The translations under genes were made by a program, and so were the position numbers. The notes beneath the pieces are model-generated. The model did not search any database and had not been told where the DNA came from. It saw only the letters and a list, made by a program, of their open reading frames with translations. This document shows positions 1 to 64,000 of a DNA stretch of 64,000 bases, one piece after another (within the stretch, counting starts at the first letter, position 1; the number at the start of each line of letters is the position of its first letter). The DNA comes from Candidatus Omnitrophus magneticus (GTDB lineage Bacteria; Omnitrophota; Gorgyraeia; Tantalellales; Tantalellaceae): contig JYNY01000232.1 of assembly GCA_000954095.1 (NCBI GenBank), positions 20,424-84,423 of the forward strand, in the 5' to 3' direction.

Positions 1-91
1 CTTCCGCGCCCATGGCTTTATGTTTTAAAATAGTTCCGCCGGCGCCAAGCGTCTCATCATCAGGATGGGGTGAAATAATAAGAGTTCTCAT
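1..91 (-). CDS. PIG-L/LmbE-family deacetylase, first 30 codons only (gene runs off the left edge)
   Basis: Minus-strand ATG at 89-91 abuts the stop of the next gene. Translation MRTLIISPHPDDETLGAGGTILKHKAMGAE contains the PHPDDE..G.GG signature of PIG-L deacetylases. Too short for the supplied ORF track. Confidence 0.65.
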   Translation of the reverse strand, partial: MRTLIISPHPDDETLGAGGTILKHKAMGAE

Positions 92-982
92 TTATAAAAT
101 TTCTCCTTCTTCAAATTTTATTTCTTTTGGTTCATATTCTAAAACATGAATAGCGTTTTCTCCGCATTTCACAACAAAACCTCCGTCAGGATAACACTTT
201 AAAACCCTGCCGTATTCAATATTGCGCCACGCGTCATTTTTTATTTCCCGCGCGCGCCATATTTTAATACGAGTTTCTTTATAAATAAAATCCGCGCCGA
301 CATAAGGTTTCGTAAGAGCGCGAATTAAATTATAGATAGAATACGACGACATGCGCCAGTCTATCTCACTGTCTTTATTTCTTCTTTTACGCCATACATT
401 AGATTTAGAATTGTCCTGTTTTATTTTTTTTGGAGAAAATATTGAAAGTGCCGGCAAAAATTCTTCAATCTGGCTAAGCGCGGACAAGGTAAGCTTTTCG
501 TATAAACTCCGCGCCGTATCTTCATAACTTATCGCTATTTCTCTCTGCGATAAAATATCTCCGGTATCAGCTCCTTCATCCATAAAAAAAAATGTTGAAC
601 CTGTTTTTTCTAAACCAAGCGCGAGTGCCCATACAATAGGATGCCTGCCTCTATTTTGGGGAAGTAACGACGGATGATATCCAATAACTCCATATTGCGG
701 GATATTGATTATTTCCTTATCCAAAAGTTTTGACCAGCCGATACAAAAAATATAATCCGGATTTTTATCTCTCAAATTTCTTTTAAACATCTCGCTATCC
801 ATATCATCCGCGTAAATAAAATCTATTTTTCCATCCCGCGCGATAGGCGCTAAATCTACGAAATCTGAATTAAATCCTGACTCGCGTAATCCCACAACCA
901 AATTTATGCCGACTTTAAGCTGGATAAGTTTTTCAAGCGTCCGCGCTGAAAACTCTACTGACCCGATAAAAATACCAGTCAT
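92..982 (-). CDS. Formyltransferase-fold protein (Fmt/ArnA-like N and C domains), probable sugar N-formyl/acyl transferase
   Basis: 296 aa. YHPSLLPQNRGRHPIVWAL and DEGADTGDIL match the H-x-SLLP-x-x-RG and Asp motifs of formyltransferases. ATG at 980-982. Lies inside a nonulosonic-acid sugar cluster. Confidence 0.8.
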   Translation of the reverse strand: MTGIFIGSVEFSARTLEKLIQLKVGINLVVGLRESGFNSDFVDLAPIARDGKIDFIYADDMDSEMFKRNLRDKNPDYIFCIGWSKLLDKEIINIPQYGVIGYHPSLLPQNRGRHPIVWALALGLEKTGSTFFFMDEGADTGDILSQREIAISYEDTARSLYEKLTLSALSQIEEFLPALSIFSPKKIKQDNSKSNVWRKRRNKDSEIDWRMSSYSIYNLIRALTKPYVGADFIYKETRIKIWRAREIKNDAWRNIEYGRVLKCYPDGGFVVKCGENAIHVLEYEPKEIKFEEGEIL

Positions 983-985
983 AAA

Positions 986-2044
986 TTAAAAATCTCCCAT
1001 TTGAATAATCTCGTCGTAAGCGATATCTCTTTGAGCTTTTTTGCCTATAATAAAATCTATCGCGCTCGGATTAAGCCCGTCTGCCGGCCTTTTAAAATCA
1101 AGCGCTACTAAAGTAAAAATCTCGCCTTTTTTAATATCCTTAGCGGCAACAATACTTCTTCTAAAAGCCCTTAAACGATCCTTACTTTCCCGAGTTTCAA
1201 TACGTGAAGAACCCAGCGCTTTATTTATCCGTTTAGATTCTTTAACTATTACAGCCATATCATTAGGATCCGCTGAAACTTTATGATCCCAGCCAAACAT
1301 ATTTTTATCAAGCGTGAAATGTTTCTCAATAATCGAAACGCCTTTTGTTACTGCCGCGAGCGGTATTGATGTTCCTAGCGTGTGATCTGAAAAACCTATA
1401 GGATAGGGATATATGGAACGTAGCGTATCAATATTATTTAAATTTACTTCTTCATCTTTCGGCGGATAAATAGAAACACAATGGAGAATAACTATTTTAT
1501 TATTGCCGGCGCTTTCAATAGCCCGCACTGCCTCATCAATTTCGCTTAAAGAGCTAAGGCCCGTGGCAATAACTATCGGAATCCCAAAAGAAGCCGCGTA
1601 TTTCAAAAATGGATAATTGTTTAAATCCATTGACGCGATTTTAATAAAAGGCACATTCATCTTTTCAACAAGAAAATCCACTTCTTTTTTGGAAAACGGG
1701 GTTGAAACACAGGTAATACCTGCTTTTTCCGCAAAGCCTTTCATCTCTAAAAGTTCTTCTTCGCTTATTGAAAACTCACTAACTATTTGCTCGAGAGTGT
1801 AATCTTTTCTGTTTCTATAATCATCAGCTAAAAAATAATTTTCATTGTAAACTTTTTTTGAAAATATAGAATCCTTTGACCATGATTGAAACTTTACAGC
1901 ATCCGCTCCGGCTTCTTTGGCTTTGACAATAAGTTCTTTCGCGAGTTTCATATCCCCATTATGATTTGACCCGAGTTCCGCGATTATGTAAGGTTCACAA
2001 AAATTATAAACTTCTTTACTGTTAGTCAACTGTACCCGTTTCAT
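986..2044 (-). CDS. NeuB-family nonulosonic acid synthase (N-acetylneuraminate / legionaminate / pseudaminate synthase type)
   Basis: 352 aa. EPYIIAELGSNHNGDMKLAKELIVKAKEAGADAVKFQ is the classic NeuB N-terminal motif, and the C-terminal SAF-like tail is present. The stop overlaps the next gene. Confidence 0.88.
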   Translation of the reverse strand: MKRVQLTNSKEVYNFCEPYIIAELGSNHNGDMKLAKELIVKAKEAGADAVKFQSWSKDSIFSKKVYNENYFLADDYRNRKDYTLEQIVSEFSISEEELLEMKGFAEKAGITCVSTPFSKKEVDFLVEKMNVPFIKIASMDLNNYPFLKYAASFGIPIVIATGLSSLSEIDEAVRAIESAGNNKIVILHCVSIYPPKDEEVNLNNIDTLRSIYPYPIGFSDHTLGTSIPLAAVTKGVSIIEKHFTLDKNMFGWDHKVSADPNDMAVIVKESKRINKALGSSRIETRESKDRLRAFRRSIVAAKDIKKGEIFTLVALDFKRPADGLNPSAIDFIIGKKAQRDIAYDEIIQMGDF

Positions 2045-2949
2045 AAATTTAACTCCTCAGGCAATTTTATTTCTTCCCACCAGAACGGATGAAAAATACT
2101 GATATTTTTTACACTCTCAAAATATTTTTTTTTATAAGAACCATCTTTCATTTTTTCAGAGAACGCTAAAAATCGGTCAAACAAAATATGCCATTTTAAA
2201 TCATACGCGGAAAGCGCCGCGTAATTTGACAATTTAGCTTCTATTCCGCGTTCTATTTTTTTCTCTGTAATAACGCCGTTTAGCCCAGTAGTGTTCCCTT
2301 CATAAATTCTGTAGAAACTAGTAGTCTCATCCGTAAAAACCGCATTAACTCCGGACTTTATCAAATAGCTGTACAAATACCAGTCAACCGCTGTTAAGTT
2401 TTTATTAAACTCCGGCAATTCTTTAAGGCATGAAGTTCTTATAGCTGTATTAGTAAAACCGCATATATTTTTATTCATTACAAAACTTAAATCTATCGGC
2501 GTCATATCCTTTATTCTTCTGGATAAATAAGCTGGCTCGATATCGCCGTGTTCAAACATTACTGTGAGGTCATTGATTACAATATCAAAATTTTTAAGAA
2601 ATTCTGAAGTTTTTTCAACTCTATTTTCGCTGTAAAAATCATCCATATCCGCGAAAATAATATTTTCATATCCGGCTGACTTTAACATTTTTAAGCCGTT
2701 AAATCTTATTTCAGCGGGAGTTCCGGATACGGAAACTTCTATAATATTTAAATCATATTTCGATTTATACGCTTCTATATTTTTAAACCCGTCATTCAAA
2801 AGAATCACATCAAAATCTTTTTTAGTTTGAGAATTAAAAGAATCCAGCGCGTCATGAAGATATTTTTCCAATAACGGAAAAATCACACCCATGATAGCTA
2901 TATTATTTTTCTTATTCATACCTATAATCGTTTCACTTTGCAGGAACAC
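2041..2949 (-). CDS. Glycosyltransferase-like protein (GT-A-like, DxD-type ADMDD motif)
   Basis: The track ORF begins at a GTG (2947-2949). The first ATG is at 2917-2919 (MNKKNNIAIMGV...), which would leave a 13-nt gap after the upstream stop. NSQTKKDFDVILLNDG and FADMDDF resemble GT-A folds. The family assignment is weak. Confidence 0.45.
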   Translation of the reverse strand: MFLQSETIIGMNKKNNIAIMGVIFPLLEKYLHDALDSFNSQTKKDFDVILLNDGFKNIEAYKSKYDLNIIEVSVSGTPAEIRFNGLKMLKSAGYENIIFADMDDFYSENRVEKTSEFLKNFDIVINDLTVMFEHGDIEPAYLSRRIKDMTPIDLSFVMNKNICGFTNTAIRTSCLKELPEFNKNLTAVDWYLYSYLIKSGVNAVFTDETTSFYRIYEGNTTGLNGVITEKKIERGIEAKLSNYAALSAYDLKWHILFDRFLAFSEKMKDGSYKKKYFESVKNISIFHPFWWEEIKLPEELNL

Positions 2950-3568
2950 CTTTAACCAGAACTCCTTCTTTTATATCGCGTATAACCACGCTACCCGCGC
3001 CGACACACGCATTCCATCCTATTTTTATTCCATGAATCAAAATAGATCCGGCTCCGACAAACGTACCGTCTCCGACTTCACACGCGCCTGATAAAACCGA
3101 CCCCGGGCACACATGAATATGTTTCCCGACTTTACAATCATGTTCGATAATCGCGCCTGTGTTAATAATCGTATTATTCCCTATAAATGCGTCCGCCTGT
3201 ATAATAACACCCGCCATTATTTGCGCGCCTTCCATTATTTTTGCGGACAAAGAAACAATGGCTCTCGGATGAACTAATGCCGGCACGTTAAAACCGTATT
3301 CTTTAACTCTTTCATAAAGCTGAATTCTTTTAGTATTATCACGCACACTTCCTATTCCTATGCACGCTTTTTTTATTCCTTTATTATAAATTTCTCTAAG
3401 GATAGTATCATCGCCTAATATAGGTACATTGCAAAAAGACGCGCTTGTTTCTTTTGGGGCAAGAATACCGTAAATATCATACTCTCCTACTTCTTTAATC
3501 AACTCTACTAAAACCTTCGCATGCCCGCCGGCACCGAGTATAATAATTTTTTCTTTTGTTTTTTTCAT
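2933..3568 (-). CDS. NeuD/PglB-family hexapeptide-repeat sugar N-acetyltransferase
   Basis: 211 aa. The N-terminal Rossmann-like KIIILGAGGHAKVLVELI is followed by left-handed beta-helix hexapeptide repeats (IGNNTIINTGAIIEHDCKVGKHIHVCPGSVLSG). Confidence 0.8.
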   Translation of the reverse strand: MKKTKEKIIILGAGGHAKVLVELIKEVGEYDIYGILAPKETSASFCNVPILGDDTILREIYNKGIKKACIGIGSVRDNTKRIQLYERVKEYGFNVPALVHPRAIVSLSAKIMEGAQIMAGVIIQADAFIGNNTIINTGAIIEHDCKVGKHIHVCPGSVLSGACEVGDGTFVGAGSILIHGIKIGWNACVGAGSVVIRDIKEGVLVKGVPAK

Positions 3569-3758
3569 AAAGCCTATTCCAAATTCATAACATTCTCAGC
3601 TTAACCGCGAAAAATTTTAGTTGCAATTAGTTGCAATTAATATCACAAAAATAGTAATCACCAAGCGGATGGTAATTGCAAGCTTGATTATTAACGTTGT
3701 GATGTCTCAAGAAGCTATATCTGTTATAACCATTCCAAAAATATCATAAAACCCTTAT

Positions 3759-3789
3759 GGATTCCCGCTTTCGCGGGAATGACAGAATG
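3759..3789 (-). repeat. Hairpin repeat family 1 (CATTCTGTCATTCCCGC-GAAA-GCGGGAATCC), inverted copy
   Basis: GGATTCCCGCTTTCGCGGGAATGACAGAATG is the exact reverse complement of the 6189-6219 copy. Confidence 0.9.
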
Positions 3790-3796
3790 AGGTTTT

Positions 3797-3844
3797 CTAA
3801 AGGACTATAGAAAAGTTTATTACCAATCGCTTAGTAATTATCAC
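3797..3844 (+). repeat. Intergenic repeat family 3 (CTAAAGGA.ATAGAAAAGTTTATTAC.AA.CGCTTAGT.ATT)
   Basis: Recurs at 12231-12274 in the same orientation and at 36911-36954 inverted. Shorter related pieces (GTAAT.AC.AAGCGGATG.TAAT, TAATT.CAAGCTT.ATTATT) occur at 3654-3690, 10733-10755 and 22453-22486. Confidence 0.8.
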
Positions 3845-3920
3845 AACTATATTGTTGCCCCGCATTAAATTTGATTACAATGTTTATTTTCGAACTTAAT
3901 TACTCATCATCCCATAAAAT

Positions 3921-5111
3921 TTATTTTACAGAAAAATACTCCGCGATTTTTTCCACGATATAATTTATTTCATCTTCTTTCAACGTCACACTACAAGGAA
4001 TGTTTATAGCTGTCTCATACAATACCGACGCGGATTCTATTTTATACGTTTCACATTCTTTATACATTGGGAGCGTATGCATAAGTTGCCATACAGGTCT
4101 TACCTGTATATTCGCATTAAGGAGAAAATCCATCAATGGTTTTTTATGAGATACCGCAGATTTAATCGTATAAAACCAAAAATTACTTTTCACATCTTTA
4201 GTTTCCCAAACAAATTCTATTTTATCCCTTGTCACCGGATTATCTTTTAAAAGCCGGCGGTATAATTCCGCGTTTTTTCTTTTTATCGTTATAAATTCTT
4301 CCAGTTTTTCCATTTGCGCGACACCCATCGCAGACTGAATATTAGTCAGACGATAATTATAACCTATTTCATCATGAGCGTATTCAAACGGGTTTAGTTT
4401 AGCTTGAGTGCTTAAATGGCGGACTTTATCAGCAATATATTTATCATTAGTAACAACCATCCCGCCTCCGCCTGTTGTAATTATCTTATTGCCGTTAAAG
4501 GAAAGACATCCTGAAACTCCAAAAGCGCCTGTTTTAAGGCCTTTGTAACTAGACCCTAAACTTTCTGTGGCATCTTCAATTAATTCTATTTTATTTTCAG
4601 CGCATATATCTAATAATTCATCCATCTCCGCGGGATGTCCAAAAATATGGACAGGGATAAAAGCTTTTATACGCCTTGCTGTTTTTTTATTATAAAGAAA
4701 ACCGTCTTGACGGCGCAAACACTCATTTTTTAAAAAATCACAAGTTTTCCCCGCGTCCACGCAAAATGTATCTTTATCCGCGTCCATAAAAACAGGATAC
4801 GCGTTAACATATTTTACCGCGTTTACAGGCGCTATAAAGGTAAGCGCGGGAACAATAACTTCATCGCCCGACAAAACTCCGCTAGCTAATAAGGCTAAAT
4901 GTAACGCGCTCGTTCCATTAACCACAGCCACCGCGTAACGAGTTCCCAAATAAGACTTAACTATTTCTTCAAATTTATCAACATATTTACCGCTGGAAGA
5001 AACCCATCCTGTATCAAGGCACTCTTTAATATATTTCCATTCATTGCCGCTTACTGACGGCTCAGAAAGAGGAATTAATTTTTCTATTTTTTTAGACATT
5101 GTAGATATCAT
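3921..5111 (-). CDS. DegT/DnrJ/EryC1-family PLP-dependent sugar aminotransferase
   Basis: 396 aa with family-typical motifs, including the PLP-lysine region LSFNGNKIITTGGGGMVVTND. An alternative ATG lies at 5097-5099. Overlaps the upstream dehydratase stop. Confidence 0.85.
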   Translation of the reverse strand: MISTMSKKIEKLIPLSEPSVSGNEWKYIKECLDTGWVSSSGKYVDKFEEIVKSYLGTRYAVAVVNGTSALHLALLASGVLSGDEVIVPALTFIAPVNAVKYVNAYPVFMDADKDTFCVDAGKTCDFLKNECLRRQDGFLYNKKTARRIKAFIPVHIFGHPAEMDELLDICAENKIELIEDATESLGSSYKGLKTGAFGVSGCLSFNGNKIITTGGGGMVVTNDKYIADKVRHLSTQAKLNPFEYAHDEIGYNYRLTNIQSAMGVAQMEKLEEFITIKRKNAELYRRLLKDNPVTRDKIEFVWETKDVKSNFWFYTIKSAVSHKKPLMDFLLNANIQVRPVWQLMHTLPMYKECETYKIESASVLYETAINIPCSVTLKEDEINYIVEKIAEYFSVK

Positions 5112-6090
5112 GTTTATATCTCTCTAAATTTTTCTTATCTCTAAACCATTTAATTGTTTCTTTTAAACCATCTTCCAAAGAAAATTTCGGCCGCCACGGC
5201 GTCAATGTTTTTATAACAGTATTATTAGCGATAAGCCTTTCAACCTCGCTTTTTTCAGCGCGCTTACGCGCGTCTTCTGAAATTACCTTCACATCCGCGC
5301 CTATAAACCGTTTAATAAGCTGAAACAAATCCCCCATGGATATTTCCGTACCGGAGCCGATATTAATAGCACGCCCGCAAACAGAGTCGCACTCAGCAAG
5401 ACTGACAAATCCCGAACACGTATCTAAAACATAATTCAAATCTCTTGTGGGAGAAAGAGCGCCAAGTTTTATTTCTTTAGCACCGCTTAAAATCTGCGTT
5501 ATTATTGTGGGGATAATAGCCCTAGCAGATTGCCGTGGACCGTATGTGTTAAAAGGCCTTGCGATTACTATAGGTAAATCAAACGATCTATAAAAACTAT
5601 CAGCTAAAGCATCAGCGCCAATTTTTGTGGCGGAATAAGGCGATTGCCCTTTTAAGGGATGTTTCTCATCTATCGGCACATATTCACTAGTGCCGTAAAC
5701 TTCTGATGTGGAAGTTACAATTATTTTCGACACTTTCAAATCGCGCGCTGATTGAAGGATATTAAGCGTGCCTTTCACATTAGTATCAATATAAGAATCC
5801 GGCGAATGATAAGAAAATGGGATTCCTATTAACGCGGCTAAATGAAAAACAATATCCGCGCCTTTAACCGCGGAACGAACACCATTTGGATCTCGAATAT
5901 CGCCTGAAAAAATTTCTATATTTTTTAACTTCTCCGACGCAAAAGTATCAAGCCATCCCCATGAATTAAATGAATTGTAATACACAAACGCCTTTACCGC
6001 GCATCCCGCGGCAAGCAAACACTCAACAAGATGACTCCCTATAAAACCATCAGCGCCTGTAATCAAAACTTTTTTATTTGATATGTTCAT
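5092..6090 (-). CDS. NAD-dependent sugar 4,6-dehydratase/epimerase (extended SDR)
   Basis: VLITGADGFIGSHLV Rossmann motif plus YSATK catalytic motif. I prefer the ATG at 6088-6090 (MNISNKK...), which has AAGGA 7 nt upstream, over the track start at 6123. Confidence 0.8.
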   Translation of the reverse strand: MNISNKKVLITGADGFIGSHLVECLLAAGCAVKAFVYYNSFNSWGWLDTFASEKLKNIEIFSGDIRDPNGVRSAVKGADIVFHLAALIGIPFSYHSPDSYIDTNVKGTLNILQSARDLKVSKIIVTSTSEVYGTSEYVPIDEKHPLKGQSPYSATKIGADALADSFYRSFDLPIVIARPFNTYGPRQSARAIIPTIITQILSGAKEIKLGALSPTRDLNYVLDTCSGFVSLAECDSVCGRAINIGSGTEISMGDLFQLIKRFIGADVKVISEDARKRAEKSEVERLIANNTVIKTLTPWRPKFSLEDGLKETIKWFRDKKNLERYKHDIYNV

Positions 6091-6166
6091 ATGTTTTCCT
6101 TGAATAGAGTTCTTGCAAAACACATAAAAAAGAGATAAAAATCTTTCTGTGTCCTTTAAAAAATTT

Positions 6167-6292
6167 CATTCTGTCATTCCCGCTTTCTCATTCTGTCATT
6201 CCCGCGAAAGCGGGAATCCATACAGGTTTTATAATATTTTAAAAATATTTATAATTTTGAGTTGTTAAATCCAGTTACGCAAAAACTCTAAT
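6167..6292 (+). repeat. Hairpin repeat family 1 (half copy 6167-6183, full copy 6189-6219) plus adjacent family 2 tail
   Basis: The full hairpin has an 8-bp stem ATTCCCGC/GCGGGAAT with loop GAAA. The tail ATACAGGTTTTATAATATTTTAAAAATATTTATAATTTTGAGTTGTTAAAT..AGTTACGCAA.AACTCTA recurs at 37151-37225, and inverted at 59927-59965. Confidence 0.9.
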
Positions 6293-6546
6293 ATTATACA
6301 TGACAAATAGCTATCATCACGTAACGCCCCGCTACACGAAATCGCGGGTAGCACGCACCGCGGCTTTTTGCAGGCGCCATAATTCAAGCTTAAACCGAAA
6401 AACTGCATTTGTCCATAGCGAATAATGCGAATCTCTCTGGCTAAAAGGCTTAAAAAAACGCGTAAAAAAATAAAAAAATTTTATTTTTTTTATTGCGCGC
6501 GAGAACCCATCCTTTGTCTTTCCACAACAAATACATATAAACAAAC

Positions 6547-7521
6547 TTATATTCTTCCTTTAGCGCGCAATTCGCTTTCTATCCATTTATATGTTCTCTT
6601 TATACCTTCTTCAAGCGATACCACGGGTTCCCATTTTAAAACTTCTCTAAGACGTGTATTATCACTATTTCTACCACGAACTCCCTGCGGTTTACTTAAA
6701 TCATACTCTTTAACTATTTTTTTACCCGCGGATTTACAGGCGATATCAACCAATTCATCCACACTAATAAGCCTATCCTGCCCTAAATTAAGCGGTTTAA
6801 AATAATCAGAACGCATGAGACTATAAATACCTTCCACGCAATCATCAATGTAACAATAAGACCTAGTTTGTTTACCGTCGCCCCAAACTTCTATTTTTTC
6901 TCCGTCTTTAGCTAACGCGACTTTTCTACATATCGCGGCAGGAGACTTTTCCCTTCCGCCTTCATACGCGCCAAGCGGCCCGAAAATATTATGAAACCTT
7001 ACGATATGTGTTTTTAAACGATAATCCTCATTATAATATTGCGACGCTAATTCCGAAAAAAGTTTTTCCCATCCATATCCCGGCTCACTATCCGCGGGAT
7101 AAGCGTCTTCTTCTTTAAGCATTTTAACCTTAGCATCTTGCTGTAAATACTGCGGATAAACACACGCGGAACTTGTGTATAAATAATTCTGAATATTATT
7201 GACACGCGCGGCCTCTAACATATGAAGATTTATTAACGCGTTATTTCGTAATACAAGCGCGTGAGAACTAGAAATATATCCAATCCCGCCCATATCCGCG
7301 GCAAGCTGATAAACCTCTTGAACACCGCGGCACGCCTTTATGCAATTATCAAATTCCCGTAAATCTAAAAGCACGAACTCATCCGCGCTTGTTTTCTCGT
7401 ACTGCGGTTCTTTTATATCCACACCGCGAACCCAATATCCCTTATTTTTTAAATATTTTACAAGATGGTGCCCGATAAACCCCCCGGCACCTGTAACAAG
7501 AACTTTAATTTTACTATTCAT
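6547..7521 (-). CDS. NAD-dependent nucleotide-sugar epimerase, GDP-mannose 3,5-epimerase-like
   Basis: VLVTGAGGFIGHHL and LAADMGGIGYISSSHALVLRNNALINLHMLEAAR...SSACVYP resemble GME-type SDRs. ATG at 7519-7521 (MNSKIKV...) is preferred over the longer track ORF. Confidence 0.72.
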   Translation of the reverse strand: MNSKIKVLVTGAGGFIGHHLVKYLKNKGYWVRGVDIKEPQYEKTSADEFVLLDLREFDNCIKACRGVQEVYQLAADMGGIGYISSSHALVLRNNALINLHMLEAARVNNIQNYLYTSSACVYPQYLQQDAKVKMLKEEDAYPADSEPGYGWEKLFSELASQYYNEDYRLKTHIVRFHNIFGPLGAYEGGREKSPAAICRKVALAKDGEKIEVWGDGKQTRSYCYIDDCVEGIYSLMRSDYFKPLNLGQDRLISVDELVDIACKSAGKKIVKEYDLSKPQGVRGRNSDNTRLREVLKWEPVVSLEEGIKRTYKWIESELRAKGRI

Positions 7522-7688
7522 TTCTATACCCCTTTCAAAATATAAATAATAAATTCTTCCCAATAAAAATTACATTTTATTTCATATTACATAAAAATAT
7601 CCAGCATATTTCTTACATTAAAAAATTTTTATCCCAAAAACTAGAATTCCCCTTGAATAAAGAAGGCTAAGATGTTCGCAATAAAAGG

Positions 7689-7777
7689 CGCCTAGTTCAA
7701 GTTGCGAATGCAAAAAATACTAGTTTATAATAAATATTTTTTACCATTTATTTTAAAATTGTTATAAATTTTTGATA
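7689..7777 (+). repeat. Intergenic repeat family 4, copy 1
   Basis: CGCCTAGTTCAAGTTGCGAATGCAAAAAATACTAGTTTATAATAAATATTTTTTACC.TTTATT... is shared with 10835-10923, 12300-12367 and 37273-37341. Confidence 0.9.
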
Positions 7778-7989
7778 ATACAAGGCTTGCGAGCAAAAAT
7801 GACGAAAGCATATTCTTTGCAATACGCTGAGGATATTTTTTCGAGCTTAACTGAGTAGTATCAGAAATTTAGAGACATTTTACCGAAGGCCTATTGCAAA
7901 ATCTAGGTTTATGCGACAGGCTGTTAGGTCCCACAAATACAATTCGCCATGACAAATAATGCTACGATGTTCGAGATACATTTTTTTGG

Positions 7990-10602
7990 TTAAGCCGCGA
8001 TTAATGCCTGTCTCGCTTGGATATTATATTGTTCAATAATATCCTCAGAAACTTTCAAACTAGAAGGTAAAACCATAACAATATAACGGATAGTTTTTAA
8101 AATGTCTTGTGCCGCGCCATTAAGCAAAAGTTCTGTGTCGAAAATATTTTCATACTGATCTTTCACAAATTTCAGTATAGGAACATAAACTGAATTTATT
8201 TCATCTTCTTTAACGTCTAACGGAATACTCGCTGTCGCTAAAACTATATTTAACATGCCTACCATTTTAAGTAAATACCCTTCTAAGCTACCGGTATTGC
8301 CTACTCCTTGAATTGTCAAATTTATCTCTCCATACCCGAACTCACGCCCGTTCTCCCGAGTCTCAACAGCTATTAAAAAATTCCTACCGCCCTTATTAGA
8401 TGAAAATGGCATAGCCTTAATACACGCGCCTGTTTTCTCATTAAACATACGGCTGTATTCTTTTATTATTTCTATCTGCCCCTCGTTTAATCTGGATTCA
8501 TCATATCTTATCGTGTATTCCAATATTTTTTTAGACAGCACAGGATACAGCAAATCAAACCTCAAAAGGCGCTCAAAATTAATATCATTGCTAACACTAG
8601 TATCTATTTTATTTATTGCCTGTTTTCCTTTTTTTGAAACGACAATCAGGGTTGCCGCTTGTTTAAAAATTTTTTTCCATAAAACGCGGCCGTCATTATC
8701 TCTAATTTGTCTTAAAATAAATTCATATACTTCTTCATTTCTTCGAGCTGTGTCCCATAATAAAATATCAGCAATACTAGCCACATGTTCTTTATAAGCC
8801 AAAACAACACTTTCGCATGTGTTTGCAATCAAAACCGCTTTTTTATTTTCACTCAGAAGGGTTATTGCTTTTGAAATAATTTTTAACGATTTAGAAACTA
8901 TTAAATTTAATTCTCTTAAGCTATATCCGGCCTCGAGACTCGGCGCTATTTCATTTTTCTTTAAATATATTCCCCTTAAAGACGCGACTCCTGACATAAT
9001 AATTAAATCATATTTTTGAAAATCAGAAATATTATTGGCATCACCCTTATAAATTTTTACATTATTTTTTACTAAAATATCTCGGACAGAATTTTTATAC
9101 GACGGCTCGACGTCAATTCCGGTAAGCGCGCACCCGGCTTCTTTTGCCACACTGTATAACGCCGCTAAAAAAACACAATCTCCCGCGCCTATTTCTAAAA
9201 TGCTTTTAATATTATTTTCCTTTAAAGCCTTTGCCAGCGCGCAGTGAATATCCTGAGTCCCGTCAAAAAACCTCGCCCCAAGATTTGAAAAAATCCGCGC
9301 CAAAATTTCTTTATAACCGTCATGCGCCGCGTTTACGTTTAAAAGTTTATTCGATTCAAGAAACTTCCCGGAAGCTATATACATTTTTTCAAATTCTACG
9401 GCGCGGCGTGTCTCTAAAAAATCCATATTTGTCTCATTTTTAATATGACCTTTTTCTTTGCCGCGAATTTTATTTATTTTTAAAACAAGTTCTCCATTTT
9501 CTTTTATTACAGCTAAATCATACTTTTCTATATCCGAAAAATTAATATCTTCTTCAATAATCTCAACATTATTATTTTCCAATAAATAGTCAACGCCATT
9601 GCTATCCATGACATCACTATCTTCATTACTAACACACATAATTTTACCGCCGGCCTTTTTTAACGCGCCAGCGATACTGCATAAAAAATAAACATCTTCT
9701 CCTTCCATTTGAAAAATACTTTTTATGTTATTTTTTTTGAAGGCCTCGACTAAAGACATTTCCAATTCATAAACTTGGGTAAAATCCTGCATATTTAAAT
9801 GATAAAAAAGTTCCGCTAAAATTTTCTTGTATTCAATGGGAATATCAATACTATTAGATTTTTGCTGAATATAAATAAACTTTTCGGCAAGCTGATACAT
9901 CGCCCGCATTTTTTCAGGTTCAAAATTATTCTCCTTCAAATTTTCTTCCAGCGCGCCGCTACTTTTTTCTTTTAGCGGACTTAATTCTTTTTTTCGCGCA
10001 AAAAGAATTGCTTCATTCAAAGTTTTATGAGAACTAAATATATTTAAAAAATCAGGGTATTTTTGCTTTATAGTTTCTATAATTTTTTCATATGTTTCAT
10101 TCGGCATTTTGGAAATCAACTTTTCACGCTTAAAAAGAAAAACGCGTAACGCGTTCACCAAAATACCGTCAATATAATTGTTATCATCCGAACGAACGTT
10201 TAACTCTTTATTCAAAGATATTTTTTCCCGCGCGATTTTCTTAATTTTTTTCACAATATCTTTTTCCGCTAATTTTAAAAAAAATTTTATATCCTCTCTC
10301 CAAACACCCCGGAGAAGCCGTACTTTATCATCAAAAAGTTCCGAAGAAACTAAATGCGTAGCTTGTCCTGAAAAAAGCCGCACACAATCGGTATTACTTT
10401 TTTTTAAAAAATATTTTTCTTCATCCGTAAGAGCGAATCTAATGATATTACCTTGTTTTAAAAAAGTTGTGATTATATCTACTTTAACAGGCGGGTTATG
10501 TGATGCTGGAAAAATTCCTAGGCTGTAAGAACAAATTTCAAACAAAAAAATAAAAATAATAAATAATGAAATGCTTTTTTTAAAGTTAAAATTAAAAAAC
10601 AT
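7990..10602 (-). CDS. Large membrane-anchored protein with tandem methyltransferase-fold modules (first degenerate) and a shared C-terminal domain
   Basis: The track start at 10611 is TTG; the first ATG is at 10600-10602. It has an N-terminal hydrophobic segment (SISLFIIFIFLFEICSYSLGIF). KENNIKSILEIGAGDCVFLAALY...GIDVEP is SAM-MTase motif I (nt ~9170-9205). It is preceded by a paralogous copy, KKNNIKSIFQMEGEDVYFLCSIA (nt ~9685-9718), that lacks the GxGxG. Confidence 0.7.
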   Translation of the reverse strand: MFFNFNFKKSISLFIIFIFLFEICSYSLGIFPASHNPPVKVDIITTFLKQGNIIRFALTDEEKYFLKKSNTDCVRLFSGQATHLVSSELFDDKVRLLRGVWREDIKFFLKLAEKDIVKKIKKIAREKISLNKELNVRSDDNNYIDGILVNALRVFLFKREKLISKMPNETYEKIIETIKQKYPDFLNIFSSHKTLNEAILFARKKELSPLKEKSSGALEENLKENNFEPEKMRAMYQLAEKFIYIQQKSNSIDIPIEYKKILAELFYHLNMQDFTQVYELEMSLVEAFKKNNIKSIFQMEGEDVYFLCSIAGALKKAGGKIMCVSNEDSDVMDSNGVDYLLENNNVEIIEEDINFSDIEKYDLAVIKENGELVLKINKIRGKEKGHIKNETNMDFLETRRAVEFEKMYIASGKFLESNKLLNVNAAHDGYKEILARIFSNLGARFFDGTQDIHCALAKALKENNIKSILEIGAGDCVFLAALYSVAKEAGCALTGIDVEPSYKNSVRDILVKNNVKIYKGDANNISDFQKYDLIIMSGVASLRGIYLKKNEIAPSLEAGYSLRELNLIVSKSLKIISKAITLLSENKKAVLIANTCESVVLAYKEHVASIADILLWDTARRNEEVYEFILRQIRDNDGRVLWKKIFKQAATLIVVSKKGKQAINKIDTSVSNDINFERLLRFDLLYPVLSKKILEYTIRYDESRLNEGQIEIIKEYSRMFNEKTGACIKAMPFSSNKGGRNFLIAVETRENGREFGYGEINLTIQGVGNTGSLEGYLLKMVGMLNIVLATASIPLDVKEDEINSVYVPILKFVKDQYENIFDTELLLNGAAQDILKTIRYIVMVLPSSLKVSEDIIEQYNIQARQALIAA

Positions 10603-10834
10603 ATAACTCAAACCTTATATTATCCTCCCTTATCAAATATTTTAAAAATTATACACTATTTAACTTTAAAAATCAAATAAATTTTAAATTTGCATTAGTA
10701 TTTTTAAAAGCTATAATTTGTCATAAATAAATGTAATTACTAAGCGGATGATAATGAGTTCATCGTGTAAGAAGTAATATTTTTTTATTGCAAAATATTT
10801 TTAAAAAAAATCTTGAGATATAAATTATTTGGGT

Positions 10835-10923
10835 CGCCTAGTTCAAGCTACTAATGCAAAAAATATTAGTTTATAATAAATATTTTTTACCCTTTATTCT
10901 AAAATTGTTATAAACTTTTGATA
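10835..10923 (+). repeat. Intergenic repeat family 4, copy 2 (upstream of era)
   Basis: Aligns with copy 1 over ~89 bp, including the tail AAAATTGTTATAAA.TTTTGATA. Confidence 0.9.
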
Positions 10924-11031
10924 CTCAAAAATTAAAAGGAGCTCTATGCGTATCAAAAACAAATAGAACGAATATTATCTATTATACGCGCTACGCGACT
11001 ATCTTTTATCCTTCGCCTTAAAAAAGATTTA

Positions 11032-11040
11032 TGCTATAAT
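11032..11040 (+). promoter_or_regulatory. Extended -10 element (TGCTATAAT) ending 6 nt before the era ATG
   Basis: TGCTATAAT at 11032-11040, ATG at 11047. The intervening CCCGCC has no Shine-Dalgarno sequence. Sequence pattern only. Confidence 0.3.
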
Positions 11041-11046
11041 CCCGCC

Positions 11047-11943
11047 ATGACAAAATCAGGATTCGTATCAATAATAGGTCAACCGAACGTAGGCAAATCA
11101 ACACTTTTAAACAGCCTTGTTCATGAAAAAATAGCTATAATAAGTCATAAGCCTGAAACAACAAGGGATAGCATAAAAGGCATCCTTACAAAAGAAAACT
11201 GTCAAATTGTATTCATTGATACGCCGGGAATACACAAACCGCATGACCTTTTGGGAAAACTCATGGTTAATCAGGCATCCGCATCTATCCTTGACGGCGA
11301 TGTTGTTCTTTTTCTAACTGAAAAAAAAATAGCGCTTAATAAAGATGACTTGCAGATAATTGCCAAACTTCCTAACCCTAAAAACAATCAAAAAATTTTT
11401 CTTATCATAAATAAAGTCGATAAAATAAAAGATAAAACATTACTCTTACCTTTATTGGCTAAAGCCGCTGAAATATACCCCTTTGACGAGATAATACCAT
11501 TATGCGCGCTTAATAAAAATGATGTGGAAAAATTAACTCTTATTTTAGAAAAACATATGCCTGAAAATCCCTTCTTTTATCCTGAAGATTACATAACTGA
11601 TAAAGATAACCGTTTTATGATTCAAGAAATAATACGGGAAAAAATTTTAGGAGCGACACACGAAGAAATACCTCATTCCACGGCGGTTTTTATAGAGGAA
11701 ATGTCTGAGGACAAAGAAAAAAATCTTATAGATATACACGCTGTTATTTATGTTGAACGGCTGTCGCAAAAATCAATAGTAATTGGGAAATATGGATTAA
11801 AACTGAAAGAAATAGGCCAATTAGCGCGTATTGATATAGAAAAATTATTATCCCGCCGCGTCTACTTAAATCTGTGGGTCAAGGTATATGAAAAGTGGAA
11901 AAAAGATCCCCGCGCATTACAAGAAATGGGATATACCGAATAA
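11047..11943 (+). CDS. era: GTPase Era
   Basis: 298 aa with G1 GQPNVGKST, G3 DTPG and G4 NKVD, plus a C-terminal KH domain region (VIGKYGLKLKEIG). Confidence 0.95.
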   Translation: MTKSGFVSIIGQPNVGKSTLLNSLVHEKIAIISHKPETTRDSIKGILTKENCQIVFIDTPGIHKPHDLLGKLMVNQASASILDGDVVLFLTEKKIALNKDDLQIIAKLPNPKNNQKIFLIINKVDKIKDKTLLLPLLAKAAEIYPFDEIIPLCALNKNDVEKLTLILEKHMPENPFFYPEDYITDKDNRFMIQEIIREKILGATHEEIPHSTAVFIEEMSEDKEKNLIDIHAVIYVERLSQKSIVIGKYGLKLKEIGQLARIDIEKLLSRRVYLNLWVKVYEKWKKDPRALQEMGYTE

Positions 11944-12019
11944 CCTCCTTCTCCTACACCAGCCCAAGAAATACGTATTCACTAAGCGCTTGATAATTGT
12001 CCCAGTCATTCTCGTTTTC

Positions 12020-12050
12020 CATTCTGTCATTCCTGCGCAAGCAGGAATCC
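12020..12050 (+). repeat. Hairpin repeat family 1, variant with compensatory stem change
   Basis: CATTCTGTCATTCCTGC-GCAA-GCAGGAATCC. The C:G pair of the consensus stem is replaced by T:A, and the loop changes from GAAA to GCAA. Confidence 0.9.
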
Positions 12051-12299
12051 ATACAGGTGGGATAAGATTTCAGAAAAATAATTTTTTAAAATCTAAAATA
12101 GAGATTAGATTTCTAATCGAGACTTCCATGGATTTCGGATATTTGCCTACGGCAAATTCCGAAATGACAGTTTGTTAGCTGTGAGACACTCATGGATTCA
12201 CGCTTTGCGAAGAAATGGTAAGATGGGGGCAAAAGGACACATAAAAGTTTATTACTAACCGCTTAGTGATTACAGAAATACAAACAATAACACTAAACC

Positions 12300-12367
12300 C
12301 GCCTAGTTCAAATTAAGAATGCAAAAAATATTAATTTATAATAAATATTTCGCACCTTTTATTTTAA
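12300..12367 (+). repeat. Intergenic repeat family 4, copy 3
   Basis: CGCCTAGTTCAAATTAAGAATGCAAAAAATATTAATTTATAATAAATATTTCGCACCTTTTATTTTAA. Confidence 0.85.
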
Positions 12368-12445
12368 CCGAAAAACTGTAGTTCCCAGTGACAAATAACG
12401 CGAATCTCTTCAGCTAAAAATCTTAAAAAATGATAGAATATAATT

Positions 12446-15400
12446 TTATAACGATTCCAATACCGCGGCTTCCGCCTGAATATATTCTTTTATCTCACCA
12501 TAATTTATTCGCTGAATTTTCATAAAAATATTTCCTTTAATCAACGCGTCCAACAATTTTTTTGTGTCATAAGAATTAAACGAGCTAGGAGATTCTACTA
12601 ATTGTAAAAATAAACTCTGTATCTCTTTCCCCATTACACTGCCCAATTCACCGTTTCTTTCACTCTCGGACATTCGTGAAAAATCCGCTATTCCTATACC
12701 TAAACTAGAAAGAGCTACTATTGAAAACTTATTATTCATATTTTCGGTTAAAAAATTTCCCGGCACCATTGCCGCCATTTTGCTGACAGTTTCTCGCTCT
12801 CTTGCTACTTCTCCTGCTAAAGTTTTATATTTTTCCATACGCTCATTAAATTCGCGCGAAATCCTGCCGTCAATATCCACTTCACTATTAGCAAAAACAA
12901 GTATTCTCGCGTTATCATTTTCTTTAAAATTTTTTCGGGATGTAACGTCTTCAATTTTTTTATTCATTTCATGAACTGATAAAAAATATATTTTAAGATT
13001 CGCGCCGTATTCTCTGCTTATATACCTAGCGGTTTTATTGTTTACCTTCACATATTCCGCGCCGTTAAACAACTCGTCATTTGTATCAGCCTCTACAAAA
13101 ATATATGTAGGCGCATTATTAGGCCTTACAAGAGACAACACATCCCTGCACGATTTTGCCACATCCGATACTTTATCTTTTGACATCTCAATCAATCGAC
13201 TATTAACTAATTCAGGAAAAACACTGCGTAATACATTATCAGTAAAAAATTTATTAAAAGCATTACGTGTTTCTTTATCTTGACCAGCGAAACTTTTTAC
13301 AGCGAAATCAATATCTCTTTTATTTTGTTCTGATTGAAATTCAGGTGTAATACCATTTTCACCTGTAAGCGCCTTTGAAATAAACCGGGATAATCCAATT
13401 TTAATGATAATATTCCGCGCGTTTTTCTCATTATCCCCTTTAAATCTATCAATCAATATTTTATTTATTCCTATAAATCCATGAGACGCACGGTCCACAA
13501 AAAGGCTATAAGATTCATCAACAAGGCCTATAACCAAATTTTTAGGGATATTATCAATATTTCCCCGCGCGTCTTTTATTGCTTGCTCCATCAAATCTTT
13601 TATTGTATCGGGCGCTATTTCAAGTTCCGAAGAAAGGTATAAATTTACACTTCGCCCAAAAATATCCATGCTAACTTCCCTAATCCCTATATCTTTCGCG
13701 ATTTTCACAAAACCTTCATTATCCTTTATATTGAATATAATTTCGTTCCCGAATTCCGCGTCTTCTTTATTCGCCTTATAATCATTTTTATTAAGTTCCA
13801 TCGCATTAGCTAAAGACACTCTTAGATACAATTCATTATTAATCTCTTTTAAATTCACAATTTTATTAAAGTCTTCTTCTGTAATACCCGCGAAATCCCT
13901 TCTTGAAGAAAGGTCAAGACCCGGCTTCTTCGTTGCGCTAGGCATATTTTTTATTCTTTCATCTTCTTTTAAAATTTCTTCTTTAACCTGCGCTGGAGTT
14001 AAATACCGGCCTTCAGCATCTTTTAAATTATAATTTTTTATAAGCGCCTCTAAATTTAAAAATGGATTATTTATCTCATACCCATAAAAACCCCGCAGTA
14101 AATCAGTATTAGATTCCAACATTTCTAAAAAAAATTTTATTCCTTTGGCTAAATAAACTACCTTCTGACTCGATGGTATCTCTTCTTTTTCACTGCCTGC
14201 CTGTACGTCATTCATAACCTCAAAAGATATTTGTTTTTTACCATCAATAATGCTTATTTTACCATTACAAATTACGCCTGTTTTGCCATTCTCAGGCGTA
14301 AATTCTTTCATAAATAATCCTGAACCATGATCGTCCATTTTGCTCTCCGCTAGAATAAATCTAGGCATAAACCTCCACATTTTTAATCTCAAAGAATCAA
14401 AACCTATTACAAAATTCAAAGAATCATTTTCTTTTAAATTATTTATTTTATATTCATTTATATTTCTTTCATCTCTTGTGATATTTTCCGGTGTCGCGGG
14501 CCGAGGCTTCTTACCTTTCTTCTTTTCTATTTTTTCCCTCTCAGTTGACGTGCGATACTCATAATCATATATTTCATTGTCTTTATATCTCGATGTTTCT
14601 CCAACATTCGAATTCATAAAAATATACAATTCATTAATCTCCGCGGCCTTTACGACCAGTTCCAACTTCATAATCTCTTTTAATTGCTCTATCTCATTTG
14701 TCTCATTAATCTTTGACACAATACCTTTTTCCCTCATTATTTTCGATATCGAGTTTCCGTAAAGAACAAACTTCGAGTGATACTCTTTATTGTATTTTTC
14801 AATAGCTTTAGAAATATTATCATGCACATCTGAAATAATTTTAGATCCCTTAAAAATATTTAAAAAATCAGAATTTCTCTCTAACATTTGCTTAAAATCT
14901 TTACCTGCCTTTAAAAGAGCAAAATATGATTCCACCGGTAAATATCCCGCGGAATTAAATTTTTCAGCCGGTTTAAAAATAATTACCGTTTCATTCCCGA
15001 TTCTTTTTATAAACCCTTCGGCTAAATGAGAAATTCCATCTGTTTCATCACCTTCGGCATGCAATGAAGAAAAATCACGGCTACTCTCTCCCGCGTTAAA
15101 ATAAGGCACGGCCGTATCACCAACTCTAAAATCGCCAATCGTGAATTTTAATACATCTCCATCTTGCAATTGCTCCATACGATTTTCTAATTCTTTTATA
15201 CCTGACAAAATAATCCCTTCTTTAACCTCCTTAAGAGTAAATTCTTTTTTTATAATATCTTTTTGTTTTTTAGCATACTCTTCCGCTACTTTTTCGATAA
15301 CACTTATCATGCTGTCATAAGAATTTATTTTGGATAAATCATCCTGAGATATTTTTGAAAAAATAATCGGCTCTCTACCTTTAGCTATTTCGCCAGTTTT

Positions 15401-18400
15401 CCCGTCTATACTATAAAAAACATTCATTCGCGCGCCGATAAGCCTAGTATAAATATCTTCTTTTTGAAGTTCCGTGTAATCTTTTTTAGTAAACTCTTCC
15501 CAATTTATTTCTTGATATCCTTTAACAAGTCCTGCTTTTCCCAGCACATTTCCCTTACTATCCAAATAGCCGAGTTTCACTAAATCTCCCCATAATCCAT
15601 CATAATCCGCGCAAGACTCCCTCGAAATAGTAATAGATTCATTCGCTTTAACAAGATATCCATTTTTATTCACAAGAATATCCGTGGCCACTACTGCCGG
15701 TTTTTTTAATTTTCTCGCGACATTAGCGGCGTGACTAGTTGTGCCTCCTGAAAGAAAAATCACACCGCTAGCTAACTCAATGGCAGACATATCGCCTTTT
15801 TCAGTTTCCTCCATTACCAAAATAAACGGCCTTGGATTATCCGCCGTATCATTCATTTTTTCCCTGCTTCTTAACTCTCTAAGAGCGTTAGAGGACATCA
15901 CTAATTCTCCGCTTACAGCGCCGTTAGAAGCGGGCTTCCCCTGACTGAGAAGTATTTGCCTGTATAACTCGCTATCCTTTAGCGGCATTTTTAATGATGA
16001 TTTTTGAAATGTCTCCAAATACGGTTTTGCGGTTTCATACGCCTTCTCTTTCAAAATCTTTATTTTCTCATTTTTTATAGCATCCGAAACAGCCCTGTCT
16101 TCTTTGATTTTATTAATCTTTTCTAAAGTTAAATCTCTTATAAATTTAATTCCCATATCTCCATCAACCTGCATATTACGTGTCTGCAGAATATATAATT
16201 TCCCGTTTTCAACAGTAAACTCTATATCCTGCGGAAAACCATAATATTCTTCCAATACTTTCGCGTATTTAGAAAGTTCCCCGGCAATTTCGCCGAAATC
16301 TTTTTCTAAATCATTCCAATTTTTTCCTTCTTCTAATCCTGAAACAAGCTCTTCTCCTAATGATCTTGCCCAATTAGCCTCAAATACATTTTCACCTGAA
16401 GTGCTATTACGGGTATTTAAAATACCTGAAAAAGAATTTTTTGTATCTATTTCCAAACCCGATTGTTTAGATAAATAATCTATAACGTCTTGTTTAACAT
16501 CCCCCGCTTCATGTATGATATTTCCCTTTTCATTCCTTACGTCTTTTGTATATTTAGGAACACTCGCGTATCGCATTATTTGGATATTAACAGCTGTTCC
16601 TAGATTATCCGGCACTAAAAATCCGCTAGTCCTTCTTCCGGATTTCGCGTCAATACTATCCCATGAACGAAATACCGCTTCAACCGCGGATATCAAAGAC
16701 TTTTCATCATATATGTCTAGAATTGTATCCATTGCTCCGGGCATGGATAACGGCGCTCCGCTTCTAACTGAAACAGGCCGGCTGTTATTCTGTTCGCGTA
16801 ATTTTTTAAAAAATTCCAATATACTATTTTTTAAATCTTTAAGCTCATCAGAGTCATTCAATAGTAACGGCATATTTTTTTGTATTTCTTCTTTTTCTTG
16901 TTCACTAAGCGCCATGCCTTGTTTCTTCTCGCGTTTTTCTACTTCTTCTGAAAAACGCTCATTCCATACCTTATACCATTTTCTAAAAGCGTTTGTAGTT
17001 ATAATAAAGGCATCAGGAACCGGAAGGCCTTTTTGATGTTTCATATCAAGAAGTCCGGCGCCTTTCCCCCCTAACGCGCCTAAAAATCTCTCACTCCCTT
17101 TAACCAATTTATTCAATTCATCTTTATTTGTTATATCTACTATATCCATATTTGAATCTAAAACATCAACATCTTTAAAATATGATAATCCCTTATCACC
17201 CGCGTAAAATTTAGAAATTACATTACTGCCGTAAGCATTCTTTAACGCCTTATAGAGATCGGAATTAGCCATCGCAAAAAGTTCAAAATCTTTACTAGAT
17301 TCAAATTGAGTTATCGCTATATTTTTACCTGAAAATTTTTCAGCTCCGCGGACAACAGTAAAAAAATCAACATTATCTGCTGAATAATCATAAAATATTG
17401 ATTTTAAGCCGTCCTCAAACCCTATGTTATCCTCGTTCTTTTTAGATACAAGTTCCAATAGCGCCAGTTGTTCAGATATTTTTTGTATTTTATTTTTATA
17501 TTTAGTGTTTACCGTCACCGCGCCGTTTTCTATTTTATACAAACTGCCGTTAGATTTATTATTTATGATATCCAATATACTTCCAACTTGCGGCGCGTTG
17601 CCTTTATAAAGAGATTTAATCCCCTCGGCAAATTCTACATTAAGCGCCCTAATAATATTTGAATGCATAGCGCCTTCTTTAGCCGGAGCGTATTCTATTA
17701 CTTCACCGGTTATTCTATCTTGAAAAATAACACTCTTTGATGGATTCTCTATTCTGACGGCACCCGTATTAATCGAATCCATTAGATTTTGAAACGCGGA
17801 TTCCATCCGTACTTTACTGGCATTTTCTTCTTCTGTAGGGGCATTCTTATCTTTAAACTGAAAATTAAAATTCGGATTCGCGCCGGATAAAGTCCCGTGT
17901 ATCCATTTCACGTTACTAGCCCCCGCTGACTCATAGAGCGGTGACTGTTGAATATTCTTCATTAATACGCTATGAAAAACCGTTGACGGGCCCATTGCTA
18001 TTTTTATAGTTTTAGAATTATCCTTACCTATAATTTCACATATAACAAAAGAAAAAACATCTCCGGCGGCGGCTTTAAGTTTTTCGCCTATTTGTTCCAT
18101 TGTAAGGAATGTGGGACTAGTATCATTTGACGTGTAAAAATCAAAAGATTCTCCTTTAAAAACGCTTTCAACATTATTTTTCTTTTCATGCAAAAAGGCG
18201 CTTTCATAAAGTATCGTTTTTATACTGCCGTCACTCATTTTAAAAGAAACATTAACTTTTCCATCCACGAGGTTTATATTCCCGACACTTTTTATATTCT
18301 CTATAACTTTATGTCCTTTTGCCTCTCCCGCTTTTAAAATTTCCTCCTGAATTAATTTATCCAATGCCTCAATCGCGGCCTTTCCGGCCTGAATAACACC

Positions 18401-20017
18401 CGCGCCCCAGACTGACTCTCCTAAAGCATTAAATTTACTGGCTATTTGTATCATTGAAGTAGAAACTAAAAGAGAATTAAACTTAGTAATAATATCCGGC
18501 ATCCCTCCGGCTAAAAATTTAAAATAATGAGTTTCTTCTTTACCTGAACGGAACCTAGGCATTATGGATACATATGAAATACCGTTTGACTCGAAAAGTT
18601 TTAAAAGATTATCCGTATGAAAACCGCCTGTCATCATTATAGCCGCGCTCGAGCCGTTAGATAATTCCGTGAAACGTAAATTTGATAAAAAAGCAGAGTC
18701 TCTAGCAAAAGAAATTTTAAAAAAATCCTCTATTCTTTCGCGGTAAATATCGAGATTGCCAATATTTTTATCTAAATTTATTTTAAGATTATGCGCGGAG
18801 CTAAACCGGTTAATAATATCAATAAAAAATTTTATTGAGAAATCTGGTCTTTTAGATAAATATGATTTATACTGGCTCACAGTCAAAGAAAAATCAAAAA
18901 TATTTTTAATAATACCTACCCGGTTAGAAAGATCGTCAATTTCGCGTTCGCGGGGCTCCCTGAAAAGTTTTTCTTTTACCATATCTTCCAGACGGGATAA
19001 TTCTTCGGCGGTTTGGGCGTGATCCACTTTTTCATATAAAGAAACATATTCAATATACTGCTTTAAATTAATATAATTTTTAATATTAAAATTTATAGCC
19101 TTAGCGCTGGAAACAAGATATTCATAATAATCTTTGCGTGATATTCTATCGGCTTTATAATCCAGCGTCTTTTCTATAAATTTATTTTTTTCATACTTTG
19201 AAAATTTCTTTTCCAATTCTTCCGCGATAATCTTCGCATCTTTATCGGCTCTATCAAAATCTATTGTCTTTTCTTTTAAAAGGGATTGTTCCAATATATC
19301 CACATTCACGAAATACTTTTTATCTACACCCTTCTCTTTGGATATTTTTAGTAAAAATTTTAAATATTCCAAAAATTCTATATCTTGATTTTTATACCCC
19401 TCAAAAATTTTATCCGCGCCTATAAGTTCTTTAGAATAAACGACTCGTTTAATTTCAGACAAAGCTTCGCTTAATTGCCCAATATATTTTTTCGCCTCTT
19501 TTTTAAAAGTTAATGAATCCCTGAAAACTTTTAAATTTTTGAGATATAATTCTTTATCCTCAATACCCCATAATGTTACTTCTCCCATATTATGCACAGC
19601 AAAAACTTCAGCTCCATTCATTTCGCCGTTACGCAAAAAATAATCCGCTATATCCATCCGTATATCTTTATTTTTTACTTCCTTAAAAACATCCAAATTA
19701 TATGATCCCGCGCCGCCTTCAAGATTAATTAAATCTATACCATAATGCCTGACACAGCGGTCAATAATATCATTTATTTTTTTCTGACATTCATAGTTAG
19801 TATGCGCGTCCTGAACATGTATTATTAATTTATCCGGTCCGCCTTTATACCTATACTTGATATCACCTAAATACTCCGGCAAATCAAAATTCTGAATATC
19901 TAAAACATTTAAAATCCCCTCCGCTCGATCCGTAGAAAAAAAATATTTTAAGCCGGCGCAATATCCCAGTGCCGTTAAAATCAATGCTATAATAAAAATA
20001 CATCTGAACTGTTTCAC
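12446..20017 (-). CDS. Giant (2523 aa) membrane-anchored protein with an embedded PPDK-type ATP-grasp and phosphohistidine (dikinase) module
   Basis: GTG start at 20015-20017 with AGGAG 9 nt upstream, followed by an N-terminal hydrophobic segment. PPDK N-domain motifs GGKGAGLLDM, VSVRSGAPLSMPGAMDTILDI, GTAVNIQIM and QDIEFTVENGKLYILQTRN lie at nt ~16175-17065. The swivel-domain motif GGTTSHAANVARKLKKPAVV lies at nt ~15680-15945. No PEP/pyruvate TIM-barrel motifs follow. Confidence 0.85.
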   Translation of the reverse strand: MKQFRCIFIIALILTALGYCAGLKYFFSTDRAEGILNVLDIQNFDLPEYLGDIKYRYKGGPDKLIIHVQDAHTNYECQKKINDIIDRCVRHYGIDLINLEGGAGSYNLDVFKEVKNKDIRMDIADYFLRNGEMNGAEVFAVHNMGEVTLWGIEDKELYLKNLKVFRDSLTFKKEAKKYIGQLSEALSEIKRVVYSKELIGADKIFEGYKNQDIEFLEYLKFLLKISKEKGVDKKYFVNVDILEQSLLKEKTIDFDRADKDAKIIAEELEKKFSKYEKNKFIEKTLDYKADRISRKDYYEYLVSSAKAINFNIKNYINLKQYIEYVSLYEKVDHAQTAEELSRLEDMVKEKLFREPREREIDDLSNRVGIIKNIFDFSLTVSQYKSYLSKRPDFSIKFFIDIINRFSSAHNLKINLDKNIGNLDIYRERIEDFFKISFARDSAFLSNLRFTELSNGSSAAIMMTGGFHTDNLLKLFESNGISYVSIMPRFRSGKEETHYFKFLAGGMPDIITKFNSLLVSTSMIQIASKFNALGESVWGAGVIQAGKAAIEALDKLIQEEILKAGEAKGHKVIENIKSVGNINLVDGKVNVSFKMSDGSIKTILYESAFLHEKKNNVESVFKGESFDFYTSNDTSPTFLTMEQIGEKLKAAAGDVFSFVICEIIGKDNSKTIKIAMGPSTVFHSVLMKNIQQSPLYESAGASNVKWIHGTLSGANPNFNFQFKDKNAPTEEENASKVRMESAFQNLMDSINTGAVRIENPSKSVIFQDRITGEVIEYAPAKEGAMHSNIIRALNVEFAEGIKSLYKGNAPQVGSILDIINNKSNGSLYKIENGAVTVNTKYKNKIQKISEQLALLELVSKKNEDNIGFEDGLKSIFYDYSADNVDFFTVVRGAEKFSGKNIAITQFESSKDFELFAMANSDLYKALKNAYGSNVISKFYAGDKGLSYFKDVDVLDSNMDIVDITNKDELNKLVKGSERFLGALGGKGAGLLDMKHQKGLPVPDAFIITTNAFRKWYKVWNERFSEEVEKREKKQGMALSEQEKEEIQKNMPLLLNDSDELKDLKNSILEFFKKLREQNNSRPVSVRSGAPLSMPGAMDTILDIYDEKSLISAVEAVFRSWDSIDAKSGRRTSGFLVPDNLGTAVNIQIMRYASVPKYTKDVRNEKGNIIHEAGDVKQDVIDYLSKQSGLEIDTKNSFSGILNTRNSTSGENVFEANWARSLGEELVSGLEEGKNWNDLEKDFGEIAGELSKYAKVLEEYYGFPQDIEFTVENGKLYILQTRNMQVDGDMGIKFIRDLTLEKINKIKEDRAVSDAIKNEKIKILKEKAYETAKPYLETFQKSSLKMPLKDSELYRQILLSQGKPASNGAVSGELVMSSNALRELRSREKMNDTADNPRPFILVMEETEKGDMSAIELASGVIFLSGGTTSHAANVARKLKKPAVVATDILVNKNGYLVKANESITISRESCADYDGLWGDLVKLGYLDSKGNVLGKAGLVKGYQEINWEEFTKKDYTELQKEDIYTRLIGARMNVFYSIDGKTGEIAKGREPIIFSKISQDDLSKINSYDSMISVIEKVAEEYAKKQKDIIKKEFTLKEVKEGIILSGIKELENRMEQLQDGDVLKFTIGDFRVGDTAVPYFNAGESSRDFSSLHAEGDETDGISHLAEGFIKRIGNETVIIFKPAEKFNSAGYLPVESYFALLKAGKDFKQMLERNSDFLNIFKGSKIISDVHDNISKAIEKYNKEYHSKFVLYGNSISKIMREKGIVSKINETNEIEQLKEIMKLELVVKAAEINELYIFMNSNVGETSRYKDNEIYDYEYRTSTEREKIEKKKGKKPRPATPENITRDERNINEYKINNLKENDSLNFVIGFDSLRLKMWRFMPRFILAESKMDDHGSGLFMKEFTPENGKTGVICNGKISIIDGKKQISFEVMNDVQAGSEKEEIPSSQKVVYLAKGIKFFLEMLESNTDLLRGFYGYEINNPFLNLEALIKNYNLKDAEGRYLTPAQVKEEILKEDERIKNMPSATKKPGLDLSSRRDFAGITEEDFNKIVNLKEINNELYLRVSLANAMELNKNDYKANKEDAEFGNEIIFNIKDNEGFVKIAKDIGIREVSMDIFGRSVNLYLSSELEIAPDTIKDLMEQAIKDARGNIDNIPKNLVIGLVDESYSLFVDRASHGFIGINKILIDRFKGDNEKNARNIIIKIGLSRFISKALTGENGITPEFQSEQNKRDIDFAVKSFAGQDKETRNAFNKFFTDNVLRSVFPELVNSRLIEMSKDKVSDVAKSCRDVLSLVRPNNAPTYIFVEADTNDELFNGAEYVKVNNKTARYISREYGANLKIYFLSVHEMNKKIEDVTSRKNFKENDNARILVFANSEVDIDGRISREFNERMEKYKTLAGEVARERETVSKMAAMVPGNFLTENMNNKFSIVALSSLGIGIADFSRMSESERNGELGSVMGKEIQSLFLQLVESPSSFNSYDTKKLLDALIKGNIFMKIQRINYGEIKEYIQAEAAVLESL

Positions 20018-20096
20018 AATATATTTCTCCTAAAAAATATTTGCCTCTGGCGACAGAAATTAAATTTTTTATTTTTTTAGTTTACGTGGATTTATC

Positions 20097-22274
20097 TTAC
20101 CTCTCGCTACGACTCAAATCAGACAAAAACCGCGGCGGCACATTATACCCAAGACTAACAGCCTTATCACAATATTCACGGGCTAATAAAAAATTTTTCT
20201 CCGTGTAATAAAATACCGCTAAATTAAAATACGGCCGGGGGTCTCTGGAAGAAAATTCCAGCGCCTTTTTAAAAGAAAACACTGCCAATTCTTTATTGCC
20301 TATTTTGAAACTTATAAGCCCCAAATTATTATAAGCATCTTTATTTTGAGGATTCCGTTCCACGGCTTTTTCGCATAAATTAAGAGCTTCTTCTTTATTT
20401 CCTAAATCAGCTAAAATCATGCCTAAATGATAATATGGCATTACATCATCCGGCGCTATATTTATAAGGTTATAAAAAATCTCAACGGATTTTTTCTTTT
20501 CACCCATAAGAGCGTATGTAATACCCAAATTTTGATAACTCAAAGGATACGATGGATCTATGGTTATCGCCTTTTGATATAATTCTATCGCCCGTAAAAA
20601 ATCTTTTTTATTCCGATATATCGTAGCTAAATTGTTATACGCGAATTTATCCGTGGGATTTATTTTAATTGCCGCTTCATAACTTTCTAAAGCATCATTC
20701 ATCCTGCCAAGCTCACTATAAACATTCGCGAGATTATTATAAGCCTTCCCATTTTCAGAATTTAATTTTATGGCTCTTTTATAAAAAGTTATCGCGTTCT
20801 CCTTCTCTCCCTTGGAGTTATAAAGATTCGCTAAATTATAAATCGTTTTAACATCATTAGAATTTTTCTCAAACGCTTTTATATAAAATTTTTCAGCTGT
20901 TTCCAAATCGCCTTTTTCAGAAAACAAAATGCCAAGATTGTTATACCCATTCGCGTCATTAGGGGAAAGCTCTATTGATTGTTCATATAAAGGAATCGCT
21001 GATTCAATACGGCCTTCTTTCACATACGCCAAAGCAAGATTATTAAGCGCCTTATAACTTTCGGGATTATATTTTATTATTCTTTCATAAAAAGTTATTG
21101 GATCTTTCCAATAAAAATTTTGGAAGAATGTTGAAAAACCGTAAAAAACGCATAAAACCGATGTAAGGCCTATAGCCGCTAATTTAAAAAGACGCGTTTC
21201 ATAAATTTTTATAATAATACCGGCTAAGCCGATAAAAAAACTAATTGAAGCAATATACAAAAAATGTTCTGCCATAAAAAACGGCGCTGGGAAAATATTC
21301 GCGTACGGAATTAAATTTATAAAAAACCAAAAAATAAAAAATGCCACTGCCTTCTGTTTTCTAGATAAAACCGCGTATAATAAAAAAACCGCGGTAATAC
21401 TACAGCCGAAAATAGCCTTAAAGTTAAATGGGCTAAAAATCTTATCGCCATAATCCATATGTAATCCAAATGGCAAAATCATAATCCTAAAATATTCAGT
21501 AACCGCTACAAAAAAACCGGGTATTCTAGCTAAAGAGCCGTCAAGATTTGACGGAGAAAGAACCGGCGCTAAAATAGTAGCGCGCATGACTAAATACAAA
21601 AACGTAATAAACGCGATAGGCGCGAATGCTCTAATAATTATTTTCTCGCGATACGCGTAATGATACGCTATTATTAAAATAGGAAAAATCACGCTTACTT
21701 CCTTCGAAAGAACAGCCAAAATATAACTTAAAATCATCAAACAATAAAAAAATATATTCTTGGATTTCATAAAATTCAGATATAACGCCATACCGGATAA
21801 AATAAAAATAGCGGATAAAGTGTCAGCTCTTGCTGAGATATACGATACAGACTCAACATGAATAGGATGCGCCGCGTATAAAATACCGCATAAAAATGCT
21901 AAAACCCTATTTTTAAATAACGCATTTATAAACCACAAAAGAGCCATCCCCGCTAACATATGAAACACCACTGATAACGCGTGATATCCTCGAACATCTA
22001 ATTTCCACAAAGAATAATCAAACATATAGGTAAGCATTTGAATAGGACGATAATAAGTGGACGGGCCGTCATCTCCGCCGGCACCGATATCTTTTATAAG
22101 AACATCCTTAATATTATTCCACTTTTTTATATGATTATTATTCTCTACTAAAAACTCATCATCCCAAACAAATTTTCCGTTTAAAGAACTACTGTATGCG
22201 AAAATAACAATCAAACAAATACACGTCGCACTGAATACATAAAAATATTTATTTTGAGAAAAATTTTTAAACAT
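20097..22274 (-). CDS. TMTC/PMT-like polytopic membrane protein fused to a C-terminal TPR array (putative protein O-glycosyltransferase)
   Basis: 725 aa. The N-terminal ~400 aa contain multiple hydrophobic helices with WDDEFLV and YYRPIQMLTYMFDY motifs, typical of GT39/TMTC-like enzymes. The C-terminal ~330 aa are 34-residue TPR repeats (AYNNLA...G....A...Y..AI...P). Confidence 0.75.
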   Translation of the reverse strand: MFKNFSQNKYFYVFSATCICLIVIFAYSSSLNGKFVWDDEFLVENNNHIKKWNNIKDVLIKDIGAGGDDGPSTYYRPIQMLTYMFDYSLWKLDVRGYHALSVVFHMLAGMALLWFINALFKNRVLAFLCGILYAAHPIHVESVSYISARADTLSAIFILSGMALYLNFMKSKNIFFYCLMILSYILAVLSKEVSVIFPILIIAYHYAYREKIIIRAFAPIAFITFLYLVMRATILAPVLSPSNLDGSLARIPGFFVAVTEYFRIMILPFGLHMDYGDKIFSPFNFKAIFGCSITAVFLLYAVLSRKQKAVAFFIFWFFINLIPYANIFPAPFFMAEHFLYIASISFFIGLAGIIIKIYETRLFKLAAIGLTSVLCVFYGFSTFFQNFYWKDPITFYERIIKYNPESYKALNNLALAYVKEGRIESAIPLYEQSIELSPNDANGYNNLGILFSEKGDLETAEKFYIKAFEKNSNDVKTIYNLANLYNSKGEKENAITFYKRAIKLNSENGKAYNNLANVYSELGRMNDALESYEAAIKINPTDKFAYNNLATIYRNKKDFLRAIELYQKAITIDPSYPLSYQNLGITYALMGEKKKSVEIFYNLINIAPDDVMPYYHLGMILADLGNKEEALNLCEKAVERNPQNKDAYNNLGLISFKIGNKELAVFSFKKALEFSSRDPRPYFNLAVFYYTEKNFLLAREYCDKAVSLGYNVPPRFLSDLSRSER

Positions 22275-22664
22275 TTTTTCCCTATCTTATAAAAAAATTG
22301 ACCTTATCCCAAAAAATACTAATACATTTTGCGGGTTATACCTTAAGTTTACATTACGGACAACATAAATAAAAATCCACTTCTCATTTTTTAGGTTTAT
22401 ATTTTTTCATTGTGCTGGCTTGTTTGAAATTTAACCCTAAAAAAATGCTAGCCACTAAACAGTTAGTAATTACAAGCTTAATTATTCCGGATAAAAAACC
22501 TAATATCTTCAGATATTTTTGTTAATAATAAAAAATCTAATATATGCTATTGATTTTTTTCTTTTTTATTGTAATATAAAAAGTATTATTCTAACCACTT
22601 CACCTAAATATAAGTAAAATGCTGAATAAATAAATTAAAAAATACAATAATAAGGAATAATAAT

Positions 22665-25600
22665 ATGCCTTATGTTATAAAAAAAAATATCTTAAATTTA
22701 ATAAAAATTTTGTTTAATACATTATTTTTTATTTATACGTTAAACTCCTATACTTATTCTGAAATACTTCCAACAACTCTTCAAATTCCATCTTTTTTCA
22801 ACACAATAAAAGATGCTGAATTTTTTGAAAATTTATTATTAGCGCATTTAAAATACGCGACTACAGGAATAGATATAAACAATTTAAATTACAAATTAAT
22901 GCCTGCTTTTTCAGACGATATAAATGGTGTAATAAACTTTCAAGAAAAAAAGCGCGAAAATAATTATTGGGCAATTCCCTGCGCTATTCACATTAAAACA
23001 AACAATTGCACTTTTGAATATACCGCTACCATAAAAGAGAATGAAGATATATCAATACAAAGCATATTGCCAAAAAATTTTTTATCCCAAAATAATACCG
23101 TCAAAAATAAATCAAAAAATCAAATATCAGAAGAAAATTATTATGCGGATAGGCCGCTTGATGGGATTCCCAAGTCAGAAATAAAAAATATACTCATATT
23201 AACTGAAGATAAAATTTTAGGAGTAAAGCTTGGCGAAACAATCATAGAGTTATGGCCGCTCGCCACACCATTACTAAAAAAATTTCCAGACGCTAATATT
23301 TTAATAGCTTCTGAATTCTCTGAAATTTTTAACGGAAAAACATTTCACAATAAAATAAAAATACTGCCTCAAGAAACTCTCGCGGAATTAAGAACTTCAC
23401 CAGAAAAAATTGAAAAATTTTTTAATACCAATAATTTTGATTTGATTTTTTATATAGGGATGCATGCCGGCATTGTAAAAAAAATAGTTTATTCTAAAAA
23501 CAATACAAAACCAAAGCCGTATCTTTGCCAAATAGTATCCCCATTAAGCATAACACAGGCCTTTTCTACGGCTATTAAAGAAACAAATTTAATGTCTGAC
23601 AATAACTATAATTTTATTGCCTTTTGGGACACGCATGGGAAAAAATACATAATCAATACAACTAATATCTTCAAAAATATTATGAAATCATCAAAAAATT
23701 CAAATTTTGAATTTGGATGGGCAGGTATATGGAATTTAACTATTAAAATGTATGAAAGCCTCGGGCTTAAAGTAAACCGTAAAAATTTATTACAACTTAA
23801 ACTTTCAAACGAAGAAACTTTCGGCGCTATTAAATGGCTAAAAAACTTATTTGACGAATCAACCAAAGAATATAAACATATAAAATTTGATCCCCAAAAA
23901 AAAATTATTGTTGTCAATGTATACGCTGTCACGCAAAAGAACATTCTCACCGAAGATGAATGGTCAGGCATAATCGCAAAACTAGCTCATGAAATAAAAG
24001 ACGCGTATTTTATTTTTCCAAGAGGCGGAAAAATGGACCCTGATTATGAGTATGTTGAAAGAATCGTCCGTAACGCGAAAATAATTTTAAAAGAGGATGT
24101 TACGCACAAAGATAATCTAAATGATATACAATTAGTCCTTCCAAGAAAAAATATATATCCGTATATGCATGATCTATTGGGCATCTCAAACGCTGTTGTT
24201 TCATTAGACACAGGCTTCAGCCATCTTGCTTCAGGAGTTTATAATCTTCCGTTATGCCTTATAACAAGCCCTAATATAATCCATTGGATACCCCCTAAAG
24301 ACAATATCTTCACAATCTTTTTTCAAGGCGTATTTCAAAATGCTTCTCGCTATCTAAAAGAAACTGAAATAAAAAAACAGGAACGAATAAACAATGAAAT
24401 TAAAAACTTAGCGGATTGGCTGAATAAACAAGCAAGCATGAAACACACTCTTTCTAAAAGACTTTCTTCTCTTTCTGATGAATACGCAAGCATACTTGAT
24501 AAAAATCTATTAAATCATTATTCAATAGACGCGCCTTTGGATGAAAAAAAAATACATGATTTCGCCGCGAATATAGTTAAACAATTAAAGCTTCCTGAAA
24601 GTATTACACCTGAAATAAAATTTGTTAATACCAGCGAGCAAATCGGAATTGAATTATCCAGATTTTCAATAAAGTTACGCGCGTTTTCTAACAAAAAAAC
24701 ATATTTATTAATAGACGCAAACAATAAAAATCAAGAATACCTATCCGATATTTTAAATAATGAGTCAAACAAAATTGAATTTATCCATGAATTACTAGGC
24801 CGATCTATAACACGTATAACCTTTCCCGAATTCAGCGATAAGGACTTAAACACAAAAGACTCTATCCCGCAAAATTATTTTAAAAATTCTATAAAGACAC
24901 GAAATATCTTAGAAGAACTAATAGCGCGGCTAATAACTATAGAAGCTATTTTAAAACTTTCACGTGAAAATATTAATACCGTTTCCAATAAAGAAATAGA
25001 ATCATTATTAAAAATATACATCCCCGGCAATACAACATTAACACTGGAAAATATAAAAAAAATATTAGAACACAATACTCAAAACACGGAATTATCAAAT
25101 ATATTTTTATCCGATATCCCGTTAAATCAGCAGGAAAAAATATTATCTCTTTTAAATGAAAAATATCTGCCGCGTCTTAATTCATTATTCGCGTATTGGC
25201 GGAATGAAGAAGTAGCAATTAAAGAGCCATTAACCCTACTCCCTAAAAAAGAAATAAAAAATGTACTATTATATTATGACAATGTAGCGCCGTTTAAACT
25301 CGGAGAAGTCATAATGGAACTTTGGCCGCTAGTAGCAGGATTTCTTCAAGACTTTCCTGACTCTAAAATATATATAGCGGCGCCGCTAGCGGAAGTTTTT
25401 AAAGGCCAATATTTTGGAGAAAGGATAAAAATATTGGACCATTCGAAAACCACACTATTAAAATCCTCCGCTGAAACAGTCACGCATTTTGTTTCAGATA
25501 ATCATATAAATCTTATTATATCGCTTGATACTACAAGAAATAATTTCATAAAAACTTTAAGTAATTATCCACGCCTCATGGATAAACCTTATTTACTACA

Positions 25601-27170
25601 AATTGATTCTATAACTAACAACTTATCAACATTTCTTCCCACGATTGACAAAAATATTACAAAAAAATTTTCATTTCATGACAAATTAAACATAAAATAT
25701 AAAATTTCAGGATCAGAAAATTTATTAAAAACTATTACCAGCCCAGATGACTATTCTACCCCTGCTTTATATACTACCATAATAAATCAACCACAAAACA
25801 TTTTTCCTCTAGCAGGGGGATGGCTCTTATCAATAGAAAGATGCCGTATTCTAGGGCTTAATATATCTAAAGACAATATGCCTGAAATGAAAATATCTAC
25901 GGATGAATCTGAAAACGCTACAAAATGGATATGGGATATATGCCAAAAAGAAAATCACTGCACCATGAATTACAATAAAAAAATAGTTATTATTAATACC
26001 TACGCGGTAACACAAAATAGTTTTTTATCAGAAGAAGAGTGGGCAAATATTATACAAAGGATTATAACAAAAACTAAAAATATTATTTTCGTCTTCACTC
26101 ATGGCGGAAAAATGGATGAAGACTATTACCATATTGAGAGAATAATAAAAAAAATAAAAATAAAATTAGCCAGCGACACATCATTAAATTATAAACATTC
26201 TATAAAAAAAATAATTCTCACCAGAGAAGATATATCTCCCAAAATACATAACTTAATGGGAATAGCAAGCGCGTGTGTAACAATTGACACAGGTTTTAGT
26301 CATATGGCAAGCGGTATATTCAACATTCCTACTGCTATTTTTACGTCTAAAAATATAGAACATTGGCTACCTCCAAGAAAAAATATAATACCATTATACC
26401 TCCTTACCACTAACGATTATTTAATGTACGATTTCACATGGAATGAAAAAGAAATATCAGCCCGCAAAAAAAAACTCTATAACCACACTCAAAAAATAAT
26501 AGATTGGATAAATAGCGACAAGATAAAAACATTAGGAGAAATTCTTGACAACATCAATAATAACGATGCTTTAAGAATAAAAAACAACAAACATTCAGAA
26601 ATACTAAAAAATTTCATTGATTCATTATTATCCATTACTATAAATAAAAAAATAATTCTCGCGTTCGGATACGAAGACCTGTCTTCCCGCAATACTAAAT
26701 TATCAGGAATTATAAAAAGTTTTAAATTTTTAAAAAACCACATTTATTATAAAAGATTTCTTCAGAATTTTATTGTTATAGAATCTTCCAAGCGGGAAAT
26801 ATGGGGAAAGATAGAACCGTATACAAAGGATGCCGATTCATCTATATTTTTATTCAGCAGTAACACCAAAGACATAAATAAAGATGGGCTAAAATCTAAT
26901 AATATTCATAAAATCATTATTAATGACACAGGATTCCCTCCTGACGCGTATTATCCGCTTTTCGAAATAATATTATTATCCATTGCTCATAAATATCCTG
27001 ACAATAACATCGTGAACATGAAAGAGATTTTCGATAAGTCTAATATTTTATATATGGAAGAAAAAAATAAAGAATTGATTTTTTATCTTTTGCCGAATCC
27101 TATAATCCTGCGTGAATCTGATTTAATAAAAGCATACGCGTATCGAAAAAAACTAATTACCGCGTTATAA
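22665..27170 (+). CDS. 1501-aa protein with two tandem GT9 (heptosyltransferase)-like modules and a shared C-terminal domain
   Basis: N-terminal hydrophobic segment. Module 1 spans nt ~23180-24320 and module 2 nt ~25250-26400, and they are clear paralogues (KLGETIIELWPLATPLLKKFPDANILIA / KLGEVIMELWPLVAGFLQDFPDSKIYIA; VSLDTGFSHLASGVYNLP / VTIDTGFSHMASGIFNIP). These motifs resemble the GT9 LGD...P...LK..FP and DSGpmHLAaAlg.P signatures. Confidence 0.75.
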   Translation: MPYVIKKNILNLIKILFNTLFFIYTLNSYTYSEILPTTLQIPSFFNTIKDAEFFENLLLAHLKYATTGIDINNLNYKLMPAFSDDINGVINFQEKKRENNYWAIPCAIHIKTNNCTFEYTATIKENEDISIQSILPKNFLSQNNTVKNKSKNQISEENYYADRPLDGIPKSEIKNILILTEDKILGVKLGETIIELWPLATPLLKKFPDANILIASEFSEIFNGKTFHNKIKILPQETLAELRTSPEKIEKFFNTNNFDLIFYIGMHAGIVKKIVYSKNNTKPKPYLCQIVSPLSITQAFSTAIKETNLMSDNNYNFIAFWDTHGKKYIINTTNIFKNIMKSSKNSNFEFGWAGIWNLTIKMYESLGLKVNRKNLLQLKLSNEETFGAIKWLKNLFDESTKEYKHIKFDPQKKIIVVNVYAVTQKNILTEDEWSGIIAKLAHEIKDAYFIFPRGGKMDPDYEYVERIVRNAKIILKEDVTHKDNLNDIQLVLPRKNIYPYMHDLLGISNAVVSLDTGFSHLASGVYNLPLCLITSPNIIHWIPPKDNIFTIFFQGVFQNASRYLKETEIKKQERINNEIKNLADWLNKQASMKHTLSKRLSSLSDEYASILDKNLLNHYSIDAPLDEKKIHDFAANIVKQLKLPESITPEIKFVNTSEQIGIELSRFSIKLRAFSNKKTYLLIDANNKNQEYLSDILNNESNKIEFIHELLGRSITRITFPEFSDKDLNTKDSIPQNYFKNSIKTRNILEELIARLITIEAILKLSRENINTVSNKEIESLLKIYIPGNTTLTLENIKKILEHNTQNTELSNIFLSDIPLNQQEKILSLLNEKYLPRLNSLFAYWRNEEVAIKEPLTLLPKKEIKNVLLYYDNVAPFKLGEVIMELWPLVAGFLQDFPDSKIYIAAPLAEVFKGQYFGERIKILDHSKTTLLKSSAETVTHFVSDNHINLIISLDTTRNNFIKTLSNYPRLMDKPYLLQIDSITNNLSTFLPTIDKNITKKFSFHDKLNIKYKISGSENLLKTITSPDDYSTPALYTTIINQPQNIFPLAGGWLLSIERCRILGLNISKDNMPEMKISTDESENATKWIWDICQKENHCTMNYNKKIVIINTYAVTQNSFLSEEEWANIIQRIITKTKNIIFVFTHGGKMDEDYYHIERIIKKIKIKLASDTSLNYKHSIKKIILTREDISPKIHNLMGIASACVTIDTGFSHMASGIFNIPTAIFTSKNIEHWLPPRKNIIPLYLLTTNDYLMYDFTWNEKEISARKKKLYNHTQKIIDWINSDKIKTLGEILDNINNNDALRIKNNKHSEILKNFIDSLLSITINKKIILAFGYEDLSSRNTKLSGIIKSFKFLKNHIYYKRFLQNFIVIESSKREIWGKIEPYTKDADSSIFLFSSNTKDINKDGLKSNNIHKIIINDTGFPPDAYYPLFEIILLSIAHKYPDNNIVNMKEIFDKSNILYMEEKNKELIFYLLPNPIILRESDLIKAYAYRKKLITAL

Positions 27171-27185
27171 TAGTTTCCCCCTGAT

Positions 27186-30100
27186 TTATCGGACGACTAC
27201 TGTATTCAGTTCACTAGTTATAGTGTATCCTGTAAATTCTTTTTGATTTTCACTAAGCGCGCTTAACTTTGAATCCAAAAGGTCATTCTGTGAAGATAAA
27301 ACGTTACTTGTTATTATCTCGTCATCTTTTTCCGGCTTAATCGGAATTGTAAAAACAAACGGCGCGTTAGTTTCCTGACGGGAAGCATAAGATAAAAAAG
27401 TTCCCCAAACGTTACTCTCGCCGGTATCGCTGAATTTACGGGCAAATACCCACTGCCACTCGTCTCCCGCGCCTTTTACATAAAAATTTTGATATTCAAC
27501 GCTTCCTGAAACATAATATGTCCGTATTTCAAGCCTTGTATTATCTATTTTTTGCCAAGAAGATAAAATACCGTTATCGTAATCTTCTATTGTTTTATAA
27601 TATTTGTCCGGCCTTTCACTAGAAATCCATGAAAATTTTATTTTTCCACTGCTATTTCCGTAATATTCTATAGCCTCGCCGGTATTGAAAATCTTTTTCA
27701 CTTCGTAGCCGCTAGCATCATACCAAATACTTCCCTGCCATAATCCATTGTTATAATTTTCTTCTTTTAATTTTACCCACATACCTTGATTTTCATTAGG
27801 AAAAAAATTATTATTATGCTTATAGATAGTTACAGTTTTTAACTCTTCCGCGTTAACATCATAAAAAATTGCGGCGCCGGGATAAATTTCATATATTCCT
27901 GTAAATACTTTTTCAGTTACTGTTTCATCCGACCATTCAAATGTTTTATAAAAATTCGAACCGGAGAAAAGTAAAACTTTTCGCGTTTCTTCTCCAAAAG
28001 AATTTATTTCTTTATCACTATACTCAATAATATTTCCGTCCGCGGTAATGATTCTTTTATCCGCGCCGGATGAATAACTGTCTAATATAATACAGCCGTC
28101 CTCATCAGGCGAATACACGATAGCGCCCAGCGATTCTCCTGTTGATATTACAACTTTATCCATAGTAAAACCGTTATCCTCATTATTATAAGCGTACACA
28201 TAACTTATATCTAAAAGAGTAAAATCTATTTTTGATATCCTATACGCGCTATCCTGACTATAATAAAAAATATTTTGTATTGTCGCGCCGTCTGATAAAT
28301 ATAAATATTTTTCCAGTAAAAAAAATTCATCAAAAATAGTTGTATTGATTTTATTTTGATAACTATAAACATATCCCGCCGCGCGTTCAGACTGATTTAT
28401 TCCGCTATTTATCTCTTCCGCGCCAGAAATCAAGTAAACACCGTTATATTCATCAACCGTAAGTCGCCCCGCGCTAGGAGTATCCCACGCGTATGTAAAA
28501 TATTTATTTTTCACGCTATTGTAATACAACCTAATCAAACCTTCATCCAGTGTCAACATATCCTCATCTTTATATTCATAAATATCTCCGTTTGACGCGA
28601 TAACACGTTTGGTAAAACCTGATTCATAATTTTCTCTTTTATTCTCATACGCCCAATTAGAAATTTTTTCTTTGATTTCATCGGGTATATAAAACTTACT
28701 ACCGGGGTCACTACTATACCACGCAAGCGCTCCGATATAGCCGTTATCATGAATAATAGATAATTTTTCATCAATTATTTTATCATTATTTTCATCGGGA
28801 TTAGGCTCTAAAGCGCCTATCATTACAGGTTTATCCAAGCCCAAAGAATCAACTGAAAAATCTAAATATTTCCAATGATCCTCCATATAGTTAAAATACT
28901 GGTATTGATATATATCTTCTCCTACGCTCTTATTTCCGGAAAATTCTTTTACTAAAATTTCCCTATTTTCTTGGCCGATTGTTACAGGTGTATCCGTATC
29001 TCTTAAATGAATCTCATCAACCATCCCCTTTAAAAAGAGGCGTATTTCATCATAACTTATACCAGCTTTATCATATATTTCTGACGGATCGTTCATTATA
29101 TCCCACGCGTATATTGTTTCTTCCGCGCTAAAATACTGGACAAACTCGCCTAAAAGAGTTGTAAGCGCGAGCCTGTCTATCTCATTCGTTATACAAGAAG
29201 AATGTTCTCCTTCATAAAGATTATTCATACCATCGGCCATAGTAAAATCCAATAAAACAGGCATAAGTTTTATATTATACAGCCGCGCGGTATCTACCAA
29301 AGCCTGCATATCACTATACACATAATCAGTAAAACTCATAGGTGTTGTCCCGTTAAAATTTATTCCTGACCTTAAATCACAAAAAATAAATACACGGACA
29401 AGTGAATCCTTCATTGTTTTTAATGTATCGTCTAAAAAAAATTTGCCGGACTCCCCGCTCCAGCCGTATTCATGAAATCCAGCGTCCACATCTTTTGTGC
29501 CGATTCCAACATTAAATCCGTAAGCCTCTGTCCAAGGCATATTAAATCCTGTTAAGAAATTAAGCGCCTTTTTAGGCGCGGTATAAACACTAAGATTTTC
29601 TAAAGATAGCGCCCTATACCAATTATCCGTTATATTATCAATTCGAAATACTGTCCCAACGTCTAAAGATTCTTCCAATTCGTAATAATATTTTACATGC
29701 TTCCCTTTGAATTCCCCGTCAGTTTCATTATAAATCTCTTCATATTTTTCCTTTCCTCCTCGGTAATATCCTGTTTCTGAAATTTTATTTTTTTGAGAAT
29801 CAAAAATAATAGTACTCAACGAAACATCAGTATCTCCCCAATATTTATACTTAGAAGTAATACCTGTAACGGTATTGTATTCTTCTAGTCTCAACCAAGA
29901 AGAAGAATTAGAAAGGTTATAATCAGTCTTATTTTCTAAAATGCGGCCGTATAAATATGTATCAGAAGAATCAAAAATAAAATTATTATTTTTATCGTAA
30001 TATGTTTTTACAAAAACATTGCCTATAGTCATATTATCCCAAAAATATTTTTCTATGGTATTAATATACGGATTATAATTTAAAACATCTGTAGCTAACC

Positions 30101-31892
30101 CTGTATTTAAATCTGTTTCTAAAATTTTCTGTTTAATAGAAGGAAGTTCCGGAAGTACGGCTTTACTTAAACACAAATTTAACCAATCCTCCTTTTCTAA
30201 AGAAGGAAGATTTAATGTTTGAGCGGTAGCGGATGTTATTGTGCTTATATATGTCCAATTAAGAGGATTAGCACAGTCATAAAAATCGCCGGATGGATTA
30301 AACGTATAAATACGCCACACATCTTGGTTATTTTCAACTACAATATTATCATAAGTCTTATAAACATTATCTCCATACAAAAACCACCGTTTCACCGCGC
30401 TGTATCCCGTAGAAAACTCAACAACCTCTCCCAATAAATTTTTAAGTATAGGATCTAAAAATATATACCTCATTCCACGGCCAAAAGCCCACGTACTCAT
30501 ATATTCAAAATCCTGCTGTAACAATATTTCATCAGTATCATTTATATACGCAAGATTTGTAATACTAAAATCATCAACAGGCCACAAACTATAGACCCTG
30601 CCTGAATTCCGCGAGTCAAAATTCTCATCATAATATTTATATCCTATAAACCCATCTTCATCCAGAGTGTCGAACCATTCCCCTAAAACTCGTCCGCTTG
30701 ATTCAGAATAAATTTTATTTTTTAAAGCGCCATACGCGTCAAGTAGCCCAAAACCGTAATACTTATCATATCCGGGATCTCCTAAATCAACAGCGCTAAA
30801 TCTTATTTTTTGAGCTATTTCCTGCGGGCTAAAATTAGGATTACGCGAAGCAATCAACGCGGCAACACCGGAAACCATGGGAGTCGCCATTGATGTCCCG
30901 CTCAGATATCCGTAATCTTCGTACCTAATTGTTGATAAAATATCTTGGCCGGGCGCCACAACATCTATCTTATAACCATAATTTGAAAAATAACAAATCT
31001 CGTTATTAGAATCAACCGCGCCTACTGTAAAAGCTAACCGGTCGCTGGCAGGAATATATTTTTGTACTTCATTATTAGAATTTCCTGCCGCGACAATTGT
31101 TAAAGAACCTTTATCAAAAGCATATTTTATAGCGTCAGTAAAATAAGACGGCATATAAGAAAACGCTCCGCCAAGAGACAGGTTTAAAATTTTAGCGCCC
31201 ATATCAGCGGCATATTTTATAGCTTTAGATATAGTATTAAAACTGCCCGAACCTTGCGAGCTCAAAACTTTTAATGGTAATATCTTCACATTGGGCGCGA
31301 CCCCTATTGTCCCTGATGAATTCTCACTAGCGCCTATTATCCCGGAAACATGCGTACCATGACTCGCTGAAGCATTGTCATCCCAAGGATTATTATCCCA
31401 ATTATAAAAATCCCATCCTCTATAATCATCTTTACACCCGTTTAAATCGTCATCAATGCCATTATTAGATATTTCCTTTGTATTGATGTATATTTGGCTT
31501 ACTAAATCAGTATGATTGTAATCTATTCCCGTATCAATAACAGCGACAACAATATTATCTCCCTTAGAAATATCCCACGCCTCATACAAATTTAAATCTT
31601 CTATATGCCACATTTCCGGAACATATGTATCCGACGGAACTATTTGTGAATGTAATTCATTATTGTAACGTGAAATATCGCCTGACAGACGGTTAAGCCA
31701 TTTTACGCGGTAAATATCTAAAGAATCATTTTCTATTTCAGTATATTTATGAGACGCGGAATAATAAAAATTTTTATCTTCGGAGTGAACTGGCCAAGAC
31801 AAAATATTTACAAAAAAAAGAAGAGCTAAAAAAAATGGAATAGATTGAAATCTCAAAAAACTTTTAAAAAACAATAATATGACAAATCGCAT
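27186..31892 (-). CDS. Secreted subtilisin-family (S8) peptidase fused to a GH-A (GH5-like) TIM-barrel-like region and long Tyr-rich beta repeats
   Basis: ATG at 31890-31892 has AAGGAGGG upstream and a signal-like MRFVILLFFKSF... sequence. S8 triad motifs VAVIDTGIDYNHTDL, HGTHVSGIIGA and SGTSMATPMVSGVAAL lie at nt ~30780-31640. The barrel-like region lies at nt ~28700-29570 (LVRVFIF, YAWDIMNDPSE, PVMIGALEP, GALAWYS). Confidence 0.8.
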   Translation of the reverse strand: MRFVILLFFKSFLRFQSIPFFLALLFFVNILSWPVHSEDKNFYYSASHKYTEIENDSLDIYRVKWLNRLSGDISRYNNELHSQIVPSDTYVPEMWHIEDLNLYEAWDISKGDNIVVAVIDTGIDYNHTDLVSQIYINTKEISNNGIDDDLNGCKDDYRGWDFYNWDNNPWDDNASASHGTHVSGIIGASENSSGTIGVAPNVKILPLKVLSSQGSGSFNTISKAIKYAADMGAKILNLSLGGAFSYMPSYFTDAIKYAFDKGSLTIVAAGNSNNEVQKYIPASDRLAFTVGAVDSNNEICYFSNYGYKIDVVAPGQDILSTIRYEDYGYLSGTSMATPMVSGVAALIASRNPNFSPQEIAQKIRFSAVDLGDPGYDKYYGFGLLDAYGALKNKIYSESSGRVLGEWFDTLDEDGFIGYKYYDENFDSRNSGRVYSLWPVDDFSITNLAYINDTDEILLQQDFEYMSTWAFGRGMRYIFLDPILKNLLGEVVEFSTGYSAVKRWFLYGDNVYKTYDNIVVENNQDVWRIYTFNPSGDFYDCANPLNWTYISTITSATAQTLNLPSLEKEDWLNLCLSKAVLPELPSIKQKILETDLNTGLATDVLNYNPYINTIEKYFWDNMTIGNVFVKTYYDKNNNFIFDSSDTYLYGRILENKTDYNLSNSSSWLRLEEYNTVTGITSKYKYWGDTDVSLSTIIFDSQKNKISETGYYRGGKEKYEEIYNETDGEFKGKHVKYYYELEESLDVGTVFRIDNITDNWYRALSLENLSVYTAPKKALNFLTGFNMPWTEAYGFNVGIGTKDVDAGFHEYGWSGESGKFFLDDTLKTMKDSLVRVFIFCDLRSGINFNGTTPMSFTDYVYSDMQALVDTARLYNIKLMPVLLDFTMADGMNNLYEGEHSSCITNEIDRLALTTLLGEFVQYFSAEETIYAWDIMNDPSEIYDKAGISYDEIRLFLKGMVDEIHLRDTDTPVTIGQENREILVKEFSGNKSVGEDIYQYQYFNYMEDHWKYLDFSVDSLGLDKPVMIGALEPNPDENNDKIIDEKLSIIHDNGYIGALAWYSSDPGSKFYIPDEIKEKISNWAYENKRENYESGFTKRVIASNGDIYEYKDEDMLTLDEGLIRLYYNSVKNKYFTYAWDTPSAGRLTVDEYNGVYLISGAEEINSGINQSERAAGYVYSYQNKINTTIFDEFFLLEKYLYLSDGATIQNIFYYSQDSAYRISKIDFTLLDISYVYAYNNEDNGFTMDKVVISTGESLGAIVYSPDEDGCIILDSYSSGADKRIITADGNIIEYSDKEINSFGEETRKVLLFSGSNFYKTFEWSDETVTEKVFTGIYEIYPGAAIFYDVNAEELKTVTIYKHNNNFFPNENQGMWVKLKEENYNNGLWQGSIWYDASGYEVKKIFNTGEAIEYYGNSSGKIKFSWISSERPDKYYKTIEDYDNGILSSWQKIDNTRLEIRTYYVSGSVEYQNFYVKGAGDEWQWVFARKFSDTGESNVWGTFLSYASRQETNAPFVFTIPIKPEKDDEIITSNVLSSQNDLLDSKLSALSENQKEFTGYTITSELNTVVVR

Positions 31893-32077
31893 AGATGCCC
31901 TCCTTATATTGGCGCTGTCGCAAAATAAATTTTTTTGCCGCCCACTCATCAACATCTTTGGCAAAAAAATTTATTTTACGACAGCGCCTTATTCCCCTCA
32001 CCACCACTCACAATCAGCATATTACGGATATATCCAGTCATATTATACTCCTAAAAATAGCCCATAAAAACAAAAAA

Positions 32078-32108
32078 CGGATAAACACTAGAGTTTATCC
32101 GTTTTTTT
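32078..32108. terminator. Bidirectional intrinsic terminator
   Basis: Perfect 9-bp stem CGGATAAAC (32078-32086) / GTTTATCCG (32093-32101), flanked by A6 on the left and T7 on the right. It lies just downstream of the small minus-strand ORF. Confidence 0.7.
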
Positions 32109-32125
32109 GTTAGCGAAAAACAAAA

Positions 32126-32224
32126 TTACTTCTTTTTGGAAGCTTTTTTGACTACGGCTTTTTTCGCCGCTGGCTTCGCAGTTTTCTTTGTAGCACATTT
32201 TGCCGCACATTTCTTAACAGCCAT
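32126..32224 (-). CDS. Small (32 aa) lysine/alanine-rich basic protein, unannotated in the ORF track
   Basis: ATG at 32222-32224 is preceded by GAGGAGGATACC. Translation is MAVKKCAAKCATKKTAKPAAKKAVVKKASKKK, ending in TAA at 32126-32128. A strong terminator follows 18 nt downstream. Confidence 0.6.
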   Translation of the reverse strand: MAVKKCAAKCATKKTAKPAAKKAVVKKASKKK

Positions 32225-32507
32225 GGTATCCTCCTCTTTTTTATTTTATTTTTTTATTTACATTCTCTAACAATTTTTATTTTTGATTTTATTTATCATC
32301 AATAATAATTAAACTATACAATATTTTATTTTTTTTTCAAGAATTAATTAAGAAAAAAAACTATTCTTCTATCTTTTTTTTTCTCACTAAAAACTAATCT
32401 TTAAAAAGCCTGATTTTATCGGACATTCAGAATATTACATTATAAAAAAAACTATTCATTTTTTTATAAAAAATTTTAACAAAAAAATTTTTATTTTATT
32501 TTTTATT

Positions 32508-34142
32508 TCAATTGACTAAAAATTTTATTAAAGAATTATCATAATTTCCCGGTTTTTCAAATCCTAGAAAATTTATAATAGTAGCGGCAACATTCGAAAG
32601 CCCTTGTTTAGCGCCTCTTTCCAAGCTATATTCGCCTTTATACGAGGGATCATATATGATAAATGGCACAGGATTTAATGTATGCGCAGTTTTCGGAGAA
32701 TGCTTTCCTTTTTTATCTATAGTAAACATTTCATCAGAATTACCATGATCAGCAGTAATAATAGCAATTCCATCTAGTTCTTTTATAACGGATAAGAGAC
32801 GGCTGACGCATTGATCGACTGTTTCAACTGCTATTTTTATCGCGCTCGGAACCGCTGTATGGCCTACCATATCTCCGTTAGCAAGATTCAATCTTCCAAA
32901 TTTATATTTTCCACTTTTTAAAAGTTCTATGGTTTTCTCAGTAATTTCAAAAGCTTTCATTTTTGGAGCCTCTTCAAAACGCACTTTATCTGAAGGTATT
33001 TCAAAATAATCTTCAAACTCTTTGCATATATAACCTGATTTATTTCCGTTCCAAAAATAAGTAACATGCCCAAATTTTTGAGTTTCAGAAATAGCAAACA
33101 TTTTAATTCCCCTAGAACATAAGTATTCACTGATTGTGCGGTCTATTTCAGGAGGAGACACAAGGTACCGCGCAGGCACGTGAAGATCTCCGTCATACTC
33201 CATAAGCCCCGCGAAAAGAAAGTCCGGACAAAATACACGGTCAAACTCTTTAAATTGTTTTTCATCAAACGCGCGCGAAATCTCAATAGCGCGGTCTCCT
33301 CTAAAATTAAAAAATATAACAGAATCTCCGTCTTTTATACGGCCTACCGGCTCACTTCCTTCCCCTATAACAAACGGCGGAAGATATTGATCTGTTATCT
33401 TTTCATCTTCTTTATAAAAAGTTTCAACAGCTTCTTTCGCTGAATTAAATACGCGCGCGTTTCCTAAAACATGCGCGTTCCAGCCTCTTTTTACTATTTC
33501 CCAATCAGCATTATAACGGTCCATCGTTGTAATCATACGCCCGCCGCCAGAAGCTATCTTATAATCATACCCTTTATTTTTATTTATCTCCGCTAATATA
33601 TTTTCTGTTTGCTCTATATAGGTAAGAGCGGATTTTTCACCTACATCTCTACCGTCTAAAAGGGCATGTATACGTACTGTTTTAACACCCTCCACGAAAA
33701 GTTTTTTTATCATACTAAAAAGATGATTTATATGTGAATGCACATTTCCGTCAGATAAAAGCCCAATAAAATGAAATGTATGCCCGCTTTTGGCGCGATT
33801 GACAAGTTCTTGCCACAAATCTGTTTTAAACATAGAACCGTCTTCAATAGCGGCATTAACACGTTTCGCGCCTTGAGCGAAAACTCTTCCCGCTCCAAGC
33901 GCGTTATGCCCTACTTCACTATTTCCCATATCATCATCAGACGGTAATCCTACTGCTTTTCCATGCGCTTCTAATTTAGTAAAAAACGGCCCTTGAAAAA
34001 GAGATTTAAGACAAGGATCATTAGCTGTAAAAACACCGTCAGTTTCATCATGTTTCCCAATACCGATACCATCCATTATGATAAGAAGTACCGGGCCTTT
34101 TCTTTTAATAGGATTTTTTAACGGCTCTAATTTCAAATTCAT
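32508..34142 (-). CDS. gpmI: 2,3-bisphosphoglycerate-independent phosphoglycerate mutase
   Basis: Family-typical LLIIMDGIGIG, DDDMGNSEVGHNALGAGR and ITADHGNSDEM motifs. ATG at 34140-34142 (MNLKLEP...) has AAGGAGAA upstream. Confidence 0.93.
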   Translation of the reverse strand: MNLKLEPLKNPIKRKGPVLLIIMDGIGIGKHDETDGVFTANDPCLKSLFQGPFFTKLEAHGKAVGLPSDDDMGNSEVGHNALGAGRVFAQGAKRVNAAIEDGSMFKTDLWQELVNRAKSGHTFHFIGLLSDGNVHSHINHLFSMIKKLFVEGVKTVRIHALLDGRDVGEKSALTYIEQTENILAEINKNKGYDYKIASGGGRMITTMDRYNADWEIVKRGWNAHVLGNARVFNSAKEAVETFYKEDEKITDQYLPPFVIGEGSEPVGRIKDGDSVIFFNFRGDRAIEISRAFDEKQFKEFDRVFCPDFLFAGLMEYDGDLHVPARYLVSPPEIDRTISEYLCSRGIKMFAISETQKFGHVTYFWNGNKSGYICKEFEDYFEIPSDKVRFEEAPKMKAFEITEKTIELLKSGKYKFGRLNLANGDMVGHTAVPSAIKIAVETVDQCVSRLLSVIKELDGIAIITADHGNSDEMFTIDKKGKHSPKTAHTLNPVPFIIYDPSYKGEYSLERGAKQGLSNVAATIINFLGFEKPGNYDNSLIKFLVN

Positions 34143-34206
34143 AAAATTTTCTCCTTGAACGAATATTAAAAAACACACTAGGACTGTCTTATGAAAAATA
34201 TATAAT

Positions 34207-34899
34207 TTACAATGTCCCTTTAAACTTTAATTTCAAAATAGCGACAAGCGCGTGAACACCGTCTCTCCAATTTATTTTTTTTCCTTCTTTATATGAACGG
34301 CTTTTATAATAAATCGGAACTTCAGCGATATCACATTTTCTTTTTAAAAGCTTCGCTGTAATTTCAGGCTCCAATTCGAATCTATTCGCTCGCAAATTTA
34401 AACTTTTCATAATATCTGTTTTAACCATTTTATAACATGTTTCCATATCCGTAAGACGGCCGCCGAATAAAATATTACTTAACTCCGTCAAAAATTTATT
34501 TATTAAATAATGCGGAAGAGTAGTGGCTTTCCATGTTTTAAGAAATCTGGAACCGAAGATAGCATCTTTATTATTTTTTTCAGCCAATACCAATAACGCT
34601 TTTAAATCCAATGGATCATATTCCAAATCCGCGTCCTGTATTACAACATATTTTCCTGACGCGTTAGAAAGCGCGGTCCTAACCGCTGTCCCTTTTCCTT
34701 GATTCTTTTCGTGATAAATAACTTTTACATTCGCTTTGCCGCTACCGTATACTTTTTTCAAATATTCACGAGTGCCGTCTTTAGAACAATCATCAACAAG
34801 GACAATTTCTTTTTCAACCTCAACAGCCTGAACTTTTTTTATTATTGTTTCTATTGTATTTATCTCATTATAAACCGGAATTAAAATGCTGAGCTTCAA
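34207..34899 (-). CDS. Family 2 glycosyltransferase (dolichyl/polyprenyl-phosphate glycosyltransferase-like)
   Basis: 230 aa. LSILIPVYNE...VLVDDCSKDGT...VIQDADLEYDP is the canonical GT2 pattern. TTG start with a GGGGG ribosome-binding site upstream. Confidence 0.8.
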   Translation of the reverse strand: MKLSILIPVYNEINTIETIIKKVQAVEVEKEIVLVDDCSKDGTREYLKKVYGSGKANVKVIYHEKNQGKGTAVRTALSNASGKYVVIQDADLEYDPLDLKALLVLAEKNNKDAIFGSRFLKTWKATTLPHYLINKFLTELSNILFGGRLTDMETCYKMVKTDIMKSLNLRANRFELEPEITAKLLKRKCDIAEVPIYYKSRSYKEGKKINWRDGVHALVAILKLKFKGTL

Positions 34900-34925
34900 T
34901 AATACCCCCTATTTTCGCGGAAAAA

Positions 34926-35717
34926 TTATTTTTTTTTACAAATCAATATCATATCTGAAGCAGTCGCCCACGGTAAAAAATTCTTACAAAAAACTGCTAA
35001 TTTTATTCCTAATTTATTCGCTCCGTCATAAGACAATTTATCTCTAAACATTGAAGAATACGCTATGAGCGCGTGTTCCTGATCCATCGGTATTATATCA
35101 AGAATATCAAATCCCGATTGTTTCAAAATACCGCTTATTTCAGTTATGTCAAAATGCTGTTCCCAATAAGAAAATTTTTCTTCTTTCCCAAAAAATTTTC
35201 TTATTGTCTTATTTTTTTTTAGAAAAGTCAAAGGATAACTAATACGCTCAAATATAGATGTACGCGGTATTTTAACCAAAAAAATCCCATTTTTTTCCAG
35301 CACTCTAAACGCTTCTTTAACAGCTTTCACCGGGCCTGCCGTAAAATGTTCTATAACGCCTAACGATAAATACGCGCCAAAATAATTATCAGGAAAAGGC
35401 AAGTTTTCAACATTAGCGCAAAATAGTATATTAGAAGAATCATATTTATTTATTTCTTTTAAAGGCGCTAAATTATAATCTATTCCTATTATGTTATATC
35501 CTAAAGATTTCAACTTTATTAAGTATGGCCCGAGCCCGCATCCTCCCTCAAGTATACGTTTATCCCTTGGAAGATATTTTAAAAAAATTTCCATCTGTTC
35601 AGACACCCTTGGATAATCAAAAATTTCCATTATTTCAGGAAGGCCTTTCTCTTCCCAATTTTTTTCCCAAGCCATTTTAGTGTCTTGATCTATTTTTGTA
35701 TTTTTCTCTGACCTCAT
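34926..35717 (-). CDS. Class I SAM-dependent methyltransferase
   Basis: 263 aa with motif I ILEGGCGLGPYLIKL. The start overlaps the wecB stop (ATGA-type coupling). Confidence 0.8.
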   Translation of the reverse strand: MRSEKNTKIDQDTKMAWEKNWEEKGLPEIMEIFDYPRVSEQMEIFLKYLPRDKRILEGGCGLGPYLIKLKSLGYNIIGIDYNLAPLKEINKYDSSNILFCANVENLPFPDNYFGAYLSLGVIEHFTAGPVKAVKEAFRVLEKNGIFLVKIPRTSIFERISYPLTFLKKNKTIRKFFGKEEKFSYWEQHFDITEISGILKQSGFDILDIIPMDQEHALIAYSSMFRDKLSYDGANKLGIKLAVFCKNFLPWATASDMILICKKK

Positions 35718-36862
35718 ATGCCGTCAATTCCTTTTTTGGATTTAGATTCCAACAAAATATTTGTTATTTTCTTAGCAGACATCCCATCCCCGTAAGGATT
35801 TTTCGCTCGCGACATTTTTATATAAACAGTTTTATCATCCAATAATTGTAGCGTGTTACTTACGATATCATCTGTTTTAACCCCTACTAATCTGGCGCAT
35901 CCCGCTTTTATTCCTTCGGACCTCTCGGTCACATCCCGCATAATAAGAACAGGCTTATTAAAACTGGGCGCTTCTTCCTGTATTCCTCCAGAATCAGTTA
36001 AAATTAAATACGCCCGTTTTATAAGCGCGACAAACGCCTCATATCCCAATGGTTCTATAAGATGTATTCTCTCCACGCATTTTAAAATTTTGTTAACCGA
36101 TATCCGCACATTAGGATTCATATGCACAGGATAAACTATTTCCGCGTCCGGCCTCAACACAACTATTTTTTTTAAAGCCGCGCAAATATTATCCATGTCG
36201 CTTCCGAAACTTTCTCTTCTATGCGCCGTTACTAAAATAATTTTTTTATCATTAGAAATTTCCGGCAATTCATTAAAAAACTTTTTTCCCGCGTTTTTAT
36301 CAATTTTGTTAGATGTGAAAAGAAGAGCATCTACTACAGTATTTCCAGTTACAAATATTGAAGACTTCCGAATATTTTCTTTTATAAGATTTTTTTTATT
36401 TTGTTCAGTCGGAACAAAATGAAAATCCGCTATACGGCTTATCAACGCGCGGTTTATTTCTTCAGGAAACGGCCGATATTTGTCATACGTCCTGAGCCCC
36501 GCTTCAACATGGGCTATTTTTATTTTTTTTAAAAAACCCGCTAGACTTATTATAAAAGCTGTTGTCGTATCCCCTTGCACCAAAATAATATGAGGTTTTA
36601 TTTTATCAAGAATAGGCTGTATCTTTATTATTGCCGCTACTATTATTTCTTCTATAGTCTGTCCTTTTTTCATTATATTAAGATCATAATCCGGTGTTAT
36701 TTCAAAAGTACTAAGGACTTGCCTGACCATCTCTTTATGCTGTCCGGTGAGGCACACAAAAGACTTAATATGTTTTTTATTTTTCTTAAATTCAAGAATA
36801 ACAGGCGCAAGCTTCACTGCTTCAGGTCTTGTGCCAAACACCGTAAGAATTTTCATCGGCAT
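35714..36862 (-). CDS. wecB: UDP-N-acetylglucosamine 2-epimerase (non-hydrolysing type)
   Basis: 382 aa. KILTVFGTRPEAVKLAPV, VQGDTTT and HVEAGLRT motifs are typical of WecB/MnaA. Confidence 0.9.
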   Translation of the reverse strand: MPMKILTVFGTRPEAVKLAPVILEFKKNKKHIKSFVCLTGQHKEMVRQVLSTFEITPDYDLNIMKKGQTIEEIIVAAIIKIQPILDKIKPHIILVQGDTTTAFIISLAGFLKKIKIAHVEAGLRTYDKYRPFPEEINRALISRIADFHFVPTEQNKKNLIKENIRKSSIFVTGNTVVDALLFTSNKIDKNAGKKFFNELPEISNDKKIILVTAHRRESFGSDMDNICAALKKIVVLRPDAEIVYPVHMNPNVRISVNKILKCVERIHLIEPLGYEAFVALIKRAYLILTDSGGIQEEAPSFNKPVLIMRDVTERSEGIKAGCARLVGVKTDDIVSNTLQLLDDKTVYIKMSRAKNPYGDGMSAKKITNILLESKSKKGIDGI

Positions 36863-36956
36863 AAATAACTCCGTATATTTTTTCTATTGCCTATTTAAAA
36901 ATATTGTAAGCACTAAGCGGTTAATAATAAACTTTTCTATATCCTTTAGAAAACAT

Positions 36957-37150
36957 CATTCTGTCATTCCCGCGAAAGAGGCTGTGTCACAACTACGATT
37001 TTTTAGTTTTTTAAAATCTTTCCACTCCCTTTTTACCAGTATAGATTCCTGCCTACGCAGGAATGACAGCGAGTTTACGCTATTTTTACTAGGTTTACTC
37101 CACTTTTAAAATGCGATACTAGTTGTGACACAGCCTCGAAAGCGGGAATC
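36957..37150 (+). repeat. Hairpin repeat family 1 copy split by a 160-bp insertion in its loop
   Basis: The left arm CATTCTGTCATTCCCGC-GAAA ends at 36977, and the right arm GAAA-GCGGGAATCC starts at 37138. Confidence 0.9.
36978..37137 (+). mobile_element. MITE-like 160-bp non-coding insertion with 18-bp perfect terminal inverted repeats
   Basis: GAGGCTGTGTCACAACTA (36978-36995) pairs with TAGTTGTGACACAGCCTC (37120-37137). It is flanked by a direct GAAA duplication (36974-36977 and 37138-37141), and it carries an internal inverted family 1 hairpin at 37046-37070. Confidence 0.75.
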
Positions 37151-37272
37151 CATACAGGTTTTATAATATTTTAAAAATATTTATAATTTTGAGTTGTTAA
37201 ATTAAGTTACGCAAGAACTCTATTGCCTACAATAAAAAAAAATGGAAAGTCTTCTAATAATTTGTTTTAACC

Positions 37273-37341
37273 GGCCTAATTCAAGTTGCGAATGCAAAAA
37301 ATACTAGTTTATAATAAATATTTTATACCCTTTATTTAAAA
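37273..37341 (+). repeat. Intergenic repeat family 4, copy 4
   Basis: GGCCTAATTCAAGTTGCGAATGCAAAAAATACTAGTTTATAATAAATATTTTATACCCTTTATTTAAAA. Confidence 0.9.
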
Positions 37342-37381
37342 ACCGTCTTCTTTTTATAAAAATATATTTTTGGGAATAGTT

Positions 37382-37984
37382 TTAGACATTTCTTCTGTCA
37401 TCAAAAGCGCGTTGCAAAGTGGCGATATCAACGTATTCCAGCATACCTCCGGCAGGAACTCCTCTGGCTAAACGTGAAATAATTATTTTGAATTGTTTAA
37501 GAAGTTCAAAAAGATATAAAGCAGTAGTCTCTCCCTCAGTTGTAAAATCCGTGGCAATAATAATTTCAGACACAGTCCCTTTTTTCACTCTAGCTACTAA
37601 TTCTTTAATTTTTATATCATTAGGCCCCAACCCGTCAATCGGCGAAAGTTCGCCTAAAAGAACATGATACACCCCATGAAATATTCCTGATTTTTCTATT
37701 GTACTCACCGCGCCGGGATCTCTTACCACGCAAATTTTAGAACGGTCGCGTCCGGTATCCATACAAATCGAACAAAAATCGTTTTCGCTTAAATTATTGC
37801 ATATTTTACAAAATTTTACGATTTCTTTAACTTTTTGTATAGCGTCTATAAGCCTTAATACGTCGTGTGGAGAGGACTGCAAAATATGAAATGTGATTCT
37901 TTCGGCAGATCTCGGGCCTATCCCCGGCATCCTAGTTAATTCTTCAATAAGAGCGGCCATGGCAGGAGGAAATATTTTTTTCAT
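37382..37984 (-). CDS. recR: Recombination protein RecR
   Basis: 200 aa with HhH LPGIGPRSAERI, a C4 zinc finger CKICNNLSENDFCSIC, and a Toprim region. Confidence 0.95.
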   Translation of the reverse strand: MKKIFPPAMAALIEELTRMPGIGPRSAERITFHILQSSPHDVLRLIDAIQKVKEIVKFCKICNNLSENDFCSICMDTGRDRSKICVVRDPGAVSTIEKSGIFHGVYHVLLGELSPIDGLGPNDIKIKELVARVKKGTVSEIIIATDFTTEGETTALYLFELLKQFKIIISRLARGVPAGGMLEYVDIATLQRAFDDRRNV

Positions 37985-39633
37985 TTATCCGTCTCTTGTG
38001 TATCGCGAACAATTCGTCCGCCAAAAATATCCATAGCTTTTTCTATTACCGGATGCATTTCGTCTTTGCCTTGTTTTTTTTCTATAATTTTTTGCGAACT
38101 CTTTTCATTTTCTTTAGCTCCGTCTTGTTTTATCTCAAACTTTGGCACTTTCCCAAAAACACTTTTAAACGCGTCTTCAATAATAGATTTGGTAGAGCCT
38201 GACGAAAGCATTTCAACTATAAATACTTTGTCATGTTTAAAAATTATAGTAACACGTTCAGGAGTGAATTCCAAAACTTTCGCTTCAATAATCGCGCTAT
38301 AGGCTGACATACTTTTACTTTTTATATAATGTAAAACATTGTCCCACGTAAAAGAGCCTGAACCGCCATGCGAAATAACATTATTGCTACTGACCGGCTG
38401 ATTAACTCCGCCGCCTTTTAAACCATCTCCAATATGAGTTATTACATGTTTTTCTAAACTCTGCCCTTCTGGGGCGCTGACCGCGAGTTTACTCATATCT
38501 ATTTTTTCCAAACTTTCCAAAACTTCAGGCAATGAAAGAATTTCATTTCTTTTAGCTAAACGGAGAAGGCATATTTCAATGATAGCTCTTGTAAACATTG
38601 TGCTTTTCATAAGAGTAAGCGCTTGAGATAAATTCTGAAGAATATATAAAATTTCTTCTAAAGTAAGTTTCGCGCTTTGCGACTTTATTACACTTATTTC
38701 TTCTTCCACAAAAGCCATGTCAGATGTGGAAGAACCGGTTGTTTTTATTATCATAAGATTACGATAATGTTCCAACAAACTCTCTGTAATGAACACAGGA
38801 TCATTCCCGTTATTAATCATTAAATCAAGAATTTCAATAATTTCTTTTGTTTCCCCGAGAATTACGCGATTAGAAAGCTCAAACAACTTCTCATTATGAA
38901 TCATGCCTAAAAGCTCAATAACATCTTCACTTTTAATTTTTTCTCCGGAAGAAAATGATATCATTTGATCCATAACGACAAGCGCGTCACGAAGGCTACC
39001 CTCAGCTCCGCGGGCTATCAAAACACACGCTTTATCTTCAATATCAATCTTTTCTAAGTTAGCTATATATTTCAAACGATCAAATATCATCATCGGGCCT
39101 ATACGCTTAAAATCAAACCTCTGGCATCTGGAAAGAATGGTAGGCAAAACTTTATACGCTTCAGTAGTAGCAAAAATAAATTTCACATGGCTTGGCGGCT
39201 CTTCCAATGTTTTTAATAATGCGTTAAACGCTTCGGTAGTAAGCATATGAACTTCATCTATTATATAAATTTTATATTTACCGCTACTAGGCATAAACTT
39301 AACGCTTTCCCTTAACGCACGGATTTCATCTATACCTCGATTAGAAGCTCCGTCTATTTCCAAAACATCAATACTCGACCCCCTTGTTATCTCTTCGCAT
39401 GATGAACATTTGTTACAGGGTCCATCCGGGCTCGCGTTAAGACAATTAAGCATTTTAGCCACAAGACGGGCTATTGAAGTTTTCCCCACACCGCGCGGTC
39501 CGCAGAATATATAAGCGTTAGCAACTCTACCGCGCGCTATAGAGTTCGATATTGTTTTCGCGACTACGTCTTGTCCAACAACATCCCCAAATGTCTGAGG
39601 CCTATATTTTTGAGCTAATACTTGATACGCCAC
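37981..39633 (-). CDS. dnaX: DNA polymerase III subunit gamma/tau
   Basis: 550 aa. KYRPQTFGDVVGQ, GPRGVGKTS, DEVHMLT and SRCQRFDF motifs. GTG start. The stop overlaps the recR start by 4 nt. Confidence 0.93.
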   Translation of the reverse strand: MAYQVLAQKYRPQTFGDVVGQDVVAKTISNSIARGRVANAYIFCGPRGVGKTSIARLVAKMLNCLNASPDGPCNKCSSCEEITRGSSIDVLEIDGASNRGIDEIRALRESVKFMPSSGKYKIYIIDEVHMLTTEAFNALLKTLEEPPSHVKFIFATTEAYKVLPTILSRCQRFDFKRIGPMMIFDRLKYIANLEKIDIEDKACVLIARGAEGSLRDALVVMDQMISFSSGEKIKSEDVIELLGMIHNEKLFELSNRVILGETKEIIEILDLMINNGNDPVFITESLLEHYRNLMIIKTTGSSTSDMAFVEEEISVIKSQSAKLTLEEILYILQNLSQALTLMKSTMFTRAIIEICLLRLAKRNEILSLPEVLESLEKIDMSKLAVSAPEGQSLEKHVITHIGDGLKGGGVNQPVSSNNVISHGGSGSFTWDNVLHYIKSKSMSAYSAIIEAKVLEFTPERVTIIFKHDKVFIVEMLSSGSTKSIIEDAFKSVFGKVPKFEIKQDGAKENEKSSQKIIEKKQGKDEMHPVIEKAMDIFGGRIVRDTQETDK

Positions 39634-40432
39634 TTTTCCCCGTTCTTTTTTTATTTAAATCATCTAAATATTTTATAAAATTTTTCTTCATTTCTTCCGC
39701 GTCAAAATACGCGCCTTTTAATTTACCGTTATTGCCCTTGGCGCCTTTTACCTGCCCCGGGCCAACACCTATAGGAGCTGGTTGAGGCGCAATCCCGCCT
39801 TTTGCCTGTATATCTGCAATAAAACATGAATCTTGCCATCTAGCGAATTCAAAGCTAAAAGTTTTAGCTAAAGCGCGTGATAATAAAAATATTTTTTCAT
39901 TACGTACGGACAAATTGTAAAGAATACTGTTATACAATGTTTCTTCTTCCATCATTCGCGCGCCGGTAGAATTTCCGCTAGATACACTCACAGCTAGATT
40001 GTAACAAGAAGTTAAAGTATAAACACAACTAGCACCCTGAGGGAAAGGAATATTATCATGCGTATACCCCAACTGCCAATTACGCATACTCATACTAAAC
40101 GCGTCTGCCGTAGCTTTTATATATTCTAGCGTTCCTCTGTCTTTGATTAAATTTTTAGATTGCTCGAAAATTAAATAAGATTTAAAAATATTACCCGACA
40201 AGCCTCCGGCAAATAAAATTCCCCGTGAACCTTCGACATACACATTATCAATTATTACTCCATCCTGCCAGACACGCCACGCGGAGGCCGTCATATCAAT
40301 AATTGTTTTTCCTATCTCTTCTACATCAGAATTAACGGCTGTTTCAGAAATAACTTCAACATCTTCTCCTTTAACGGAAATGGATAAAAACAGGACTAAA
40401 AAAAACAATATTATTTGTCTAAAAATATTCAT
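39602..40432 (-). CDS. Hypothetical secreted protein
   Basis: 276 aa with signal-like MNIFRQIILFFLVLFLSISVKG and a Gly/Lys-rich C-terminal tail. The start overlaps the glucokinase stop, and its 3' end overlaps the dnaX start by 32 nt. No family recognised. Confidence 0.55.
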   Translation of the reverse strand: MNIFRQIILFFLVLFLSISVKGEDVEVISETAVNSDVEEIGKTIIDMTASAWRVWQDGVIIDNVYVEGSRGILFAGGLSGNIFKSYLIFEQSKNLIKDRGTLEYIKATADAFSMSMRNWQLGYTHDNIPFPQGASCVYTLTSCYNLAVSVSSGNSTGARMMEEETLYNSILYNLSVRNEKIFLLSRALAKTFSFEFARWQDSCFIADIQAKGGIAPQPAPIGVGPGQVKGAKGNNGKLKGAYFDAEEMKKNFIKYLDDLNKKRTGKSGVSSISSKI

Positions 40433-41397
40433 ATCATCGCTATCGCGGCGGCGCCGAAAACACCAACATTTTTTTTAAGTTTCGCGGCTACTATCGGCGT
40501 TTTTGAAGCAAAAATATTAATAGTATGTTTTTTCACGGTATCTTTAATTTCTTTAAATAAAAGATTTCCTATAAGAGAGACGCCTCCGCCGATAACTATT
40601 ATTTCCGGATCCAAAATATTTATCATATTTCCTAGCCATATGCCCAAGAAACGGCCTTCTTCCTGTATCGTTTTAATAGCAAGACTATCACCGCGTTTAG
40701 CGGCATCCGCGATTGTCTTCATTGTAATATCTGCCGCACCATTTTTAGTCATATTAACTGTTAAACTTTCCCCTTCCGGCCCGCGTGAAATATTTTTTAA
40801 AAATCTTTTAACTGTATTCGGCCCAGACGCTAAAGCCTCAATACATCCTTTACTGCCGCACGCGCAAAGAACCGTTTCATCATTATAACTAATCGTAACA
40901 TGCCCGCCCTCACCTGCCATGCCGTTTTTACCGTGATATAATTTTCCGTCAATTATTATGCCTGTGCCTATACCGGTACTTACTGTAACATAAAAAATAT
41001 TTTTATACCCTTTAGCGCTCCCCCAAAGCATTTCCGCTACACCCGCGGCATTAGCATCATTTTCAACTTTAGTTTTTATTTTTAGCCGTTCTTCCACCAA
41101 ATCGCCAAGCGGAACTTTTACCCAGCCCTGCAAATTAGGCGGATTATATATTATTCTTTTTTGCGGATTTAATGGGCCCGGAGCGCAAACGCCTATTCCT
41201 TTTATATCTTTTTTAGACACACCGCCTGTTTTTAAAAGCATATCTATAGAAATAAAAAGCTGATTAAGCGAAACATTTTTGCCTCTCTCTGCTAACGTTG
41301 GGAGAATAATACTTTTTTTTAGTTTCCCCTCCGCTGAAACAAGCCCTGACGCGATTTTTGTTCCTCCAATATCAATACCTAAAAAATATTTTGCCAT
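40429..41397 (-). CDS. ROK-family sugar kinase (glucokinase-like)
   Basis: 322 aa. LGIDIGGTKI, NDANAAGVAE and the Cys-rich zinc motif GHVTISYNDETVLCACGSKGCIE are typical of ROK kinases. Confidence 0.85.
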   Translation of the reverse strand: MAKYFLGIDIGGTKIASGLVSAEGKLKKSIILPTLAERGKNVSLNQLFISIDMLLKTGGVSKKDIKGIGVCAPGPLNPQKRIIYNPPNLQGWVKVPLGDLVEERLKIKTKVENDANAAGVAEMLWGSAKGYKNIFYVTVSTGIGTGIIIDGKLYHGKNGMAGEGGHVTISYNDETVLCACGSKGCIEALASGPNTVKRFLKNISRGPEGESLTVNMTKNGAADITMKTIADAAKRGDSLAIKTIQEEGRFLGIWLGNMINILDPEIIVIGGGVSLIGNLLFKEIKDTVKKHTINIFASKTPIVAAKLKKNVGVFGAAAIAMI

Positions 41398-41441
41398 AAT
41401 TATACTCCATTTTTTTTAACAAAAAACTGCCCGCTGGCCTC

Positions 41442-42062
41442 TTATATCAATATCCCAACAACACTGAATATCATTTTTTGCATAAAAATTATAACCGGTG
41501 AAAGAATACCGGTGAATAATAAAAAAAATAAAACAATAAATCCGTAATGTTCTAATTCTGCCAATTTAAGCTGAAATTTAAAAGGCAATAAACTTGTCAC
41601 TATTTTAGCGCCGTCTAACGGTGGTATCGGTATAAGGTTAAAAGCGCATAACATCATATTTATTTTAGCCAATATTAAAAGCATGGAATACAAGATATAA
41701 TTACTCTCAATAATTTTTATTTTTAATAATAAAACGGCTATCGCCGCTAATAAAAAATTAGCTAAACAGCCTGCGATTGATACAGCGAACATCCCAAGTT
41801 TAAAATTTTTCAAATTAAAATAATCAACAGGAATTGGTTTTGCCCAGCCAAATCCGGCTATAAAAAGCGCTAAAAGCCCCATAGGATCTATATGCGGCAA
41901 AGGATTTAATGTGAGCCTGCCTGCCTGTTTCGCGGTATTATCTCCGAATAAATACGCCGCTACACCATGCGCGATCTCATGAATAATTACTGAATAAAAA
42001 AGAGGTATTGCCATCATAAAAAATACAGGCGGATTTTGAATTAAAAGTTGTGTTAAATTCAT
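41442..42062 (-). CDS. Site-2 protease (M50)-family membrane metalloprotease, short form
   Basis: 206 aa and polytopic. Has HEIAHGVAAYLFGD (HExxH) and a downstream NLIPIPPLDG motif. Confidence 0.8.
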   Translation of the reverse strand: MNLTQLLIQNPPVFFMMAIPLFYSVIIHEIAHGVAAYLFGDNTAKQAGRLTLNPLPHIDPMGLLALFIAGFGWAKPIPVDYFNLKNFKLGMFAVSIAGCLANFLLAAIAVLLLKIKIIESNYILYSMLLILAKINMMLCAFNLIPIPPLDGAKIVTSLLPFKFQLKLAELEHYGFIVLFFLLFTGILSPVIIFMQKMIFSVVGILI

Positions 42063-42733
42063 TTGTTTTGATGCTCCTTAAGTAATACATCTATTTTTTT
42101 TATAATAGACTGTATCTCTTCGACCATTTTATCCGGCAATAACTCTTTTATTTCCGCTTCTTTAGTCAAAGTTTTTAGCATAGTTAATATTTTTGACGTT
42201 AAAACTGTTTTTCGCTCTTCAATATTTTCTTCTTCATTTTTAGGACAACGTTCTTCCATTATTTTAGTGAGTTCTTTTTTTGCAGACGCGGGATCAGCCG
42301 CTTCTTCAAGGACATATTTTCTTATTTCTTTATACCCTTCTTCCCCTAGCCCTTTATCTTTTTTATCATTAGCTTTTCTTAAAACATCAACAGCCTCGTA
42401 AGAAGGAACATCCCGCGCGGATAATTCATTGTTATATTTTTTATCAAGATAATCCGGCTCTTTCTCTTCAAGAAAAGAATATGACCGTAAGAGTTTAAGA
42501 GCTGTCTCTTTTCTTATGCCTATTTCTTTTTTAAGATAATTCTCAAATTCTTTATATCCCCATTCTTTAAATAACTTATCCCGCCAAACAACATAAAGCA
42601 TACTGCCTAAATCTATCCAGCTTGTTTTAAAATCTTTAGCGTTTTCTAAAACTTTATATCTTATAGATGAAGAATCTACTTCAGACATTTTGTTTTCAAT
42701 ATTTTTTATAGTTTTTGTTTTTATGTTATCCAC
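42059..42733 (-). CDS. Hypothetical protein
   Basis: 224 aa, charged and helical. GTG start with AAGGGA upstream; translationally coupled to the M50 gene. No family recognised. Confidence 0.5.
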   Translation of the reverse strand: MDNIKTKTIKNIENKMSEVDSSSIRYKVLENAKDFKTSWIDLGSMLYVVWRDKLFKEWGYKEFENYLKKEIGIRKETALKLLRSYSFLEEKEPDYLDKKYNNELSARDVPSYEAVDVLRKANDKKDKGLGEEGYKEIRKYVLEEAADPASAKKELTKIMEERCPKNEEENIEERKTVLTSKILTMLKTLTKEAEIKELLPDKMVEEIQSIIKKIDVLLKEHQNK

Positions 42734-42780
42734 TTGAATTCCCTTGCTGTTTTTCGGTTTAATTGCCCTTTACAAAAAAA

Positions 42781-44061
42781 TTATTTACCAATAGAAATCG
42801 TATCCGCCCCAAAATAATTTTTTATAGCTTTTGGCATCGCTATACTTCCGTCTTCCCGCTGATAAATTTCCAATATCGCTATAACAAGCCGCGGAAGCGC
42901 GACGCCTGAACCATTAAGAGTGTGCGCGAGCCTTGGTTTTTCATTTTTATCTTTTGGCTGATATTTTATGTTTGCTCTCCTAGCCTGAAAATCAGAAAAT
43001 ACAGAACAACTTGATACTTCAAGCCACTTCCCGGCTCCGGGAGCCCATAATTCAATGTCATAACACTTTTGCGCGGAAAAACTTATGTCTCCCGTACAAA
43101 GTTCAATTACCCTATAAGGCAGTTCAAGCCGTTTTAAAATATCTTCCGCGTCACGAACTAATTTTTCAAGTTCATCCATGGAAGATGACGGAGTAACAAA
43201 TTTTACCATTTCCACTTTATCAAACTGATGAACACGCGTAAGACCTTTTGTGTCTTTTCCATAAGAACCGGCTTCGCGTCTAAAACACGGCGTATACGCT
43301 GTGTAATACAACGGCATTTCTTCTTCTTTTAAAATTTCATCCGCGTGTATATTTGTCACAGGGACTTCCGCAGTAGGAATTAAAAATAAATCTTCTTCGT
43401 TTATTTTATACATATCTTCTTCCATCTTTGGAATCTGGCCTGTGCCGCGCATTGTTTTTCTATTCACTACAAACGGCGGAAAAATTTCTTTGTAACCATG
43501 TTCTTTTGTGTGAATATCCAGCATGAAATTTATAAGAGCGCGTTCAAGCTTCGCGCCCATCCCCATAAAAAGAGGAAATCCTGAACCTGTAATTTTAACG
43601 CCGCGCTCAAAATCAAAAAGCCCGTTAAGCCGACCTAATTCAACATGATCTTTCGGAGTAAAAGAAAATTTAGGGATTTCTCCGTGAACTCTGACTACTT
43701 TATTATCTTTTTCAGAACTACCCACAGGAACACTTTCATGCGGGACATTCGGAATAAACTCCAGCCATTTTTTATATGATTCTTCTAGGTTTTTCAGCTC
43801 GTTATCAATACTTTCTATTTTTTTTGTAATTTCATTAACCTTTTCTTTAAGACTCAACGCGTCAAGTTTTTGTCTCATCATTTTACCGATTTCTTCTGAC
43901 GCGGAATTTTTGTCACGTTTAAGAGTTTCAGTCTCTTTTATAAGTTCGCGCCGTTTTTCATCCATCGCTAAAAAATCATCTACATTCACGCTGGAATTTC
44001 TGTTTAAAAGCGCGCGTTTCACTAAATCAATATTTTCTCTGATAAATTTTGGATCAAGCAT
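42781..44061 (-). CDS. serS: Serine--tRNA ligase
   Basis: 426 aa with an N-terminal coiled-coil arm and class II motifs (FRREAGSYGKDTKGLTRVHQFDKVE, TLNGSGVALPRLVIAILE). Confidence 0.95.
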   Translation of the reverse strand: MLDPKFIRENIDLVKRALLNRNSSVNVDDFLAMDEKRRELIKETETLKRDKNSASEEIGKMMRQKLDALSLKEKVNEITKKIESIDNELKNLEESYKKWLEFIPNVPHESVPVGSSEKDNKVVRVHGEIPKFSFTPKDHVELGRLNGLFDFERGVKITGSGFPLFMGMGAKLERALINFMLDIHTKEHGYKEIFPPFVVNRKTMRGTGQIPKMEEDMYKINEEDLFLIPTAEVPVTNIHADEILKEEEMPLYYTAYTPCFRREAGSYGKDTKGLTRVHQFDKVEMVKFVTPSSSMDELEKLVRDAEDILKRLELPYRVIELCTGDISFSAQKCYDIELWAPGAGKWLEVSSCSVFSDFQARRANIKYQPKDKNEKPRLAHTLNGSGVALPRLVIAILEIYQREDGSIAMPKAIKNYFGADTISIGK

Positions 44062-44108
44062 AGTTAAACCCTTTCACGTTTTTAGGAGTATTGTTTTACG
44101 GCGCGGGA

Positions 44109-44199
44109 CCGCCGCTAAATAAAAAAATAAATAATTTTAAATAAGGCTTTTAACCGCTACTAGAAAACCGCGGGCTTTAAAAGCCTTATTTAGCGGCGG
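44109..44199 (-). other. Two-tier long hairpin spanning the pseudouridine-synthase stop codon and the spacer before serS
   Basis: Exact 13-bp pairing of 44109-44121 with 44187-44199, and exact 15-bp pairing of 44139-44153 with 44177-44191. On the minus strand the inner stem is followed by a T-rich tract. Confidence 0.4.
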
Positions 44200-44927
44200 C
44201 CCGTAAGACTCCCCGCTATTTTTTTCAAATGAACCTCTTCCGATTTTGTCAATTCTCTAAATTCGCCTTGTTTTAAACCGTCGCTAGTAAGTCCCGCGTA
44301 TTTTATTCTTTCAAGAGAAATCACATCTGAACCTATCTCTTCAAACATGCGCCGTATCTGACGTTTTCGGCCTTCATGAATTTTCACATTAAAAATATCG
44401 CCATTTTTTTCACGCCCGATTTTTGTAATAACGCACCGCGAAAGTTTCTTCCCATCAAGCTCTATACCGCTTCTTAAAATATGGATATTCCTTTCCGGTA
44501 TATTGCCTTTAACTTTCGCTATATATTCTTTCTCAATTTCAAAACTCGGATGAGAAAGACGATGCGTCAAGTCTCCGTCATTTGTGATTATTATTACGCC
44601 GGTGGTATCTTTATCCAGACGGCCTATAGAATAAAGCCTGCCGTCTATATTTTTAAAAAAATCCGTTATTTTCGCGCGTTCATGCGTGTCTAGAGATGTT
44701 GAAATGACATTTTTGGGTTTATTAAAAATAAAATATTTTTTTTTGATAGGCGCTTGTAACGGCTTACCATCAACAAGAACGGCATGTATAAACGGGTCAA
44801 CCTTATAGCCTTTTTCCGTAACAACCTTACCGTCAACGCTTACTCTACCCTCTTCTATAAAAGCAATAGAACCTCTTCGAGAAGCAATCCCTGCCTCAGC
44901 AAGTATAACCTGTAAACGTTTTTCCAT
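44190..44927 (-). CDS. RsuA/RluB-family pseudouridine synthase with N-terminal S4 domain
   Basis: 245 aa with S4 motif RLQVILAEAGIASRR and catalytic GRLDKDTTGVIIITNDG. Confidence 0.88.
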   Translation of the reverse strand: MEKRLQVILAEAGIASRRGSIAFIEEGRVSVDGKVVTEKGYKVDPFIHAVLVDGKPLQAPIKKKYFIFNKPKNVISTSLDTHERAKITDFFKNIDGRLYSIGRLDKDTTGVIIITNDGDLTHRLSHPSFEIEKEYIAKVKGNIPERNIHILRSGIELDGKKLSRCVITKIGREKNGDIFNVKIHEGRKRQIRRMFEEIGSDVISLERIKYAGLTSDGLKQGEFRELTKSEEVHLKKIAGSLTGRR

Positions 44928-44974
44928 TTTTCCAAAATCTTTTATAATAGCGAATACCGCTAATCTTTTCGGGT

Positions 44975-47689
44975 TTATCGGTTAGGTTTTAACGCGTCAA
45001 GATTTTCATTCAAAACTACAATCTGCTTTTTAAAGGCATCTTTTTTTTCTATTTCCTTTTGAACTACTTCTCTCGGCGCTTTTTCAATAAACTCTTTATT
45101 TTTCAATTTTCGATCTATCGAATTAAAATAATTTTCTGTCTCTATTATTTTTTTTGTTATTCTCGCGGTTTCTTTTTCAACATCAATGAGGCTCCCGATT
45201 AAGACATATAATTTGATATCTCCGATTATCCCAGACGCCGATAAAGCCGGCCTCTCAAGACCTTTTGACATATTGCAAACTTTAGCCCGTGCCAATTTTT
45301 CAATATATTTTTTTTCTTTTTCAATTAATTCAATATCATCATCATTTCCCACGTTAAAACTTACGTCTACGATTGAACTAGCATCTAAATTCCAAAACGC
45401 CCTTATATTCCTAATGGCGCTTATTATTCCCATCAATTTAGCCATAGAAAATTCCGCGTCTTTATTAATGAATTCCTCATTTTGTCTAGGCCACTCCGCG
45501 TTCATAATATATTCGCTTGATTTAAAATGTCTAGGAAGTTTAGACCATAATTCCTCTGTTATATACGGCATAAAAGGATGTAATAACCTTAATATCCCGC
45601 TAAGAACGAATAAAAGAACGCTCTGAACATTTTTTTTATCATGAGAAAGTTTAGCTAACTCTAAATACCAATCACAATATCTATGCCACACAAAATCATA
45701 CAATATTTGCGCGGCATCATTAAACCTATATCCGGCAAGACTTGATTCAACTTTTTCAATAGTTTCAAAATAACTATTTATTATCCATTTGTCCGGCAAA
45801 GAAAATCTTGATAAATCTAATTCAGAATTGTCTATAAATGTCTCATCAACATTCATTAGAACATACCGCGCGGCATTCCATAATTTATTCGAAAAATTTC
45901 TGCCGACCTCAAATTTTTCTTTTGATAAAAAAACATCTTGGCCTTGAGATGTTATAGAGATAAGACTAAAACGAAGCGCGTCACTACCGACTTCTCCTAT
46001 TATTTCAAGAGGATCAATAACATTTCCAAGAGACTTTGACATTTTTGTTCCGGTAGAATCTCTCACTGTCCCATGTATATAAACATCCTTAAACGGCACA
46101 TTTCCCATAAATTTTAAGCCCGCCATAATCATTCTGGCTACCCAAAAAAATATTATTTCCTGAGCCGTTACTAACGCGTCTGTCGGATAAAACTTTTTTA
46201 ATTCTTCCGTATCACTCGGCCAGCCAAATGTTGAAATAGGCCAAAGCCACGAACTAAACCATGTATCCAAAACATCAGGATCCTGAACAATATTGTTACC
46301 GCCGCAATACGGGCATTTTTCTGGAAAATCTTTTTCCTGCGGAACAAAAACACCTTTAACATTAGGCCCTGAAACCTTAACTTCACGGGCATCTTTAAAA
46401 TCAAGACAATCCTTACAATACCATACCGGTATACGATGCCCCCACCAAATCTGCCGTGATACACACCAGTCTCGTATGTTTTCCATCCAATTCAAATATA
46501 CCTTTGTCCATCTCTCTGGATAAAAATTCACTCTCCCGTCTTTGACTACCTGAATCGCTTCTTCACTAAGAGGTTTCATTTTTACAAACCACTGATTTGA
46601 AAGACGCGGTTCGCTCATTGTATGGCATCTATAACAATGCCTCACAGAATGCACATGCTTTTCAGATTTTATAAAAAGATTCCGTTCCTTTAAATCCTCA
46701 ATGATAGTTTCACGGCATTCAAATCTATCCATTCCTTGATAATCCCCGCCTAACTCATTTATCTTCGCGTTAGAGTCCATTACATTAATTCGCTCTAAGC
46801 CATGCCTGCTACCCATTTCAAAATCAACAGGATCATGCGCGGGAGTAACCTTTAAAGCACCTGTTCCAAACGAAGGATCAACTGATTCATCAAAAATAAT
46901 TTTAAGTTCTCTCCCTATGATAGGTAAAATAATTATTTTTTCGGAAAGACCGCGATAACGCTGATCATTAGCATTCATCGCTACAGCTGTATCTCCAAGC
47001 ATTGTTTCAGGCCGAGTAGTCGCGACCACAATATAATCTTCATTTTCAACTTCAAGTTTATCATGTCCTTTTACGGGATATTTGATGTAATATAACATCC
47101 CTTCAACTTCGCTATGTTCAGCTTCTTCATCACTTAAAGCAGTTTCACATCTAGGGCACCAGTTAATAATAAAATTGTTTTTATAAATGAGGCCTTCGTA
47201 ATAAAGACGACTAAAAACTTCTTTTACCGCGCGTGAAAGGCCCTCATCCATTGTAAAGCGAGTTCTATCCCAATCACATGACGCGCCAAGCCGTTTCAAC
47301 TGGCGTATAATTGTATTGCCGTATTCATCTTTCCATTGCCACACACGTTCTAAAAATTTTTCACGGCCTAAAACCTGCCTTGTAAGACCTTCTTTAGCTA
47401 TTGACCGTTCAACAACATTTTGAGTGGCAATACCCGCGTGATCCGTACCGGGCATCCATAAAACCTCATAGCCCTGTAAACGCTTCCATCTAATAAGAAT
47501 ATCCTGAATAGTATTATTTAAGGCGTGCCCCATATGAAGAATACCAGTCACGTTTGGCGGCGGAATAACTATTGAATAGGCGGTTTTTCCTGTACCTGTC
47601 TTCGCGGAAAATAATTTTTTTTCTTCCCAATCTTTATAAATCTGTTCTTCAATACTTAACGGGTCATATCTTGAAGGAATTTCTTTCAC
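44975..47689 (-). CDS. valS: Valine--tRNA ligase
   Basis: 904 aa with HMGH (ILHMGHALN), KMSKS and a C-terminal coiled coil. The GTG start overlaps the cimA stop (GTGA). Confidence 0.95.
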   Translation of the reverse strand: MKEIPSRYDPLSIEEQIYKDWEEKKLFSAKTGTGKTAYSIVIPPPNVTGILHMGHALNNTIQDILIRWKRLQGYEVLWMPGTDHAGIATQNVVERSIAKEGLTRQVLGREKFLERVWQWKDEYGNTIIRQLKRLGASCDWDRTRFTMDEGLSRAVKEVFSRLYYEGLIYKNNFIINWCPRCETALSDEEAEHSEVEGMLYYIKYPVKGHDKLEVENEDYIVVATTRPETMLGDTAVAMNANDQRYRGLSEKIIILPIIGRELKIIFDESVDPSFGTGALKVTPAHDPVDFEMGSRHGLERINVMDSNAKINELGGDYQGMDRFECRETIIEDLKERNLFIKSEKHVHSVRHCYRCHTMSEPRLSNQWFVKMKPLSEEAIQVVKDGRVNFYPERWTKVYLNWMENIRDWCVSRQIWWGHRIPVWYCKDCLDFKDAREVKVSGPNVKGVFVPQEKDFPEKCPYCGGNNIVQDPDVLDTWFSSWLWPISTFGWPSDTEELKKFYPTDALVTAQEIIFFWVARMIMAGLKFMGNVPFKDVYIHGTVRDSTGTKMSKSLGNVIDPLEIIGEVGSDALRFSLISITSQGQDVFLSKEKFEVGRNFSNKLWNAARYVLMNVDETFIDNSELDLSRFSLPDKWIINSYFETIEKVESSLAGYRFNDAAQILYDFVWHRYCDWYLELAKLSHDKKNVQSVLLFVLSGILRLLHPFMPYITEELWSKLPRHFKSSEYIMNAEWPRQNEEFINKDAEFSMAKLMGIISAIRNIRAFWNLDASSIVDVSFNVGNDDDIELIEKEKKYIEKLARAKVCNMSKGLERPALSASGIIGDIKLYVLIGSLIDVEKETARITKKIIETENYFNSIDRKLKNKEFIEKAPREVVQKEIEKKDAFKKQIVVLNENLDALKPNR

Positions 47690-49266
47690 TTTTTGCTGGC
47701 TCCTTCTTCATCTTTTAAAAATTTATATTCAATTGAATCTATTAAAGCTCGCGCGCTCGCATCTATAATATTCTCAGAAACTCCGACAGTCCACCATGAT
47801 GTGTTTTCATCCTGCGATTGTACAAGCACTCTGACCTTTGCCGCTGTCCCTGCCTTTTCATCCAAAACACGAACACTGAAATCAGTAAGCCGCATATTGT
47901 TTAGAGATGGGAAAAATTCATTTAAAGCTTTTCTTAATGCCCGATCCATGGCATGCACAGGACCGTCACCTTCTGCGACTGTATGACGAATTTCACCATT
48001 AATATTTACTTTAACTGTGGCTTCCGACTCAATCTTCCCATCAACATGCTTCTCCACTATCACACGCAATTCTTCAATCGTAAAATATTTTTTTTCTACG
48101 GAATACACGCGTTCCATTAAAAGAATAAGAGACGCCTCAGCTAATTCAAATTGATATCCTTCATTTTCCAATGCCTGCACTTCTTTTAAAATTTTTTTCG
48201 CTTCATCAGGATTCTTCCCTATCGCGACGCCTCGTTCCTCTGCTTTAGCGATAATGCTTGATTTTCCTGAAAGTTCTGAAATAAGAAGCCTCCTAGTATT
48301 TCCAACCTTGTCCGGTTCAATATGTTCATATGTTTTTGAATTCTTCATCATCGCGTTAATATGAACCCCTGCTTTATGCGCGAAAGCATTTTTTCCTGTG
48401 TAAGACTGCGAATCATTCGGTTTCATATTGGCTACTTCAGCAATAAAATTTGAAACTTCCGTAAAATTTTTAAGCGCCAACTCCGAAAGGACATCAAACC
48501 CAAGTTTAAACCGAAGAGCCGGCGCGATCGAAACTAAATTAGCATTACCGCACCGTTCGCCATATCCGTTAAATGTACCTTGCACTTGCACACAACCCGC
48601 TGACACCGCGGCAATAGAATTAGCCACAGCCATTTCACCATCGTTATGCGTGTGTATTCCCAAATCAATATTCACATTATTTTTCACTTCCCTTACAACA
48701 TCAAAAACCCTGCTTGTAAGCGCGCCGCCATTCGTATCGCAAAGGATAATACACTCGGCTCCAGCATTTACCGCTACTTCTATCGCTTCCACGGCATATT
48801 TAGGATTTTCTTCATATCCATCAAAAAAATGTTCCGCGTCAAACATAACGCGCCGGCCTTTTTTCTTTAAATATTCAATAGACTCGCCAATCATTTTTAA
48901 ATTTTCTTTTAAACTTGTTTTTAAAACCGCCTTAACATGAAGATCCCACGTTTTACCGAAAATAGTCACATAAAGCGTCTCACTTGCCAAAAGCCCTTTT
49001 AGAATAGGATCATTAGATACTTGAGAATCTACGCTGGGGGTACTGCCGAACGCCGCAAGCTTCGAATTCGCAAATTTTATTGACCGCGCCTCTTTAAAAA
49101 ATTCATCTTCCTTGGGGGTTGCGCCGGGCCATCCGCCTTCGATAAAATCTATACCCAATTCATCCAATTTTTGGGCTATACGAATCTTATCCTGAACAGA
49201 AAACGAAATACCCGCAGATTGTGAACCGTCTCTAAGAGTCGTGTCATAAATATAAACTTTCTTCAT
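47686..49266 (-). CDS. cimA: Citramalate synthase (LeuA/CimA family)
   Basis: IYDTTLRDGSQSAGISFSVQDKIRIAQKLDELGIDFIEGGWPGATPKEDEFF is typical of CimA-type enzymes, and the C-terminal LeuA-dimer-like region is present. The track start is TTG; ATG at 49264-49266 has AAGGA upstream. Confidence 0.85.
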   Translation of the reverse strand: MKKVYIYDTTLRDGSQSAGISFSVQDKIRIAQKLDELGIDFIEGGWPGATPKEDEFFKEARSIKFANSKLAAFGSTPSVDSQVSNDPILKGLLASETLYVTIFGKTWDLHVKAVLKTSLKENLKMIGESIEYLKKKGRRVMFDAEHFFDGYEENPKYAVEAIEVAVNAGAECIILCDTNGGALTSRVFDVVREVKNNVNIDLGIHTHNDGEMAVANSIAAVSAGCVQVQGTFNGYGERCGNANLVSIAPALRFKLGFDVLSELALKNFTEVSNFIAEVANMKPNDSQSYTGKNAFAHKAGVHINAMMKNSKTYEHIEPDKVGNTRRLLISELSGKSSIIAKAEERGVAIGKNPDEAKKILKEVQALENEGYQFELAEASLILLMERVYSVEKKYFTIEELRVIVEKHVDGKIESEATVKVNINGEIRHTVAEGDGPVHAMDRALRKALNEFFPSLNNMRLTDFSVRVLDEKAGTAAKVRVLVQSQDENTSWWTVGVSENIIDASARALIDSIEYKFLKDEEGASKK

Positions 49267-49281
49267 AAACAATCCTTAAAA

Positions 49282-50529
49282 TTATTTTTTATTTTTACCC
49301 GGCTTATCCAATTCAAACGCGTCATGTAAAACCTTAACCGCGGTTTCCGCGTCGCTTTTTTTAATAACGCATGAAATTTTTATTTCACTGGTTGAAATCA
49401 TATCAATATTTATTTTTTTAGACGCAAGAGCTTTAAACATTTTTGCCGCGACACCCGCGTGACTCCGCATACCTATCCCGACTACCGACACTTTCGCAAT
49501 TTCTTTATCCAATTTAATTTCTCCTGTGCCAATTTTATTTTTCAAACCAGCCAAAACATCTTGCACCTTAGTTAAATCCGCGCTTGAAACAGTAAAAGAA
49601 ATATCAGTCGCGCCCGTGCGTGAAATATTTTGAATAATCATATCAACGTTAATTCCAGCGTTTGCCAAACCTTCAAATAACCTGCTCGCTTCTCCGGGTT
49701 TATCAGAAACATCGCATACGGTAATTTTCGCTTCCCCTTTATTAAGAGCAACACCTCTAACTAAAACATCTTCCATATCTTTACCCTCCTTGCATATCAT
49801 TGTTCCTGTATTTTTTGAAAAACTCGACCTAACATGTAACGGAATATCATACTTACCGGCGGCTTCAATACTGCGCGCCTGCATTACTTGAGCGCCTAAA
49901 GACGCCATTTCAAGCATCTCATCATAACTGATACTCGCAAGTTTACGCGCGTTTTGAACAATACGCGGATCAGTAGTATAAATCCCTTCAACATCAGTAT
50001 AAATTTCACAAGTTCCCGCGTTAAGGACTTTCGCGAGAGCTACCGCCGTCATATCTGATCCGCCCCTTCCAAGCGTTGTTATTTCCTGATTCAAATTCAC
50101 GCCTTGAAACCCCGCGACAATAACAACTTTCCCCTTTTTAATTTCTTCAATAATTCGTTTAGCGGATATATCAATTATCCGCGCTTTTGTATGCGCAGAA
50201 TCAGTCAAAATACCTACTTGAGCGCCTGTAAAAGAAATAGCACTTGTTCCGATTTCATGTAATGCCATCGCTAAAAGCGCCACTGAAATTTGTTCGCCTG
50301 TAGACATAAGCATATCAAGCTCACGCTCTAAAGGTTTCTGTGTTATTTTAGAAGCAAGTTCCAAAAGGTCATCAGTCGTATCCCCAAGAGCGGATACAAC
50401 GACTACAACATCATACCCCTTTTTTTTATACTCCTTCACGCGCTCGGCAACTTTCTTAATCCTCTCAGGATTCGCGACGCTACTGCCGCCATACTTCTGA
50501 ACTATAAGTTTCTCATTCTTTTTTGCCAT
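49282..50529 (-). CDS. lysC: Aspartate kinase with tandem ACT domains
   Basis: 415 aa. VQKYGGSSV, VVVSALGDTTD and TLGRGGSDMTAVALA motifs. AGGAG ribosome-binding site upstream. Confidence 0.92.
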   Translation of the reverse strand: MAKKNEKLIVQKYGGSSVANPERIKKVAERVKEYKKKGYDVVVVVSALGDTTDDLLELASKITQKPLERELDMLMSTGEQISVALLAMALHEIGTSAISFTGAQVGILTDSAHTKARIIDISAKRIIEEIKKGKVVIVAGFQGVNLNQEITTLGRGGSDMTAVALAKVLNAGTCEIYTDVEGIYTTDPRIVQNARKLASISYDEMLEMASLGAQVMQARSIEAAGKYDIPLHVRSSFSKNTGTMICKEGKDMEDVLVRGVALNKGEAKITVCDVSDKPGEASRLFEGLANAGINVDMIIQNISRTGATDISFTVSSADLTKVQDVLAGLKNKIGTGEIKLDKEIAKVSVVGIGMRSHAGVAAKMFKALASKKINIDMISTSEIKISCVIKKSDAETAVKVLHDAFELDKPGKNKK

Positions 50530-50674
50530 AAAAACTCCTATTCCTTTACTGAAACTTATTATTTACTATAAAAATACAACAAAAATTTAAGCTCTATATT
50601 ATACAATATACGAAAAATTTAATATACTCAAAAAATAAATTTTTTAGAAACGGCGACCATCATAAATTACGGTA

Positions 50675-52498
50675 TTACACCTTAGGAATTATAAAAGAAA
50701 AATCAGAGCCCTCGCCTACCACGCTTTTCACCATGACACTTCCTCCATGCGCCTGAATAATATTTTTTACAATTGAAAGACCGAGCCCTGTTCCTTCTAT
50801 TTTACGAGAATGCGATTTATCCACTCTGAAAAATCTTTCAAACACGCGGGACAATAATTCTTCAGGAATACCGCACCCTGTGTCTATCACGGATACTTTG
50901 ATAAAACCTTCTATTTTAGAAATAAAAATACTCACAAAACCGTTTCGTTCCGTATATTTAACGGCATTATCTACCAAATTAAATAGCGCGCTATACAAAG
51001 CCTGTTCATCGCCCTTTGCTTTACAATAAACAGCCGGAGAAGAATTGAGAGTAACTGATATATTTTTTTGTTCCGATTGCTGTCTAATAGCATTTATAAC
51101 CTGTTCCGCGATATTCCGCATATCTACCGCAATAAATTTAATTTTATTTTTTCCTGATTCCAATTTTGATAATTCCAAAATATTATCAATTAACTTATTA
51201 AGCCTGTCTGACTCCTTAAGAATAACATTTAAAAAACTTCGCGCGTTTTTTTCATCGTTTAAAGCGCCGTCTATCAAAGTTTCCGCATATCCCTTAATGG
51301 ACGCGACAGGAGTTTTCAATTCATGCGAAACATTCGCGACAAAATCTTTTCTTATTTGTTCTAATTTTCTCAAATTAGTAATATCATGAAATACCATGAC
51401 TCCGCCTTTTATAACATTTTCCATTACAAGCGGCGTCGCGTGAATTAAAAGAACTTTTTCTTGAACATTATGAATGATAATTTCTTGAGAAATGACTCCT
51501 TCTTTAAAAGAAAGTATTTTATCAGACAATTCCCTTATTTCAATATTGCGTATAATTTCTATCGGCAATTTTCCTTCATAAGATTCAGTTATATTTAAAA
51601 CAGAAGTAAGAGCTGAATTCATGAGCGTAATTCTTCCCTGCTCGTCAAAAACCATCACTCCGTCAAACATACTTAAAAAAATAGCTTCTAAACGAGAACG
51701 CTCCATTGTAATATCTTTTATTTTAACTTTTATTTCGTCCCCCATAAGATTAAACGCTTTCGCGAGATGCGCTGTTTCATCTTTTTGGGGCATAAAAAAT
51801 TTTGTCGTAAAATCTCCTTTCACAAAATCTTTCGCGAGGTTTGATATCTCGCGTAAAGATTTAGTAAGAAATAATGCCGCTAAGAAACTCAATAATATTG
51901 CCAATAAAATTCCCAAAGACCCCGCAGGTATAATAATTTTTTTTATATCATTTTCCAGACCTTCTATTTCAATAAGCGGTTTCGCTAAACGAATAATACC
52001 AAAAAAATTTTTACCGGTAACAAGTTTCGCCTTGTAAAGCATATGTTTTTTTATTGTGGTAGAAAATCTTTTACTCTCTCCGAATCCAGTATGAATAGCA
52101 GACTGAACTTCCGTACGGTATAAATGATTTTCCACGCGCATTATTTGGTCAATAGTAAGCAAAGAATCGCCTAAAACAGTACCATCAATATCGATAATTG
52201 TCGCGCGGGCGCCGGAAGTTTCGCCTATTTTGTCCGCGAGCGCATCAAATGAAGTAATTCTACCCAAAATAGCAGTATTCGTAATTTCAATATTTTTTAT
52301 AGAATTTATTTTTTGAGATTCGACTGAATAAAAGACTTCAACAAAAAGACTGGCAAGATTGAGATTTTTTAAAAGATTAATTTTTATATTTTCATAAGCA
52401 GACTTAGATAAATTGCCATATAGATAAAAAGACACAACAACTAAAATCGATATAAATATCAGGCTGAAACTGATAAATATTTTTTGATATATTTTCAC
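50675..52498 (-). CDS. Sensor histidine kinase (two TM segments, HAMP, PAS, HisKA, HATPase)
   Basis: 607 aa with H-box SHELKTPVASIKGYAETL, N-box NLVDNAVKY and G-boxes DTGCGIP / GTGLGLSIV. The GTG start overlaps the regulator stop. Confidence 0.9.
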   Translation of the reverse strand: MKIYQKIFISFSLIFISILVVVSFYLYGNLSKSAYENIKINLLKNLNLASLFVEVFYSVESQKINSIKNIEITNTAILGRITSFDALADKIGETSGARATIIDIDGTVLGDSLLTIDQIMRVENHLYRTEVQSAIHTGFGESKRFSTTIKKHMLYKAKLVTGKNFFGIIRLAKPLIEIEGLENDIKKIIIPAGSLGILLAILLSFLAALFLTKSLREISNLAKDFVKGDFTTKFFMPQKDETAHLAKAFNLMGDEIKVKIKDITMERSRLEAIFLSMFDGVMVFDEQGRITLMNSALTSVLNITESYEGKLPIEIIRNIEIRELSDKILSFKEGVISQEIIIHNVQEKVLLIHATPLVMENVIKGGVMVFHDITNLRKLEQIRKDFVANVSHELKTPVASIKGYAETLIDGALNDEKNARSFLNVILKESDRLNKLIDNILELSKLESGKNKIKFIAVDMRNIAEQVINAIRQQSEQKNISVTLNSSPAVYCKAKGDEQALYSALFNLVDNAVKYTERNGFVSIFISKIEGFIKVSVIDTGCGIPEELLSRVFERFFRVDKSHSRKIEGTGLGLSIVKNIIQAHGGSVMVKSVVGEGSDFSFIIPKV

Positions 52499-53205
52499 TT
52501 CCCCGCCTCGGCAAATCTATATCCCAGCCCTCTAATAGTTTCAATAAAGCGCCCGCTTGTCCCAAGTTTTTCCCTAAGCCGTTTAACATGCGTGTCAATA
52601 GTCCTAGTGGTAACATCTCGACCTAAATCCCATACATCATTCAACAAACGGTCACGCGATTGAACCCGGCCGGCTCTTTGCATTAACGTCAAAAGAAGCT
52701 TAAATTCCATATGAGTAAGGACTATTTCTTTATTACCGGTAGTAACTTTATGGCGAGGGATATCTATAATTAAATCTTTAAATTGAAAAGAATTTTTTTC
52801 AACATTTAAAGAAAGGCTGTCAGGCGTTTTTGTTCTTTTTAAAATAGTCTTGATTCTAAGCATTAATTCGCGAGGGCTGAACGGTTTTACCATATAATCA
52901 TCCGCGCCTAACTCTAACCCTACGATACGGTCTATTTCTTCACCTCGCGCGGTAAGCATAATAACAGGCAAAGATGACTTTATTTTTTTTATTTCTTTTA
53001 TGATTTCAAAACCGTCTTTTCCGGGAAGCATTACGTCCAGAACCACAATATCAGGCGTGTTATCAGAAAGGATTTCAAGAAGTTTTTCTCCTGTCTCATA
53101 CGTAAAACAACTATCGCCGTTTTTTTCTATGTTATATTTAATCAGGCGAGCTATATGTTCATCATCTTCAACCAAAAAAATTTTACTACCCGCCACAAAA
53201 ATCAC
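52495..53205 (-). CDS. OmpR/PhoB-family response regulator
   Basis: Receiver domain (LVEDDEHIA...DVMLPGKDG...MLTARG) plus a winged-helix output domain (GYRF at the C-terminus). The start is uncertain: GTG at 53205, or GTG at 53196 with AGGTGA upstream. Confidence 0.9.
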   Translation of the reverse strand: MIFVAGSKIFLVEDDEHIARLIKYNIEKNGDSCFTYETGEKLLEILSDNTPDIVVLDVMLPGKDGFEIIKEIKKIKSSLPVIMLTARGEEIDRIVGLELGADDYMVKPFSPRELMLRIKTILKRTKTPDSLSLNVEKNSFQFKDLIIDIPRHKVTTGNKEIVLTHMEFKLLLTLMQRAGRVQSRDRLLNDVWDLGRDVTTRTIDTHVKRLREKLGTSGRFIETIRGLGYRFAEAGK

Positions 53206-53320
53206 CTACTTGGGCTTTATTCTGATTTTATTTAACCCTGATTTAGGATTAAATAAAATCAGAAATGACCACCACCAAAGCCCATAATTTCTATGAATTC
53301 AAACACAAACAAACTCAAAA

Positions 53321-53866
53321 TTATTTCGCTACTGGTTTTCCTGATGATAAATTTGTTTTTTTCGCAATAGGTTTAGGTGCCGTCGGAGCCTGCATAACCG
53401 CACCATTTTTATTAGTTAAAAATCCCATAAATTTATTAAATTGTTCAGCATTAATAATAGATTTCATCCCTAATAAATCTTCTGTTCTTTTATCAACTAT
53501 CTTTGCTTGGATATCTTTAATTTGATTAGTAAGGCTTGCAATCACACTGTTATCGGAAGTAGCCTTTTGAATCTCATTAAAAAGATTGTTCTGAGTTTCT
53601 CCTAAATTTCTATAAAGTTCTTGCATATCTAAACGTATTGCTGTGCGATGAGCTTTAATTTTTTGCTGTTGTTCCGCTGTAAGATTTAATGAATCCATCA
53701 TATCAGTATGTTTGGGCGGCATTTGCGCTGGTAGTACAGCTGGCACTTTATTAGCAGTATTTTCTTTAGCATTTTCAGCTATAGCCAAAGGGCTACTGAA
53801 TAATAAACTAACTCCTAAAAAAAATATTACTATGACACTAAAATAAACAGATTTTATTTTTTGCAT
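53321..53866 (-). CDS. Spy/CpxP-family periplasmic protein (LTxxQ motifs)
   Basis: 181 aa with a signal peptide. LNLTAEQQQKI and INAEQFNKF are LTxxQ-type motifs. Strong AAGGAGAG ribosome-binding site. Lies immediately upstream of the two-component genes on the same strand. Confidence 0.65.
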   Translation of the reverse strand: MQKIKSVYFSVIVIFFLGVSLLFSSPLAIAENAKENTANKVPAVLPAQMPPKHTDMMDSLNLTAEQQQKIKAHRTAIRLDMQELYRNLGETQNNLFNEIQKATSDNSVIASLTNQIKDIQAKIVDKRTEDLLGMKSIINAEQFNKFMGFLTNKNGAVMQAPTAPKPIAKKTNLSSGKPVAK

Positions 53867-54000
53867 ACGCTCTCCTTTTTTATTAAATGGTTAATTTCTA
53901 AAATATTGTTAAAATATTACCATAAAACCAGCGCCATTTCATTAAATATTTTAACTTTTAATTCAAAAAAAATTCATACGCATTCCGCAAACTATAAAAA

Positions 54001-55203
54001 ATGTTAATACAAAAAAATAAAAAAATAAAAATTTTATTCAGATGGCTGAAATATAATCATTACACTATTTCCGCGATTATGGGACTCTTACTAGAACGAT
54101 TACCCTGTGAAAAATTTTCTATTAAAATAGTAGAAACATTAAAACAAATCTTCGAAGAAACCCACGATAATACCTCTATTTCAGTCCTAGCATATTCATT
54201 TTGTTCACCGGAATTTAAAAAAGTATCCTCAGAAATAAAAAACATAAAAAGTATATTTAAAAATAAAATTATTATTATATGCGGCGGGCCGCATTCCACG
54301 GCAATGCCGGAAGACATCATTAACTCTGGTGCTGATAACTGCTTTATAGGAGAATCAGAAGAATCATTAATTTCATTTCTAACAACACTCGCAGACGCTA
54401 ACATACCAAAAGAAAAAATTATTTTTCCTATACCTCTCAATAATTTTGACTCGTATCCTCCATTTGCCTATCAAATAAATTTTATTACTCCCATGGAAAT
54501 ACAAAGAGGATGCCTAAACTTTTGCGGGTTCTGCCAAACACCAAGGATATTCAGCGGAATAAAAGAAAGAAGCATAGAATATATCAAAAGATTCGCGGGA
54601 TATATAAAAAATAACAGCCGAAAAGAAATATCATTTATTATTTCAGACGCTCTATCGTATGGAATGGAAAACAAAAAAGTAAATTTAAAAAAAATAGAAG
54701 AATTATTTATCGCGTTAAAGGATGTGGGTCTAAAAATTAATTTTGGTTCGTTTCCATCAGAAATTTCACCTTTAACTTTAATTAAATGTCCTGAATCTGC
54801 CATACTAATAAAAAAACATGCGCAAAACACAAAAATATTATTGGGAGGGCAAAGTGGCAGTAACAATGTTTTAAAACTAATGAATCGTCCTCATTCCGCG
54901 GAAAACACTATTACATCTATCAAAATATTACAAGATGCGGGATTCATGCCTATTGTGGATATTCTTTTTGGATTTCCGGGAGAAACAAAAGAAGACAGAT
55001 TTGAAACATTAAATATGATAAAAATAATAACAAAAAATCACAGCGCTCGGGTAAATCTTCATTATTTTATTCCATTACCCGGAACGCCGTTCGCTAATAA
55101 AAAACCTGAAATATTAGAAGACGAATTAAAAGAAGAACTATTTTTAATAATAAAAAATGGATACGGACGGGGCGATATTTTTAAACAGATAACATTTAGC
55201 TGA
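54001..55203 (+). CDS. Radical SAM protein with N-terminal B12-binding-like domain
   Basis: 400 aa. CLNFCGFC (CxxxCxxC) follows a Rossmann-like IIICGGPHSTAMPEDII...GESEES region. Confidence 0.8.
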   Translation: MLIQKNKKIKILFRWLKYNHYTISAIMGLLLERLPCEKFSIKIVETLKQIFEETHDNTSISVLAYSFCSPEFKKVSSEIKNIKSIFKNKIIIICGGPHSTAMPEDIINSGADNCFIGESEESLISFLTTLADANIPKEKIIFPIPLNNFDSYPPFAYQINFITPMEIQRGCLNFCGFCQTPRIFSGIKERSIEYIKRFAGYIKNNSRKEISFIISDALSYGMENKKVNLKKIEELFIALKDVGLKINFGSFPSEISPLTLIKCPESAILIKKHAQNTKILLGGQSGSNNVLKLMNRPHSAENTITSIKILQDAGFMPIVDILFGFPGETKEDRFETLNMIKIITKNHSARVNLHYFIPLPGTPFANKKPEILEDELKEELFLIIKNGYGRGDIFKQITFS

Positions 55204-55266
55204 CAAACCTTAAAACATAAATCTTCACAGCTTCTTAAGTCTTTAATTACCTTAAAAGACCTAAAA

Positions 55267-55761
55267 TCAATTAATCAAACCCTTATCTATCTTGTCCTTT
55301 ATTTCAAACATGCGCCGTATGTGGTTGACTTCCCCATCAAGAAGAGTATCTATCACAGAACTGTCTTTAGACGCAAGATGCCGTTTTAAATCATGCAAAA
55401 ATAACATAAAATCTTTTTCAAAATTAATACCCGCCTTAAGGGCATCTTCTTCATTTATTGTATTTTCAAGCCGTTTTTTAAGAACAGCGTCACAATTAAA
55501 GGTATTCTGGTCAGCTAAAGATTTTAAAAACATTAACCTTTCTCCGGGATACGCTTCCTCTTGTTTTTTAAAAATTTCATTATTACGCCACTTAGTAAGT
55601 TCCATTTTGTCATGTTGCTCATCTTTAGCTAATTCCATGAAAAGTTTACCGACATGATAATTTGAACAATTATGCGCGAGGGATAAATACAAATCTATAC
55701 CTTTAGCCTTTGCCTGAATAGCCATTTCTAAAATATCTTTCGCGGTATATTTCTCGTTCAT
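55267..55761 (-). CDS. Ferritin-like / rubrerythrin-domain protein
   Basis: ATG at 55759-55761 has AGGAGG upstream (MNEKYTAKDILEMAIQAKAKGIDLY...). A four-helix-bundle-like sequence with E..H-type pairs. The longer track ORF was rejected. Confidence 0.6.
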   Translation of the reverse strand: MNEKYTAKDILEMAIQAKAKGIDLYLSLAHNCSNYHVGKLFMELAKDEQHDKMELTKWRNNEIFKKQEEAYPGERLMFLKSLADQNTFNCDAVLKKRLENTINEEDALKAGINFEKDFMLFLHDLKRHLASKDSSVIDTLLDGEVNHIRRMFEIKDKIDKGLIN

Positions 55762-55938
55762 CTTAAAACCTCCTGAAAATAAAACCTGAAATCCATATAG
55801 ACTTCTTGATTTCAAAAATATTTCAGAAAAATATTAACATATTAAAAAGGCTTTTGCAATGAATAGTGAGGAGAAAATTATTTTTATCTATTTGTAAAAT
55901 AATAGCGGATTTAAAAAATATTTTTTTTAAAACAGAAG

Positions 55939-56256
55939 TTAATCGATATTTATCTCATCATCAAAAAGGCCTTCAAACCTTGTTTGTATTGTTTTTCTTG
56001 TTTCGAAAAATAAATCGTCATGAATATCCTTTATTGATTTTGAATCAAATGCGTCTGAATGCCTTGCAAGATTTTCAAAAATAGAAGTTATTTTATCAAA
56101 ATTCGGGACAGTAAAATTATCAATTTTAAGGGCATTAAGTATGCTTAGGCACATCATAGCGCGCATAACCTCTCCCTTGCTGAGATTAGAAAGCCTAGAA
56201 GTCTTTTCTATATACGTATCAAGCCATTTAGGTATTAAAAGCTGCGTTCTAAGCAT
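55939..56256 (-). CDS. Hypothetical small protein, possible ribbon-helix-helix N-terminus
   Basis: 105 aa with AAGGAG 8 nt upstream of the ATG. LLIPKWLDTYIEKTSRLSNLSKGEVMRAMM resembles a beta-strand/helix/helix CopG-like layout. Confidence 0.5.
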   Translation of the reverse strand: MLRTQLLIPKWLDTYIEKTSRLSNLSKGEVMRAMMCLSILNALKIDNFTVPNFDKITSIFENLARHSDAFDSKSIKDIHDDLFFETRKTIQTRFEGLFDDEINID

Positions 56257-56419
56257 AACAAACTCCTTATTAAGTGTTATAAAAATCCTTATATTATCTT
56301 CTCAAATTTATTTTGAAAGAAAAAATATTTTTTTCGTGTCTATATAAATATAGGCAATAAAATCAGCATCGTCAAATTTTAGGAATATTTTTTTCTGAAG
56401 TAATATAATTTTTATAAAA

Positions 56420-57121
56420 ATGAGCCGCGAAATCACAAAAAATAATTGTATAGCCGACTGGCCGATAAATGAACAGCCCAGAGAAAAAATTTTACAATCC
56501 GGCGGAGAAATACTTACTGACGCCGAATTATTAGCTATTATCTTGGGAACAGGTATTAAAGGAAAAAACGCGGTAGACTTAAGCCGTGATATTATAAAAA
56601 ATTTTAGCACTTTTAGAAACATCGGTATGGCGAATTTTGAAAAAATAAAAAATTTCGCGGGGTTAGGCCCGGCAAAAATAGCCCGAATAAAAGCTGTAAT
56701 TGAAATAGCAAAAAGATTTCAGGAGGAAAATATAATTAAACGGGGAGAAAAAATACAATCCGCGAAAACTGTTGTTACCGCCCTTAATTCTAGAATGCGC
56801 GACATGCCGAAGGAAGTTTTTAAAATTATAATTTTAGACGCCGGAAACAAAATAATAAAAATAAAAGACTTAACAACAGGCACAGTAAATAGAGCAATTC
56901 CCATAATACGCGAAATATTTCATTCCGCGATAGAATCACATGGTGTATCTATTATTTGCGTGCATAATCATCCATCAGGAAATACTCAACCCAGCGAAGA
57001 AGATAAAATATTTACTAAAGATTTATCAGACTCCGGCAAATTAATGGAAATACCTGTCCTAGACCACATTATTATAGGAAATAACGGATACTACAGTTTT
57101 GCGGAACAAGGAACATTATAA
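56420..57121 (+). CDS. radC: RadC-family JAB/MPN-domain protein
   Basis: 233 aa with HhH region LSDAELLAIILGTG-like (TDAELLAIILGTGIKG) and JAMM motif ICVHNHPSGNTQPSEEDKIFT. Confidence 0.9.
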   Translation: MSREITKNNCIADWPINEQPREKILQSGGEILTDAELLAIILGTGIKGKNAVDLSRDIIKNFSTFRNIGMANFEKIKNFAGLGPAKIARIKAVIEIAKRFQEENIIKRGEKIQSAKTVVTALNSRMRDMPKEVFKIIILDAGNKIIKIKDLTTGTVNRAIPIIREIFHSAIESHGVSIICVHNHPSGNTQPSEEDKIFTKDLSDSGKLMEIPVLDHIIIGNNGYYSFAEQGTL

Positions 57122-57304
57122 CCTTTACACAAAAAAATAATTAACCCGTAAATAATATTTATACCAAACAATAATATTTCACAAAAAACTTTCTTGCCGT
57201 TTTAAGGAAATAATGTATAATAAACCCGCTCATTTAGTTAATACATTATTGGTTGCATAAAATGCTACACTTCTTTTTCGCATGATACTGACAAAACTTT
57301 TGGT

Positions 57305-57380
<76 letters not shown>

Positions 57381-57586
57381 CTTTTAAAAATAGCACACCA
57401 TTCCTATTCCCCACATTCTTCCTTAATTACTTCTCAAAAATTTAACCCAAAAAATTATAAAAATTTTCATACAAAATTTGCTTTGTAAAATTAAGATTGT
57501 ATACTTATTTATTATTTTTCTTCTTGTAAATTACCGCTAAAACTCGGCCTGTTTTTTTATGAAATTTTTATATGGGAGGTTGCTGC

Positions 57587-59080
57587 ATGTTCAGCGATGA
57601 ATACATCACTAGTAAAAAAATTCTTTTTGTATCAAGTGAAGTTTTTCCGTTTGTTAAAAGCGGCGGTTTAGCAGATGTTTCATGCGCTTTGCCGAAAGCA
57701 CTCAAAAAATTGGGGCATGATGTCCGCGTAGTCCTTCCTAGATATTGGAGTATAGATAAATATCAATATAATCTTAAACCAGTTATAGCACCTATGGGTG
57801 TTCAAATGGGTAACTGCCTTGTATGGTGCGCTGTTTTCGAAAGCAAAATTGATGATATCCCTGTTTATTTCATAGAACATGAACAATTTTTCGGCAGATC
57901 CGGCATTTACGATGACGGTAAAAAAGCCTATTACGATAACGCGGAACGATACGGTTTTTTATGTAAAGCGGCACTTCAATTATGCCGTGATATAAATTTC
58001 AAACCCGATATCGCTCATTCAAATGACTGGCAAACCGCGCTTTTAGCGCCGTATCTAAAAACATGGCATGCGTATGATTCATTTTTTAGAAATACTGCCT
58101 CTGTATTTTCTATCCATAATATCGCCTATCAAGGAATTTTCCATCCAAATTCATTACGCTTTTTAGGAATTGGGAATGAACATTTTACAGAATCAAAATT
58201 TGAAAATTTTGGTTATATAAATTTCATGAAAGGCGCGCTTTTTTTCGCGGACGCCATCAGCACTGTAAGCCCTTCATATGCCCGTGAAATTTTGGCAGAA
58301 CCGGGAGGAAACGGACTCGGCCCGTATCTTAAAAGAAGACATGAAGATTTACACGGAATTTTAAACGGAGTTGACTATGACTGCTGGAACCCAGAAACAG
58401 ATACTATTATCCCTGCTAAATATTCCTTGGACGACATGTCCGGTAAAGCTGAATGCAAAAAAGCCCTTCAACGCGAATTTTGGCTGAGAGAATCTCCCAA
58501 TGTGCCTATTTTTGGCATTGTCGCTCGTTTTACTCCACAAAAAGGATTACAACTTTTAGCACCAATAATAGAAAAATTAGTAACTGAGATGCTGGCACAA
58601 TTTGTTTTTCTCGGAAGCGGAGAAAAAAATTTAGAAGATTTCTTCGGCGGTCTTCCCGCAAAACATCCGGGAACAATAGGCGCGTGGATTGGATATAATA
58701 ACTACAAAGCACATCTTATCGAGTCCGGCGCTGACTTCTTTTTAATGCCTTCTCTTTATGAACCTTGCGGGCTTAATCAAATTTATAGCATGAAATACGG
58801 AACACTTCCTATAGTAAGAAAAACAGGCGGATTGAATGATACGGTATGGTCATACAATGAACAAACAGGTGAAGGCACAGGATTTTGTTTTGACGCGATA
58901 GACCCGTATGCTTTATATTACACTATCGGATGGGCTGTAAGCACCTATTATGATAGACCGGAACATATGCGAAATATGAAAAAACTCGCGATGTCCGCGA
59001 ATTTTTCATGGCAAACTAGCGCGGAACAATATTCCCGTCTTTATGAAAAAGCCATCAATAGACGCAACTCATGGTGGTAA
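57587..59080 (+). CDS. glgA: Glycogen/starch synthase (ADP-glucose type, GT5)
   Basis: ILFVSSEVFPFVKSGGLADV is the KxGGL motif. ATG at 57587 has GGGAGG 7 nt upstream and is preferred over the track start at 57572. Confidence 0.92.
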   Translation: MFSDEYITSKKILFVSSEVFPFVKSGGLADVSCALPKALKKLGHDVRVVLPRYWSIDKYQYNLKPVIAPMGVQMGNCLVWCAVFESKIDDIPVYFIEHEQFFGRSGIYDDGKKAYYDNAERYGFLCKAALQLCRDINFKPDIAHSNDWQTALLAPYLKTWHAYDSFFRNTASVFSIHNIAYQGIFHPNSLRFLGIGNEHFTESKFENFGYINFMKGALFFADAISTVSPSYAREILAEPGGNGLGPYLKRRHEDLHGILNGVDYDCWNPETDTIIPAKYSLDDMSGKAECKKALQREFWLRESPNVPIFGIVARFTPQKGLQLLAPIIEKLVTEMLAQFVFLGSGEKNLEDFFGGLPAKHPGTIGAWIGYNNYKAHLIESGADFFLMPSLYEPCGLNQIYSMKYGTLPIVRKTGGLNDTVWSYNEQTGEGTGFCFDAIDPYALYYTIGWAVSTYYDRPEHMRNMKKLAMSANFSWQTSAEQYSRLYEKAINRRNSWW

Positions 59081-59115
59081 TCGGTTCTTTCAAAAAAATT
59101 ATTTTTAAAAAAATG

Positions 59116-59144
59116 TTGCTTTTATAAAAATAATAGTGTATAAT
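59116..59144 (+). promoter_or_regulatory. Sigma-70-like promoter (TTGCTT-17 nt-TATAAT) about 283 nt upstream of the RRM-protein ATG
   Basis: -35 at 59116-59121 and -10 at 59139-59144. Sequence pattern only. Confidence 0.4.
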
Positions 59145-59426
59145 AATTGAATTACAAGAGATGTGTGTAATCTTGTTGTAAAAATGGTTAAAGTGATTCG
59201 GCTTAAGAAACCGATAGAGAAAGTGATAGAGCGAAAATATTTAGCTATCTTCCCAAAAGCAAGTCCAGCTAAAAGAATATTTATGTATACTGCCGATAAT
59301 AATATCCTTCTAAAAATATCCGTTCTAAAAAATCTCGTCATTTCCATAATTCGATTTGATTTTTCATATCTCAAAGTAAAGATGTAATGTTGTTATTTTT
59401 TTTATTTAAAACAGGAGGAAGAGAGA

Positions 59427-59771
59427 ATGGAAGGCAGTAAGTTGTATGTAGGAAATTTAAAATATTCAGTTACAAGCGCTGAACTGAATGAGTTGTTCGG
59501 AAAATACGGACAAGTAAAAGAAGCAGCGGTTATTAATGGCAGAGGTTTCGGTTTTGTGGAAATGTCAACACCTGAAGAAGCTGAAAAAGCTCAAACAGAT
59601 TTAAATGGCAAAGATTTCCAAGGCAGAGCCTTAGTTATTAATGAGGCCCGCCCACGTGAAAATAACGGCGGCGGAAACGGCGGTTCTAGACCTCCACGTA
59701 GACCATTCGGTGGCGGCGGTTCCAGAGGCGGATTTAGAGGCGGGAACAGAGAACAAAGAGATAGATTCTAA
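59427..59771 (+). CDS. RRM-type RNA-binding protein with Gly/Arg-rich tail
   Basis: 114 aa with RNP2 LYVGNL and RNP1 RGFGFVEM, and a C-terminal GGGNGGSRPPRRPFGGGGSRGGFRGG. AGGAGG ribosome-binding site. Confidence 0.93.
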   Translation: MEGSKLYVGNLKYSVTSAELNELFGKYGQVKEAAVINGRGFGFVEMSTPEEAEKAQTDLNGKDFQGRALVINEARPRENNGGGNGGSRPPRRPFGGGGSRGGFRGGNREQRDRF

Positions 59772-59800
59772 TTTCCTGAATAAAACATTTATTCAAAAAT

Positions 59801-59838
59801 AAGGCTGTTTTTTAAAATAAAAACAGCCTTATTTTTTT
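59801..59838 (+). terminator. Intrinsic terminator of the RRM-protein gene
   Basis: 12-bp stem AAGGCTGTTTTT (59801-59812) / AAAAACAGCCTT (59819-59830), followed by T7. Confidence 0.8.
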
Positions 59839-59965
59839 CAGTTTAACTAAAAAAACCAATCCGATCTTCATCCAATTCAATGTCCATTTTGTAAAGATAC
59901 CAAAAATATATCAATCAGCGTATAAAAATAGAGTTCTTGCGTAACTTGATTTAACAACTCAAAAT

Positions 59966-60126
59966 CAATCCTGTCCGATAAAACTATTTCACCAAAAAAC
60001 GAGTTGAAATTCCTTAATTTTAAAATCAGAAATTCTAGATGGTGTTGCACTTAACAGATCTATCAATGTCAACCTTGATAATAATGCTTCTTTTATTATT
60101 CTATGTAAATAAAATAACGATTTTTC
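59966..60126 (-). mobile_element. 161-bp terminal fragment of an IS4-family element (copy A), truncated
   Basis: About 96% identical to 63143-63303 (copy B). It contains the last ~45 codons of the transposase (EKSLFYLHRIIKEALLSRLTLIDLLSATPSRISDFKIKEFQLVFW). Identity stops abruptly at 60126. Confidence 0.8.
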
Positions 60127-60382
60127 GGGAGTGTATAATCTTTTGTGTAAATAGATAATGTAGTAAGGGAGGTGGTATGGGGCTTGCCCCATACCGGGCG
60201 GACTGGTAAAATGTCTGCTATGTTTTATTAACTTTTACACAGGAGGTTTTTTATGCAGATTTCTTTTAATATTGATGAAGAATTAAAAAAATGTAAAACC
60301 ATTGAGGAACTTACAGGAAAAAACGGACTTTTTAAAAGAATGCTTAAAGAAATAACAGAACAAATTCTTGACGCTGACCTCA
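60127..60382 (+). mobile_element. IS256-family element, left end and first ~43 transposase codons only
   Basis: The terminus is GGGAGTGTATAATCTTTTGTGTAAA. The ORF from ATG 60253 begins MQISFNIDEELKKCKTIEELTGKNGLFKRMLKEITEQILDADL, matching the G-K-[DN]-G-L-[LF]-K...L-E-A-E-[LM] N-terminal signature of Mutator/IS256 transposases. Similarity ends where the IS21 end begins. Confidence 0.6.
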
Positions 60383-60444
60383 AAGTCAATGAAAAATCCA
60401 TAGTCAAGGCGCAAGAAAATTCCATAGTGTAAATACAAAAAAAA

Positions 60445-61188
60445 CTAGTTAGAATCACCTCCCTTTTTTAAGGATTTAGCTCTATAGCTGTGACCTGATA
60501 TGTTGATAATAGTAGAGTAATGAACAATCCTGTCAAGAATAGCAGAAGCCAAATTATGGTCATCGAAAATATCAGTCCATTGTTCAAAAGTTTTATTTGT
60601 AGTAATAATTAAAGATCCTTTTTCATATCTACGAGAGATTATTTCAAAAAAATCATTAGCGCTATAGCTTGGTATTTTTTTAAAACCCAGTTCATCTAGG
60701 ACTAATAAGTCAGCAGATAAATAATATTCTAATTTTTTAAAATAAGTATTATCCGCCTTAGAAGCATTTAAGGTATATAACAATTCAGAACAAGAAGAAA
60801 ACAAAACTTTAAATCCTTTCATTAAGGCTTTAATAGAGATAGCAATCGCGAGATGCGTTTTGCCTGTTCCCGGTTTGCCGATAAAAACGATATTTCTTTT
60901 TTCACTAATAAATGAACAAGTAGAACAATCATTGATTAAACGTTTATCAATTGAGGGTTGGAAAGCAAAATCAAAATCTTCAATAGTTTTATAAGAAGAC
61001 AGTTTACTTTGAGAGAATCTCTTTTTATAACTATTATCTTTACGAGTATTATATTCATCCTCAACTAATAGTTCTAAGAACTCTAAATAACCCATACTTT
61101 TTTGTTTTGCTAAAGACAAGCGTTCTTCGAGAGAATTGCAGATTCCAGATAATTTAAAATCTTTTAATCTATTTTTAAGCGAATTCAT
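60445..61188 (-). CDS. istB: IS21-family helper ATPase IstB
   Basis: ATG at 61186-61188 (MNSLKNRLKDF...) overlaps the istA stop. Walker A GKPGTGKTHLA, Walker B LLVLDELG. The longer track ORF was rejected. Confidence 0.9.
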   Translation of the reverse strand: MNSLKNRLKDFKLSGICNSLEERLSLAKQKSMGYLEFLELLVEDEYNTRKDNSYKKRFSQSKLSSYKTIEDFDFAFQPSIDKRLINDCSTCSFISEKRNIVFIGKPGTGKTHLAIAISIKALMKGFKVLFSSCSELLYTLNASKADNTYFKKLEYYLSADLLVLDELGFKKIPSYSANDFFEIISRRYEKGSLIITTNKTFEQWTDIFDDHNLASAILDRIVHYSTIINISGHSYRAKSLKKGGDSN

Positions 61189-62578
61189 ATTCAAGCGCCT
61201 CCTCTTTTGCAAATTCGACAGGTAAAGAATAAGAGCCATTAGAGCAAATCTTTTTAATAATTTTGTAACTGTAAACTTGATAAGCAAGAGCTCTTTTACA
61301 AGCAGAATCAACGACACCGCCGGGATATGTATTTAATAAAGATATTATTCCTTGTACTTTCCTTGACCAAAGATTAGGCGAGTCTTTTAAAATAGCAAAA
61401 AACATTTGTTCAGCAAAAGGTCCGATATTGTGCATTTTAGCTTGATATTTTTCTTGATATTCTGTTTCGGAATAAAGTTTATATTTTGGATAATGACTGT
61501 TGCTTGTAGAGAAAAGACCTTTACCAGATATAGTTGGATGAGTAGCAATTAATTTATTTTCATAATAGATTTTGACAAAAGATTTAGTTTTTTCGATCTC
61601 AAGTATTTTACCTACATATTCAAAAGGAGCAGAATAATAATTGTAATCAATAAATACATGGCAATCATGGTAAAGTTTTCTTGTGCCGACTTTAGCGATT
61701 TCAAAATTATTTAGAGGAAGCGGCAATAATAAATGTTTTTCTTCGGCATGAAAAACTTCTTTAGGGATTTTCCGAGTAGTGCCGTGAACTCTGCGATTGC
61801 AAGTGTTTTCGAGCCAATATAAAATCTGACGGTCTAAATCATCACCATCTTTAAATTGCCGGCCTAATACAAAATTGTTTTTAAAATATTTTATCCCTGA
61901 TTCTACCTTACCTTTATCGTTGGGGCGATAAATTCTGCACGGAATGGATGTAAATCCATAATGCGCAGAAAAATCTTTATAAAGCTGTTGAAAGATGGGT
62001 TCATAAAAATTAGCTTCTAATATTGCTGCCTTTAAATTATCAATTCGAACAGTTTTAGGTATGCCACTAAAATATTTAAAAGCATTTTTATGACAATTTA
62101 TAAAAGTTTCAACTGTTTGATCGTAAGTTTTTTCATAATAATCTAATCTAGAATAACTCAGTTTCATGTTAAATACCCAAGTTTTACGACGTTTCCCGTT
62201 GATATCAGTAGTGAGGCCAATATACCCAAAATCAACTTGAGCTTCTTCTGCTGGTTCTGTATGAATGCGAACAAATATATTTTCTTTCCTTTTAATACCT
62301 GCTAAAAAGCGTTTAATAGCTGAATAAGATATTTTTACTTCAATTTCACGCAGTTTTTGATAAATCAAAATCCCGCTTAATCCTTGTTCCATCCACTCAA
62401 TAATTTGTTCTCGATAGGTATCGAGTTTTTGAGGATGAGGTTTTTTGATTGGAAAACTTTGATTAGATTTAATACGTTTAATTATCTTATCAACAGTTTT
62501 CCAATCATGTTTAACATCACGCGCTATTTGAGATTTGTTAAGACCTTTTTCAAGTAAAGATTTAATAGTAATATACAT
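61175..62578 (-). CDS. istA: IS21-family transposase IstA
   Basis: ATG at 62576-62578 has AGGAG upstream. N-terminal HTH (KSLLEKGLNKSQIARDV) and a DDE region (QVDFGY...RIDNLKAAI...KGKVE). Confidence 0.9.
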   Translation of the reverse strand: MYITIKSLLEKGLNKSQIARDVKHDWKTVDKIIKRIKSNQSFPIKKPHPQKLDTYREQIIEWMEQGLSGILIYQKLREIEVKISYSAIKRFLAGIKRKENIFVRIHTEPAEEAQVDFGYIGLTTDINGKRRKTWVFNMKLSYSRLDYYEKTYDQTVETFINCHKNAFKYFSGIPKTVRIDNLKAAILEANFYEPIFQQLYKDFSAHYGFTSIPCRIYRPNDKGKVESGIKYFKNNFVLGRQFKDGDDLDRQILYWLENTCNRRVHGTTRKIPKEVFHAEEKHLLLPLPLNNFEIAKVGTRKLYHDCHVFIDYNYYSAPFEYVGKILEIEKTKSFVKIYYENKLIATHPTISGKGLFSTSNSHYPKYKLYSETEYQEKYQAKMHNIGPFAEQMFFAILKDSPNLWSRKVQGIISLLNTYPGGVVDSACKRALAYQVYSYKIIKKICSNGSYSLPVEFAKEEALEYEFA

Positions 62579-62774
62579 GGCAACTCCTAACATATTAACC
62601 ACCCCCGTATATAGTTTAACTATAAATAGGGATGGAAGGTTAAAAAAATAAAAATTTTAGAAGGGGGATCCCCCTTCTACCTTCAAATAAACATCATAAT
62701 AAAGCAAATACTTTTATTGGTTTATCGCTATGGAATTTTCTTGCGCCTTGGGTATGGAATTTATTTTAGCCTTG

Positions 62775-63142
62775 AGGATCCTCTTTCTTTCAGAGAAGTT
62801 GTATTGTTGAGAGCTCCTGAATTATCAACTTTATGCGACACGATAAAAAACACGCCACTCAACACCGAAATTACAAACTACGAAAAATTTCATGGCCGTC
62901 TTACAGAATATTTACAAGAATACTTGTTACACGGAGGATACTTACCCGCTATCTCTGAATACCTTATAAAAAAAACTATTTCAAAAGCAATCTTCGATAT
63001 TTATATTCAGTGGATTATCGGAGACATTTTAAAACATAATAAAAACGAAAACTATTTATATGAAATATTTAAAGGAATAAACACTACTTACGGTTCACAG
63101 ATTTCTTGGAATAATATATCAAAACATCTATCAATAGAACAC
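62775..63142 (+). pseudogene. Internal fragment of an AAA_14/DUF4143-type ATPase gene, truncated on both sides by IS ends
   Basis: The reading frame gives EDPLSFREVV...YLLHGGYLPAI...IYIQWIIGDILKHNK.ENYLYEIFKGINTTYGSQISWNNISKHLSIEH, resembling the PLSF.EF / GG[FY]P / DUF4143 region. No N-terminal P-loop is present, and the frame runs into the IS4 terminus. Confidence 0.55.
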
Positions 63143-64000
63143 CAATCCTGTCCGATAAAACTATTTCACCAAAAAACTAGTTGAAATTCCTTAATTTTAA
63201 AATCAGAAATTCTGGCTGGTGTTGCGCTTAACAGATCTATCAATGTCAACCTTGATAATAATGCTTCTTTTATTATCCTATGCAAATAAAATAACGATTT
63301 TTCATATTTAGATTGGTATTTTATATATGTCAAAAGTAAATAATATATCATCGCTATCCAGACTTGACTCATCACCGCATTTTTACTTGTTCCCAAAAAT
63401 GTTTTTATTTGTAAATTCTGTTTTATCCATCTAAAAAATATTTCTATTTGCCATCTTGTTTTATATATTTGTACGATCGTTTTAGCTGACAGTTTAAAAT
63501 TGTTGGTAACAATACTAACTACTTCGTCACTTTTTTCATCTAAAAATCTTATCATTCTTAAATTCTTTTCATATTTTTTATTTTCTAGTTTTATTTTTTC
63601 ATCAGACAATATCCCGTCTTTCATTGCCTCTAGATGCTGTCCGAGAACTGTATATTTTAGATTGTTTTTTAATTTAGTCACAAAATAACTCTTAGAAAAG
63701 TCAATATTACTCCATAGTTCAAGGTCTGTATACGCACGGTCAAAACAATATATGCTGTCCGGTTTAATATTTAATTTATCCTTAGCTATTCTTATATCAG
63801 AAATATTCCCTTCAGTTATCACTGCAAAATCGGGAATATCTCCTGAATGATCAAATAAGCAGTGTATTTTTACAGCGCCTTTTTTAGTTCTGAATTTCGC
63901 CCATGAAAATGTAGCCAGACATACATCAATTGTGGAAGCGTCAATCGTATATAGCGGATTCTTAAAACGAAATTTATGTTTCGGAGTTAAATCTTTGCAT
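63143..64000 (-). mobile_element. IS4-family insertion sequence (copy B), runs off the right edge
   Basis: The terminus CAATCCTGTCCGATAAAAC at 63143 is shared with copy A at 59966. The transposase gene occupies the remainder. Confidence 0.85.
63166..64000 (-). CDS. IS4-family DDE transposase, C-terminal ~277 codons (5' end outside the window)
   Basis: The frame stays open upstream of the track Met all the way to the window edge (...NPLYTIDASTIDVCLATFSWAKFRTKKGAVKIHCLFDHSGDIPDFAVITEGN...). The Y-x2-R-x3-E-x6-K motif is present as YKTRWQIEIFFRWIK. Confidence 0.88.
   Translation of the reverse strand, partial: CKDLTPKHKFRFKNPLYTIDASTIDVCLATFSWAKFRTKKGAVKIHCLFDHSGDIPDFAVITEGNISDIRIAKDKLNIKPDSIYCFDRAYTDLELWSNIDFSKSYFVTKLKNNLKYTVLGQHLEAMKDGILSDEKIKLENKKYEKNLRMIRFLDEKSDEVVSIVTNNFKLSAKTIVQIYKTRWQIEIFFRWIKQNLQIKTFLGTSKNAVMSQVWIAMIYYLLLTYIKYQSKYEKSLFYLHRIIKEALLSRLTLIDLLSATPARISDFKIKEFQLVFW

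What the first reader, a model, noticed from the sequence alone, without database searches (positions are those of the whole stretch)
6167..6292. ATTCCC-N8-GGGAAT hairpin repeat with a compensatory stem substitution
The 31-nt unit CATTCTGTCATTCCCGC-GAAA-GCGGGAATCC occurs at 6189-6219 and 3759-3789 (inverted). A variant lies at 12020-12050, a split copy at 36957-36977 plus 37138-37150, and an inverted copy inside the MITE at 37046-37070. Arm-only fragments lie at 6167-6183 and ~12004-12019. The 12020 variant changes stem position 6 from C:G to T:A on both arms (ATTCCTGC...GCAGGAAT), and its loop changes from GAAA to GCAA. Both loops are GNRA tetraloops. The MITE-internal copy has the same T:A pair with loop GTAG. 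Paired substitutions that preserve the stem argue for selection on structure in RNA or cruciform DNA. The core fits the dRS3 pattern (ATTCCC-N8-GGGAAT). From memory, the longer string GTCATTCCCGCG.A.GCGGGAATC closely resembles the dRS3 units that bound Neisseria intergenic mosaic elements and serve as integration sites there. Finding it in a genome with much lower GC would be surprising. It could reflect convergence on a recombinase or RNA-structure target.
Basis: partly seen in the sequence, partly recalled or inferred. Interest (0 to 1): 0.6.

Follow-up and report, generated by a model that had tools for sequence, protein, structure and literature searches.

The report
Known nuclease-target DNA hairpin repeat
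The repeated ATTCCC-N8-GGGAAT hairpin is real and truly related to the Neisseria dRS3 repeat, but it belongs to a family described in 2025: DNA hairpins recognised by a tiny single-strand-DNA nuclease (SsnA), whose gene sits in this genome between two such hairpins.

Summary
ATTCCY-N8-RGGAAT occurs 4 times in the window (0.03 expected by chance) and about 250 times in the 3.15-Mb, 36% GC genome.

The hairpin is not a convergent look-alike of dRS3. The 24-nt core GTCATTCCCGCGAAAGCGGGAATC is identical to a Neisseria gonorrhoeae sequence. It differs from the published Neisseria Transformation Sequence (NTS, which contains dRS3) only at the two outermost positions. It fits the published Ssn-related motif (SRM) pattern.

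The exact 25-mer occurs in more than 119 loci from many phyla. The genome has one 96-aa GIY-YIG gene of the Ssn type, tightly bracketed by two inverted hairpins. Homologues in relatives are bracketed the same way.

The C:G to T:A change is real and pairing is kept (248 of 260 copies paired). However, the T:A form was amplified by a few carriers, so it represents few events. Better evidence for a structural constraint comes from across phyla: 41 compensated changes against 33 single ones.

The constraint most likely acts on single-stranded DNA, not RNA. No IS110/Piv recombinase is present.

Verdict: a new member of a known kind, of low to moderate interest. Local twists are a T:A variant outside the published motif, an IS630-like element that sits in the hairpin loop, and one-sided half-hairpin arrays.

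The parts
6194..6221 (+). Complete C:G-type hairpin unit TGTCATTCCCGCGAAAGCGGGAATCCAT (palindrome 6198-6217, loop GAAA)
   Evidence: Matches the published SRM degenerate pattern and is 2 mismatches from the Neisseria NTS. Predicted ssDNA hairpin of -9.1 kcal/mol, z = -4.7.
6167..6183 (+). Left-arm-only copy (TCATTCTGTCATTCCCGC), 22 nt upstream of the complete hairpin
   Evidence: Genome-wide, 42 of 212 hairpins have such an upstream half copy, against 1 with a downstream right-arm-only copy.
6222..6292 (+). A/T-rich 'tail' module next to the hairpin; a separate repeat module of about 13 copies
   Evidence: BLAST coverage profile: the hairpin core has 165-180 matches and the tail about 13. It recurs at 37154-37222 and, inverted, at 59927-59965.
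3757..3784 (-). Complete C:G-type hairpin unit, inverted (palindrome 3761-3780)
12025..12052 (+). T:A-type hairpin unit TGTCATTCCTGCGCAAGCAGGAATCCAT (palindrome 12029-12048, loop GCAA)
   Evidence: Fails the published SRM pattern at the changed position. Predicted ssDNA hairpin of -7.9 kcal/mol, z = -4.7.
12004..12019 (+). Degenerate left-arm-only copy (CAGTCATTCTCGTTTT) upstream of the 12025 unit
12128..12168 (-). Nested or extended variant GTCATTTCGGA-[ATTTGCCGTAGGCAAAT]-ATCCGAAATCCAT
   Evidence: The same architecture flanks the ssn homologue of a same-family genome: GTCATCCCGGAATTCGCCGAAGGCGAATATCCGGGATC in L135.
36962..36977 (+). Left half of a C:G-type hairpin split in its GAAA loop
36978..37137 (.). 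160-bp MITE (inverted ends GAGGCTGTGTCACAACTA) sitting in the hairpin loop, with GAAA on both sides
   Evidence: About 38 copies genome-wide, and nearly all 77 ends abut a hairpin half. One 1309-bp copy encodes an IS630-type DDE_3 transposase.
37041..37068 (-). T:A-type hairpin (loop GTAG) carried inside the MITE
   Evidence: The MITE-borne context accounts for 42 T:A copies.
37138..37153 (+). Right half of the split C:G-type hairpin (GAAAGCGGGAATCCAT)

Best explanation
The hairpins are NTS/SRM-type repeats. These are directional DNA hairpins (5'-GTC, palindrome, C-3') that act as the recognition sites of a small GIY-YIG single-strand-specific endonuclease of the Ssn family.

Shown in Neisseria by Chenal et al. 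2025: when the DNA is single-stranded, the palindrome folds and the nuclease binds the hairpin. Binding depends most on the C just after the palindrome. The enzyme cuts a few nucleotides upstream, and cutting depends on the GTC. Neither dsDNA nor RNA is a substrate.

Shown here by sequence: this genome carries one ssn-type gene (contig C222, outside the window) bracketed by two inverted hairpins with their GTCAT ends outward. This is the published SRM-ssn-SRM architecture. The genome also carries about 250 gene-less hairpins, mostly intergenic and built into mosaic repeat islands.

Inferred: the same enzyme-site interaction operates here. The large copy number arose partly by passive amplification on carrier repeats (a MITE, a dispersed repeat and tandem arrays).
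For: 1. Sequence identity with the known family.
- The core GTCATTCCCGCGAAAGCGGGAATC is identical to a N. gonorrhoeae sequence.
- 62 genome copies lie within 2 mismatches of the NTS consensus, and 72 sequences (about 67 of them true hairpins) match the published SRM pattern (definitions).

2. Distribution. The exact 25-mer occurs in more than 119 loci from many phyla, including a Rickettsia endosymbiont, Povalibacter and Devosia. The paper names these genera as SRM-rich.

3. Cognate gene.
- A single 96-aa GIY-YIG ORF lies at C222:12856-13143 (PF01541, 63 bits).
- A C:G hairpin ends 14 nt before its ATG, and an inverted T:A hairpin lies 20 nt after its stop.

4. Homologues.
- Proteins of 50-73% identity in related genomes are each bracketed by inverted GTCAT...ATC hairpins with different stems.
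- Six named SRM-bearing genomes have homologues of 54-60% identity (best hit per genome).

5. Functional determinants are conserved. Of 243 palindromes, 222 carry GTC on exactly one side. In those, the base after the palindrome is C in 100%.

6. Hairpin constraint.
- 248 of 260 copies are paired at position 6.
- Across phyla there are 41 compensated changes, 33 single-sided changes and 1 non-pairing double change.
- There are 32 double-change cells against 5.3 +/- 1.9 in shuffles, with 0 of 500 shuffles reaching the observed value.
- Predicted ssDNA hairpins have z = -4.7.

7. The hairpins are depleted from long open frames: 33%, against 85% of random positions.
Against: - No enzyme assay exists for this genome. 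Binding and cleavage are inferred from homologues.
- The majority T:A form does not fit the published SRM pattern. In Neisseria, changing the palindrome while keeping the structure abolished SsnA activity. T:A copies may therefore be poor substrates or not substrates at all.
- 36-40 copies carry a GC-to-CG swap on one arm that weakens the stem (-4.9 kcal/mol, z = -1.8).
- Assignment of the protein to CDD family cd10448, and direct alignment to the Neisseria SsnA sequence, could not be done with these tools. NCBIfam has no specific model for it.
- One related genome has 18 canonical hairpins but no ssn homologue (G028). Another has a 73%-identical ssn but no canonical hairpin (G025).
Confidence: 0.85

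Rival explanations
1. The hairpins belong to the SRM family by descent but are largely inert passengers in this genome. On this view most copies, especially the T:A and broken-stem forms, were multiplied by carrier elements and tandem-array expansion. The nuclease would neither maintain them nor act on them. The paired substitution would be one historical event, perhaps fixed by intrastrand template switching within the palindrome rather than by selection.
For: - T:A copies fall into a few flank contexts: 42 inside the IS630-derived MITE, 41 in one dispersed repeat and 51 in 36-nt tandem arrays, most of them broken-stem.
- The T:A form fails the published SRM pattern.
- SsnA is sequence-sensitive in Neisseria.
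Against: - The ssn gene's own downstream hairpin is the T:A type.
- T:A forms also occur in several related genomes, with 13 T:A against 5 half-changed copies among those listed.
- GTC and the 3' C are kept in essentially all copies of both types.
Confidence: 0.3
2. The hairpins are RNA structural elements (terminators, processing sites or small-RNA modules) with GNRA tetraloops, selected at the RNA level.
For: - The two commonest loops, GAAA and GCAA, fit GNRA.
- The hairpins are mostly intergenic.
Against: - Orientation is 108 forward against 114 reverse.
- None of the window copies is followed by a T-tract or flagged as terminator-like.
- Loops GTAG and GCAC occur here, and GAAG, GCAG and GAAC occur in other taxa.
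- There is no Rfam match.
- The characterised partner enzyme does not bind RNA.
Confidence: 0.03
3. The hairpins are REP-like sequences or transposon ends. They would be mobilised by a Y1 (HUH) transposase of the RAYT or IS200/IS605 type, or would be targets of an IS110/Piv-type recombinase, as dRS3 is for Neisseria filamentous phages.
For: - The genome has at least 15 copies of a 142-aa Y1 transposase.
- The hairpin loop is a preferred insertion site for one IS.
Against: - The Y1 element is a 551-bp IS200-like unit with its own, different subterminal hairpins (CCCCGCC-TGTAAA-GGCGGGG). It is not flanked by the ATTCC hairpin.
- No IS110 DEDD transposase is detectable in the genome.
- The element that does insert in the loop is IS630-type (DDE_3), not IS110.
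Confidence: 0.03
4. The similarity to dRS3 is convergence on a stable hairpin sequence, without common descent or a shared system.
For: From memory, not tested here: GCGAAAGC is an unusually stable DNA mini-hairpin. This could favour repeated independent origin.
Against: - Identity extends over 24-26 nt, including the non-palindromic directional flanks.
- A homologous nuclease gene (50-73% identity) accompanies the hairpins across distant taxa.
Confidence: 0.02

Closest known systems
NTS / Ssn-related motifs (SRM) with SsnA, the Ssn family of GIY-YIG site-specific ssDNA endonucleases (Chenal et al., Nat Commun 2025, PMC11893778)
   Same: - Same hairpin core and directional flanks (GTCATTCCCGCG-A-A-AGCGGGAATC).
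- Same gene architecture: a hairpin, a nuclease gene of about 95 aa, then an inverted hairpin.
- Hundreds of gene-less copies, mostly intergenic.
- Presence in low-GC, repeat-rich genomes, as in Wolbachia and Rickettsia.
   Different: - The outermost positions differ from the Neisseria NTS (T for C at position 1, T for G at position 28).
- The majority form has a T:A pair at stem position 6, which lies outside the published SRM search pattern.
- Many copies are split or extended by insertions in the loop.
- No biochemical data exist for this organism.
dRS3 repeats and Neisseria intergenic mosaic elements (NIMEs)
   Same: - The C:G copies satisfy ATTCCC-N8-GGGAAT exactly.
- They sit in intergenic mosaics of reusable repeat modules.
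- They serve as insertion sites for mobile DNA.
   Different: - The organism is different (36% GC; taxon not resolved).
- The companion modules are unrelated.
- The inserting element is an IS630-type IS and its MITE, not a filamentous phage with a Piv/IS110-type recombinase.
REP/BIME sequences with RAYT (Y1/HUH) transposases; IS200/IS605 subterminal hairpins
   Same: Short extragenic palindromes that are recognised as ssDNA hairpins by a small nuclease whose gene they flank.
   Different: - The partner protein is GIY-YIG, not HUH.
- The genome's own Y1 transposase element uses different hairpins.

Membership tests
dRS3 (Neisseria) | 20-bp palindrome ATTCCC-N8-GGGAAT | tested here: met
   Window 3761-3780 and 6198-6217 match exactly. 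The T:A copies at 12029 and 37045 read ATTCCT...AGGAAT and do not match.
NTS (Neisseria Transformation Sequence) | CGTCATTCCCGCGMAVGCGGGAATCYRG with at most 1 mismatch (the paper's search rule) | tested here: not met
   There are 0 copies at 1 mismatch or fewer and 62 copies at 2 mismatches. The differences are at the first and last positions only.
SRM (Ssn-related motif) | Match to HGTCWYN(0-2)YYVSBRHN(0-5)WNVSBRGN(0-2)RNCYNB | tested here: met
   The window units at 6194-6221 (+) and 3757-3784 (-) match. About 67 true hairpins match genome-wide. T:A-type copies do not match, because T falls at a V position.
SRM (Ssn-related motif) | Directional flanks: conserved GTC upstream (needed for cleavage) and C immediately after the palindrome (needed for binding) | tested here: met
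   222 of 243 palindromes have GTC on exactly one side. In those, position +1 is C in 100% and position -4 is T in 98%. The functional roles come from the paper.
SRM (Ssn-related motif) | Forms a hairpin as single-stranded DNA | tested here: met
   - Predicted DNA fold of -9.1 and -7.9 kcal/mol, z = -4.7.
- Covariation of 32 double-change cells against 5.3 +/- 1.9 in shuffles, 0 of 500.
This is computational evidence only.
SRM (Ssn-related motif) | Spatial association with an ssn gene, ideally on both sides | tested here: met
   The gene at C222:12856-13143 has a hairpin 14 nt upstream of its ATG and an inverted hairpin 20 nt after its stop. The same holds around 9 homologues in relatives.
SRM (Ssn-related motif) | Cut as ssDNA, but not as dsDNA or RNA, by the cognate Ssn | not testable with these tools
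   Needs purified protein and oligonucleotides.
[quoted passage not shown] | Single-domain GIY-YIG protein of about 94 aa | tested here: met
   The protein is 96 aa. PF01541 covers residues 4-78 at 63 bits, and there is no other domain.
[quoted passage not shown] | Catalytic Tyr, Tyr and Glu (Y6, Y17 and E64 in the N. meningitidis enzyme) | tested here: inconclusive
   The protein has Y7, Y18 and E65 at positions shifted by one. This was read from the sequence. No alignment to the Neisseria protein was possible.
[quoted passage not shown] | CDD assignment to cd10448, or placement in the Ssn clade | not testable with these tools
   - No CDD is available here.
- NCBIfam gives only a sub-threshold group I intron endonuclease hit.
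- The PDB gives only weak UPF0213 hits, E = 0.003.
- Indirect support: best homologues of 54-60% identity in SRM-rich genomes named in the paper.
REP / RAYT | Y1 (HUH) transposase gene flanked by the repeats | tested here: not met
   Y1 transposases exist in at least 15 copies. They lie in a 551-bp IS200-like unit with different hairpins.
IS110/Piv-type recombinase target (as for Nf phages at dRS3) | Presence of an IS110 DEDD transposase / Piv-type recombinase | tested here: not met
   PF01548 gives no match in the genome, while the control genomes do give matches. The assembly is fragmented, so absence is not absolute.
Rho-independent terminator / GNRA RNA hairpin | T-tract after the stem; a loop restricted to GNRA; one orientation relative to genes | tested here: not met
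   - No terminator-like call at any window copy.
- Loops GTAG and GCAC occur.
- Orientation is 108 forward against 114 reverse.

The most novel reading that the evidence does not exclude
The SRM-ssn-SRM cassette may be an autonomous mobile element of a mechanistic class not yet demonstrated, with a 96-aa GIY-YIG single-strand nuclease as its only protein. On this reading, the strongly one-sided arrays of left-arm-only half hairpins are footprints of its cut-and-repair cycle. They have a 21-nt period and lie on the side where Ssn cuts (42 upstream against 1 downstream; also seen around ssn homologues with different stems in relatives). An IS630-type element has further specialised to insert in the hairpin loop, and it carries a hairpin of its own.
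Probability: 0.2. Interest if true: 0.65.

Novelty: new member of a known kind. Interest (0 to 1): 0.25.

Why it matters
The Neisseria-like hairpin in a low-GC genome is not convergence. It is another host of the Ssn nuclease / hairpin-repeat system, which spreads across phyla.

The instance is useful to people studying that system for four reasons:
- It offers a natural pair of stem variants (C:G and T:A) next to a single nuclease gene.
- It shows natural loop insertions that mirror the engineered loop extensions the enzyme tolerates in vitro.
- It shows a one-sided half-site array pattern that might bear on how the repeats multiply.
- For genome annotation, it explains much of the intergenic repeat mosaic and many assembly breaks in this genome.

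Tried and rejected
- Taxon of the genome was not resolved. The exact-protein look-up of Era found nothing. Era is 61-62% identical in same-family genomes, but only 48% in a 'Nitrospirae' MAG and 45% in an Omnitrophota MAG.
- No supplementary tables of the Ssn paper are held. The Neisseria SsnA sequence and the published SRM counts could therefore not be compared directly.
- Rfam found only a tRNA in the window.
- NCBIfam and PDB gave no specific family for the nuclease.
- Rejected: IS110/Piv involvement.
- Rejected: RAYT/IS200 ownership of the hairpins.
- Rejected: intrinsic terminator function.
- A second small GIY-YIG gene (C183) was checked as a possible partner for the T:A variant. It has no flanking hairpins.
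- A literature search for the hairpin string and for its six-frame peptides found only one Neisseria paper. A search for follow-up work on SsnA found only the original paper.

Full report
**1. The observation**

- The 31-mer CATTCTGTCATTCCCGCGAAAGCGGGAATCC is at 6189-6219, and its reverse complement is at 3759-3789.
- The variant with ATTCCTGC-GCAA-GCAGGAAT is at 12020-12050.
- A copy is split in its GAAA loop at 36957-36977 and 37138-37150 by a 160-bp element. That element carries an inverted T:A copy with loop GTAG at 37045-37064.
- Arm-only copies lie at 6167-6183 and 12004-12019.

ATTCCY-N8-RGGAAT occurs 4 times in the window, against 0.03 expected. The window lies in a 3.15-Mb, 656-contig assembly of 35.8% GC. 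There, ATTCC-N10-GGAAT occurs 247 times.

**2. What it is**

It had already found 119 stretches from very different lineages:
- Alpha-, Beta- and Gammaproteobacteria;
- Dehalococcoidia, Terriglobia and Planctomycetes;
- candidate-phyla bacteria;
- a Rickettsia endosymbiont, Povalibacter and Devosia.

A literature search for dRS3 led to Chenal et al. 2025 (PMC11893778). That paper makes the following points:
- About half of Neisseria dRS3 copies are really a longer, oriented 28-nt element, the NTS (CGTCATTCCCGCGMAVGCGGGAATCYRG).
- NTS-like 'Ssn-related motifs' (SRM) occur in many bacteria, including Wolbachia and Rickettsia.
- These motifs flank the gene of a 94-aa single-domain GIY-YIG protein, SsnA.
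- SsnA binds the hairpin only as single-stranded DNA and cuts a few nucleotides upstream.
- The C just after the palindrome is most critical for binding. The three nucleotides before the palindrome are most critical for cleavage.
- RNA and dsDNA are not substrates.

**3. Direct comparison with the published motifs**

- The window unit TGTCATTCCCGCGAAAGCGGGAATCCAT differs from the NTS consensus only at its first and last positions. Genome-wide there are 62 copies within 2 mismatches and none within 1.
- The unit matches the published SRM degenerate pattern. The T:A form does not match, because that position excludes T.
- A N. gonorrhoeae sequence printed in PMC7593972 contains GTCATTCCCGCGAAAGCGGGAATC, identical over 24 nt.

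**4. The partner gene**

- A Pfam GIY-YIG search of the genome finds one 96-aa ORF at C222:12856-13143 (63 bits).
- A C:G/GAAA hairpin ends 14 nt before its ATG. An inverted T:A/GCAA hairpin lies 20 nt after its stop. Both have their GTCAT ends pointing outward. This is the published SRM-ssn-SRM arrangement.
- The protein has Y7, Y18 and E65. These sit one position off the Y6, Y17 and E64 whose mutation abolishes the Neisseria enzyme's nuclease activity. This is a reading by position only.
- Among 40 related genomes, about 14 have homologues of 49-73% identity. In the nine loci inspected, each homologue is bracketed by inverted hairpins of the form GTCAT...ATC with differing stems. Examples are GTCATCCCGAGCG...CGAGGGATC and GTCATTGCGAGG...GCAATC.
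- Six named genomes that carry the canonical 25-mer each have homologues whose best hit is 54-60% identical. These include a Rickettsia endosymbiont, Povalibacter uvarum and Devosia naphthalenivorans, all from genera the paper lists as SRM-rich.
- A second small GIY-YIG gene (C183) has no flanking hairpins.

**5. Conservation of functional determinants**

Starting from the palindrome alone, 222 of 243 copies carry GTC on exactly one side. In those, the base after the palindrome is C in 100% and the base at -4 is T in 98%. Orientation is balanced, 108 forward against 114 reverse. Only 33% of copies lie in open frames of 150 codons or more, against 85% of random positions.

**6. The 'compensatory substitution'**

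- With the outer stem and flanks anchored and the inner three pairs left free, position 6 is T:A in 169 copies, C:G in 79 and unpaired in 12 of 260.
- Both paired forms fold well as ssDNA: -9.1 and -7.9 kcal/mol, z = -4.7. The two half-changed forms fold worse, at -3.6 and -5.9 kcal/mol.
- The T:A copies are not independent. 42 sit inside one MITE family, 41 in one dispersed repeat, and 51 in 36-nt tandem arrays. Most of the tandem-array copies also carry a GC-to-CG swap that weakens the stem to -4.9 kcal/mol. Within this genome the change therefore counts as one or a few events.
- Independent evidence comes from other taxa. In the loci around the canonical 25-mer, stem changes are compensated in 41 cases, single-sided in 33 and doubly changed without pairing in 1. 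Position 6 also appears as G:C, A:T and T:A.
- On 62 distinct variants, 32 cells show changes on both sides, against 5.3 +/- 1.9 in shuffles (0 of 500 reach it). Slid registers give 3-14.
- In related genomes, T:A copies (13) outnumber half-changed copies (5) among those listed.

The stem is thus under structural constraint. In Neisseria the sequence matters as well.

**7. RNA or DNA**

The following points argue for ssDNA rather than RNA:
- The loops are not restricted to GNRA. GTAG and GCAC occur here, and GAAG, GCAG and GAAC occur elsewhere.
- No window copy has a terminator-like T-tract.
- Rfam finds nothing at the hairpins.
- Both orientations are equally common.
- The characterised enzyme ignores RNA.

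**8. Rival enzymes**

- No IS110/Piv-type transposase is detectable.
- A Y1 (HUH) transposase is present in at least 15 copies. It lies in a 551-bp IS200-like unit whose subterminal hairpins are CCCCGCC-TGTAAA-GGCGGGG, not the ATTCC hairpin.

**9. Local peculiarities**

(a) Copy number. The genome has 164 strict matches. Its 40 relatives have 0-29 each.

(b) The split copy in the window is typical. A MITE of about 160 bp has 77 recognisable ends, and almost all of them abut a hairpin half with GAAA on both sides. One 1309-bp copy (C223:23938-25247) encodes an IS630-type DDE_3 transposase and itself carries a T:A hairpin. The paper shows in vitro that extensions at the loop position are tolerated, so such split copies may remain functional sites.

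(c) Left-arm-only half copies, mostly at a 21-nt period, precede 42 of 212 complete hairpins in more than 20 contexts. A downstream right-arm-only copy occurs once. Similar one-sided arrays flank ssn homologues with other stems in relatives. This is the side on which Ssn cuts. I could find no mention of such arrays in the paper.

(d) A nested variant lies at 12128-12168.

**10. Verdict**

The element belongs to the Ssn/SRM system described in 2025, and earlier reports of this scan found the same system in many other genomes. It is a new member of a known kind. The mechanism in this organism (ssDNA hairpin recognition and upstream cleavage by the 96-aa nuclease) is inferred from homology, architecture and conserved determinants. 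It has not been shown here.

Noticed in passing
window 36978-37137; genome C223:23938-25247: A MITE of about 160 bp (about 38 copies) and one 1309-bp IS630-type (DDE_3) element lie almost exclusively in the GAAA loop of C:G-type hairpins, with GAAA (or CGAAAG) on both sides. This is unusual for IS630-family elements, which normally target TA. The element carries its own T:A hairpin.
   Followed up: partly
window 6167-6183 and 12004-12019; genome-wide: Left-arm-only half hairpins, at a period of about 21 nt, precede 42 of 212 complete hairpins. Only 1 complete hairpin has a downstream right-arm-only copy. Similar one-sided arrays flank ssn homologues in relatives (for example L142, 8 units).
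   Followed up: partly
genome C333:3608-4158 and at least 14 other contigs: A 551-bp IS200-like element encodes a 142-aa Y1 transposase. Its subterminal hairpins are CCCCGCC-TGTAAA-GGCGGGG. Nearly identical copies lie at many contig ends.
   Followed up: partly
genome C124 around 4980-5200, and other contigs: Tandem arrays of a 36-nt unit each contain a hairpin variant with a GC-to-CG swap on one arm (TGTCATTCCTGCGCAACGAGGAATCCAG). There are about 36-40 copies, and they fold weakly.
   Followed up: partly
genome C102, C107, C111, C140, C245, C382 (contig ends): Satellite-like arrays with periods of about 181-202 bp each carry a T:A hairpin. They probably cause assembly breaks.
   Followed up: no
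related genomes G028 and G025: G028 has 18 canonical hairpins but no ssn homologue. G025 has the closest ssn homologue (73% identity) but no canonical hairpin, and is flanked by other palindromes.
   Followed up: no
window 12128-12168 (-): A nested hairpin variant, GTCATTTCGGA-[ATTTGCCGTAGGCAAAT]-ATCCGAAATCCAT, has the same architecture as the hairpin upstream of the ssn homologue in a same-family genome (L135).
   Followed up: partly
genome C183:2068-2265: A second small GIY-YIG ORF (76-101 aa) belongs to a different subfamily. It lies next to a nucleotidyltransferase-like gene and has no flanking hairpins.
   Followed up: partly
related genomes G025, G028: The two 'same class' relatives tested gave no Era orthologue, only other GTPases at 34-38% identity. 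Same-family genomes have Era at 61-62% identity.
   Followed up: no

What the first reader, a model, noticed from the sequence alone, without database searches (positions are those of the whole stretch)
7990..27170. Three large anchor-bearing enzymes with different chemistries share one unrecognised C-terminal domain
Three proteins encoded within 20 kb share the same layout: one N-terminal hydrophobic segment, a different catalytic core, then a collinear C-terminal region of about 175-220 aa. The cores are a SAM-methyltransferase fold (7990-10602), a PPDK-type dikinase module (12446-20017) and two GT9-like modules (22665-27170). The shared regions lie at nt 7993-8532, 12449-13114 and 26646-27167. 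Aligned strings read directly from the translations include IRYDESRLNEGQIEIIKEYSRMFN / FGYEDLSSRNTKLSGIIKSFKFLKN. A second pair, NFLIAVETRENGREFGYGEINLTIQGVGNTGS / SIFLFSSNTKDINKDGLKSNNIHKIIINDTGF, keeps identical 31-residue spacing ending in [ND]TG. Others are ANLKIYFLSVHEMNKKIEDV / LQNFIVIESSKREIWGKIEP, and KKLLDALIKGNIFM / MKEIFDKSNILYM / AQDILKTIRYIVM. The extreme C-termini also correspond: VLPSSLKVSEDIIEQYNIQARQALIAA, LLPNPIILRESDLIKAYAYRKKLITAL and MKIQRINYGEIKEYIQAEAAVLESL. The alternating hydrophobic-strand/helix pattern suggests an alpha/beta fold. I cannot assign it to a named domain. My inference is that it is a common docking, oligomerisation or substrate-recognition module bringing methylation, phosphorylation and glycosylation to one target, such as a surface polymer or protein. 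The neighbouring TMTC-like protein and the S8/GH-like protein lack it.
Basis: partly seen in the sequence, partly recalled or inferred. Interest (0 to 1): 0.8.

Follow-up and report, generated by a model that had tools for sequence, protein, structure and literature searches.

The report
Conserved C-terminal caps on Omnitrophota enzymes
Three large enzymes encoded side by side in Candidatus Omnitrophus magneticus each end in an unannotated C-terminal domain; two of these domains belong to large, strictly C-terminal families with the same predicted fold layout, but sequence comparison cannot show that all three are one domain.

Summary
Partly confirmed. The window comes from Candidatus Omnitrophus magneticus: B is 100% identical to a database protein from that organism.

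**What holds**
- The genes, their catalytic cores and every quoted string are present at the stated coordinates.
- B's tail (aa 2283-2523) belongs to a C-terminal domain family of about 240 aa. This family is almost always paired with a 490-aa N-terminal "head" on Omnitrophota proteins whose enzyme cores differ widely.
- C's tail (aa 1306-1501) belongs to a second family of about 195 aa. It sits at the extreme C-terminus of more than 110 protein clusters, 110-6938 aa long, with other cores.
- No Pfam, NCBIfam or PDB match covers either tail.
- AlphaFold models of the B and C tails show the same order of helices and strands. Both give the same weak lumazine-synthase-like Foldseek hits.
- Their profiles align collinearly, though weakly (E≈0.005).

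**What does not hold**
- Pairwise tail alignments score no better than shuffles.
- The family HMMs do not detect each other's tails.
- A's tail is conserved in one ortholog, but only its last ~30 residues resemble the B-type ending (P≈4e-5).

**Reading**
These are probably related, cargo-independent C-terminal targeting or docking caps. Their function is untested.

The parts
7990..10611 (-). Gene A (OMAG_001178; 870-873 aa): N-terminal hydrophobic segment, two tandem methyltransferase-like modules, C-terminal tail
   Evidence: ORF. 100% identical to P0074. Weak Methyltransf_12/BioC matches at aa 455-545. Ortholog L004:16929-18953 at 36% identity, E=9e-82.
7993..8523 (-). A tail (aa ~697-873), 'A-type'. 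Conserved in the single ortholog found. Not detected by the B-type or C-type HMMs.
7993..8082 (-). A terminal motif (last 30 aa: ...IVMVLPSSLKVSEDIIEQYNIQARQALIAA). Fits the C-terminally anchored B-type weight matrix.
   Evidence: P=7e-5 to 1e-3 and P=3.7e-5. In-register but non-significant hhalign match to the L011 family (E=0.076).
12446..20017 (-). Gene B (2523 aa): hydrophobic N-terminus, 490-aa head, PPDK_N plus mobile His domain, long unassigned region, B-type tail
   Evidence: 100% identical to P0001, Candidatus Omnitrophus magneticus. Pfam.
18428..19903 (-). B N-terminal 'head' domain (aa 39-530; QDAH, EGG and TGGFHT motifs). Absent from A and C.
   Evidence: HMM 596 bits. Alignment A3. 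At least 485 relatives in metagenome contigs. No PDB sequence match.
16160..17077 (-). B PPDK_N (ATP-grasp) module, aa 981-1286
   Evidence: Pfam E=3.3e-36.
15671..15832 (-). B PEP-utilizers mobile domain, aa 1396-1449
   Evidence: Pfam E=1.8e-12.
12449..13171 (-). B tail (aa 2283-2523), 'B-type' C-terminal domain
   Evidence: HMM built without B scores 112 bits, E=2e-34. hhalign probability 99.4%. AlphaFold pLDDT 90.4, pTM 0.87.
22665..27170 (+). Gene C (1501 aa): head, two GT9-like modules (a tandem duplication of a P0079-like unit), C-type tail
22674..23063 (+). C N-terminal head (aa 4-133, LQIPS motif), shared with many proteins that carry the C-type tail
   Evidence: phmmer E down to 6e-12 against P0143, P0079, P0154, P0115 and others. 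An LQVQS-like motif is present in 29 of 69 full-length members.
25911..26387 (+). C Glyco_transf_9 match, second module (aa 1083-1241)
   Evidence: Pfam 29.2 bits, cut-off 22.
26580..27167 (+). C tail (aa 1306-1501), 'C-type' C-terminal domain
   Evidence: More than 110 representative proteins match only this stretch, at their own C-termini. Family HMM scores 150 bits. AlphaFold pLDDT 80.3, pTM 0.78.
20097..22274 (-). Gene D: multi-pass membrane protein with TPR repeats. It lacks the tail. A PMT_2/TPR gene (TPR region about 30% identical to D) sits in the matching position in the syntenic locus L083.

Best explanation
A, B and C are large Omnitrophota proteins built on one plan. Each has an N-terminal hydrophobic, signal-like segment, a family-specific N-terminal head, an exchangeable enzyme core, and a globular alpha/beta C-terminal 'cap' that always ends the protein.

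B carries the B-type cap (about 240 aa, paired with a 490-aa head). C carries the C-type cap (about 195 aa, paired with a ~100-aa head containing an LQVQS-like motif). A carries a third, shorter cap.

The B-type and C-type caps most likely share one fold: an N-terminal helix, four beta-alpha units, a helical segment, a beta-hairpin or strand ('hhLP'), and a terminal amphipathic helix ending in [A/S][A/L]. They are probably distant homologs. A shares at least the terminal strand-helix element.

Shown here: the domain families exist, they are strictly C-terminal, the cores are swapped, and the predicted element order is the same. Inferred: the cap does not depend on the cargo and serves as a targeting, anchoring or docking module, recognised through its conserved free C-terminal end. 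It would direct differently equipped exported enzymes to a common destination, such as the cell surface or envelope, a scaffold, or a partner head domain.
For: **B-type cap**
- An HMM built from 43 relatives scores B at 112 bits.
- After iteration, 85-89 hits per round; all but one hit, in the final round, end at the C-terminus. No reversed decoys are hit.
- 47 of 53 complete head-bearing ORFs carry the cap.
- Carriers have very different cores: protein kinases, PPDK modules, SF1 helicase, phosphoglucomutase, phosphofructokinase, triose-phosphate isomerase, phosphoglycerate kinase, sigma-70, methyltransferases.

**C-type cap**
- 155 representative clusters at E<=1e-3. More than 110 match only C aa ~1308-1500.
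- 116 of 118 matches end within 5 aa of the target's C-terminus, in proteins of 110-6938 aa.
- Cores include Pkinase, ELFV dehydrogenase, B12-radical SAM, HEAT repeats and metallophosphoesterase.

**Same fold layout**
- The two AlphaFold models have the same element order.
- Both give only weak PDB hits, with many lumazine synthase entries in common.

**Profile-level links**
- hhalign of the C-type profile against the B-type profile gives a collinear alignment of 107-128 columns, E=0.005-0.006. No 8-column block shuffle reaches the observed score (0 of 60).
- B-type endings score above null against the C-type end HMM (Mann-Whitney p=7e-18).
- The head-less L011 family links 'LP'-type endings to the B-type cap at 97.4% probability.
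- A's ending scores P=3.7e-5 against the B-type matrix.

**Gene neighbourhood**
- Tail-bearing genes co-localise in the window, in L083 and in L007. A's ortholog lies about 5 kb beyond the head match that marks the start of a B-type gene in L004; that gene's extent was not determined.

**N-terminal segments**
- 67 of 71 B-type and 46 of 69 C-type carriers have an N-terminal hydrophobic segment.
Against: - No sequence method joins the three tails at accepted significance.
  - Pairwise scores equal shuffles.
  - Cross-family HMM searches are negative.
  - hhalign gives only 6% probability for B against C. With 15-column block shuffles, 6 of 60 reach the observed score.
  - A against the B-type or C-type profiles gives nothing.
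  - The C-type end HMM scores A's ending at only P=0.017.
- A four-stranded alpha/beta sandwich is a common fold, so an identical element order could be convergence.
- The models could not be superposed here, and A's tail was not modelled.
- No sorting or secretion gene recurs near the 79 B-type loci.
- The cores use ATP, SAM or nucleotide sugars. That fits poorly with simple export to the periplasm.
- Export was inferred from hydrophobicity and A-x-A-like sites only. No dedicated predictor was run.
Confidence: 0.45

Rival explanations
1. Three unrelated C-terminal extensions. The resemblance noted by eye comes from shared composition (AT-rich genome, proteins rich in K, I, N and E) and from the generic strand-helix periodicity of alpha/beta domains. 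Only family-specific domains exist.
For: - Pairwise scores equal shuffles.
- The B-type and C-type HMMs do not cross-detect.
- A-type against the other two gives nothing.
- The Era C-terminus scores as well as C's on the B-type matrix.
- The '[ND]TG' match is not conserved.
Against: - The two models have the same element order and overlapping weak PDB neighbours.
- The profile alignment is collinear and in register, and beats 60 of 60 8-column block shuffles.
- Terminal motifs are enriched at the family level (p about 1e-15 to 1e-17).
- A's ending scores P=3.7e-5.
- The architecture is identical and the genes cluster repeatedly.
Confidence: 0.25
2. Head-to-tail docking modules. This would assemble different enzymes into ordered non-covalent chains or sheets.
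For: - Each cap type goes with its own head type. The B-type cap is paired with the 490-aa head in 47 of 53 complete ORFs. The C-type cap goes with the LQVQS head.
- Several paralogs sit in tandem in one locus.
- Lumazine synthase, which forms cages, is among the weak structural neighbours.
Against: - Head-less proteins carry B-type-like caps (the L011 family and L1_2751).
- No test of interaction or co-evolution was possible.
- The lumazine synthase similarity is weak (TM-score 0.2-0.45).
Confidence: 0.15
3. A regulatory or ligand-binding domain, flavodoxin-like or SIS-like, that controls the attached enzyme in cis. Under this reading it is not a targeting device.
For: - Weak Foldseek neighbours include SIS domains, PPK2 and sugar-binding proteins.
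- The C-type family has conserved polar positions, in the AFD, KKDP, YIDE and YYPL..E stretches.
Against: - Strict placement at the extreme C-terminus in all but a handful of roughly 200 family members, with a conserved final dipeptide, is unusual for a regulatory domain.
- The cap sits on non-enzymatic carriers such as HEAT repeats.
- No known nucleotide- or phosphate-binding loop motif was noted in the consensus sequences.
Confidence: 0.1

Closest known systems
Type IX secretion C-terminal domain (Por_Secre_tail, Bacteroidota)
   Same: A conserved domain at the extreme C-terminus of many Sec-signal-bearing proteins with unrelated functional domains, present in many copies per genome and independent of cargo.
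   Different: The T9SS domain is a beta-sandwich of about 80-100 aa, whereas these tails are alpha/beta and 175-240 aa. There is no Pfam or NCBIfam match. The phylum is different, and no T9SS genes were seen among recurrent neighbours.
CWB2 and SLH cell-wall-anchoring modules of Firmicutes surface proteins
   Same: A shared anchoring module attached to many different exported enzymes. From my own knowledge, CWB2 is also an alpha/beta Rossmann-like fold.
   Different: There is no sequence match. CWB2 occurs in three tandem copies and at either end of the protein, whereas here there is a single copy, always at the C-terminus.
Docking domains of modular polyketide and non-ribosomal peptide synthases
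   Same: Paired N-terminal and C-terminal modules flank variable enzymatic content in very large proteins encoded side by side.
   Different: Those docking domains are short helical peptides of 20-80 aa in cytoplasmic proteins. Here the head is 100-490 aa, the cap is 175-240 aa and globular, and the proteins carry signal-like N-termini.
Lumazine synthase / flavodoxin-like three-layer alpha/beta sandwich
   Same: It is the most frequent weak Foldseek neighbour of the C model and a frequent one of the B model (whose top-ranked hits are SphA). The four-stranded parallel sheet with flanking helices matches.
   Different: E-values are 0.01-0.1 and TM-scores 0.2-0.45. There is no sequence similarity. 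The tails also have an extra helical segment, a beta-hairpin and a terminal helix.
Giant Omnitrophota proteins ('Archaeovorins'; West-Roberts et al., bioRxiv 10.1101/2023.11.21.568195)
   Same: Same phylum and the same domain repertoire (PPDK_N, HEAT, radical SAM, TPR), with signal-bearing N-termini.
   Different: Those proteins are 30,000-85,000 aa. A search of that text for C-terminal, N-terminal, C-terminus and sorting found no description of head or cap modules.

Membership tests
B-type C-terminal cap (defined here from relatives of B) | Match to the family HMM built without the query | tested here: met
   B scores 112 bits, E=2e-34, over aa 2283-2523. A and C get no hit at their C-termini, even with --max at E<=100 to 1000.
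B-type C-terminal cap (defined here from relatives of B) | The domain ends at the protein's C-terminus and co-occurs with the 490-aa head | tested here: met
   85-89 hits per iteration; all but one hit, in the final round, are C-terminal. 47 of 53 complete head-bearing ORFs carry it. B has both. A and C lack the head.
C-type C-terminal cap (defined here from relatives of C) | Match to the family HMM, located at the extreme C-terminus | tested here: met
   C scores 150 bits over aa 1306-1498, and 116 of 118 family matches end at the C-terminus. A and B get no hit.
One superfamily uniting the A, B and C tails | Significant profile-profile similarity between the families | tested here: inconclusive
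   - B against C: E=0.005-0.006, probability 6%, collinear; 0 of 60 8-column and 6 of 60 15-column block shuffles reach the score.
- A against B or C: no signal.
One superfamily uniting the A, B and C tails | Same fold (order and topology of secondary-structure elements) | tested here: inconclusive
   The B and C models have the same element order and shared weak PDB neighbours.
T9SS C-terminal domain (Por_Secre_tail) | Match to the Pfam or TIGRFAM models, and a beta-sandwich fold | tested here: not met
   No such hit in Pfam or NCBIfam. The models are alpha/beta.
Pyruvate, phosphate dikinase (B core) | Three domains: PPDK_N, the mobile His domain, and the PEP/pyruvate-binding TIM barrel (PF02896) | tested here: not met
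   Only PF01326 and PF00391 are found. NCBIfam scores lie far below the equivalog cut-offs (173 against 843). B therefore has a PPDK-type ATP-grasp plus swivel module and is not a complete PPDK.
Glycosyltransferase family 9 (C core) | Pfam Glyco_transf_9 above the gathering score | tested here: met
   29.2 bits against a cut-off of 22 for aa 1083-1241. The first module matches only weakly (TIGR02193, E=2e-5).
Class I SAM methyltransferase (A core) | Pfam methyltransferase model above the gathering score | tested here: inconclusive
   Methyltransf_12 scores 18.1 bits against a cut-off of 30. A motif-I-like ILEIGAGDC is visible and is conserved in the ortholog.

The most novel reading that the evidence does not exclude
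Omnitrophota, and at least one Auribacterota genome, possess an undescribed sorting or assembly system. In it, hundreds of signal-bearing proteins carry matched N-terminal heads and C-terminal alpha/beta caps around exchangeable enzymes of cytoplasmic type: kinases, dikinase modules, glycolytic enzymes, methyltransferases, glycosyltransferases, helicases and sigma factors. The caps are the address tag that delivers these enzymes to the cell surface or into prey or host cells. A, B and C are three cargoes of this system, acting together within a glycan-modification locus.
Probability: 0.2. Interest if true: 0.85.

Novelty: new variant of a known kind. Interest (0 to 1): 0.6.

Why it matters
Omnitrophota are uncultured, often ultra-small bacteria suspected of being predatory or parasitic. 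Their very large proteins are largely unannotated.

This work shows that many of these proteins are built on a 'head - exchangeable enzyme - C-terminal cap' plan, and that neither module has an entry in Pfam, NCBIfam or the PDB. That gives three things:
- two or three new domain definitions that would annotate hundreds of orphan regions;
- a concrete handle (the cap and its conserved free C-terminus) for finding the machinery or scaffold that recognises it;
- a testable explanation for why enzymes that depend on ATP, SAM and nucleotide sugars carry signal-like N-termini.

If the caps are address tags, they would define a new protein-sorting route in the PVC group.

Tried and rejected
**Sequence comparisons that gave nothing**
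- BLASTP and Smith-Waterman on the tails: no signal. The positive control B against P0040 also failed, so these tests are uninformative.
- The search for homologous proteins with A's tail alone found nothing, not even A's own database entry. With full-length A it returned only A itself.
- Exact look-ups of C and Era returned nothing.
- Iterated B-type HMM searches over 1481 ORFs from 82 loci never recruited A, C or L1_2751.
- An A-type seed (A plus its ortholog) recruited nothing else.
- hhalign of A-type against the B-type and C-type profiles, in local and global mode with block-shuffle nulls, gave no signal.

**Database searches that gave nothing**
- Pfam and NCBIfam gave no tail hits. A weak HigB-like_toxin hit at C aa 1274-1343 (17 bits against a cut-off of 27) was rejected as noise.
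- PDB sequence profiles: the B tail matched only de novo designed Rossmann-like proteins, which reflects idealised alpha/beta composition and not homology. C's tail and B's head matched nothing.
- Foldseek against the PDB gave no hit at E<1e-3 for either model.

**Other checks**
- Clustering the neighbours of the 79 B-type loci to find recurrent sorting or secretion machinery turned up only housekeeping families and antisense ORFs.
- Three Omnitrophota papers on giant proteins contain no description of these modules.
- The possibility that A or C carries B's head domain was tested and rejected.
Full report
**Source and genes.** The window is from Candidatus Omnitrophus magneticus (phylum Omnitrophota, PVC group). 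B is 100% identical to P0001, and A to P0074 (OMAG_001178), both from that organism. The ORFs are:
- A, 7990-10611(-)
- Era-like GTPase, 11047-11943(+)
- B, 12446-20017(-)
- D, a multi-pass membrane protein with TPR repeats, 20097-22274(-)
- C, 22665-27170(+)
- E, an S8 peptidase, 27186-31964(-)

**Cores.**
- A has a sub-threshold methyltransferase match (18 bits against a cut-off of 30). It contains two tandem methyltransferase-like modules.
- B has PPDK_N plus the mobile His domain, with no hit to a PEP/pyruvate-binding barrel. It is therefore a PPDK-type phosphotransfer module and not a complete dikinase.
- C has one Glyco_transf_9 match above threshold and a second weak one.

**Direct test of the claimed similarity.** BLASTP finds no tail-to-tail hit at E<10. 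Local and semi-global alignment scores of the three tails sit on the mean of residue shuffles. The test has no power for these sequences, however. B against P0040, shown below to carry the same domain, also scores at the shuffle mean.

**B's tail is a real domain.**
- A search with full-length B returned 73 proteins of 1400-4300 aa. Those that carry an organism name are almost all from Omnitrophota, with one from Auribacterota.
- They share only B's first ~500 aa. Their Pfam content varies widely: protein kinases, PPDK modules, SF1 helicase, FHA, cNMP-binding, M48 protease, phosphoglucomutase, phosphofructokinase, triose-phosphate isomerase, phosphoglycerate kinase, sigma-70, methyltransferases, HD domains.
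- Their C-termini share a clear consensus...G.hhh.I.kIDyeEIrDY..AqEAVlrSL.
- An HMM built from 43 relatives, without B, hits B aa 2283-2523 at 112 bits. hhalign gives 99.4% probability.
- A metagenome scan with the head alignment confirmed at least 485 relatives, and 79 loci were fetched.
- In a local set of 1481 ORFs, 47 of 53 complete head-bearing ORFs carry the tail. There were 85-89 tail hits per iteration, and all but one hit (in the final round) end at the C-terminus. No reversed decoy is hit.
- AlphaFold2 with a 39-sequence alignment gives pLDDT 90.4 and pTM 0.87. The model has an N-terminal helix, four beta-alpha units, a helical segment, a short strand pair and a terminal helix.
- Nothing in the PDB matches at E<1e-3. 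The sequence profile hits only designed Rossmann-like proteins.

**C's tail is a second real domain.**
- An exhaustive phmmer search of 1.84 billion representatives with C aa 302-1501 gave 155 hits.
- More than 110 of them match only C aa ~1308-1500, and the match lies at the extreme C-terminus of proteins 110-6938 aa long. In the family HMM search, 116 of 118 matches end within 5 residues of the C-terminus.
- The consensus ending is LNIeSi...g.LIFkLLPdAe.yD.qELIkrYAaLKRaLiAA.
- Carrier cores include Pkinase with Laminin_G_3, ELFV dehydrogenase, B12-radical SAM, HEAT repeats and a metallophosphoesterase.
- Many carriers also share an N-terminal segment ending in a WANP-like motif (22 of 69) and a ~100-aa head with an LQVQS-like motif (29 of 69). 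C aa 4-133 is homologous to these heads.
- AlphaFold2 with 35 sequences gives pLDDT 80.3 and pTM 0.78.

**Are the B-type and C-type tails the same domain?**
- Neither HMM detects the other family.
- Profile-profile alignment is collinear over 107-128 columns. It pairs strand 3, strand 4, the hydrophobic helix and the terminal strand-helix. E is 0.005-0.006 and probability is 6%.
- The score of 23.8 exceeds all 60 shuffles made with 8-column blocks (14.1±2.1). Six of 60 shuffles made with 15-column blocks reach it.
- The two models have the same element order, apart from one extra long helix in B.
- Both models draw the same weak Foldseek neighbours, with many lumazine synthase entries in common.
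- B-type endings score well above null against a C-type end HMM (p=7e-18).
- I judge a common fold and distant homology likely, at about 0.7, but not demonstrated.

**A's tail.**
- A has no database homolog other than itself.
- One ortholog appeared among the fetched loci: L004:16929-18953, 675 aa, 36% identity across the methyltransferase module and tail, E=9e-82. It lies about 5 kb beyond the head match that marks the start of a B-type gene; that gene's extent was not determined.
- The tail is therefore conserved. But an A-type seed recruits nothing else, and profile comparison with the B-type or C-type profiles is null.
- The ending does resemble the B-type consensus. With a C-terminally anchored weight matrix built from B's relatives, A scores P=7e-5 to 1e-3 and P=3.7e-5, second only to B among about 45 C-termini in the window.
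- C scores P=0.002-0.016 on the same matrix, no better than Era.
- 'LP...AA' endings like A's occur on other head-less proteins next to B-type genes: the L011/L006/L020 family, L002's 932-aa ORF, L060, and L001's 2751-aa helicase.
- The L011 family aligns to the C-terminal 91 columns of the B-type profile at 97.4% probability. It aligns to A's last 42 residues in exact register but not significantly (E=0.076).
- The conserved core of the putative superfamily therefore appears to be the last 40-90 residues. A's membership rests on that region, at a probability of about 0.6.

**Context.**
- A B-type giant, a GTPase gene, a C ortholog (P0079, 34% identity; C is a tandem duplication of such a unit) and a PMT_2/TPR gene are neighbours in L083, mirroring the window.
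- In L007, an ORF of more than 3187 aa with a C-type tail directly precedes a B-type gene.
- The window's large genes lie between a nonulosonic or diamino-sugar pathway (NeuB, DegT, PglD-like, dehydratases, formyltransferase) and GT2 and UDP-GlcNAc 2-epimerase genes. This is compatible with a role in glycan or protein glycosylation (inference).
- No secretion or sorting gene recurs among the neighbours of the 79 loci.

**Mechanism.** Four properties are the hallmarks of cargo-independent targeting, anchoring or docking modules such as the T9SS C-terminal domain, CWB2/SLH domains or synthase docking domains:
- strict C-terminal placement;
- a conserved final strand-helix and terminal dipeptide;
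- signal-like N-termini;
- swapping of unrelated cores.

None of those known families matches by sequence or fold. I favour a targeting or docking cap (confidence 0.45). The rivals are head-to-tail docking (0.15), a cis-regulatory ligand-binding domain (0.1), and no relationship between the three tails at all (0.25). The papers consulted do not describe these modules.

**Verdict.** The notable result is wider than the finding itself: two or three unannotated, phylum-wide C-terminal cap families, plus matching heads, on Omnitrophota enzyme carriers.

Noticed in passing
window 18428-19903 (-), B aa 39-530: An unannotated ~490-aa N-terminal head domain with invariant QDAH, EGG and TGGFHT motifs. 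It has at least 485 relatives in metagenome contigs and no Pfam, NCBIfam or PDB match. Its carriers hold cytoplasm-type enzymes (kinases, glycolytic enzymes, sigma-70, helicases) behind signal-like N-termini.
   Followed up: partly
window 22665-27170 (+): C is an internal tandem duplication. Both aa 34-639 and aa 852-1500 align to the single-module 842-aa ortholog P0079 (L083:10001-12529). Only the second copy keeps the tail.
   Followed up: partly
window 7990-10611 (-), A aa ~290-370 and 455-545: A holds two tandem methyltransferase-like modules. The first has a degenerate SAM motif (QMEGEDVYFL against ILEIGAGDCVFL). The ortholog in L004 has only one module.
   Followed up: partly
window 92-7563 and 34207-36862: The large genes are flanked by sugar-pathway genes. 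On one side: formyltransferase, NeuB, a weak GT2-like ORF, PglD-like acetyltransferase, DegT aminotransferase and two dehydratase/epimerases. On the other: GT2 and UDP-GlcNAc 2-epimerase.
   Followed up: partly
L083:1-17909 compared with window 7990-27170: A conserved neighbourhood: B-type giant, GTPase gene, C ortholog and PMT_2/TPR gene. L083 also has a separate 867-aa PPDK_N protein without a signal-like segment, head or cap.
   Followed up: partly
L001:1343-9598; L011:6686-9457; L006:865-6489; L020:5036-9553; L002:15925-18720: Head-less large proteins next to B-type genes, one of them an SF1 helicase of 2751 aa, end in 'LP...[AS][AL]' motifs. The L011 family matches the C-terminal half of the B-type cap at 97% hhalign probability.
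   Followed up: partly
window 1-64000: GC skew is about -0.2 from 1 to ~56 kb, where nearly all genes are on the minus strand. It turns to about 0 or positive at 56-62 kb. tRNA-Phe lies at 57305-57380.
   Followed up: no
window 60445-62602 (-): Two overlapping ORFs look like an IS21-type element: the first ends with an IstB-like sequence (...DRIVHYSTIINISGHSYRAKSLKK). This was judged by eye only.
   Followed up: no
window 27186-31964 (-), E: The S8 subtilase domain covers only aa 135-406 of 1592.
   Followed up: no
tool behaviour: The word-indexed homolog search with A's 234-aa tail missed A's own database entry, which the full-length query did find. Negative results from that tool on short, fast-evolving queries are therefore weak.
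   Followed up: yes

Follow-up and report, generated by a model that had tools for sequence, protein, structure and literature searches.

The stretch of DNA analyzed here, called the window below, comprises 64,000 nucleotides from Candidatus Omnitrophus magneticus (assembly GCA_000954095.1, contig JYNY01000232.1, positions 20,424-84,423, forward strand). Its minus strand carries a very long open reading frame (ORF) whose product differs from an NCBI protein of the same organism only in its first residue. The features of this ORF and of two of its neighbors are as follows, in window coordinates.

20097..22274, minus strand: upstream neighbor, 725 aa, with a multi-pass membrane N-terminal half and a C-terminal TPR region; 79 nt from the giant gene, on the same strand
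12446..20017, minus strand: the whole ORF, "PPDK domain protein", 2523 aa, GTG start
19937..20011, minus strand: N-terminal signal peptide or signal anchor, aa 3-27 (hydropathy scan)
18449..19891, minus strand: constant N-domain, aa 43-523, about 480 aa (homologue alignment; AF2 model, pLDDT 88)
17078..18340, minus strand: middle region, aa 560-980, no known domain, conserved only in the PPDK-type orthologues P0002 and P0003
16160..17077, minus strand: PPDK-type ATP-grasp nucleotide-binding domain, aa 981-1286 (Pfam, NCBIfam, alignment to PPDK)
15833..16159, minus strand: helical linker from ATP-grasp to swivel, aa 1287-1395 (aligned to PPDK residues 340-420)
15593..15832, minus strand: phosphohistidine swivel domain, aa 1396-1475, with the catalytic His1429 (nt 15731-15733) within GGTTSHAANVAR
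14693..15247, minus strand: internal repeat A, aa 1591-1775, orphan (phmmer, Smith-Waterman)
13940..14482, minus strand: internal repeat B, aa 1846-2026, orphan (phmmer, Smith-Waterman)
13295..13663, minus strand: mini-zincin-like domain of about 120 aa, aa 2119-2241, common to other very long proteins
12449..13147, minus strand: constant C-terminal domain, aa 2291-2523 (homologues; model pLDDT 87, pTM 0.87)
7990..10611, minus strand: downstream partner, 873 aa, signal-anchored and class I SAM-methyltransferase-like (motif I ILEIGAGDC, aa 476-484)

A protein of this size and composition might be an artefact, either a chimera of assembly or MDA or several genes mis-called as one fusion. The O. 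magneticus sequence comes from a single source, one contig and one record, and aa 1476-2118 have no homologue anywhere among 1.8 billion representative proteins searched with HMMER. However, the frame runs uninterrupted across 7.5 kb at 34% G+C, for which the chance probability is about 1e-83, and its composition is uniform. Two orthologues, P0002 and P0003, come from independent metagenomes. P0003 is colinear with the query over aa 39-1443, while P0002 aligns at the N-domain, the middle region, the cassette described below and the C-domain; both contain, at the same position, spacers that are just as long and not conserved, and both have the same downstream gene. Since architecture, catalytic motifs and downstream gene are shared among independent assemblies, the assembly chimera that the original prediction had allowed for is ruled out, and the artefact reading as a whole is effectively refuted.

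The center of the protein matches two Pfam families, PPDK_N (PF01326) at aa 981-1286 with an E-value of 3e-36, and PEP-utilizers (PF00391) at aa 1396-1449 with an E-value of 2e-12. Along this cassette we find the motifs GGKGAGLLDM (aa 983-992), VSVRSGAPLSMPGAMDTILDI (aa 1082-1102), GTAVNIQIM (aa 1140-1148), QDIEFTVENGKLYILQTRN (aa 1263-1281), and, surrounding the catalytic His, GGTTSHAANVARKLKKPAVV (aa 1424-1443). All nine motifs quoted in the original prediction, from these and other regions, lie within a few nucleotides of where it had placed them. The cassette is colinear with residues 8-468 of the pyruvate phosphate dikinase (PPDK) of Clostridium symbiosum, and the module is complete. Alignment to that enzyme shows retention of the contexts of Lys22, Arg92, Glu323, Gln335, Arg337, and Thr-Ser-His455, the last aligning to GGTTSHAANVAR, and of the motifs GGKG, VSVRSGA..SMPGxMDT, FRSWD, GTAVNxQ, QDxEFT..LYxLQTRN, and GGxTSHAA. 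The ATP-grasp domain has no counterpart of PPDK residues ~110-200, a helical sub-domain. The original prediction had named degenerate catalytic His or ATP-grasp residues as grounds for its rejection; all residues compared with C. symbiosum PPDK and with the orthologues are intact. The ATP-grasp motifs are retained in P0002 and P0003 at about 30% identity, and the catalytic His in every swivel domain of the carrier family described below. Such retention in orthologues this divergent argues for selection on catalysis, and the cassette is apparently a working unit for ATP-to-histidine phosphate transfer, derived from pyruvate phosphate dikinase.

In PPDK the swivel domain is followed by a barrel that binds PEP or pyruvate. 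Pfam finds no match to this barrel (PEP-utilizers_C, PF02896) in the ORF even at E<=1. TIGR01828, the model for full-length PPDK, aligns no further than position 496 of its 865, at 173.5 bits against an equivalog cut-off of 843, and TIGR01418 scores 86.6 bits against a cut-off of 740. An exhaustive HMMER search of aa 1476-2290 against the 1.8 billion representative proteins returned no barrel, only matches to the mini-zincin-like domain, and a PDB sequence search found no relative of the post-swivel region. As judged by these searches the C-terminal PEP/pyruvate TIM barrel is absent, and the core of the original prediction, an intact 2523-aa ORF with a PPDK ATP-grasp and phosphohistidine module and no barrel downstream of the His domain, stands.

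The sequence following the swivel domain is, for about 640 residues (aa 1476-2118), orphan, and it is not conserved even between orthologues. Neither here nor in aa 524-980 does Pfam detect a CBM or any other domain. The internal duplication proposed earlier is real though weak: with aa 1591-1775 as query, phmmer matches aa 1846-2026 at E<1e-3, in a Smith-Waterman comparison (z-score 5.4) none of 300 shuffles reached the observed score, and the two duplication motifs lie at aa 1709-1724 and aa 1964-1979. Homologues of the mini-zincin-like domain that comes next carry HExxH (..GLxHELSHExTG..). The corresponding motif in the query is degenerate (..GLSRFISKALTG..), and this peptidase-like domain is therefore presumably inactive.

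The degenerate domain in the neighborhood of the cassette raises the question of whether the cassette, too, is non-catalytic, a nucleotide-sensing, structural, or decaying domain in a protein that is mainly a scaffold. Its flanks are orphan and fast-evolving, its ATP-grasp has lost the PPDK helical sub-domain, and the protein scores far under the equivalog cut-off (173 vs. 843 bits). The low equivalog scores, however, are a trivial outcome of the missing barrel and sub-domain, and ATP-grasp and phosphohistidine residues intact both here and in orthologues at about 30% identity would be unexpected without selection for catalysis. We regard a non-catalytic cassette as improbable.

Homology outside the cassette places the query, on sequence evidence, in a previously undescribed family of modular carrier proteins from Omnitrophota and Auribacterota. 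The family frame opens with a Sec-type signal or anchor and the constant N-domain of 480 aa and closes with a constant C-terminal domain of about 230 aa; the enzyme cargo inserted between the two is variable and lineage-specific. The N-domain is N-terminal in all 72 homologues and the C-domain stands at the extreme C-terminus in about 35; the query has the signal or anchor and both domains in these positions. Cargo elsewhere in the family, by precomputed Pfam assignments, includes Ser/Thr kinases, PFK/PGK/TIM, sigma-70, and HD domains. Members without cargo, N-domain plus C-domain, are about 890 aa long, and those with an N-domain only about 500 aa. Dikinase-type parts also vary in their arrangement: the swivel domain precedes the ATP-grasp in P0027, P0047, and P0059, P0016 has PEP-utilisers_N plus a swivel domain, and P0057 has a swivel domain and a PEP-utilizers_C barrel with no ATP-grasp. 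Neither the frame of constant ends and interchangeable cargo nor the Sec-type signal had figured in the original prediction.

Family paralogues are found in tandem arrays. We considered cargo swapping at a single locus, as L002 and L004 are syntenic, but P0007 is closest to the 1548-aa gene of L002 and not to P0002; therefore we claim only that the tandem arrays are variable. In the window itself, BLASTP, phmmer, and profile searches over all six-frame ORFs revealed neither a second N-domain nor a second C-domain. The C-terminal domain that the original prediction had called shared is thus shared with homologues in other genomes, while no other ORF of the window has it. Its model shows an alpha/beta fold with a helical sub-domain, with no meaningful match in Pfam, in a PDB profile search, or in Foldseek (best E-value 3.5e-3, TM 0.29).

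The N-terminus of the query begins MKQFR, continues into a hydrophobic stretch, and has a possible cleavage site at ..YCAG|L. This signal or anchor, called by a simple hydropathy and charge analysis rather than by a trained predictor, is found in nearly all homologues with a positive-inside bias of 2.9 vs. 1.1 K+R, and where the N-domain stands alone, the signal peptide is of the textbook cleavable kind. The hydropathy scan finds no further membrane segment in the query.

In the AF2 model of the N-domain, an alpha/beta core is interrupted by an all-helical insertion of about 290 aa. Residues D70, H72, E100, E137, G151, Y158, R439, G464, G465, H467, and P487 are invariant, and the most conserved parts are the motifs IIHVQDAH (aa 65-72) and MMTGGFH... 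(aa 461-485), the pair in which the original prediction had seen a loose resemblance to the TraB/GumN/TIKI superfamily. Proteins of the Tiki/TraB/ChaN/EreA type share a constellation of His, Glu, Arg, and His in fixed order. The invariant D70, H72, E100, R439, and H467 lie at strand ends in the model and match this order: strand 1 is followed by (D/E)xH and strand 2 by Glu, then come an Arg-Asp helix and, behind a late strand, GGxH, as in Tiki, TraB, ChaN, and erythromycin-esterase proteins. Like members of that superfamily, the N-domain is predicted to be extracytoplasmic. Its consensus matches Pfam PF04187 (ChaN, Tiki superfamily) in the right register, at an E-value of 2e-4 and a sub-threshold 21.8 bits (gathering score, 27.7), and four of 35 family members show weak matches to the same model. 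Unlike the superfamily, its core is split by the helical insertion and its first motif is QDAH, not GTxH. Foldseek matches, which include the EreA-like Bcr135 and HopBA1, are not significant (3b55, E 0.32; 2rad, E 1.7; HopBA1 5t09, probability 0.54), the helical insertion dominating the search. PDB profile and NCBIfam searches gave no match to the N-domain, nor did hhalign against the Escherichia coli TraB-family protein YbaP. The motif pair holds up as conserved, and the N-domain is possibly a remote Tiki/ChaN/EreA-like domain, a link that is only weakly supported. Matches of the helical insertion to alpha-pore-forming toxins and SMC proteins were rejected as generically helical, with TM-scores near 0.1.

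Downstream of the giant gene lies the methyltransferase-like gene, which recurs in the window, at L001, and at L002/L003 (E-values 1e-67 to 1e-82). In two other genomes its homologues are directly 3' of the orthologous giant genes; in the window an Era GTPase gene on the opposite strand separates the two, and no terminator was found in the interval from the giant gene to Era. The methyltransferase-like protein has a conserved SAM motif I, and its L002 copy scores above the Pfam gathering score. The link between giant gene and methyltransferase is based on these three loci only. The upstream TPR gene may be co-transcribed with the giant gene; no such linkage was observed elsewhere among the loci compared. 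A reading of the upstream protein as a GT-C glycosyltransferase was dropped because its membrane half has no Pfam support.

The explanation we favor, at about an even chance, is that the cassette is an ATP-driven phosphohistidine unit which phosphorylates an acceptor other than pyruvate, within a modular carrier protein of Omnitrophota. As in PPDK, PEP synthase, rifampin phosphotransferase (RPH), and glucan water dikinase (GWD), the ATP-grasp domain would use ATP to pyrophosphorylate or phosphorylate His1429, and the swivel domain would then hand the beta-phosphate to a second, non-pyruvate site. That site would most probably be the orthologue-conserved stretch directly N-terminal of the ATP-grasp, aa 560-980. 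P0002 and P0003 align to aa 546-985 in local BLAST, and a PDB search with these residues returned no match; the middle region is put forward as a candidate acceptor-binding region. Less probable locations are the duplicated orphan domains that follow the swivel and, in trans, a partner; a post-swivel region that is not conserved would be odd as a catalytic site. The conserved SAM-methyltransferase-like neighbor suggests that a single substrate may be phosphorylated and methylated by the two enzymes. More speculatively, this substrate could be a polymer of the envelope or surface, given the export signals on the two proteins. The original prediction had suggested, by analogy, that a polymer or a protein may be phosphorylated. 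Counting against the favored explanation, Pfam and NCBIfam models recognize no acceptor-binding domain of RPH or GWD type, and the order of domains follows PPDK.

The family member P0057, whose swivel and barrel form a set complementary to that of the query, suggests another possibility: a split PPDK or PEP synthase, in which the phosphohistidine is passed to a barrel encoded elsewhere, the shared ends join the pieces, and the net reaction is interconversion of pyruvate and PEP. P0016, with its PEP-utilisers_N and swivel, and the tandem arrangement of paralogues would suit such a scheme, two-component dikinases are known to act in trans (PMC12167813), and West-Roberts et al. assign a pyruvate/PEP function to PPDK_N domains in the giant proteins of Omnitrophota. 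P0057, however, comes from a different and distant genome, the 64-kb window holds neither a barrel-bearing ORF nor a family paralogue, and the conserved neighbor is a methyltransferase rather than a barrel. Known two-component dikinases, moreover, fuse the swivel to the acceptor domain and not to the ATP-grasp. A split enzyme therefore seems to us quite unlikely, if slightly less so than a non-catalytic cassette.

Phosphorylation of a non-pyruvate acceptor, our preferred reading, must accommodate a puzzle of topology: since the giant protein and its partner are both predicted to be exported and neither has a further membrane segment, their ATP- and SAM-dependent domains would lie where these cofactors are not expected. 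One way to take the signals at face value is to view the N- and C-domains as a chassis that exports or displays cytoplasmic-type ATP- and SAM-dependent enzymes. The dikinase would then be an exported phosphorylating effector accompanied by an exported methyltransferase, and would phosphorylate foreign targets, or burn ATP to AMP, at the surface or in a host or prey. The signal or anchor on nearly all members with its charge bias, the cleavable signals of N-domain-only proteins, and the existence of cargo-free chassis proteins are in keeping with this view, and the literature portrays Omnitrophota as predatory or dependent on hosts and as exporting multi-enzyme proteins of very great length. 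On the other hand, the signal call did not come from a trained predictor, sigma-70, PFK, and PGK cargo makes little sense outside the cytoplasm, and no secretion-system genes lie near the giant gene. O. magneticus, moreover, is a large magnetotactic cell and is not known to be a predator. We judge the exported effector unlikely; if true, it would make the family a modular effector or display system of a class new to bacteria. The query could help test where such proteins reside in the cell and whether ATP-dependent enzymes do work outside the cytoplasm.

Among characterized systems, the query is closest to PPDK (C. symbiosum, PDB 1KBL/2R82) and PEP synthase, which have ATP-grasp, linker, and swivel in the same order and give the best sequence matches. 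It differs from them in lacking the TIM barrel and the ATP-grasp helical sub-domain, and in setting the cassette at aa 981-1475 inside a 2523-aa signal-bearing protein. Barrel-less dikinases with other acceptors are established in RPH (PMC4844700), the two-component HpeHI/PpsAB (PMC12167813), and GWD (PMC13553574). Like the query, RPH and related small-molecule dikinases, among them the two-component HpeHI/CreHI/PpsAB and the prodiginine enzymes PigC/HapC, combine an ATP-grasp and a swivel His without a barrel, and these enzymes phosphorylate a non-pyruvate acceptor (PMC4844700; PMC12167813; PMC13534948). RPH, however, has its acceptor domain between ATP-grasp and swivel, which are adjacent here; the models of RPH and PigC cover nothing beyond the ATP-grasp (aa 976-1287) and score 34-55 bits where the cut-offs are 999-1350, and no domain of the RIF-binding type was detected in the query. 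GWD and phosphoglucan water dikinase are large multi-domain enzymes that phosphorylate a polymer and have substrate-binding modules N-terminal of their catalytic domains (PMC13553574). The stretch conserved among orthologues ahead of the ATP-grasp would be in keeping with this arrangement, but the order in GWD is CBM45, His domain, ATP domain, whereas in the query the ATP-grasp precedes the His domain and Pfam detects no CBM. In its domain order the query follows PPDK and departs from both RPH and GWD.

The L-glutamine kinase Cj1418 is a further barrel-less PPDK-like kinase. It belongs to the O-methyl phosphoramidate pathway of Campylobacter, which works with SAM-dependent methyltransferases in the decoration of surface polysaccharide. 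The cytidylyltransferase, hydrolase, and kinase genes of that pathway do not adjoin the gene studied here, and no sequence evidence points to a specific relationship, so that the parallel may serve as a lead only.

Finally, the query shares its phylum with the giant proteins of Omnitrophota ("Archaeovorins", West-Roberts et al. 2023, bioRxiv; "multi-enzyme metabolic clusters", Nielsen and Lui 2026, bioRxiv), and with them the combination of a signal peptide or membrane anchor with cytoplasmic-type enzyme domains and peptidase domains. The same topology puzzle has been noted for them, and PPDK_N is listed among their 20 commonest domains. The published studies do not describe the frame of N-domain and C-domain, and they take PPDK domains as pyruvate/PEP enzymes. 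In the carrier family, PPDK_N stands for barrel-less cassettes of ATP-grasp and phosphohistidine domains, and therefore that reading cannot hold here; such cassettes point instead to phosphorylation targets other than pyruvate or PEP. How such proteins are built can be approached concretely through the constant ends, the members reduced to a cargo-free frame or to the N-domain, and the tandem arrays. The published sets begin at 10,000 to 30,000 aa or more; at 2,523 aa, with a single enzyme cassette and a conserved partner gene, the query is far more tractable than giants of 40-150 kAA.

The 2523-residue gene at 12446..20017 on the minus strand was recovered as one frame by ORF listing and full translation, and all motifs named in the original prediction are present, each within a few nucleotides of its reported position. 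Its exact database match is the NCBI record [quoted passage not shown] from Candidatus Omnitrophus magneticus. Pfam bears out the dikinase module, with PPDK_N (the ATP-grasp domain) at residues 981-1286 (E 3.3e-36) and the PEP-utilizers mobile domain (the phosphohistidine swivel) at residues 1396-1449 (E 1.8e-12), and finds no other domain at E<=1. The further claim, that no PEP/pyruvate TIM barrel (PEP-utilizers_C, PF02896) is present, also stands: Pfam returns none at E<=1, and the match to NCBIfam model TIGR01828 for full-length PPDK ends at model position 496 of 865, scoring 173.5 bits where the cut-off is 843. Because direct comparison with full-length models shows no match there, the barrel must be viewed as absent.

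In alignment to solved structures, the cassette of ATP-grasp and swivel is colinear with residues 8-468 of Clostridium symbiosum PPDK. The PPDK contexts kept include GGKG (Lys22), VSVRSGA..SMPGxMDT (Arg92), FRSWD, GTAVNxQ, QDxEFT...LYxLQTRN (Glu323, Gln335, Arg337), and GGxTSHAA (Thr453, Ser454, His455). The sole clear difference within the module is that five residues replace the ATP-grasp helical sub-domain (about residues 110-200 of PPDK). Possible degeneracy of the catalytic residues had been raised at the outset; the ATP-grasp and phosphohistidine contexts are intact in this alignment. As judged by sequence, the cassette is complete and conserved, without a barrel, and it is very unlikely to be a non-catalytic remnant. 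A 173-residue antisense ORF (16515-17036, plus strand), wholly within the ATP-grasp coding region, is most probably no more than a shadow ORF, and spurious.

A homology search with the whole protein found 72 other proteins of 1,400-4,300 residues, the named ones all from Omnitrophota except one from Candidatus Auribacter. Nearly all match the query in the first ~500 residues only, at 21-43% identity; the last ~230 residues are also common to about 35 of the 72. The N-domain (residues 43-523) is invariably N-terminal, right after positively charged and hydrophobic stretches, and the C-domain (residues 2291-2523) is invariably the extreme C-terminus. An earlier description of the latter as a shared C-terminal domain fails within the window, where no other ORF has it. 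Precomputed Pfam assignments show that the cargo between the end domains varies from protein to protein: Ser/Thr kinases, ABC1/UbiB kinases and FHA domains; M48 peptidase, HD domains and superfamily-1 helicase; methyltransferases; PGM, PFK, TIM, PGK, class II FBPase and UPRTase; and a sigma-70 factor. Seven of the proteins have as cargo PPDK_N together with PEP-utilizers, again lacking the barrel.

A follow-up search that started from the N-domain alignment added short family members. Those of ~890 residues consist of signal, N-domain, short linker and C-domain, free of cargo, while those of ~480-510 residues carry only the N-domain, behind a typical cleavable signal peptide (..SYA|E, ..LYA|A, ..IYA|E). 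The end domains are therefore a fixed frame around inserted cargo, and the N-domain, by its predicted export, is an autonomous exported unit. Paralogues occur in tandem: a 1548-residue member lies directly upstream of P0002, one of two PPDK-type orthologues of the query, and family members P0019 and P0016 adjoin P0007 and P0009, respectively. Head-to-tail arrays of paralogues with differing cargo are seen at loci L002 (5300-9946), L004 (2088-15652) and L005 (1-17173) in other genomes; L002 and L004 share their downstream gene order (aldo-keto reductase, GH1) yet have different sets of family members.

All swivel domains in the family retain the catalytic His. In P0027, P0047 and P0059, from other genomes, the swivel lies N-terminal of the ATP-grasp, the order of glucan water dikinase (GWD), and P0016 combines a PTS-enzyme-I-type PEP-utilisers_N domain with a swivel. 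P0057 has swivel, PEP-utilizers_C barrel and metallophosphatase without an ATP-grasp. The dikinase parts thus appear to be shuffled independently. P0057 also favors the view that the query belongs to a split PPDK using a barrel encoded elsewhere, an arrangement we consider quite unlikely.

The AlphaFold2 model of the N-domain (pLDDT 88, from a 35-sequence alignment) predicts an alpha/beta core built of strands that both ends of the domain contribute, interrupted by an all-helical insertion of ~290 residues. The invariant residues (D70, H72, E100, E137, G151, Y158, R439, G464, G465, H467, P487) lie at core strand ends in the model. They include both N-terminal motifs for which a resemblance to the TraB/GumN/TIKI superfamily had been proposed. 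That resemblance is weakly supported by this invariance and by the domain consensus, which matches PF04187 (ChaN, Tiki superfamily) in the right C-terminal register with E 2e-4 and 21.8 bits, short of the gathering score of 27.7; no profile or fold match reaches significance. Weak PF04187 matches occur in 4 of 35 individual members; Foldseek returns Bcr135 (3b55, 2rad; erythromycin-esterase-like) and HopBA1, non-significantly, amid generic helical matches; and the PDB profile search, NCBIfam, and hhalign against E. coli YbaP give no match. The evidence for the Tiki/TraB/ChaN/EreA superfamily is convergent but sub-threshold, and we treat it as a lead rather than as membership. The C-domain (pLDDT 87, pTM 0.87) is modeled as a small alpha/beta sandwich with a helical sub-domain, and has no meaningful match in Pfam, PDB sequences or PDB folds.

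The orthologues P0002, present in two JGI metagenomes, and P0003, found in an NCBI MAG, share one layout: N-domain, middle region, ATP-grasp, swivel, a non-conserved spacer of ~500 residues, and C-domain, with ATP-grasp motifs and catalytic His intact. Colinearity and synteny across independent assemblies, together with uniform composition and a 7.5-kb open frame, exclude the assembly chimera that had been considered, and an artefact is scarcely credible. Next after both orthologues is a gene for a protein of 670-680 residues with a class I SAM-methyltransferase domain; in the L002 copy, Methyltransf_25 and Methyltransf_11 score above the Pfam gathering score. Its homologue in the window is listed here with other neighbors of the giant gene.

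7990-10611, minus strand: methyltransferase-like downstream partner, 873 residues, signal-anchored, E 1e-67 to 1e-82 against the orthologues' next gene
20097-22274, minus strand: 725-residue protein, 79 nt upstream of the giant gene on the same strand
22665-27170, plus strand: 1501-residue protein with a weak heptosyltransferase (GT9) domain
27186-31964, minus strand: 1592-residue subtilase (Peptidase_S8, E 8e-62) that has a hydrophobic segment at its N-terminus

All three partner proteins have a signal-like start and keep SAM motif I and the acidic residue that follows. An opposite-strand Era GTPase gene separates the giant gene from the window partner, whose N-terminal 400 residues have no assigned function. 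By hydropathy, the first 385 residues of the 725-residue protein are predicted to cross the membrane about ten times; this half has no Pfam match, and at least seven TPR repeats follow at the C-terminus. The subtilase and the 1501-residue protein have no domain in common with the giant gene, and the remainder of the window is housekeeping genes. A Mu-type transposase (rve plus Mu-transpos_C_2) and adjacent ORF at 60445-62602 (minus strand) are a mobile element near the window end. Plus-strand GC skew is negative for the first 56 kb and positive from ~57-62 kb (cumulative minimum ~56-58 kb); this turn, at 56000-62000, coincides with a switch in gene orientation and may reflect either an origin or terminus of replication or strand bias only.

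Residues 560-980 are conserved in exactly two other members, P0002 and P0003, and match no known domain in Pfam or a PDB sequence search. Residues 1476-2118 have no homologue among 1.8 billion representative proteins searched exhaustively with HMMER. Within this orphan stretch lie two ~180-residue repeats, the internal duplication first suspected from the sequence alone; it is weak but genuine: phmmer with residues 1591-1775 recovers residues 1846-2026, and Smith-Waterman alignment gives z = 5.4, a score reached by none of 300 shuffles. A further domain follows.

13295-13663, minus strand: ~120-residue domain (residues 2119-2241) that other very long proteins also have, some of them four times

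Its homologues carry ..FEDH..GFIGIN..GLxHELSHExTG..FExxQ, the HExxH zincin signature (HELSHE), and one weakly matches the WLM family. These may represent an uncatalogued mini-metallopeptidase family with a role in processing long proteins. The query copy reads GLSRFISKALTG at this motif, degenerate at SRFISKA, and is therefore presumably inactive.

The query has an export-type N-terminus and, by hydropathy, no further membrane segment. From simple hydropathy and charge counts rather than a trained predictor, the positive-inside rule and the plain signal peptides of N-domain-only relatives together predict an extracytoplasmic N-domain. The ATP-dependent cassette and the SAM-dependent partner would then both lie outside the cytoplasm, a puzzle of location likewise noted for Omnitrophota proteins of >10 kAA (West-Roberts et al. 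2023 bioRxiv; Nielsen and Lui 2026 bioRxiv). It seems unlikely that the frame serves as a chassis dedicated to exporting or displaying enzymes of cytoplasmic type. We similarly doubt that the protein is exported to work beyond its producer's cytoplasm as an effector or surface enzyme; on that view its chemistry would overlap that of a barrel-less dikinase, but its location and target would differ. The window annotation places no secretion-system genes near the giant gene.

In all characterised relatives, namely PPDK, PEP synthase, rifampin phosphotransferase, GWD (PMC13553574) and the two-component HpeHI/PpsAB (PMC12167813), the swivel His takes the beta-phosphate at the ATP-grasp and delivers it to a second site. 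By analogy, the query His would pick up beta-phosphate at its ATP-grasp and carry it to a second site which, because there is no barrel, should bind a non-pyruvate substrate. That site would most likely be provided by residues 560-980, a GWD-like logic, as GWD binds its substrate through modules that precede its catalytic domains; alternatively, the post-swivel repeats, or a partner in trans, might supply it. Conservation of the methyltransferase hints at a substrate common to both enzymes, which would be phosphorylated as well as methylated; as both proteins carry export signals, that substrate could be a polymer of the envelope or surface. We hold this reading as a whole with moderate confidence. 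Alpha-glucan is one conceivable dikinase substrate, producible via a glycogen/starch synthase at 57572-59080 (plus strand; Glyco_transf_5, E 3e-83), which is 38 kb away and unlinked.

PPDK_N is abundant in giant Omnitrophota proteins, where it has been interpreted as marking pyruvate/PEP enzymes (West-Roberts et al. 2023 bioRxiv). Since barrel-less dikinase cassettes are already known, the proposed chemistry is not new in kind. New, within the literature searched, are the lack of a barrel in cassettes of this family, the N-domain/C-domain frame with its cargo-free and N-domain-only members and tandem arrays, the conserved methyltransferase partner of PPDK-type members, and a single protein of tractable size that unites barrel-less cassette, frame and partner.

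Follow-up and report, generated by a model that had tools for sequence, protein, structure and literature searches.

A 160-bp element with probable IS1182-family ends in the loops of repeated hairpins of Candidatus Omnitrophus magneticus

Introduction

The staphylococcal elements IS1272 and TnSha1, both of the IS1182 family, target stem-loops (Wan et al. 2017, PMC5678879; Furi et al. 2016, PMC4923244). Their insertion deletes all or part of the stem-loop, leaves no target duplication and shows no preference for primary sequence (PMC5678879, PMC4923244). Some members of the family target palindromes (Siguier et al. 2015, as cited in PMC5678879 and PMC4923244). In the structure-dependent model developed for IS1272, one pathway (Fig 13, pathway c) yields a duplication of the loop only, when the element ends are joined at the 5' ends of the loops (PMC5678879). 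The REP-targeting insertion sequences (ISs) on record belong to the IS3, IS110, IS4, IS256 and IS5 families; IS1182 is not in this list (Tobes and Pareja 2006, PMC1525189).

Here we analyze a window of 64 kb (positions 20424-84423 of contig C233) from the 3.15-Mb, 656-contig assembly of Candidatus Omnitrophus magneticus (GC ~35.8%). A preliminary description of this sequence had reported a 160-bp insert, without a credible ORF, in the tetraloop of a hairpin repeat, and had predicted an autonomous partner with matching ends. We describe the insert, referred to below as the MITE, its copies and target hairpins in the genome, and the family to which its ends point.

Results

Anatomy of the insertion locus

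The 160-bp insert at 36978-37137 splits a CCCGC-GAAA-GCGGG hairpin in its 4-nt loop (Table 1). The locus reads ...CATTCCCGC GAAA [GAGGCTGTGTCACAACTA ... TAGTTGTGACACAGCCTC] GAAA GCGGGAATCC..., or, with more of the host repeat included, ...TCTGTCATTCCCGC GAAA [GAGGCTGTGTCACAACTA ... TAGTTGTGACACAGCCTC] GAAA GCGGGAATCCAT... The insert begins with GAGGCTG and finishes with CAGCCTC, and its ends are 18-bp terminal inverted repeats (TIRs) that are perfect reverse complements of each other, with GAGGCTGTGTCACAAC as the MITE-type terminal inverted repeat. Formally, the duplication could be 4, 5 or 6 bp long, as C..G is the closing pair of the stem in every case and the first and last bases of the element are G and C. 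Only a length of 4 bp gives symmetric element ends in both orientations, and we therefore take the duplication to be 4 bp. The coordinates, the perfect TIRs and the duplicated GAAA loop of the preliminary description were thus verified.

Table 1. Coordinates of the MITE, its host hairpin and related hairpins in the window.
Feature	Position	Strand	Remarks
Left part of host hairpin repeat, ending in stem arm ATTCCCGC (36966-36973)	36938-36973	+	Same ~40-bp flank family adjoins other copies
Left copy of duplicated loop GAAA (target-site duplication)	36974-36977	+	
MITE, 160 bp, youngest subfamily	36978-37137	+	Identical to C497:4488 and C21:1106; 99% to C119:8296
Left TIR GAGGCTGTGTCACAACTA	36978-36995	+	Identical 18-mer is the end of an IS1182-type element in locus L075
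Inner hairpin ATTCCTGC-CTAC-GCAGGAAT, CCTGC stem type of host repeat family	37045-37064	+	
Right TIR, perfect reverse complement of left TIR	37120-37137	-	
Right copy of duplicated loop GAAA	37138-37141	+	
Right stem arm GCGGGAAT (37142-37149) and right part of host hairpin repeat	37142-37177	+	
Unoccupied target hairpin ATTCCCGC-GAAA-GCGGGAAT	6198-6217	+	Paralogous empty site, not orthologous
Unoccupied target hairpin, opposite orientation	3761-3780	-	
CCTGC-GCAA-GCAGG hairpin variant	12029-12048		

At up to 3 mismatches, the TIR 18-mer occurs in the 64-kb window at two sites only, the two ends of the insert (0 expected from shuffled sequences), in agreement with the earlier observation that the IS families of the window have other ends. 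No ORF is contained within the insert. The one ORF that overlaps it (36747-37109) starts in the antisense strand of the neighbouring gene, so that the insert can indeed be regarded as lacking a credible reading frame. An Rfam search of the element gave no match near any threshold, and a promoter and terminator scan detected AT-rich background and nothing more. The MITE lies in a 519-bp spacer between a gene of 382 aa (35714-36862, minus strand) and an ORF of 200 aa (37382-37984, minus strand).

The insert also holds a further hairpin unit, as had been noticed, with a stem of the CCTGC type. When folded as single-stranded DNA, the region forms a single long hairpin composed of the host stem, a GAAA/GAAA internal loop, the TIR stem and the inner hairpin (-38.2 kcal/mol, z = -7.5).

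Copies across the genome

The expectation that further copies exist was borne out by 44 strong BLAST matches to the MITE and 72 TIR matches in the genome. There are ~25-30 full-size and ~15 truncated copies. We tabulated 18 full-length copies that keep both TIRs; more copies are interrupted by contig ends or other ISs. Both flanks are available for 17 of the 18, and in 14 of these 17 the 4-bp loop of the respective host hairpin is directly duplicated. Four copies read ...tcattcccgc GAAA [M] GAAA gcgggaatcc... (where M is the MITE), and nine read ...ggattcccgc TTTC [M] TTTC gcgggaatgac..., with the host repeat in reverse orientation. One copy, in C21, reads ...cattcctgc GCAA [M] GCAA gcaggaatcc... 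and occupies the GCAA-loop variant of the hairpin. The MITE is thus present in both orientations relative to an asymmetric host repeat, and the check proposed beforehand, whether other copies sit in hairpin loops with GAAA-type duplications, came out positive, including GCAA in a GCAA-loop hairpin. Counting all junctions with enough flank, 52 of 76 TIR junctions adjoin a 4-nt loop preceded by ATTCCCGC (at most 1 mismatch).

Over their 160 bp, the copy in the window and those at C497:4488 and C21:1106 show 100% identity, whereas identity between their 60-bp flanks is only 63-77%. The copy at C119:8296 is 99% identical to these three; its host repeat has the reverse orientation, and identity between its flanks and those of the three is 67-93%. 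Such near-identical elements within divergent flanks indicate that the element entered hairpins that had already diverged, and the four copies at separate loci are recent independent insertions. Three older copies (C165:8290 and two in tandem in C627) share 82-89% identity with the young ones, and their flanks are unequal or inverted, which we attribute to putative recombination between oppositely oriented copies, a process expected to exchange flanks in just this way. Small size, absence of coding capacity, TIRs, a target duplication that tracks the loop and many dispersed copies together make it very likely that the element is a real site-specific MITE.

Parts of the MITE also occur in larger repeats. 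About 15 contigs of 1.5-2.7 kb (C340, C273, C504, C462, C108, C433, C649 and others) contain a multi-copy segment with an AAA-ATPase-like gene of 326-570 aa (KRIDMRIQKLPVGYSDFKT...) and, behind it, hairpin repeats in a mosaic together with a truncated right MITE half. There is also a still larger family of 189 ORF fragments (..FNITGFCRPEKHYMLDP..HAPRQTGKTT..), one of which was checked by Pfam and gave no transposase. Tandem arrays with a period of ~207 bp are found at C382:33400-34000, C627:9560-9930, C198:12440-12640 and C204:38340-38560. Each unit combines a hairpin repeat with a left MITE half that has diverged (GAGGCTGTAACGCAATTAC..., 77% identity with positions 1-92) and whose end resembles the CGCAATTA ends of IS1182 relatives from Planctomycetota.

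Target hairpins

We counted filled and empty hairpins in the genome. Hairpins with a CCCGC stem and a GAAA/TTTC loop are filled in 13 cases and empty in 54. Those with a CCTGC stem and a GCAA/TTGC loop are filled in 1 case and empty in 68 outside MITEs (104 in all). The difference between the two hairpin types is significant (Fisher p = 5e-4 to 2e-5), so that shape alone does not account for the choice and stem or loop sequence, or history, matters too.

The inner hairpin of the MITE, of the CCTGC type, has a TTGC loop in older copies and a CTAC loop in the young subfamily. MITE-family DNA contains 53 of the 121 CCTGC-type hairpins of the genome, but none of the CCCGC type. Thus, with a CCTGC-type hairpin inside and a CCCGC-type hairpin as host, the MITE spreads one hairpin type and lands in the other.

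A genome search for all sequences that split a hairpin half-site recovered just the MITE and a small nested hairpin insert. This second insert occupies the same host hairpin as ATTCCCGC-[CCCGTGTCACGGCACGGGGTAAACTACA]-GCGGGAAT, a small hairpin within the larger loop with no obvious duplication, and is present at C71:4162, C165:25715, C222:24920, C382:9199 and other sites.

Family of the ends

Metagenome contigs were scanned for exact matches to the TIR 18-mer, which gave 25 loci, nearly all with the 18-mer at the boundary of an element. In locus L075, the 18/18 match is the left end of a 1317-bp element whose right end, read inwards, is GAGACTGTGTCACAACTT. This element encodes DUF772 and DDE_Tnp_1/DDE_Tnp_1_6 domains in an IS1182-type architecture, with the gene interrupted, and is flanked by the palindrome halves CGGGGCTTTA..TAAAGCCCCG. 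In six contigs from related sediment samples, the end with the TIR 18-mer abuts CCCTCTCCC, and the one contig in which both flanks are readable (L051) has the matching arm GGGAGAGGG on the far side of the element. In metagenome contigs besides L075, the 18-mer is found at loop-like sites of CCCTCTCCC..GGGAGAGGG hairpins. Judged by its ends, the MITE is probably IS1182-derived.

A tblastn search with the L075 protein detected one homologue in the genome of the window, on a contig of 1482 bp (C595). Its ORF of 475 aa is uninterrupted and free of stops, and matches the IS1182 family transposase profile NF033551 with 372.8 bits (cut-off 270) over profile positions 3-487 of 488, as the sole match above the cut-off in the genome. 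The contig extends 17 bp upstream of the ATG and 40 bp beyond the stop codon, so that the IS ends are absent; a break just outside the ORF is what would be expected if the IS ends recur elsewhere in the genome. C595 and the MITE have no k-mers in common, no overlap of the C595 ends with the MITE or with other contig ends was found, and the exact protein has no record in public assemblies. The GC content of the gene (35.4%) is close to the genome mean (35.7%) and below that of all relatives (39-43%), which argues against contamination.

Relatives of C595 with 62-69% protein identity were examined at 20 metagenome and 5 genome loci. Their ends, among them those of L092, L080, L077 and L081, read CAGGCTGTGTCGCAATTA or CAGACTGTGTCAYAAT... 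and are identical to the MITE TIR at 14-15 of 18 positions, and variant MITE copies (GAGACTGT..., ..TCATAAC.., ..AACGCAATTA) further narrow the gap. Outside the TIRs, the subterminal sequence of the MITE has no significant similarity to the relatives' ends. L092 is a complete element of 1663 bp (63% identity to the C595 gene; ends 15/18 identical to the MITE TIR). Its site reads ...aaagatgtcattcccgc GAA [CAGGCTG...CAGCCTG] GAAA gcgggaatccag..., with a 3-bp duplication. It thus occupies, in another organism, the loop of the same GTCATTCCCGC-GAAA-GCGGGAATCC hairpin (gtcattcccgc-GAA[IS]GAAA-gcgggaatcc), and its left junction is shared by L080, from a Pirellulales MAG.

Duplications made by the autonomous relatives are 3 bp long (GAA, AAT, ATT, ACT) instead of 4 bp, and many of these elements are located at the foot of a repeat (..gtcATT / AATgac..) rather than in a loop. 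Among metagenome and MAG loci, IS1182 relatives L093-L102 and L085-L104 recur at ..GTCATT | AATGAC.. with AAT/ATT duplications. These sites are the conserved foot of palindromic repeats of the GTCATT...AATGAC type and suggest a clade-wide link of these ISs with that widespread repeat class.

Search for an autonomous parent

TIR, half-site and relaxed-end searches of the assembly detected no element that combines matching ends with a transposase. A relaxed search with the first 12 nt of the TIR (up to 2 mismatches) returned no multi-copy genome sequence beyond those related to the MITE family. Thus, no other resident IS has similar ends, IS3 included; the resident families are IS4, an IS1634-like group, IS3, IS21, IS200, IS256 and IS630. 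The MITE is absent from 40 related genomes, the TIR occurs at the level of the control across 400 genomes of the phylum, and 185,579 species genomes contain no exact TIR match.

Several sequences were considered as the parent or its end and rejected. The truncated right halves (query 58-160) on ~15 short contigs lie beside the AAA-ATPase-like gene in the larger multi-copy repeat and carry no transposase. At C223:23939-25247, TIRs surround a 1.1-kb gene, but this is an IS630-family element inside a MITE at CTAG, with a TA duplication. At C228:54, a MITE TIR is followed by different sequence because another multi-copy IS has cut into it. C198:20468 is a lone degenerate MITE end beside glycosyltransferase genes.

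Two of these sites document insertions into the MITE itself. The IS630-family element (362-aa open frame) is found in two MITE copies (C223:23960-25102 and a junction at C223:736-881), at the same CTAG near the right TIR and with a TA duplication; either IS630 target specificity struck twice or the composite was duplicated. The other multi-copy IS (end ..TTAGCCCATCTTCCGCTATTCGAGACACAAG.., >30 copies) has cut into the left MITE TIR at position ~16-19 (C228:1-71).

The predicted autonomous partner was therefore recovered in part: there is no assembled element with matching ends, but the genome contains one intact IS1182-family transposase gene, on a contig without both IS ends, whose relatives have very similar ends and use the same hairpin. 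As no assembled element joins the MITE ends to a transposase, the partnership of C595 and the MITE is one that we infer. From sequence comparison, C595 is the most likely source of transposase for the MITE; whether its enzyme actually moves the MITE appears to us an evenly balanced question.

Alternative explanations

The MITE might instead be an orphan or relic whose parent has been lost, with C595 failing to recognize its ends, or with cross-mobilization by a resident DDE element (IS4, IS1634-like, IS3, IS256 or IS630). The missing parent in the assembly would fit this explanation, as would the absence of the TIR from the 40 relatives, its chance-level occurrence in the 400 genomes of the phylum, and the distance of C595 from its closest known relatives (62-69% identity), which make 3-bp duplications. 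Against it, the four 99-100% identical copies at different loci indicate recent movement, and the relaxed search (12 nt, up to 2 mismatches) revealed no other resident IS with similar ends. Moreover, the single IS1182 gene is intact with a GC content that matches the genome, and its contig ends just beyond the ORF, as expected for repeated IS ends. We consider this explanation unlikely.

Alternatively, the hairpin halves and the 160-bp core could constitute one long repeat variant that spreads as a unit, through recombination or because it is mobile itself, with GAAA as part of the unit. The flanks of most copies are repeats of one family over ~40 bp per side, a truncated right half has been amplified ~15-fold within the larger repeat by the AAA-ATPase-like gene, and tandem arrays of a half-element exist, all in line with this idea. 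Against it, the asymmetric host repeat surrounds the core in either orientation, the flanking 4-mer varies with the host loop (GAAA, TTTC or GCAA), and flank identity is only 63-77% between copies of 100% identity. Furthermore, the same 18-bp end is found in unrelated hairpins of other organisms, and elsewhere a full IS occupies the same hairpin. A long repeat variant without duplicated flanks, named at the outset as the finding that would speak against an insertion, is excluded by these orientations, by a duplication that follows the loop and by identical cores in divergent flanks. We reject the explanation, which is largely refuted by these observations and very improbable.

We give next to no credence to movement as single-stranded DNA by a Y1 (HUH) transposase (an IS200/IS605-type PATE or a REPIN) or by a REP-targeting IS110/IS1111-type recombinase: the genome has 17 copies of an IS200-type Y1 transposase gene, a hairpin is a natural substrate of such enzymes, and IS110-family elements are well known in REPs (PMC1525189), but long perfect TIRs and a target duplication are features of neither IS200/IS605, REPIN nor IS110, insertions are found in either orientation with respect to the loop strand, the subterminal hairpins of the IS200 copies are of a different kind and no IS200 copy lies within 300 bp of a host hairpin, and the MITE ends match IS1182-type DDE elements.

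The IS200-type element is ~550 bp long with a 142-aa Y1 gene (C333:3594-4144 and 16 other copies), and its hairpins, CCCCGCC-TGTAAA-GGCGGGG, are unrelated to the host hairpins. With the Y1 genes carrying unrelated hairpins and located away from the host hairpins, a RAYT-type origin of the repeats is without support here.

Discussion

The explanation that we favour, and hold to be probable, is that the 160-bp insert is a non-autonomous transposon (MITE) with IS1182-family ends, served in trans by a transposase that most likely comes from C595. A DDE transposase supplied in trans would bind both 18-bp TIRs and pair them, and the element would be excised in a cut-and-paste (or copy-out) DDE reaction. 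The ends would then be joined to the CCCGC-GAAA-GCGGG hairpin on either side of its loop, at one position per strand and with an offset of 4 bp. When this stagger is repaired, only the loop would be duplicated and both stem arms would stay intact, which would explain the loop sequence of the respective host hairpin on both sides of each copy. We infer this strand-transfer geometry; the enzyme may read either the hairpin or cruciform shape or the short sequence.

The insertions represent a natural data set on the attack of IS1182-type elements on hairpins, with at least 14 independent loop duplications, both orientations and a measurable preference between two hairpin types. The published IS1182 cases, IS1272 and TnSha1, leave no duplication, and loop-only duplication was just a predicted branch of the model. 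The MITE also explains part of the mosaic repeat islands and of the heavy fragmentation of the draft genome, and its analysis flags C595 as a probable active transposase contig.

A broader and tentative reading, which we regard as rather doubtful, is that an IS1182 clade with xAGRCTGTGTC ends has kept the GTCATTCCCGC-GAAA-GCGGGAATCC landing pad across PVC phyla (the Omnitrophota genome and Planctomycetota MAGs), with MITEs that carry hairpins of the same family as cargo. The basis for this reading is that the MITE spreads the CCTGC-type hairpin and lands in the CCCGC type. If true, IS, MITEs and hairpins would form a self-seeding system, and IS1182 MITEs, not a RAYT, would account at least in part for the dispersal of the widespread 'IPAKAGI'-type hairpin repeats. 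The 4-bp loop duplications would then provide evidence from nature for the loop-only pathway of the structure-dependent model.

How does the MITE compare with described systems? IS1397 is said, in work attributed to Clement et al. in 1999, to insert in the loop of palindromic units with a duplication of 3-4 bp. Like IS1397 and ISKpn1 (IS3 family), the MITE appears as a DDE element specific for repeated extragenic palindromes. These and the other REP-targeting ISs differ from it in having other transposase families, different ends and autonomy; the MITE ends are GAGGCTG...CAGCCTC and not the TG...CA of the IS3 type. REPINs with RAYT and IS200/IS605 PATEs are set apart by the presence of TIRs and a target-site duplication in the MITE, and the 17 Y1 genes of the genome are associated with other hairpins.

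With IS1272 and TnSha1 the MITE shares the transposase family of its candidate partner (NF033551), TIRs, a stem-loop or palindrome as target and insertion in both orientations. In contrast to these elements, it keeps the stem, duplicates the 4-nt loop, strongly prefers one hairpin type and is non-autonomous. Replacement of the stem-loop as in IS1272 is not what we find, both stem arms being kept and the loop duplicated. The IS1182 elements of the C595 clade (L092, L080, L077, L085-L104) resemble it in their CAGRCTGTGTC... ends, 14-15/18 identical to the MITE TIR, but they are autonomous (~1.66 kb), have C..G as terminal pair where the MITE has G..C, and make 3-bp duplications. Having ends in common with IS1182-type elements, in a genome with an IS1182-family transposase, the element joins the known hairpin-seeking behaviour of the IS1182 family as an IS1182-type MITE with loop-specific insertion, and is not a new kind of system.
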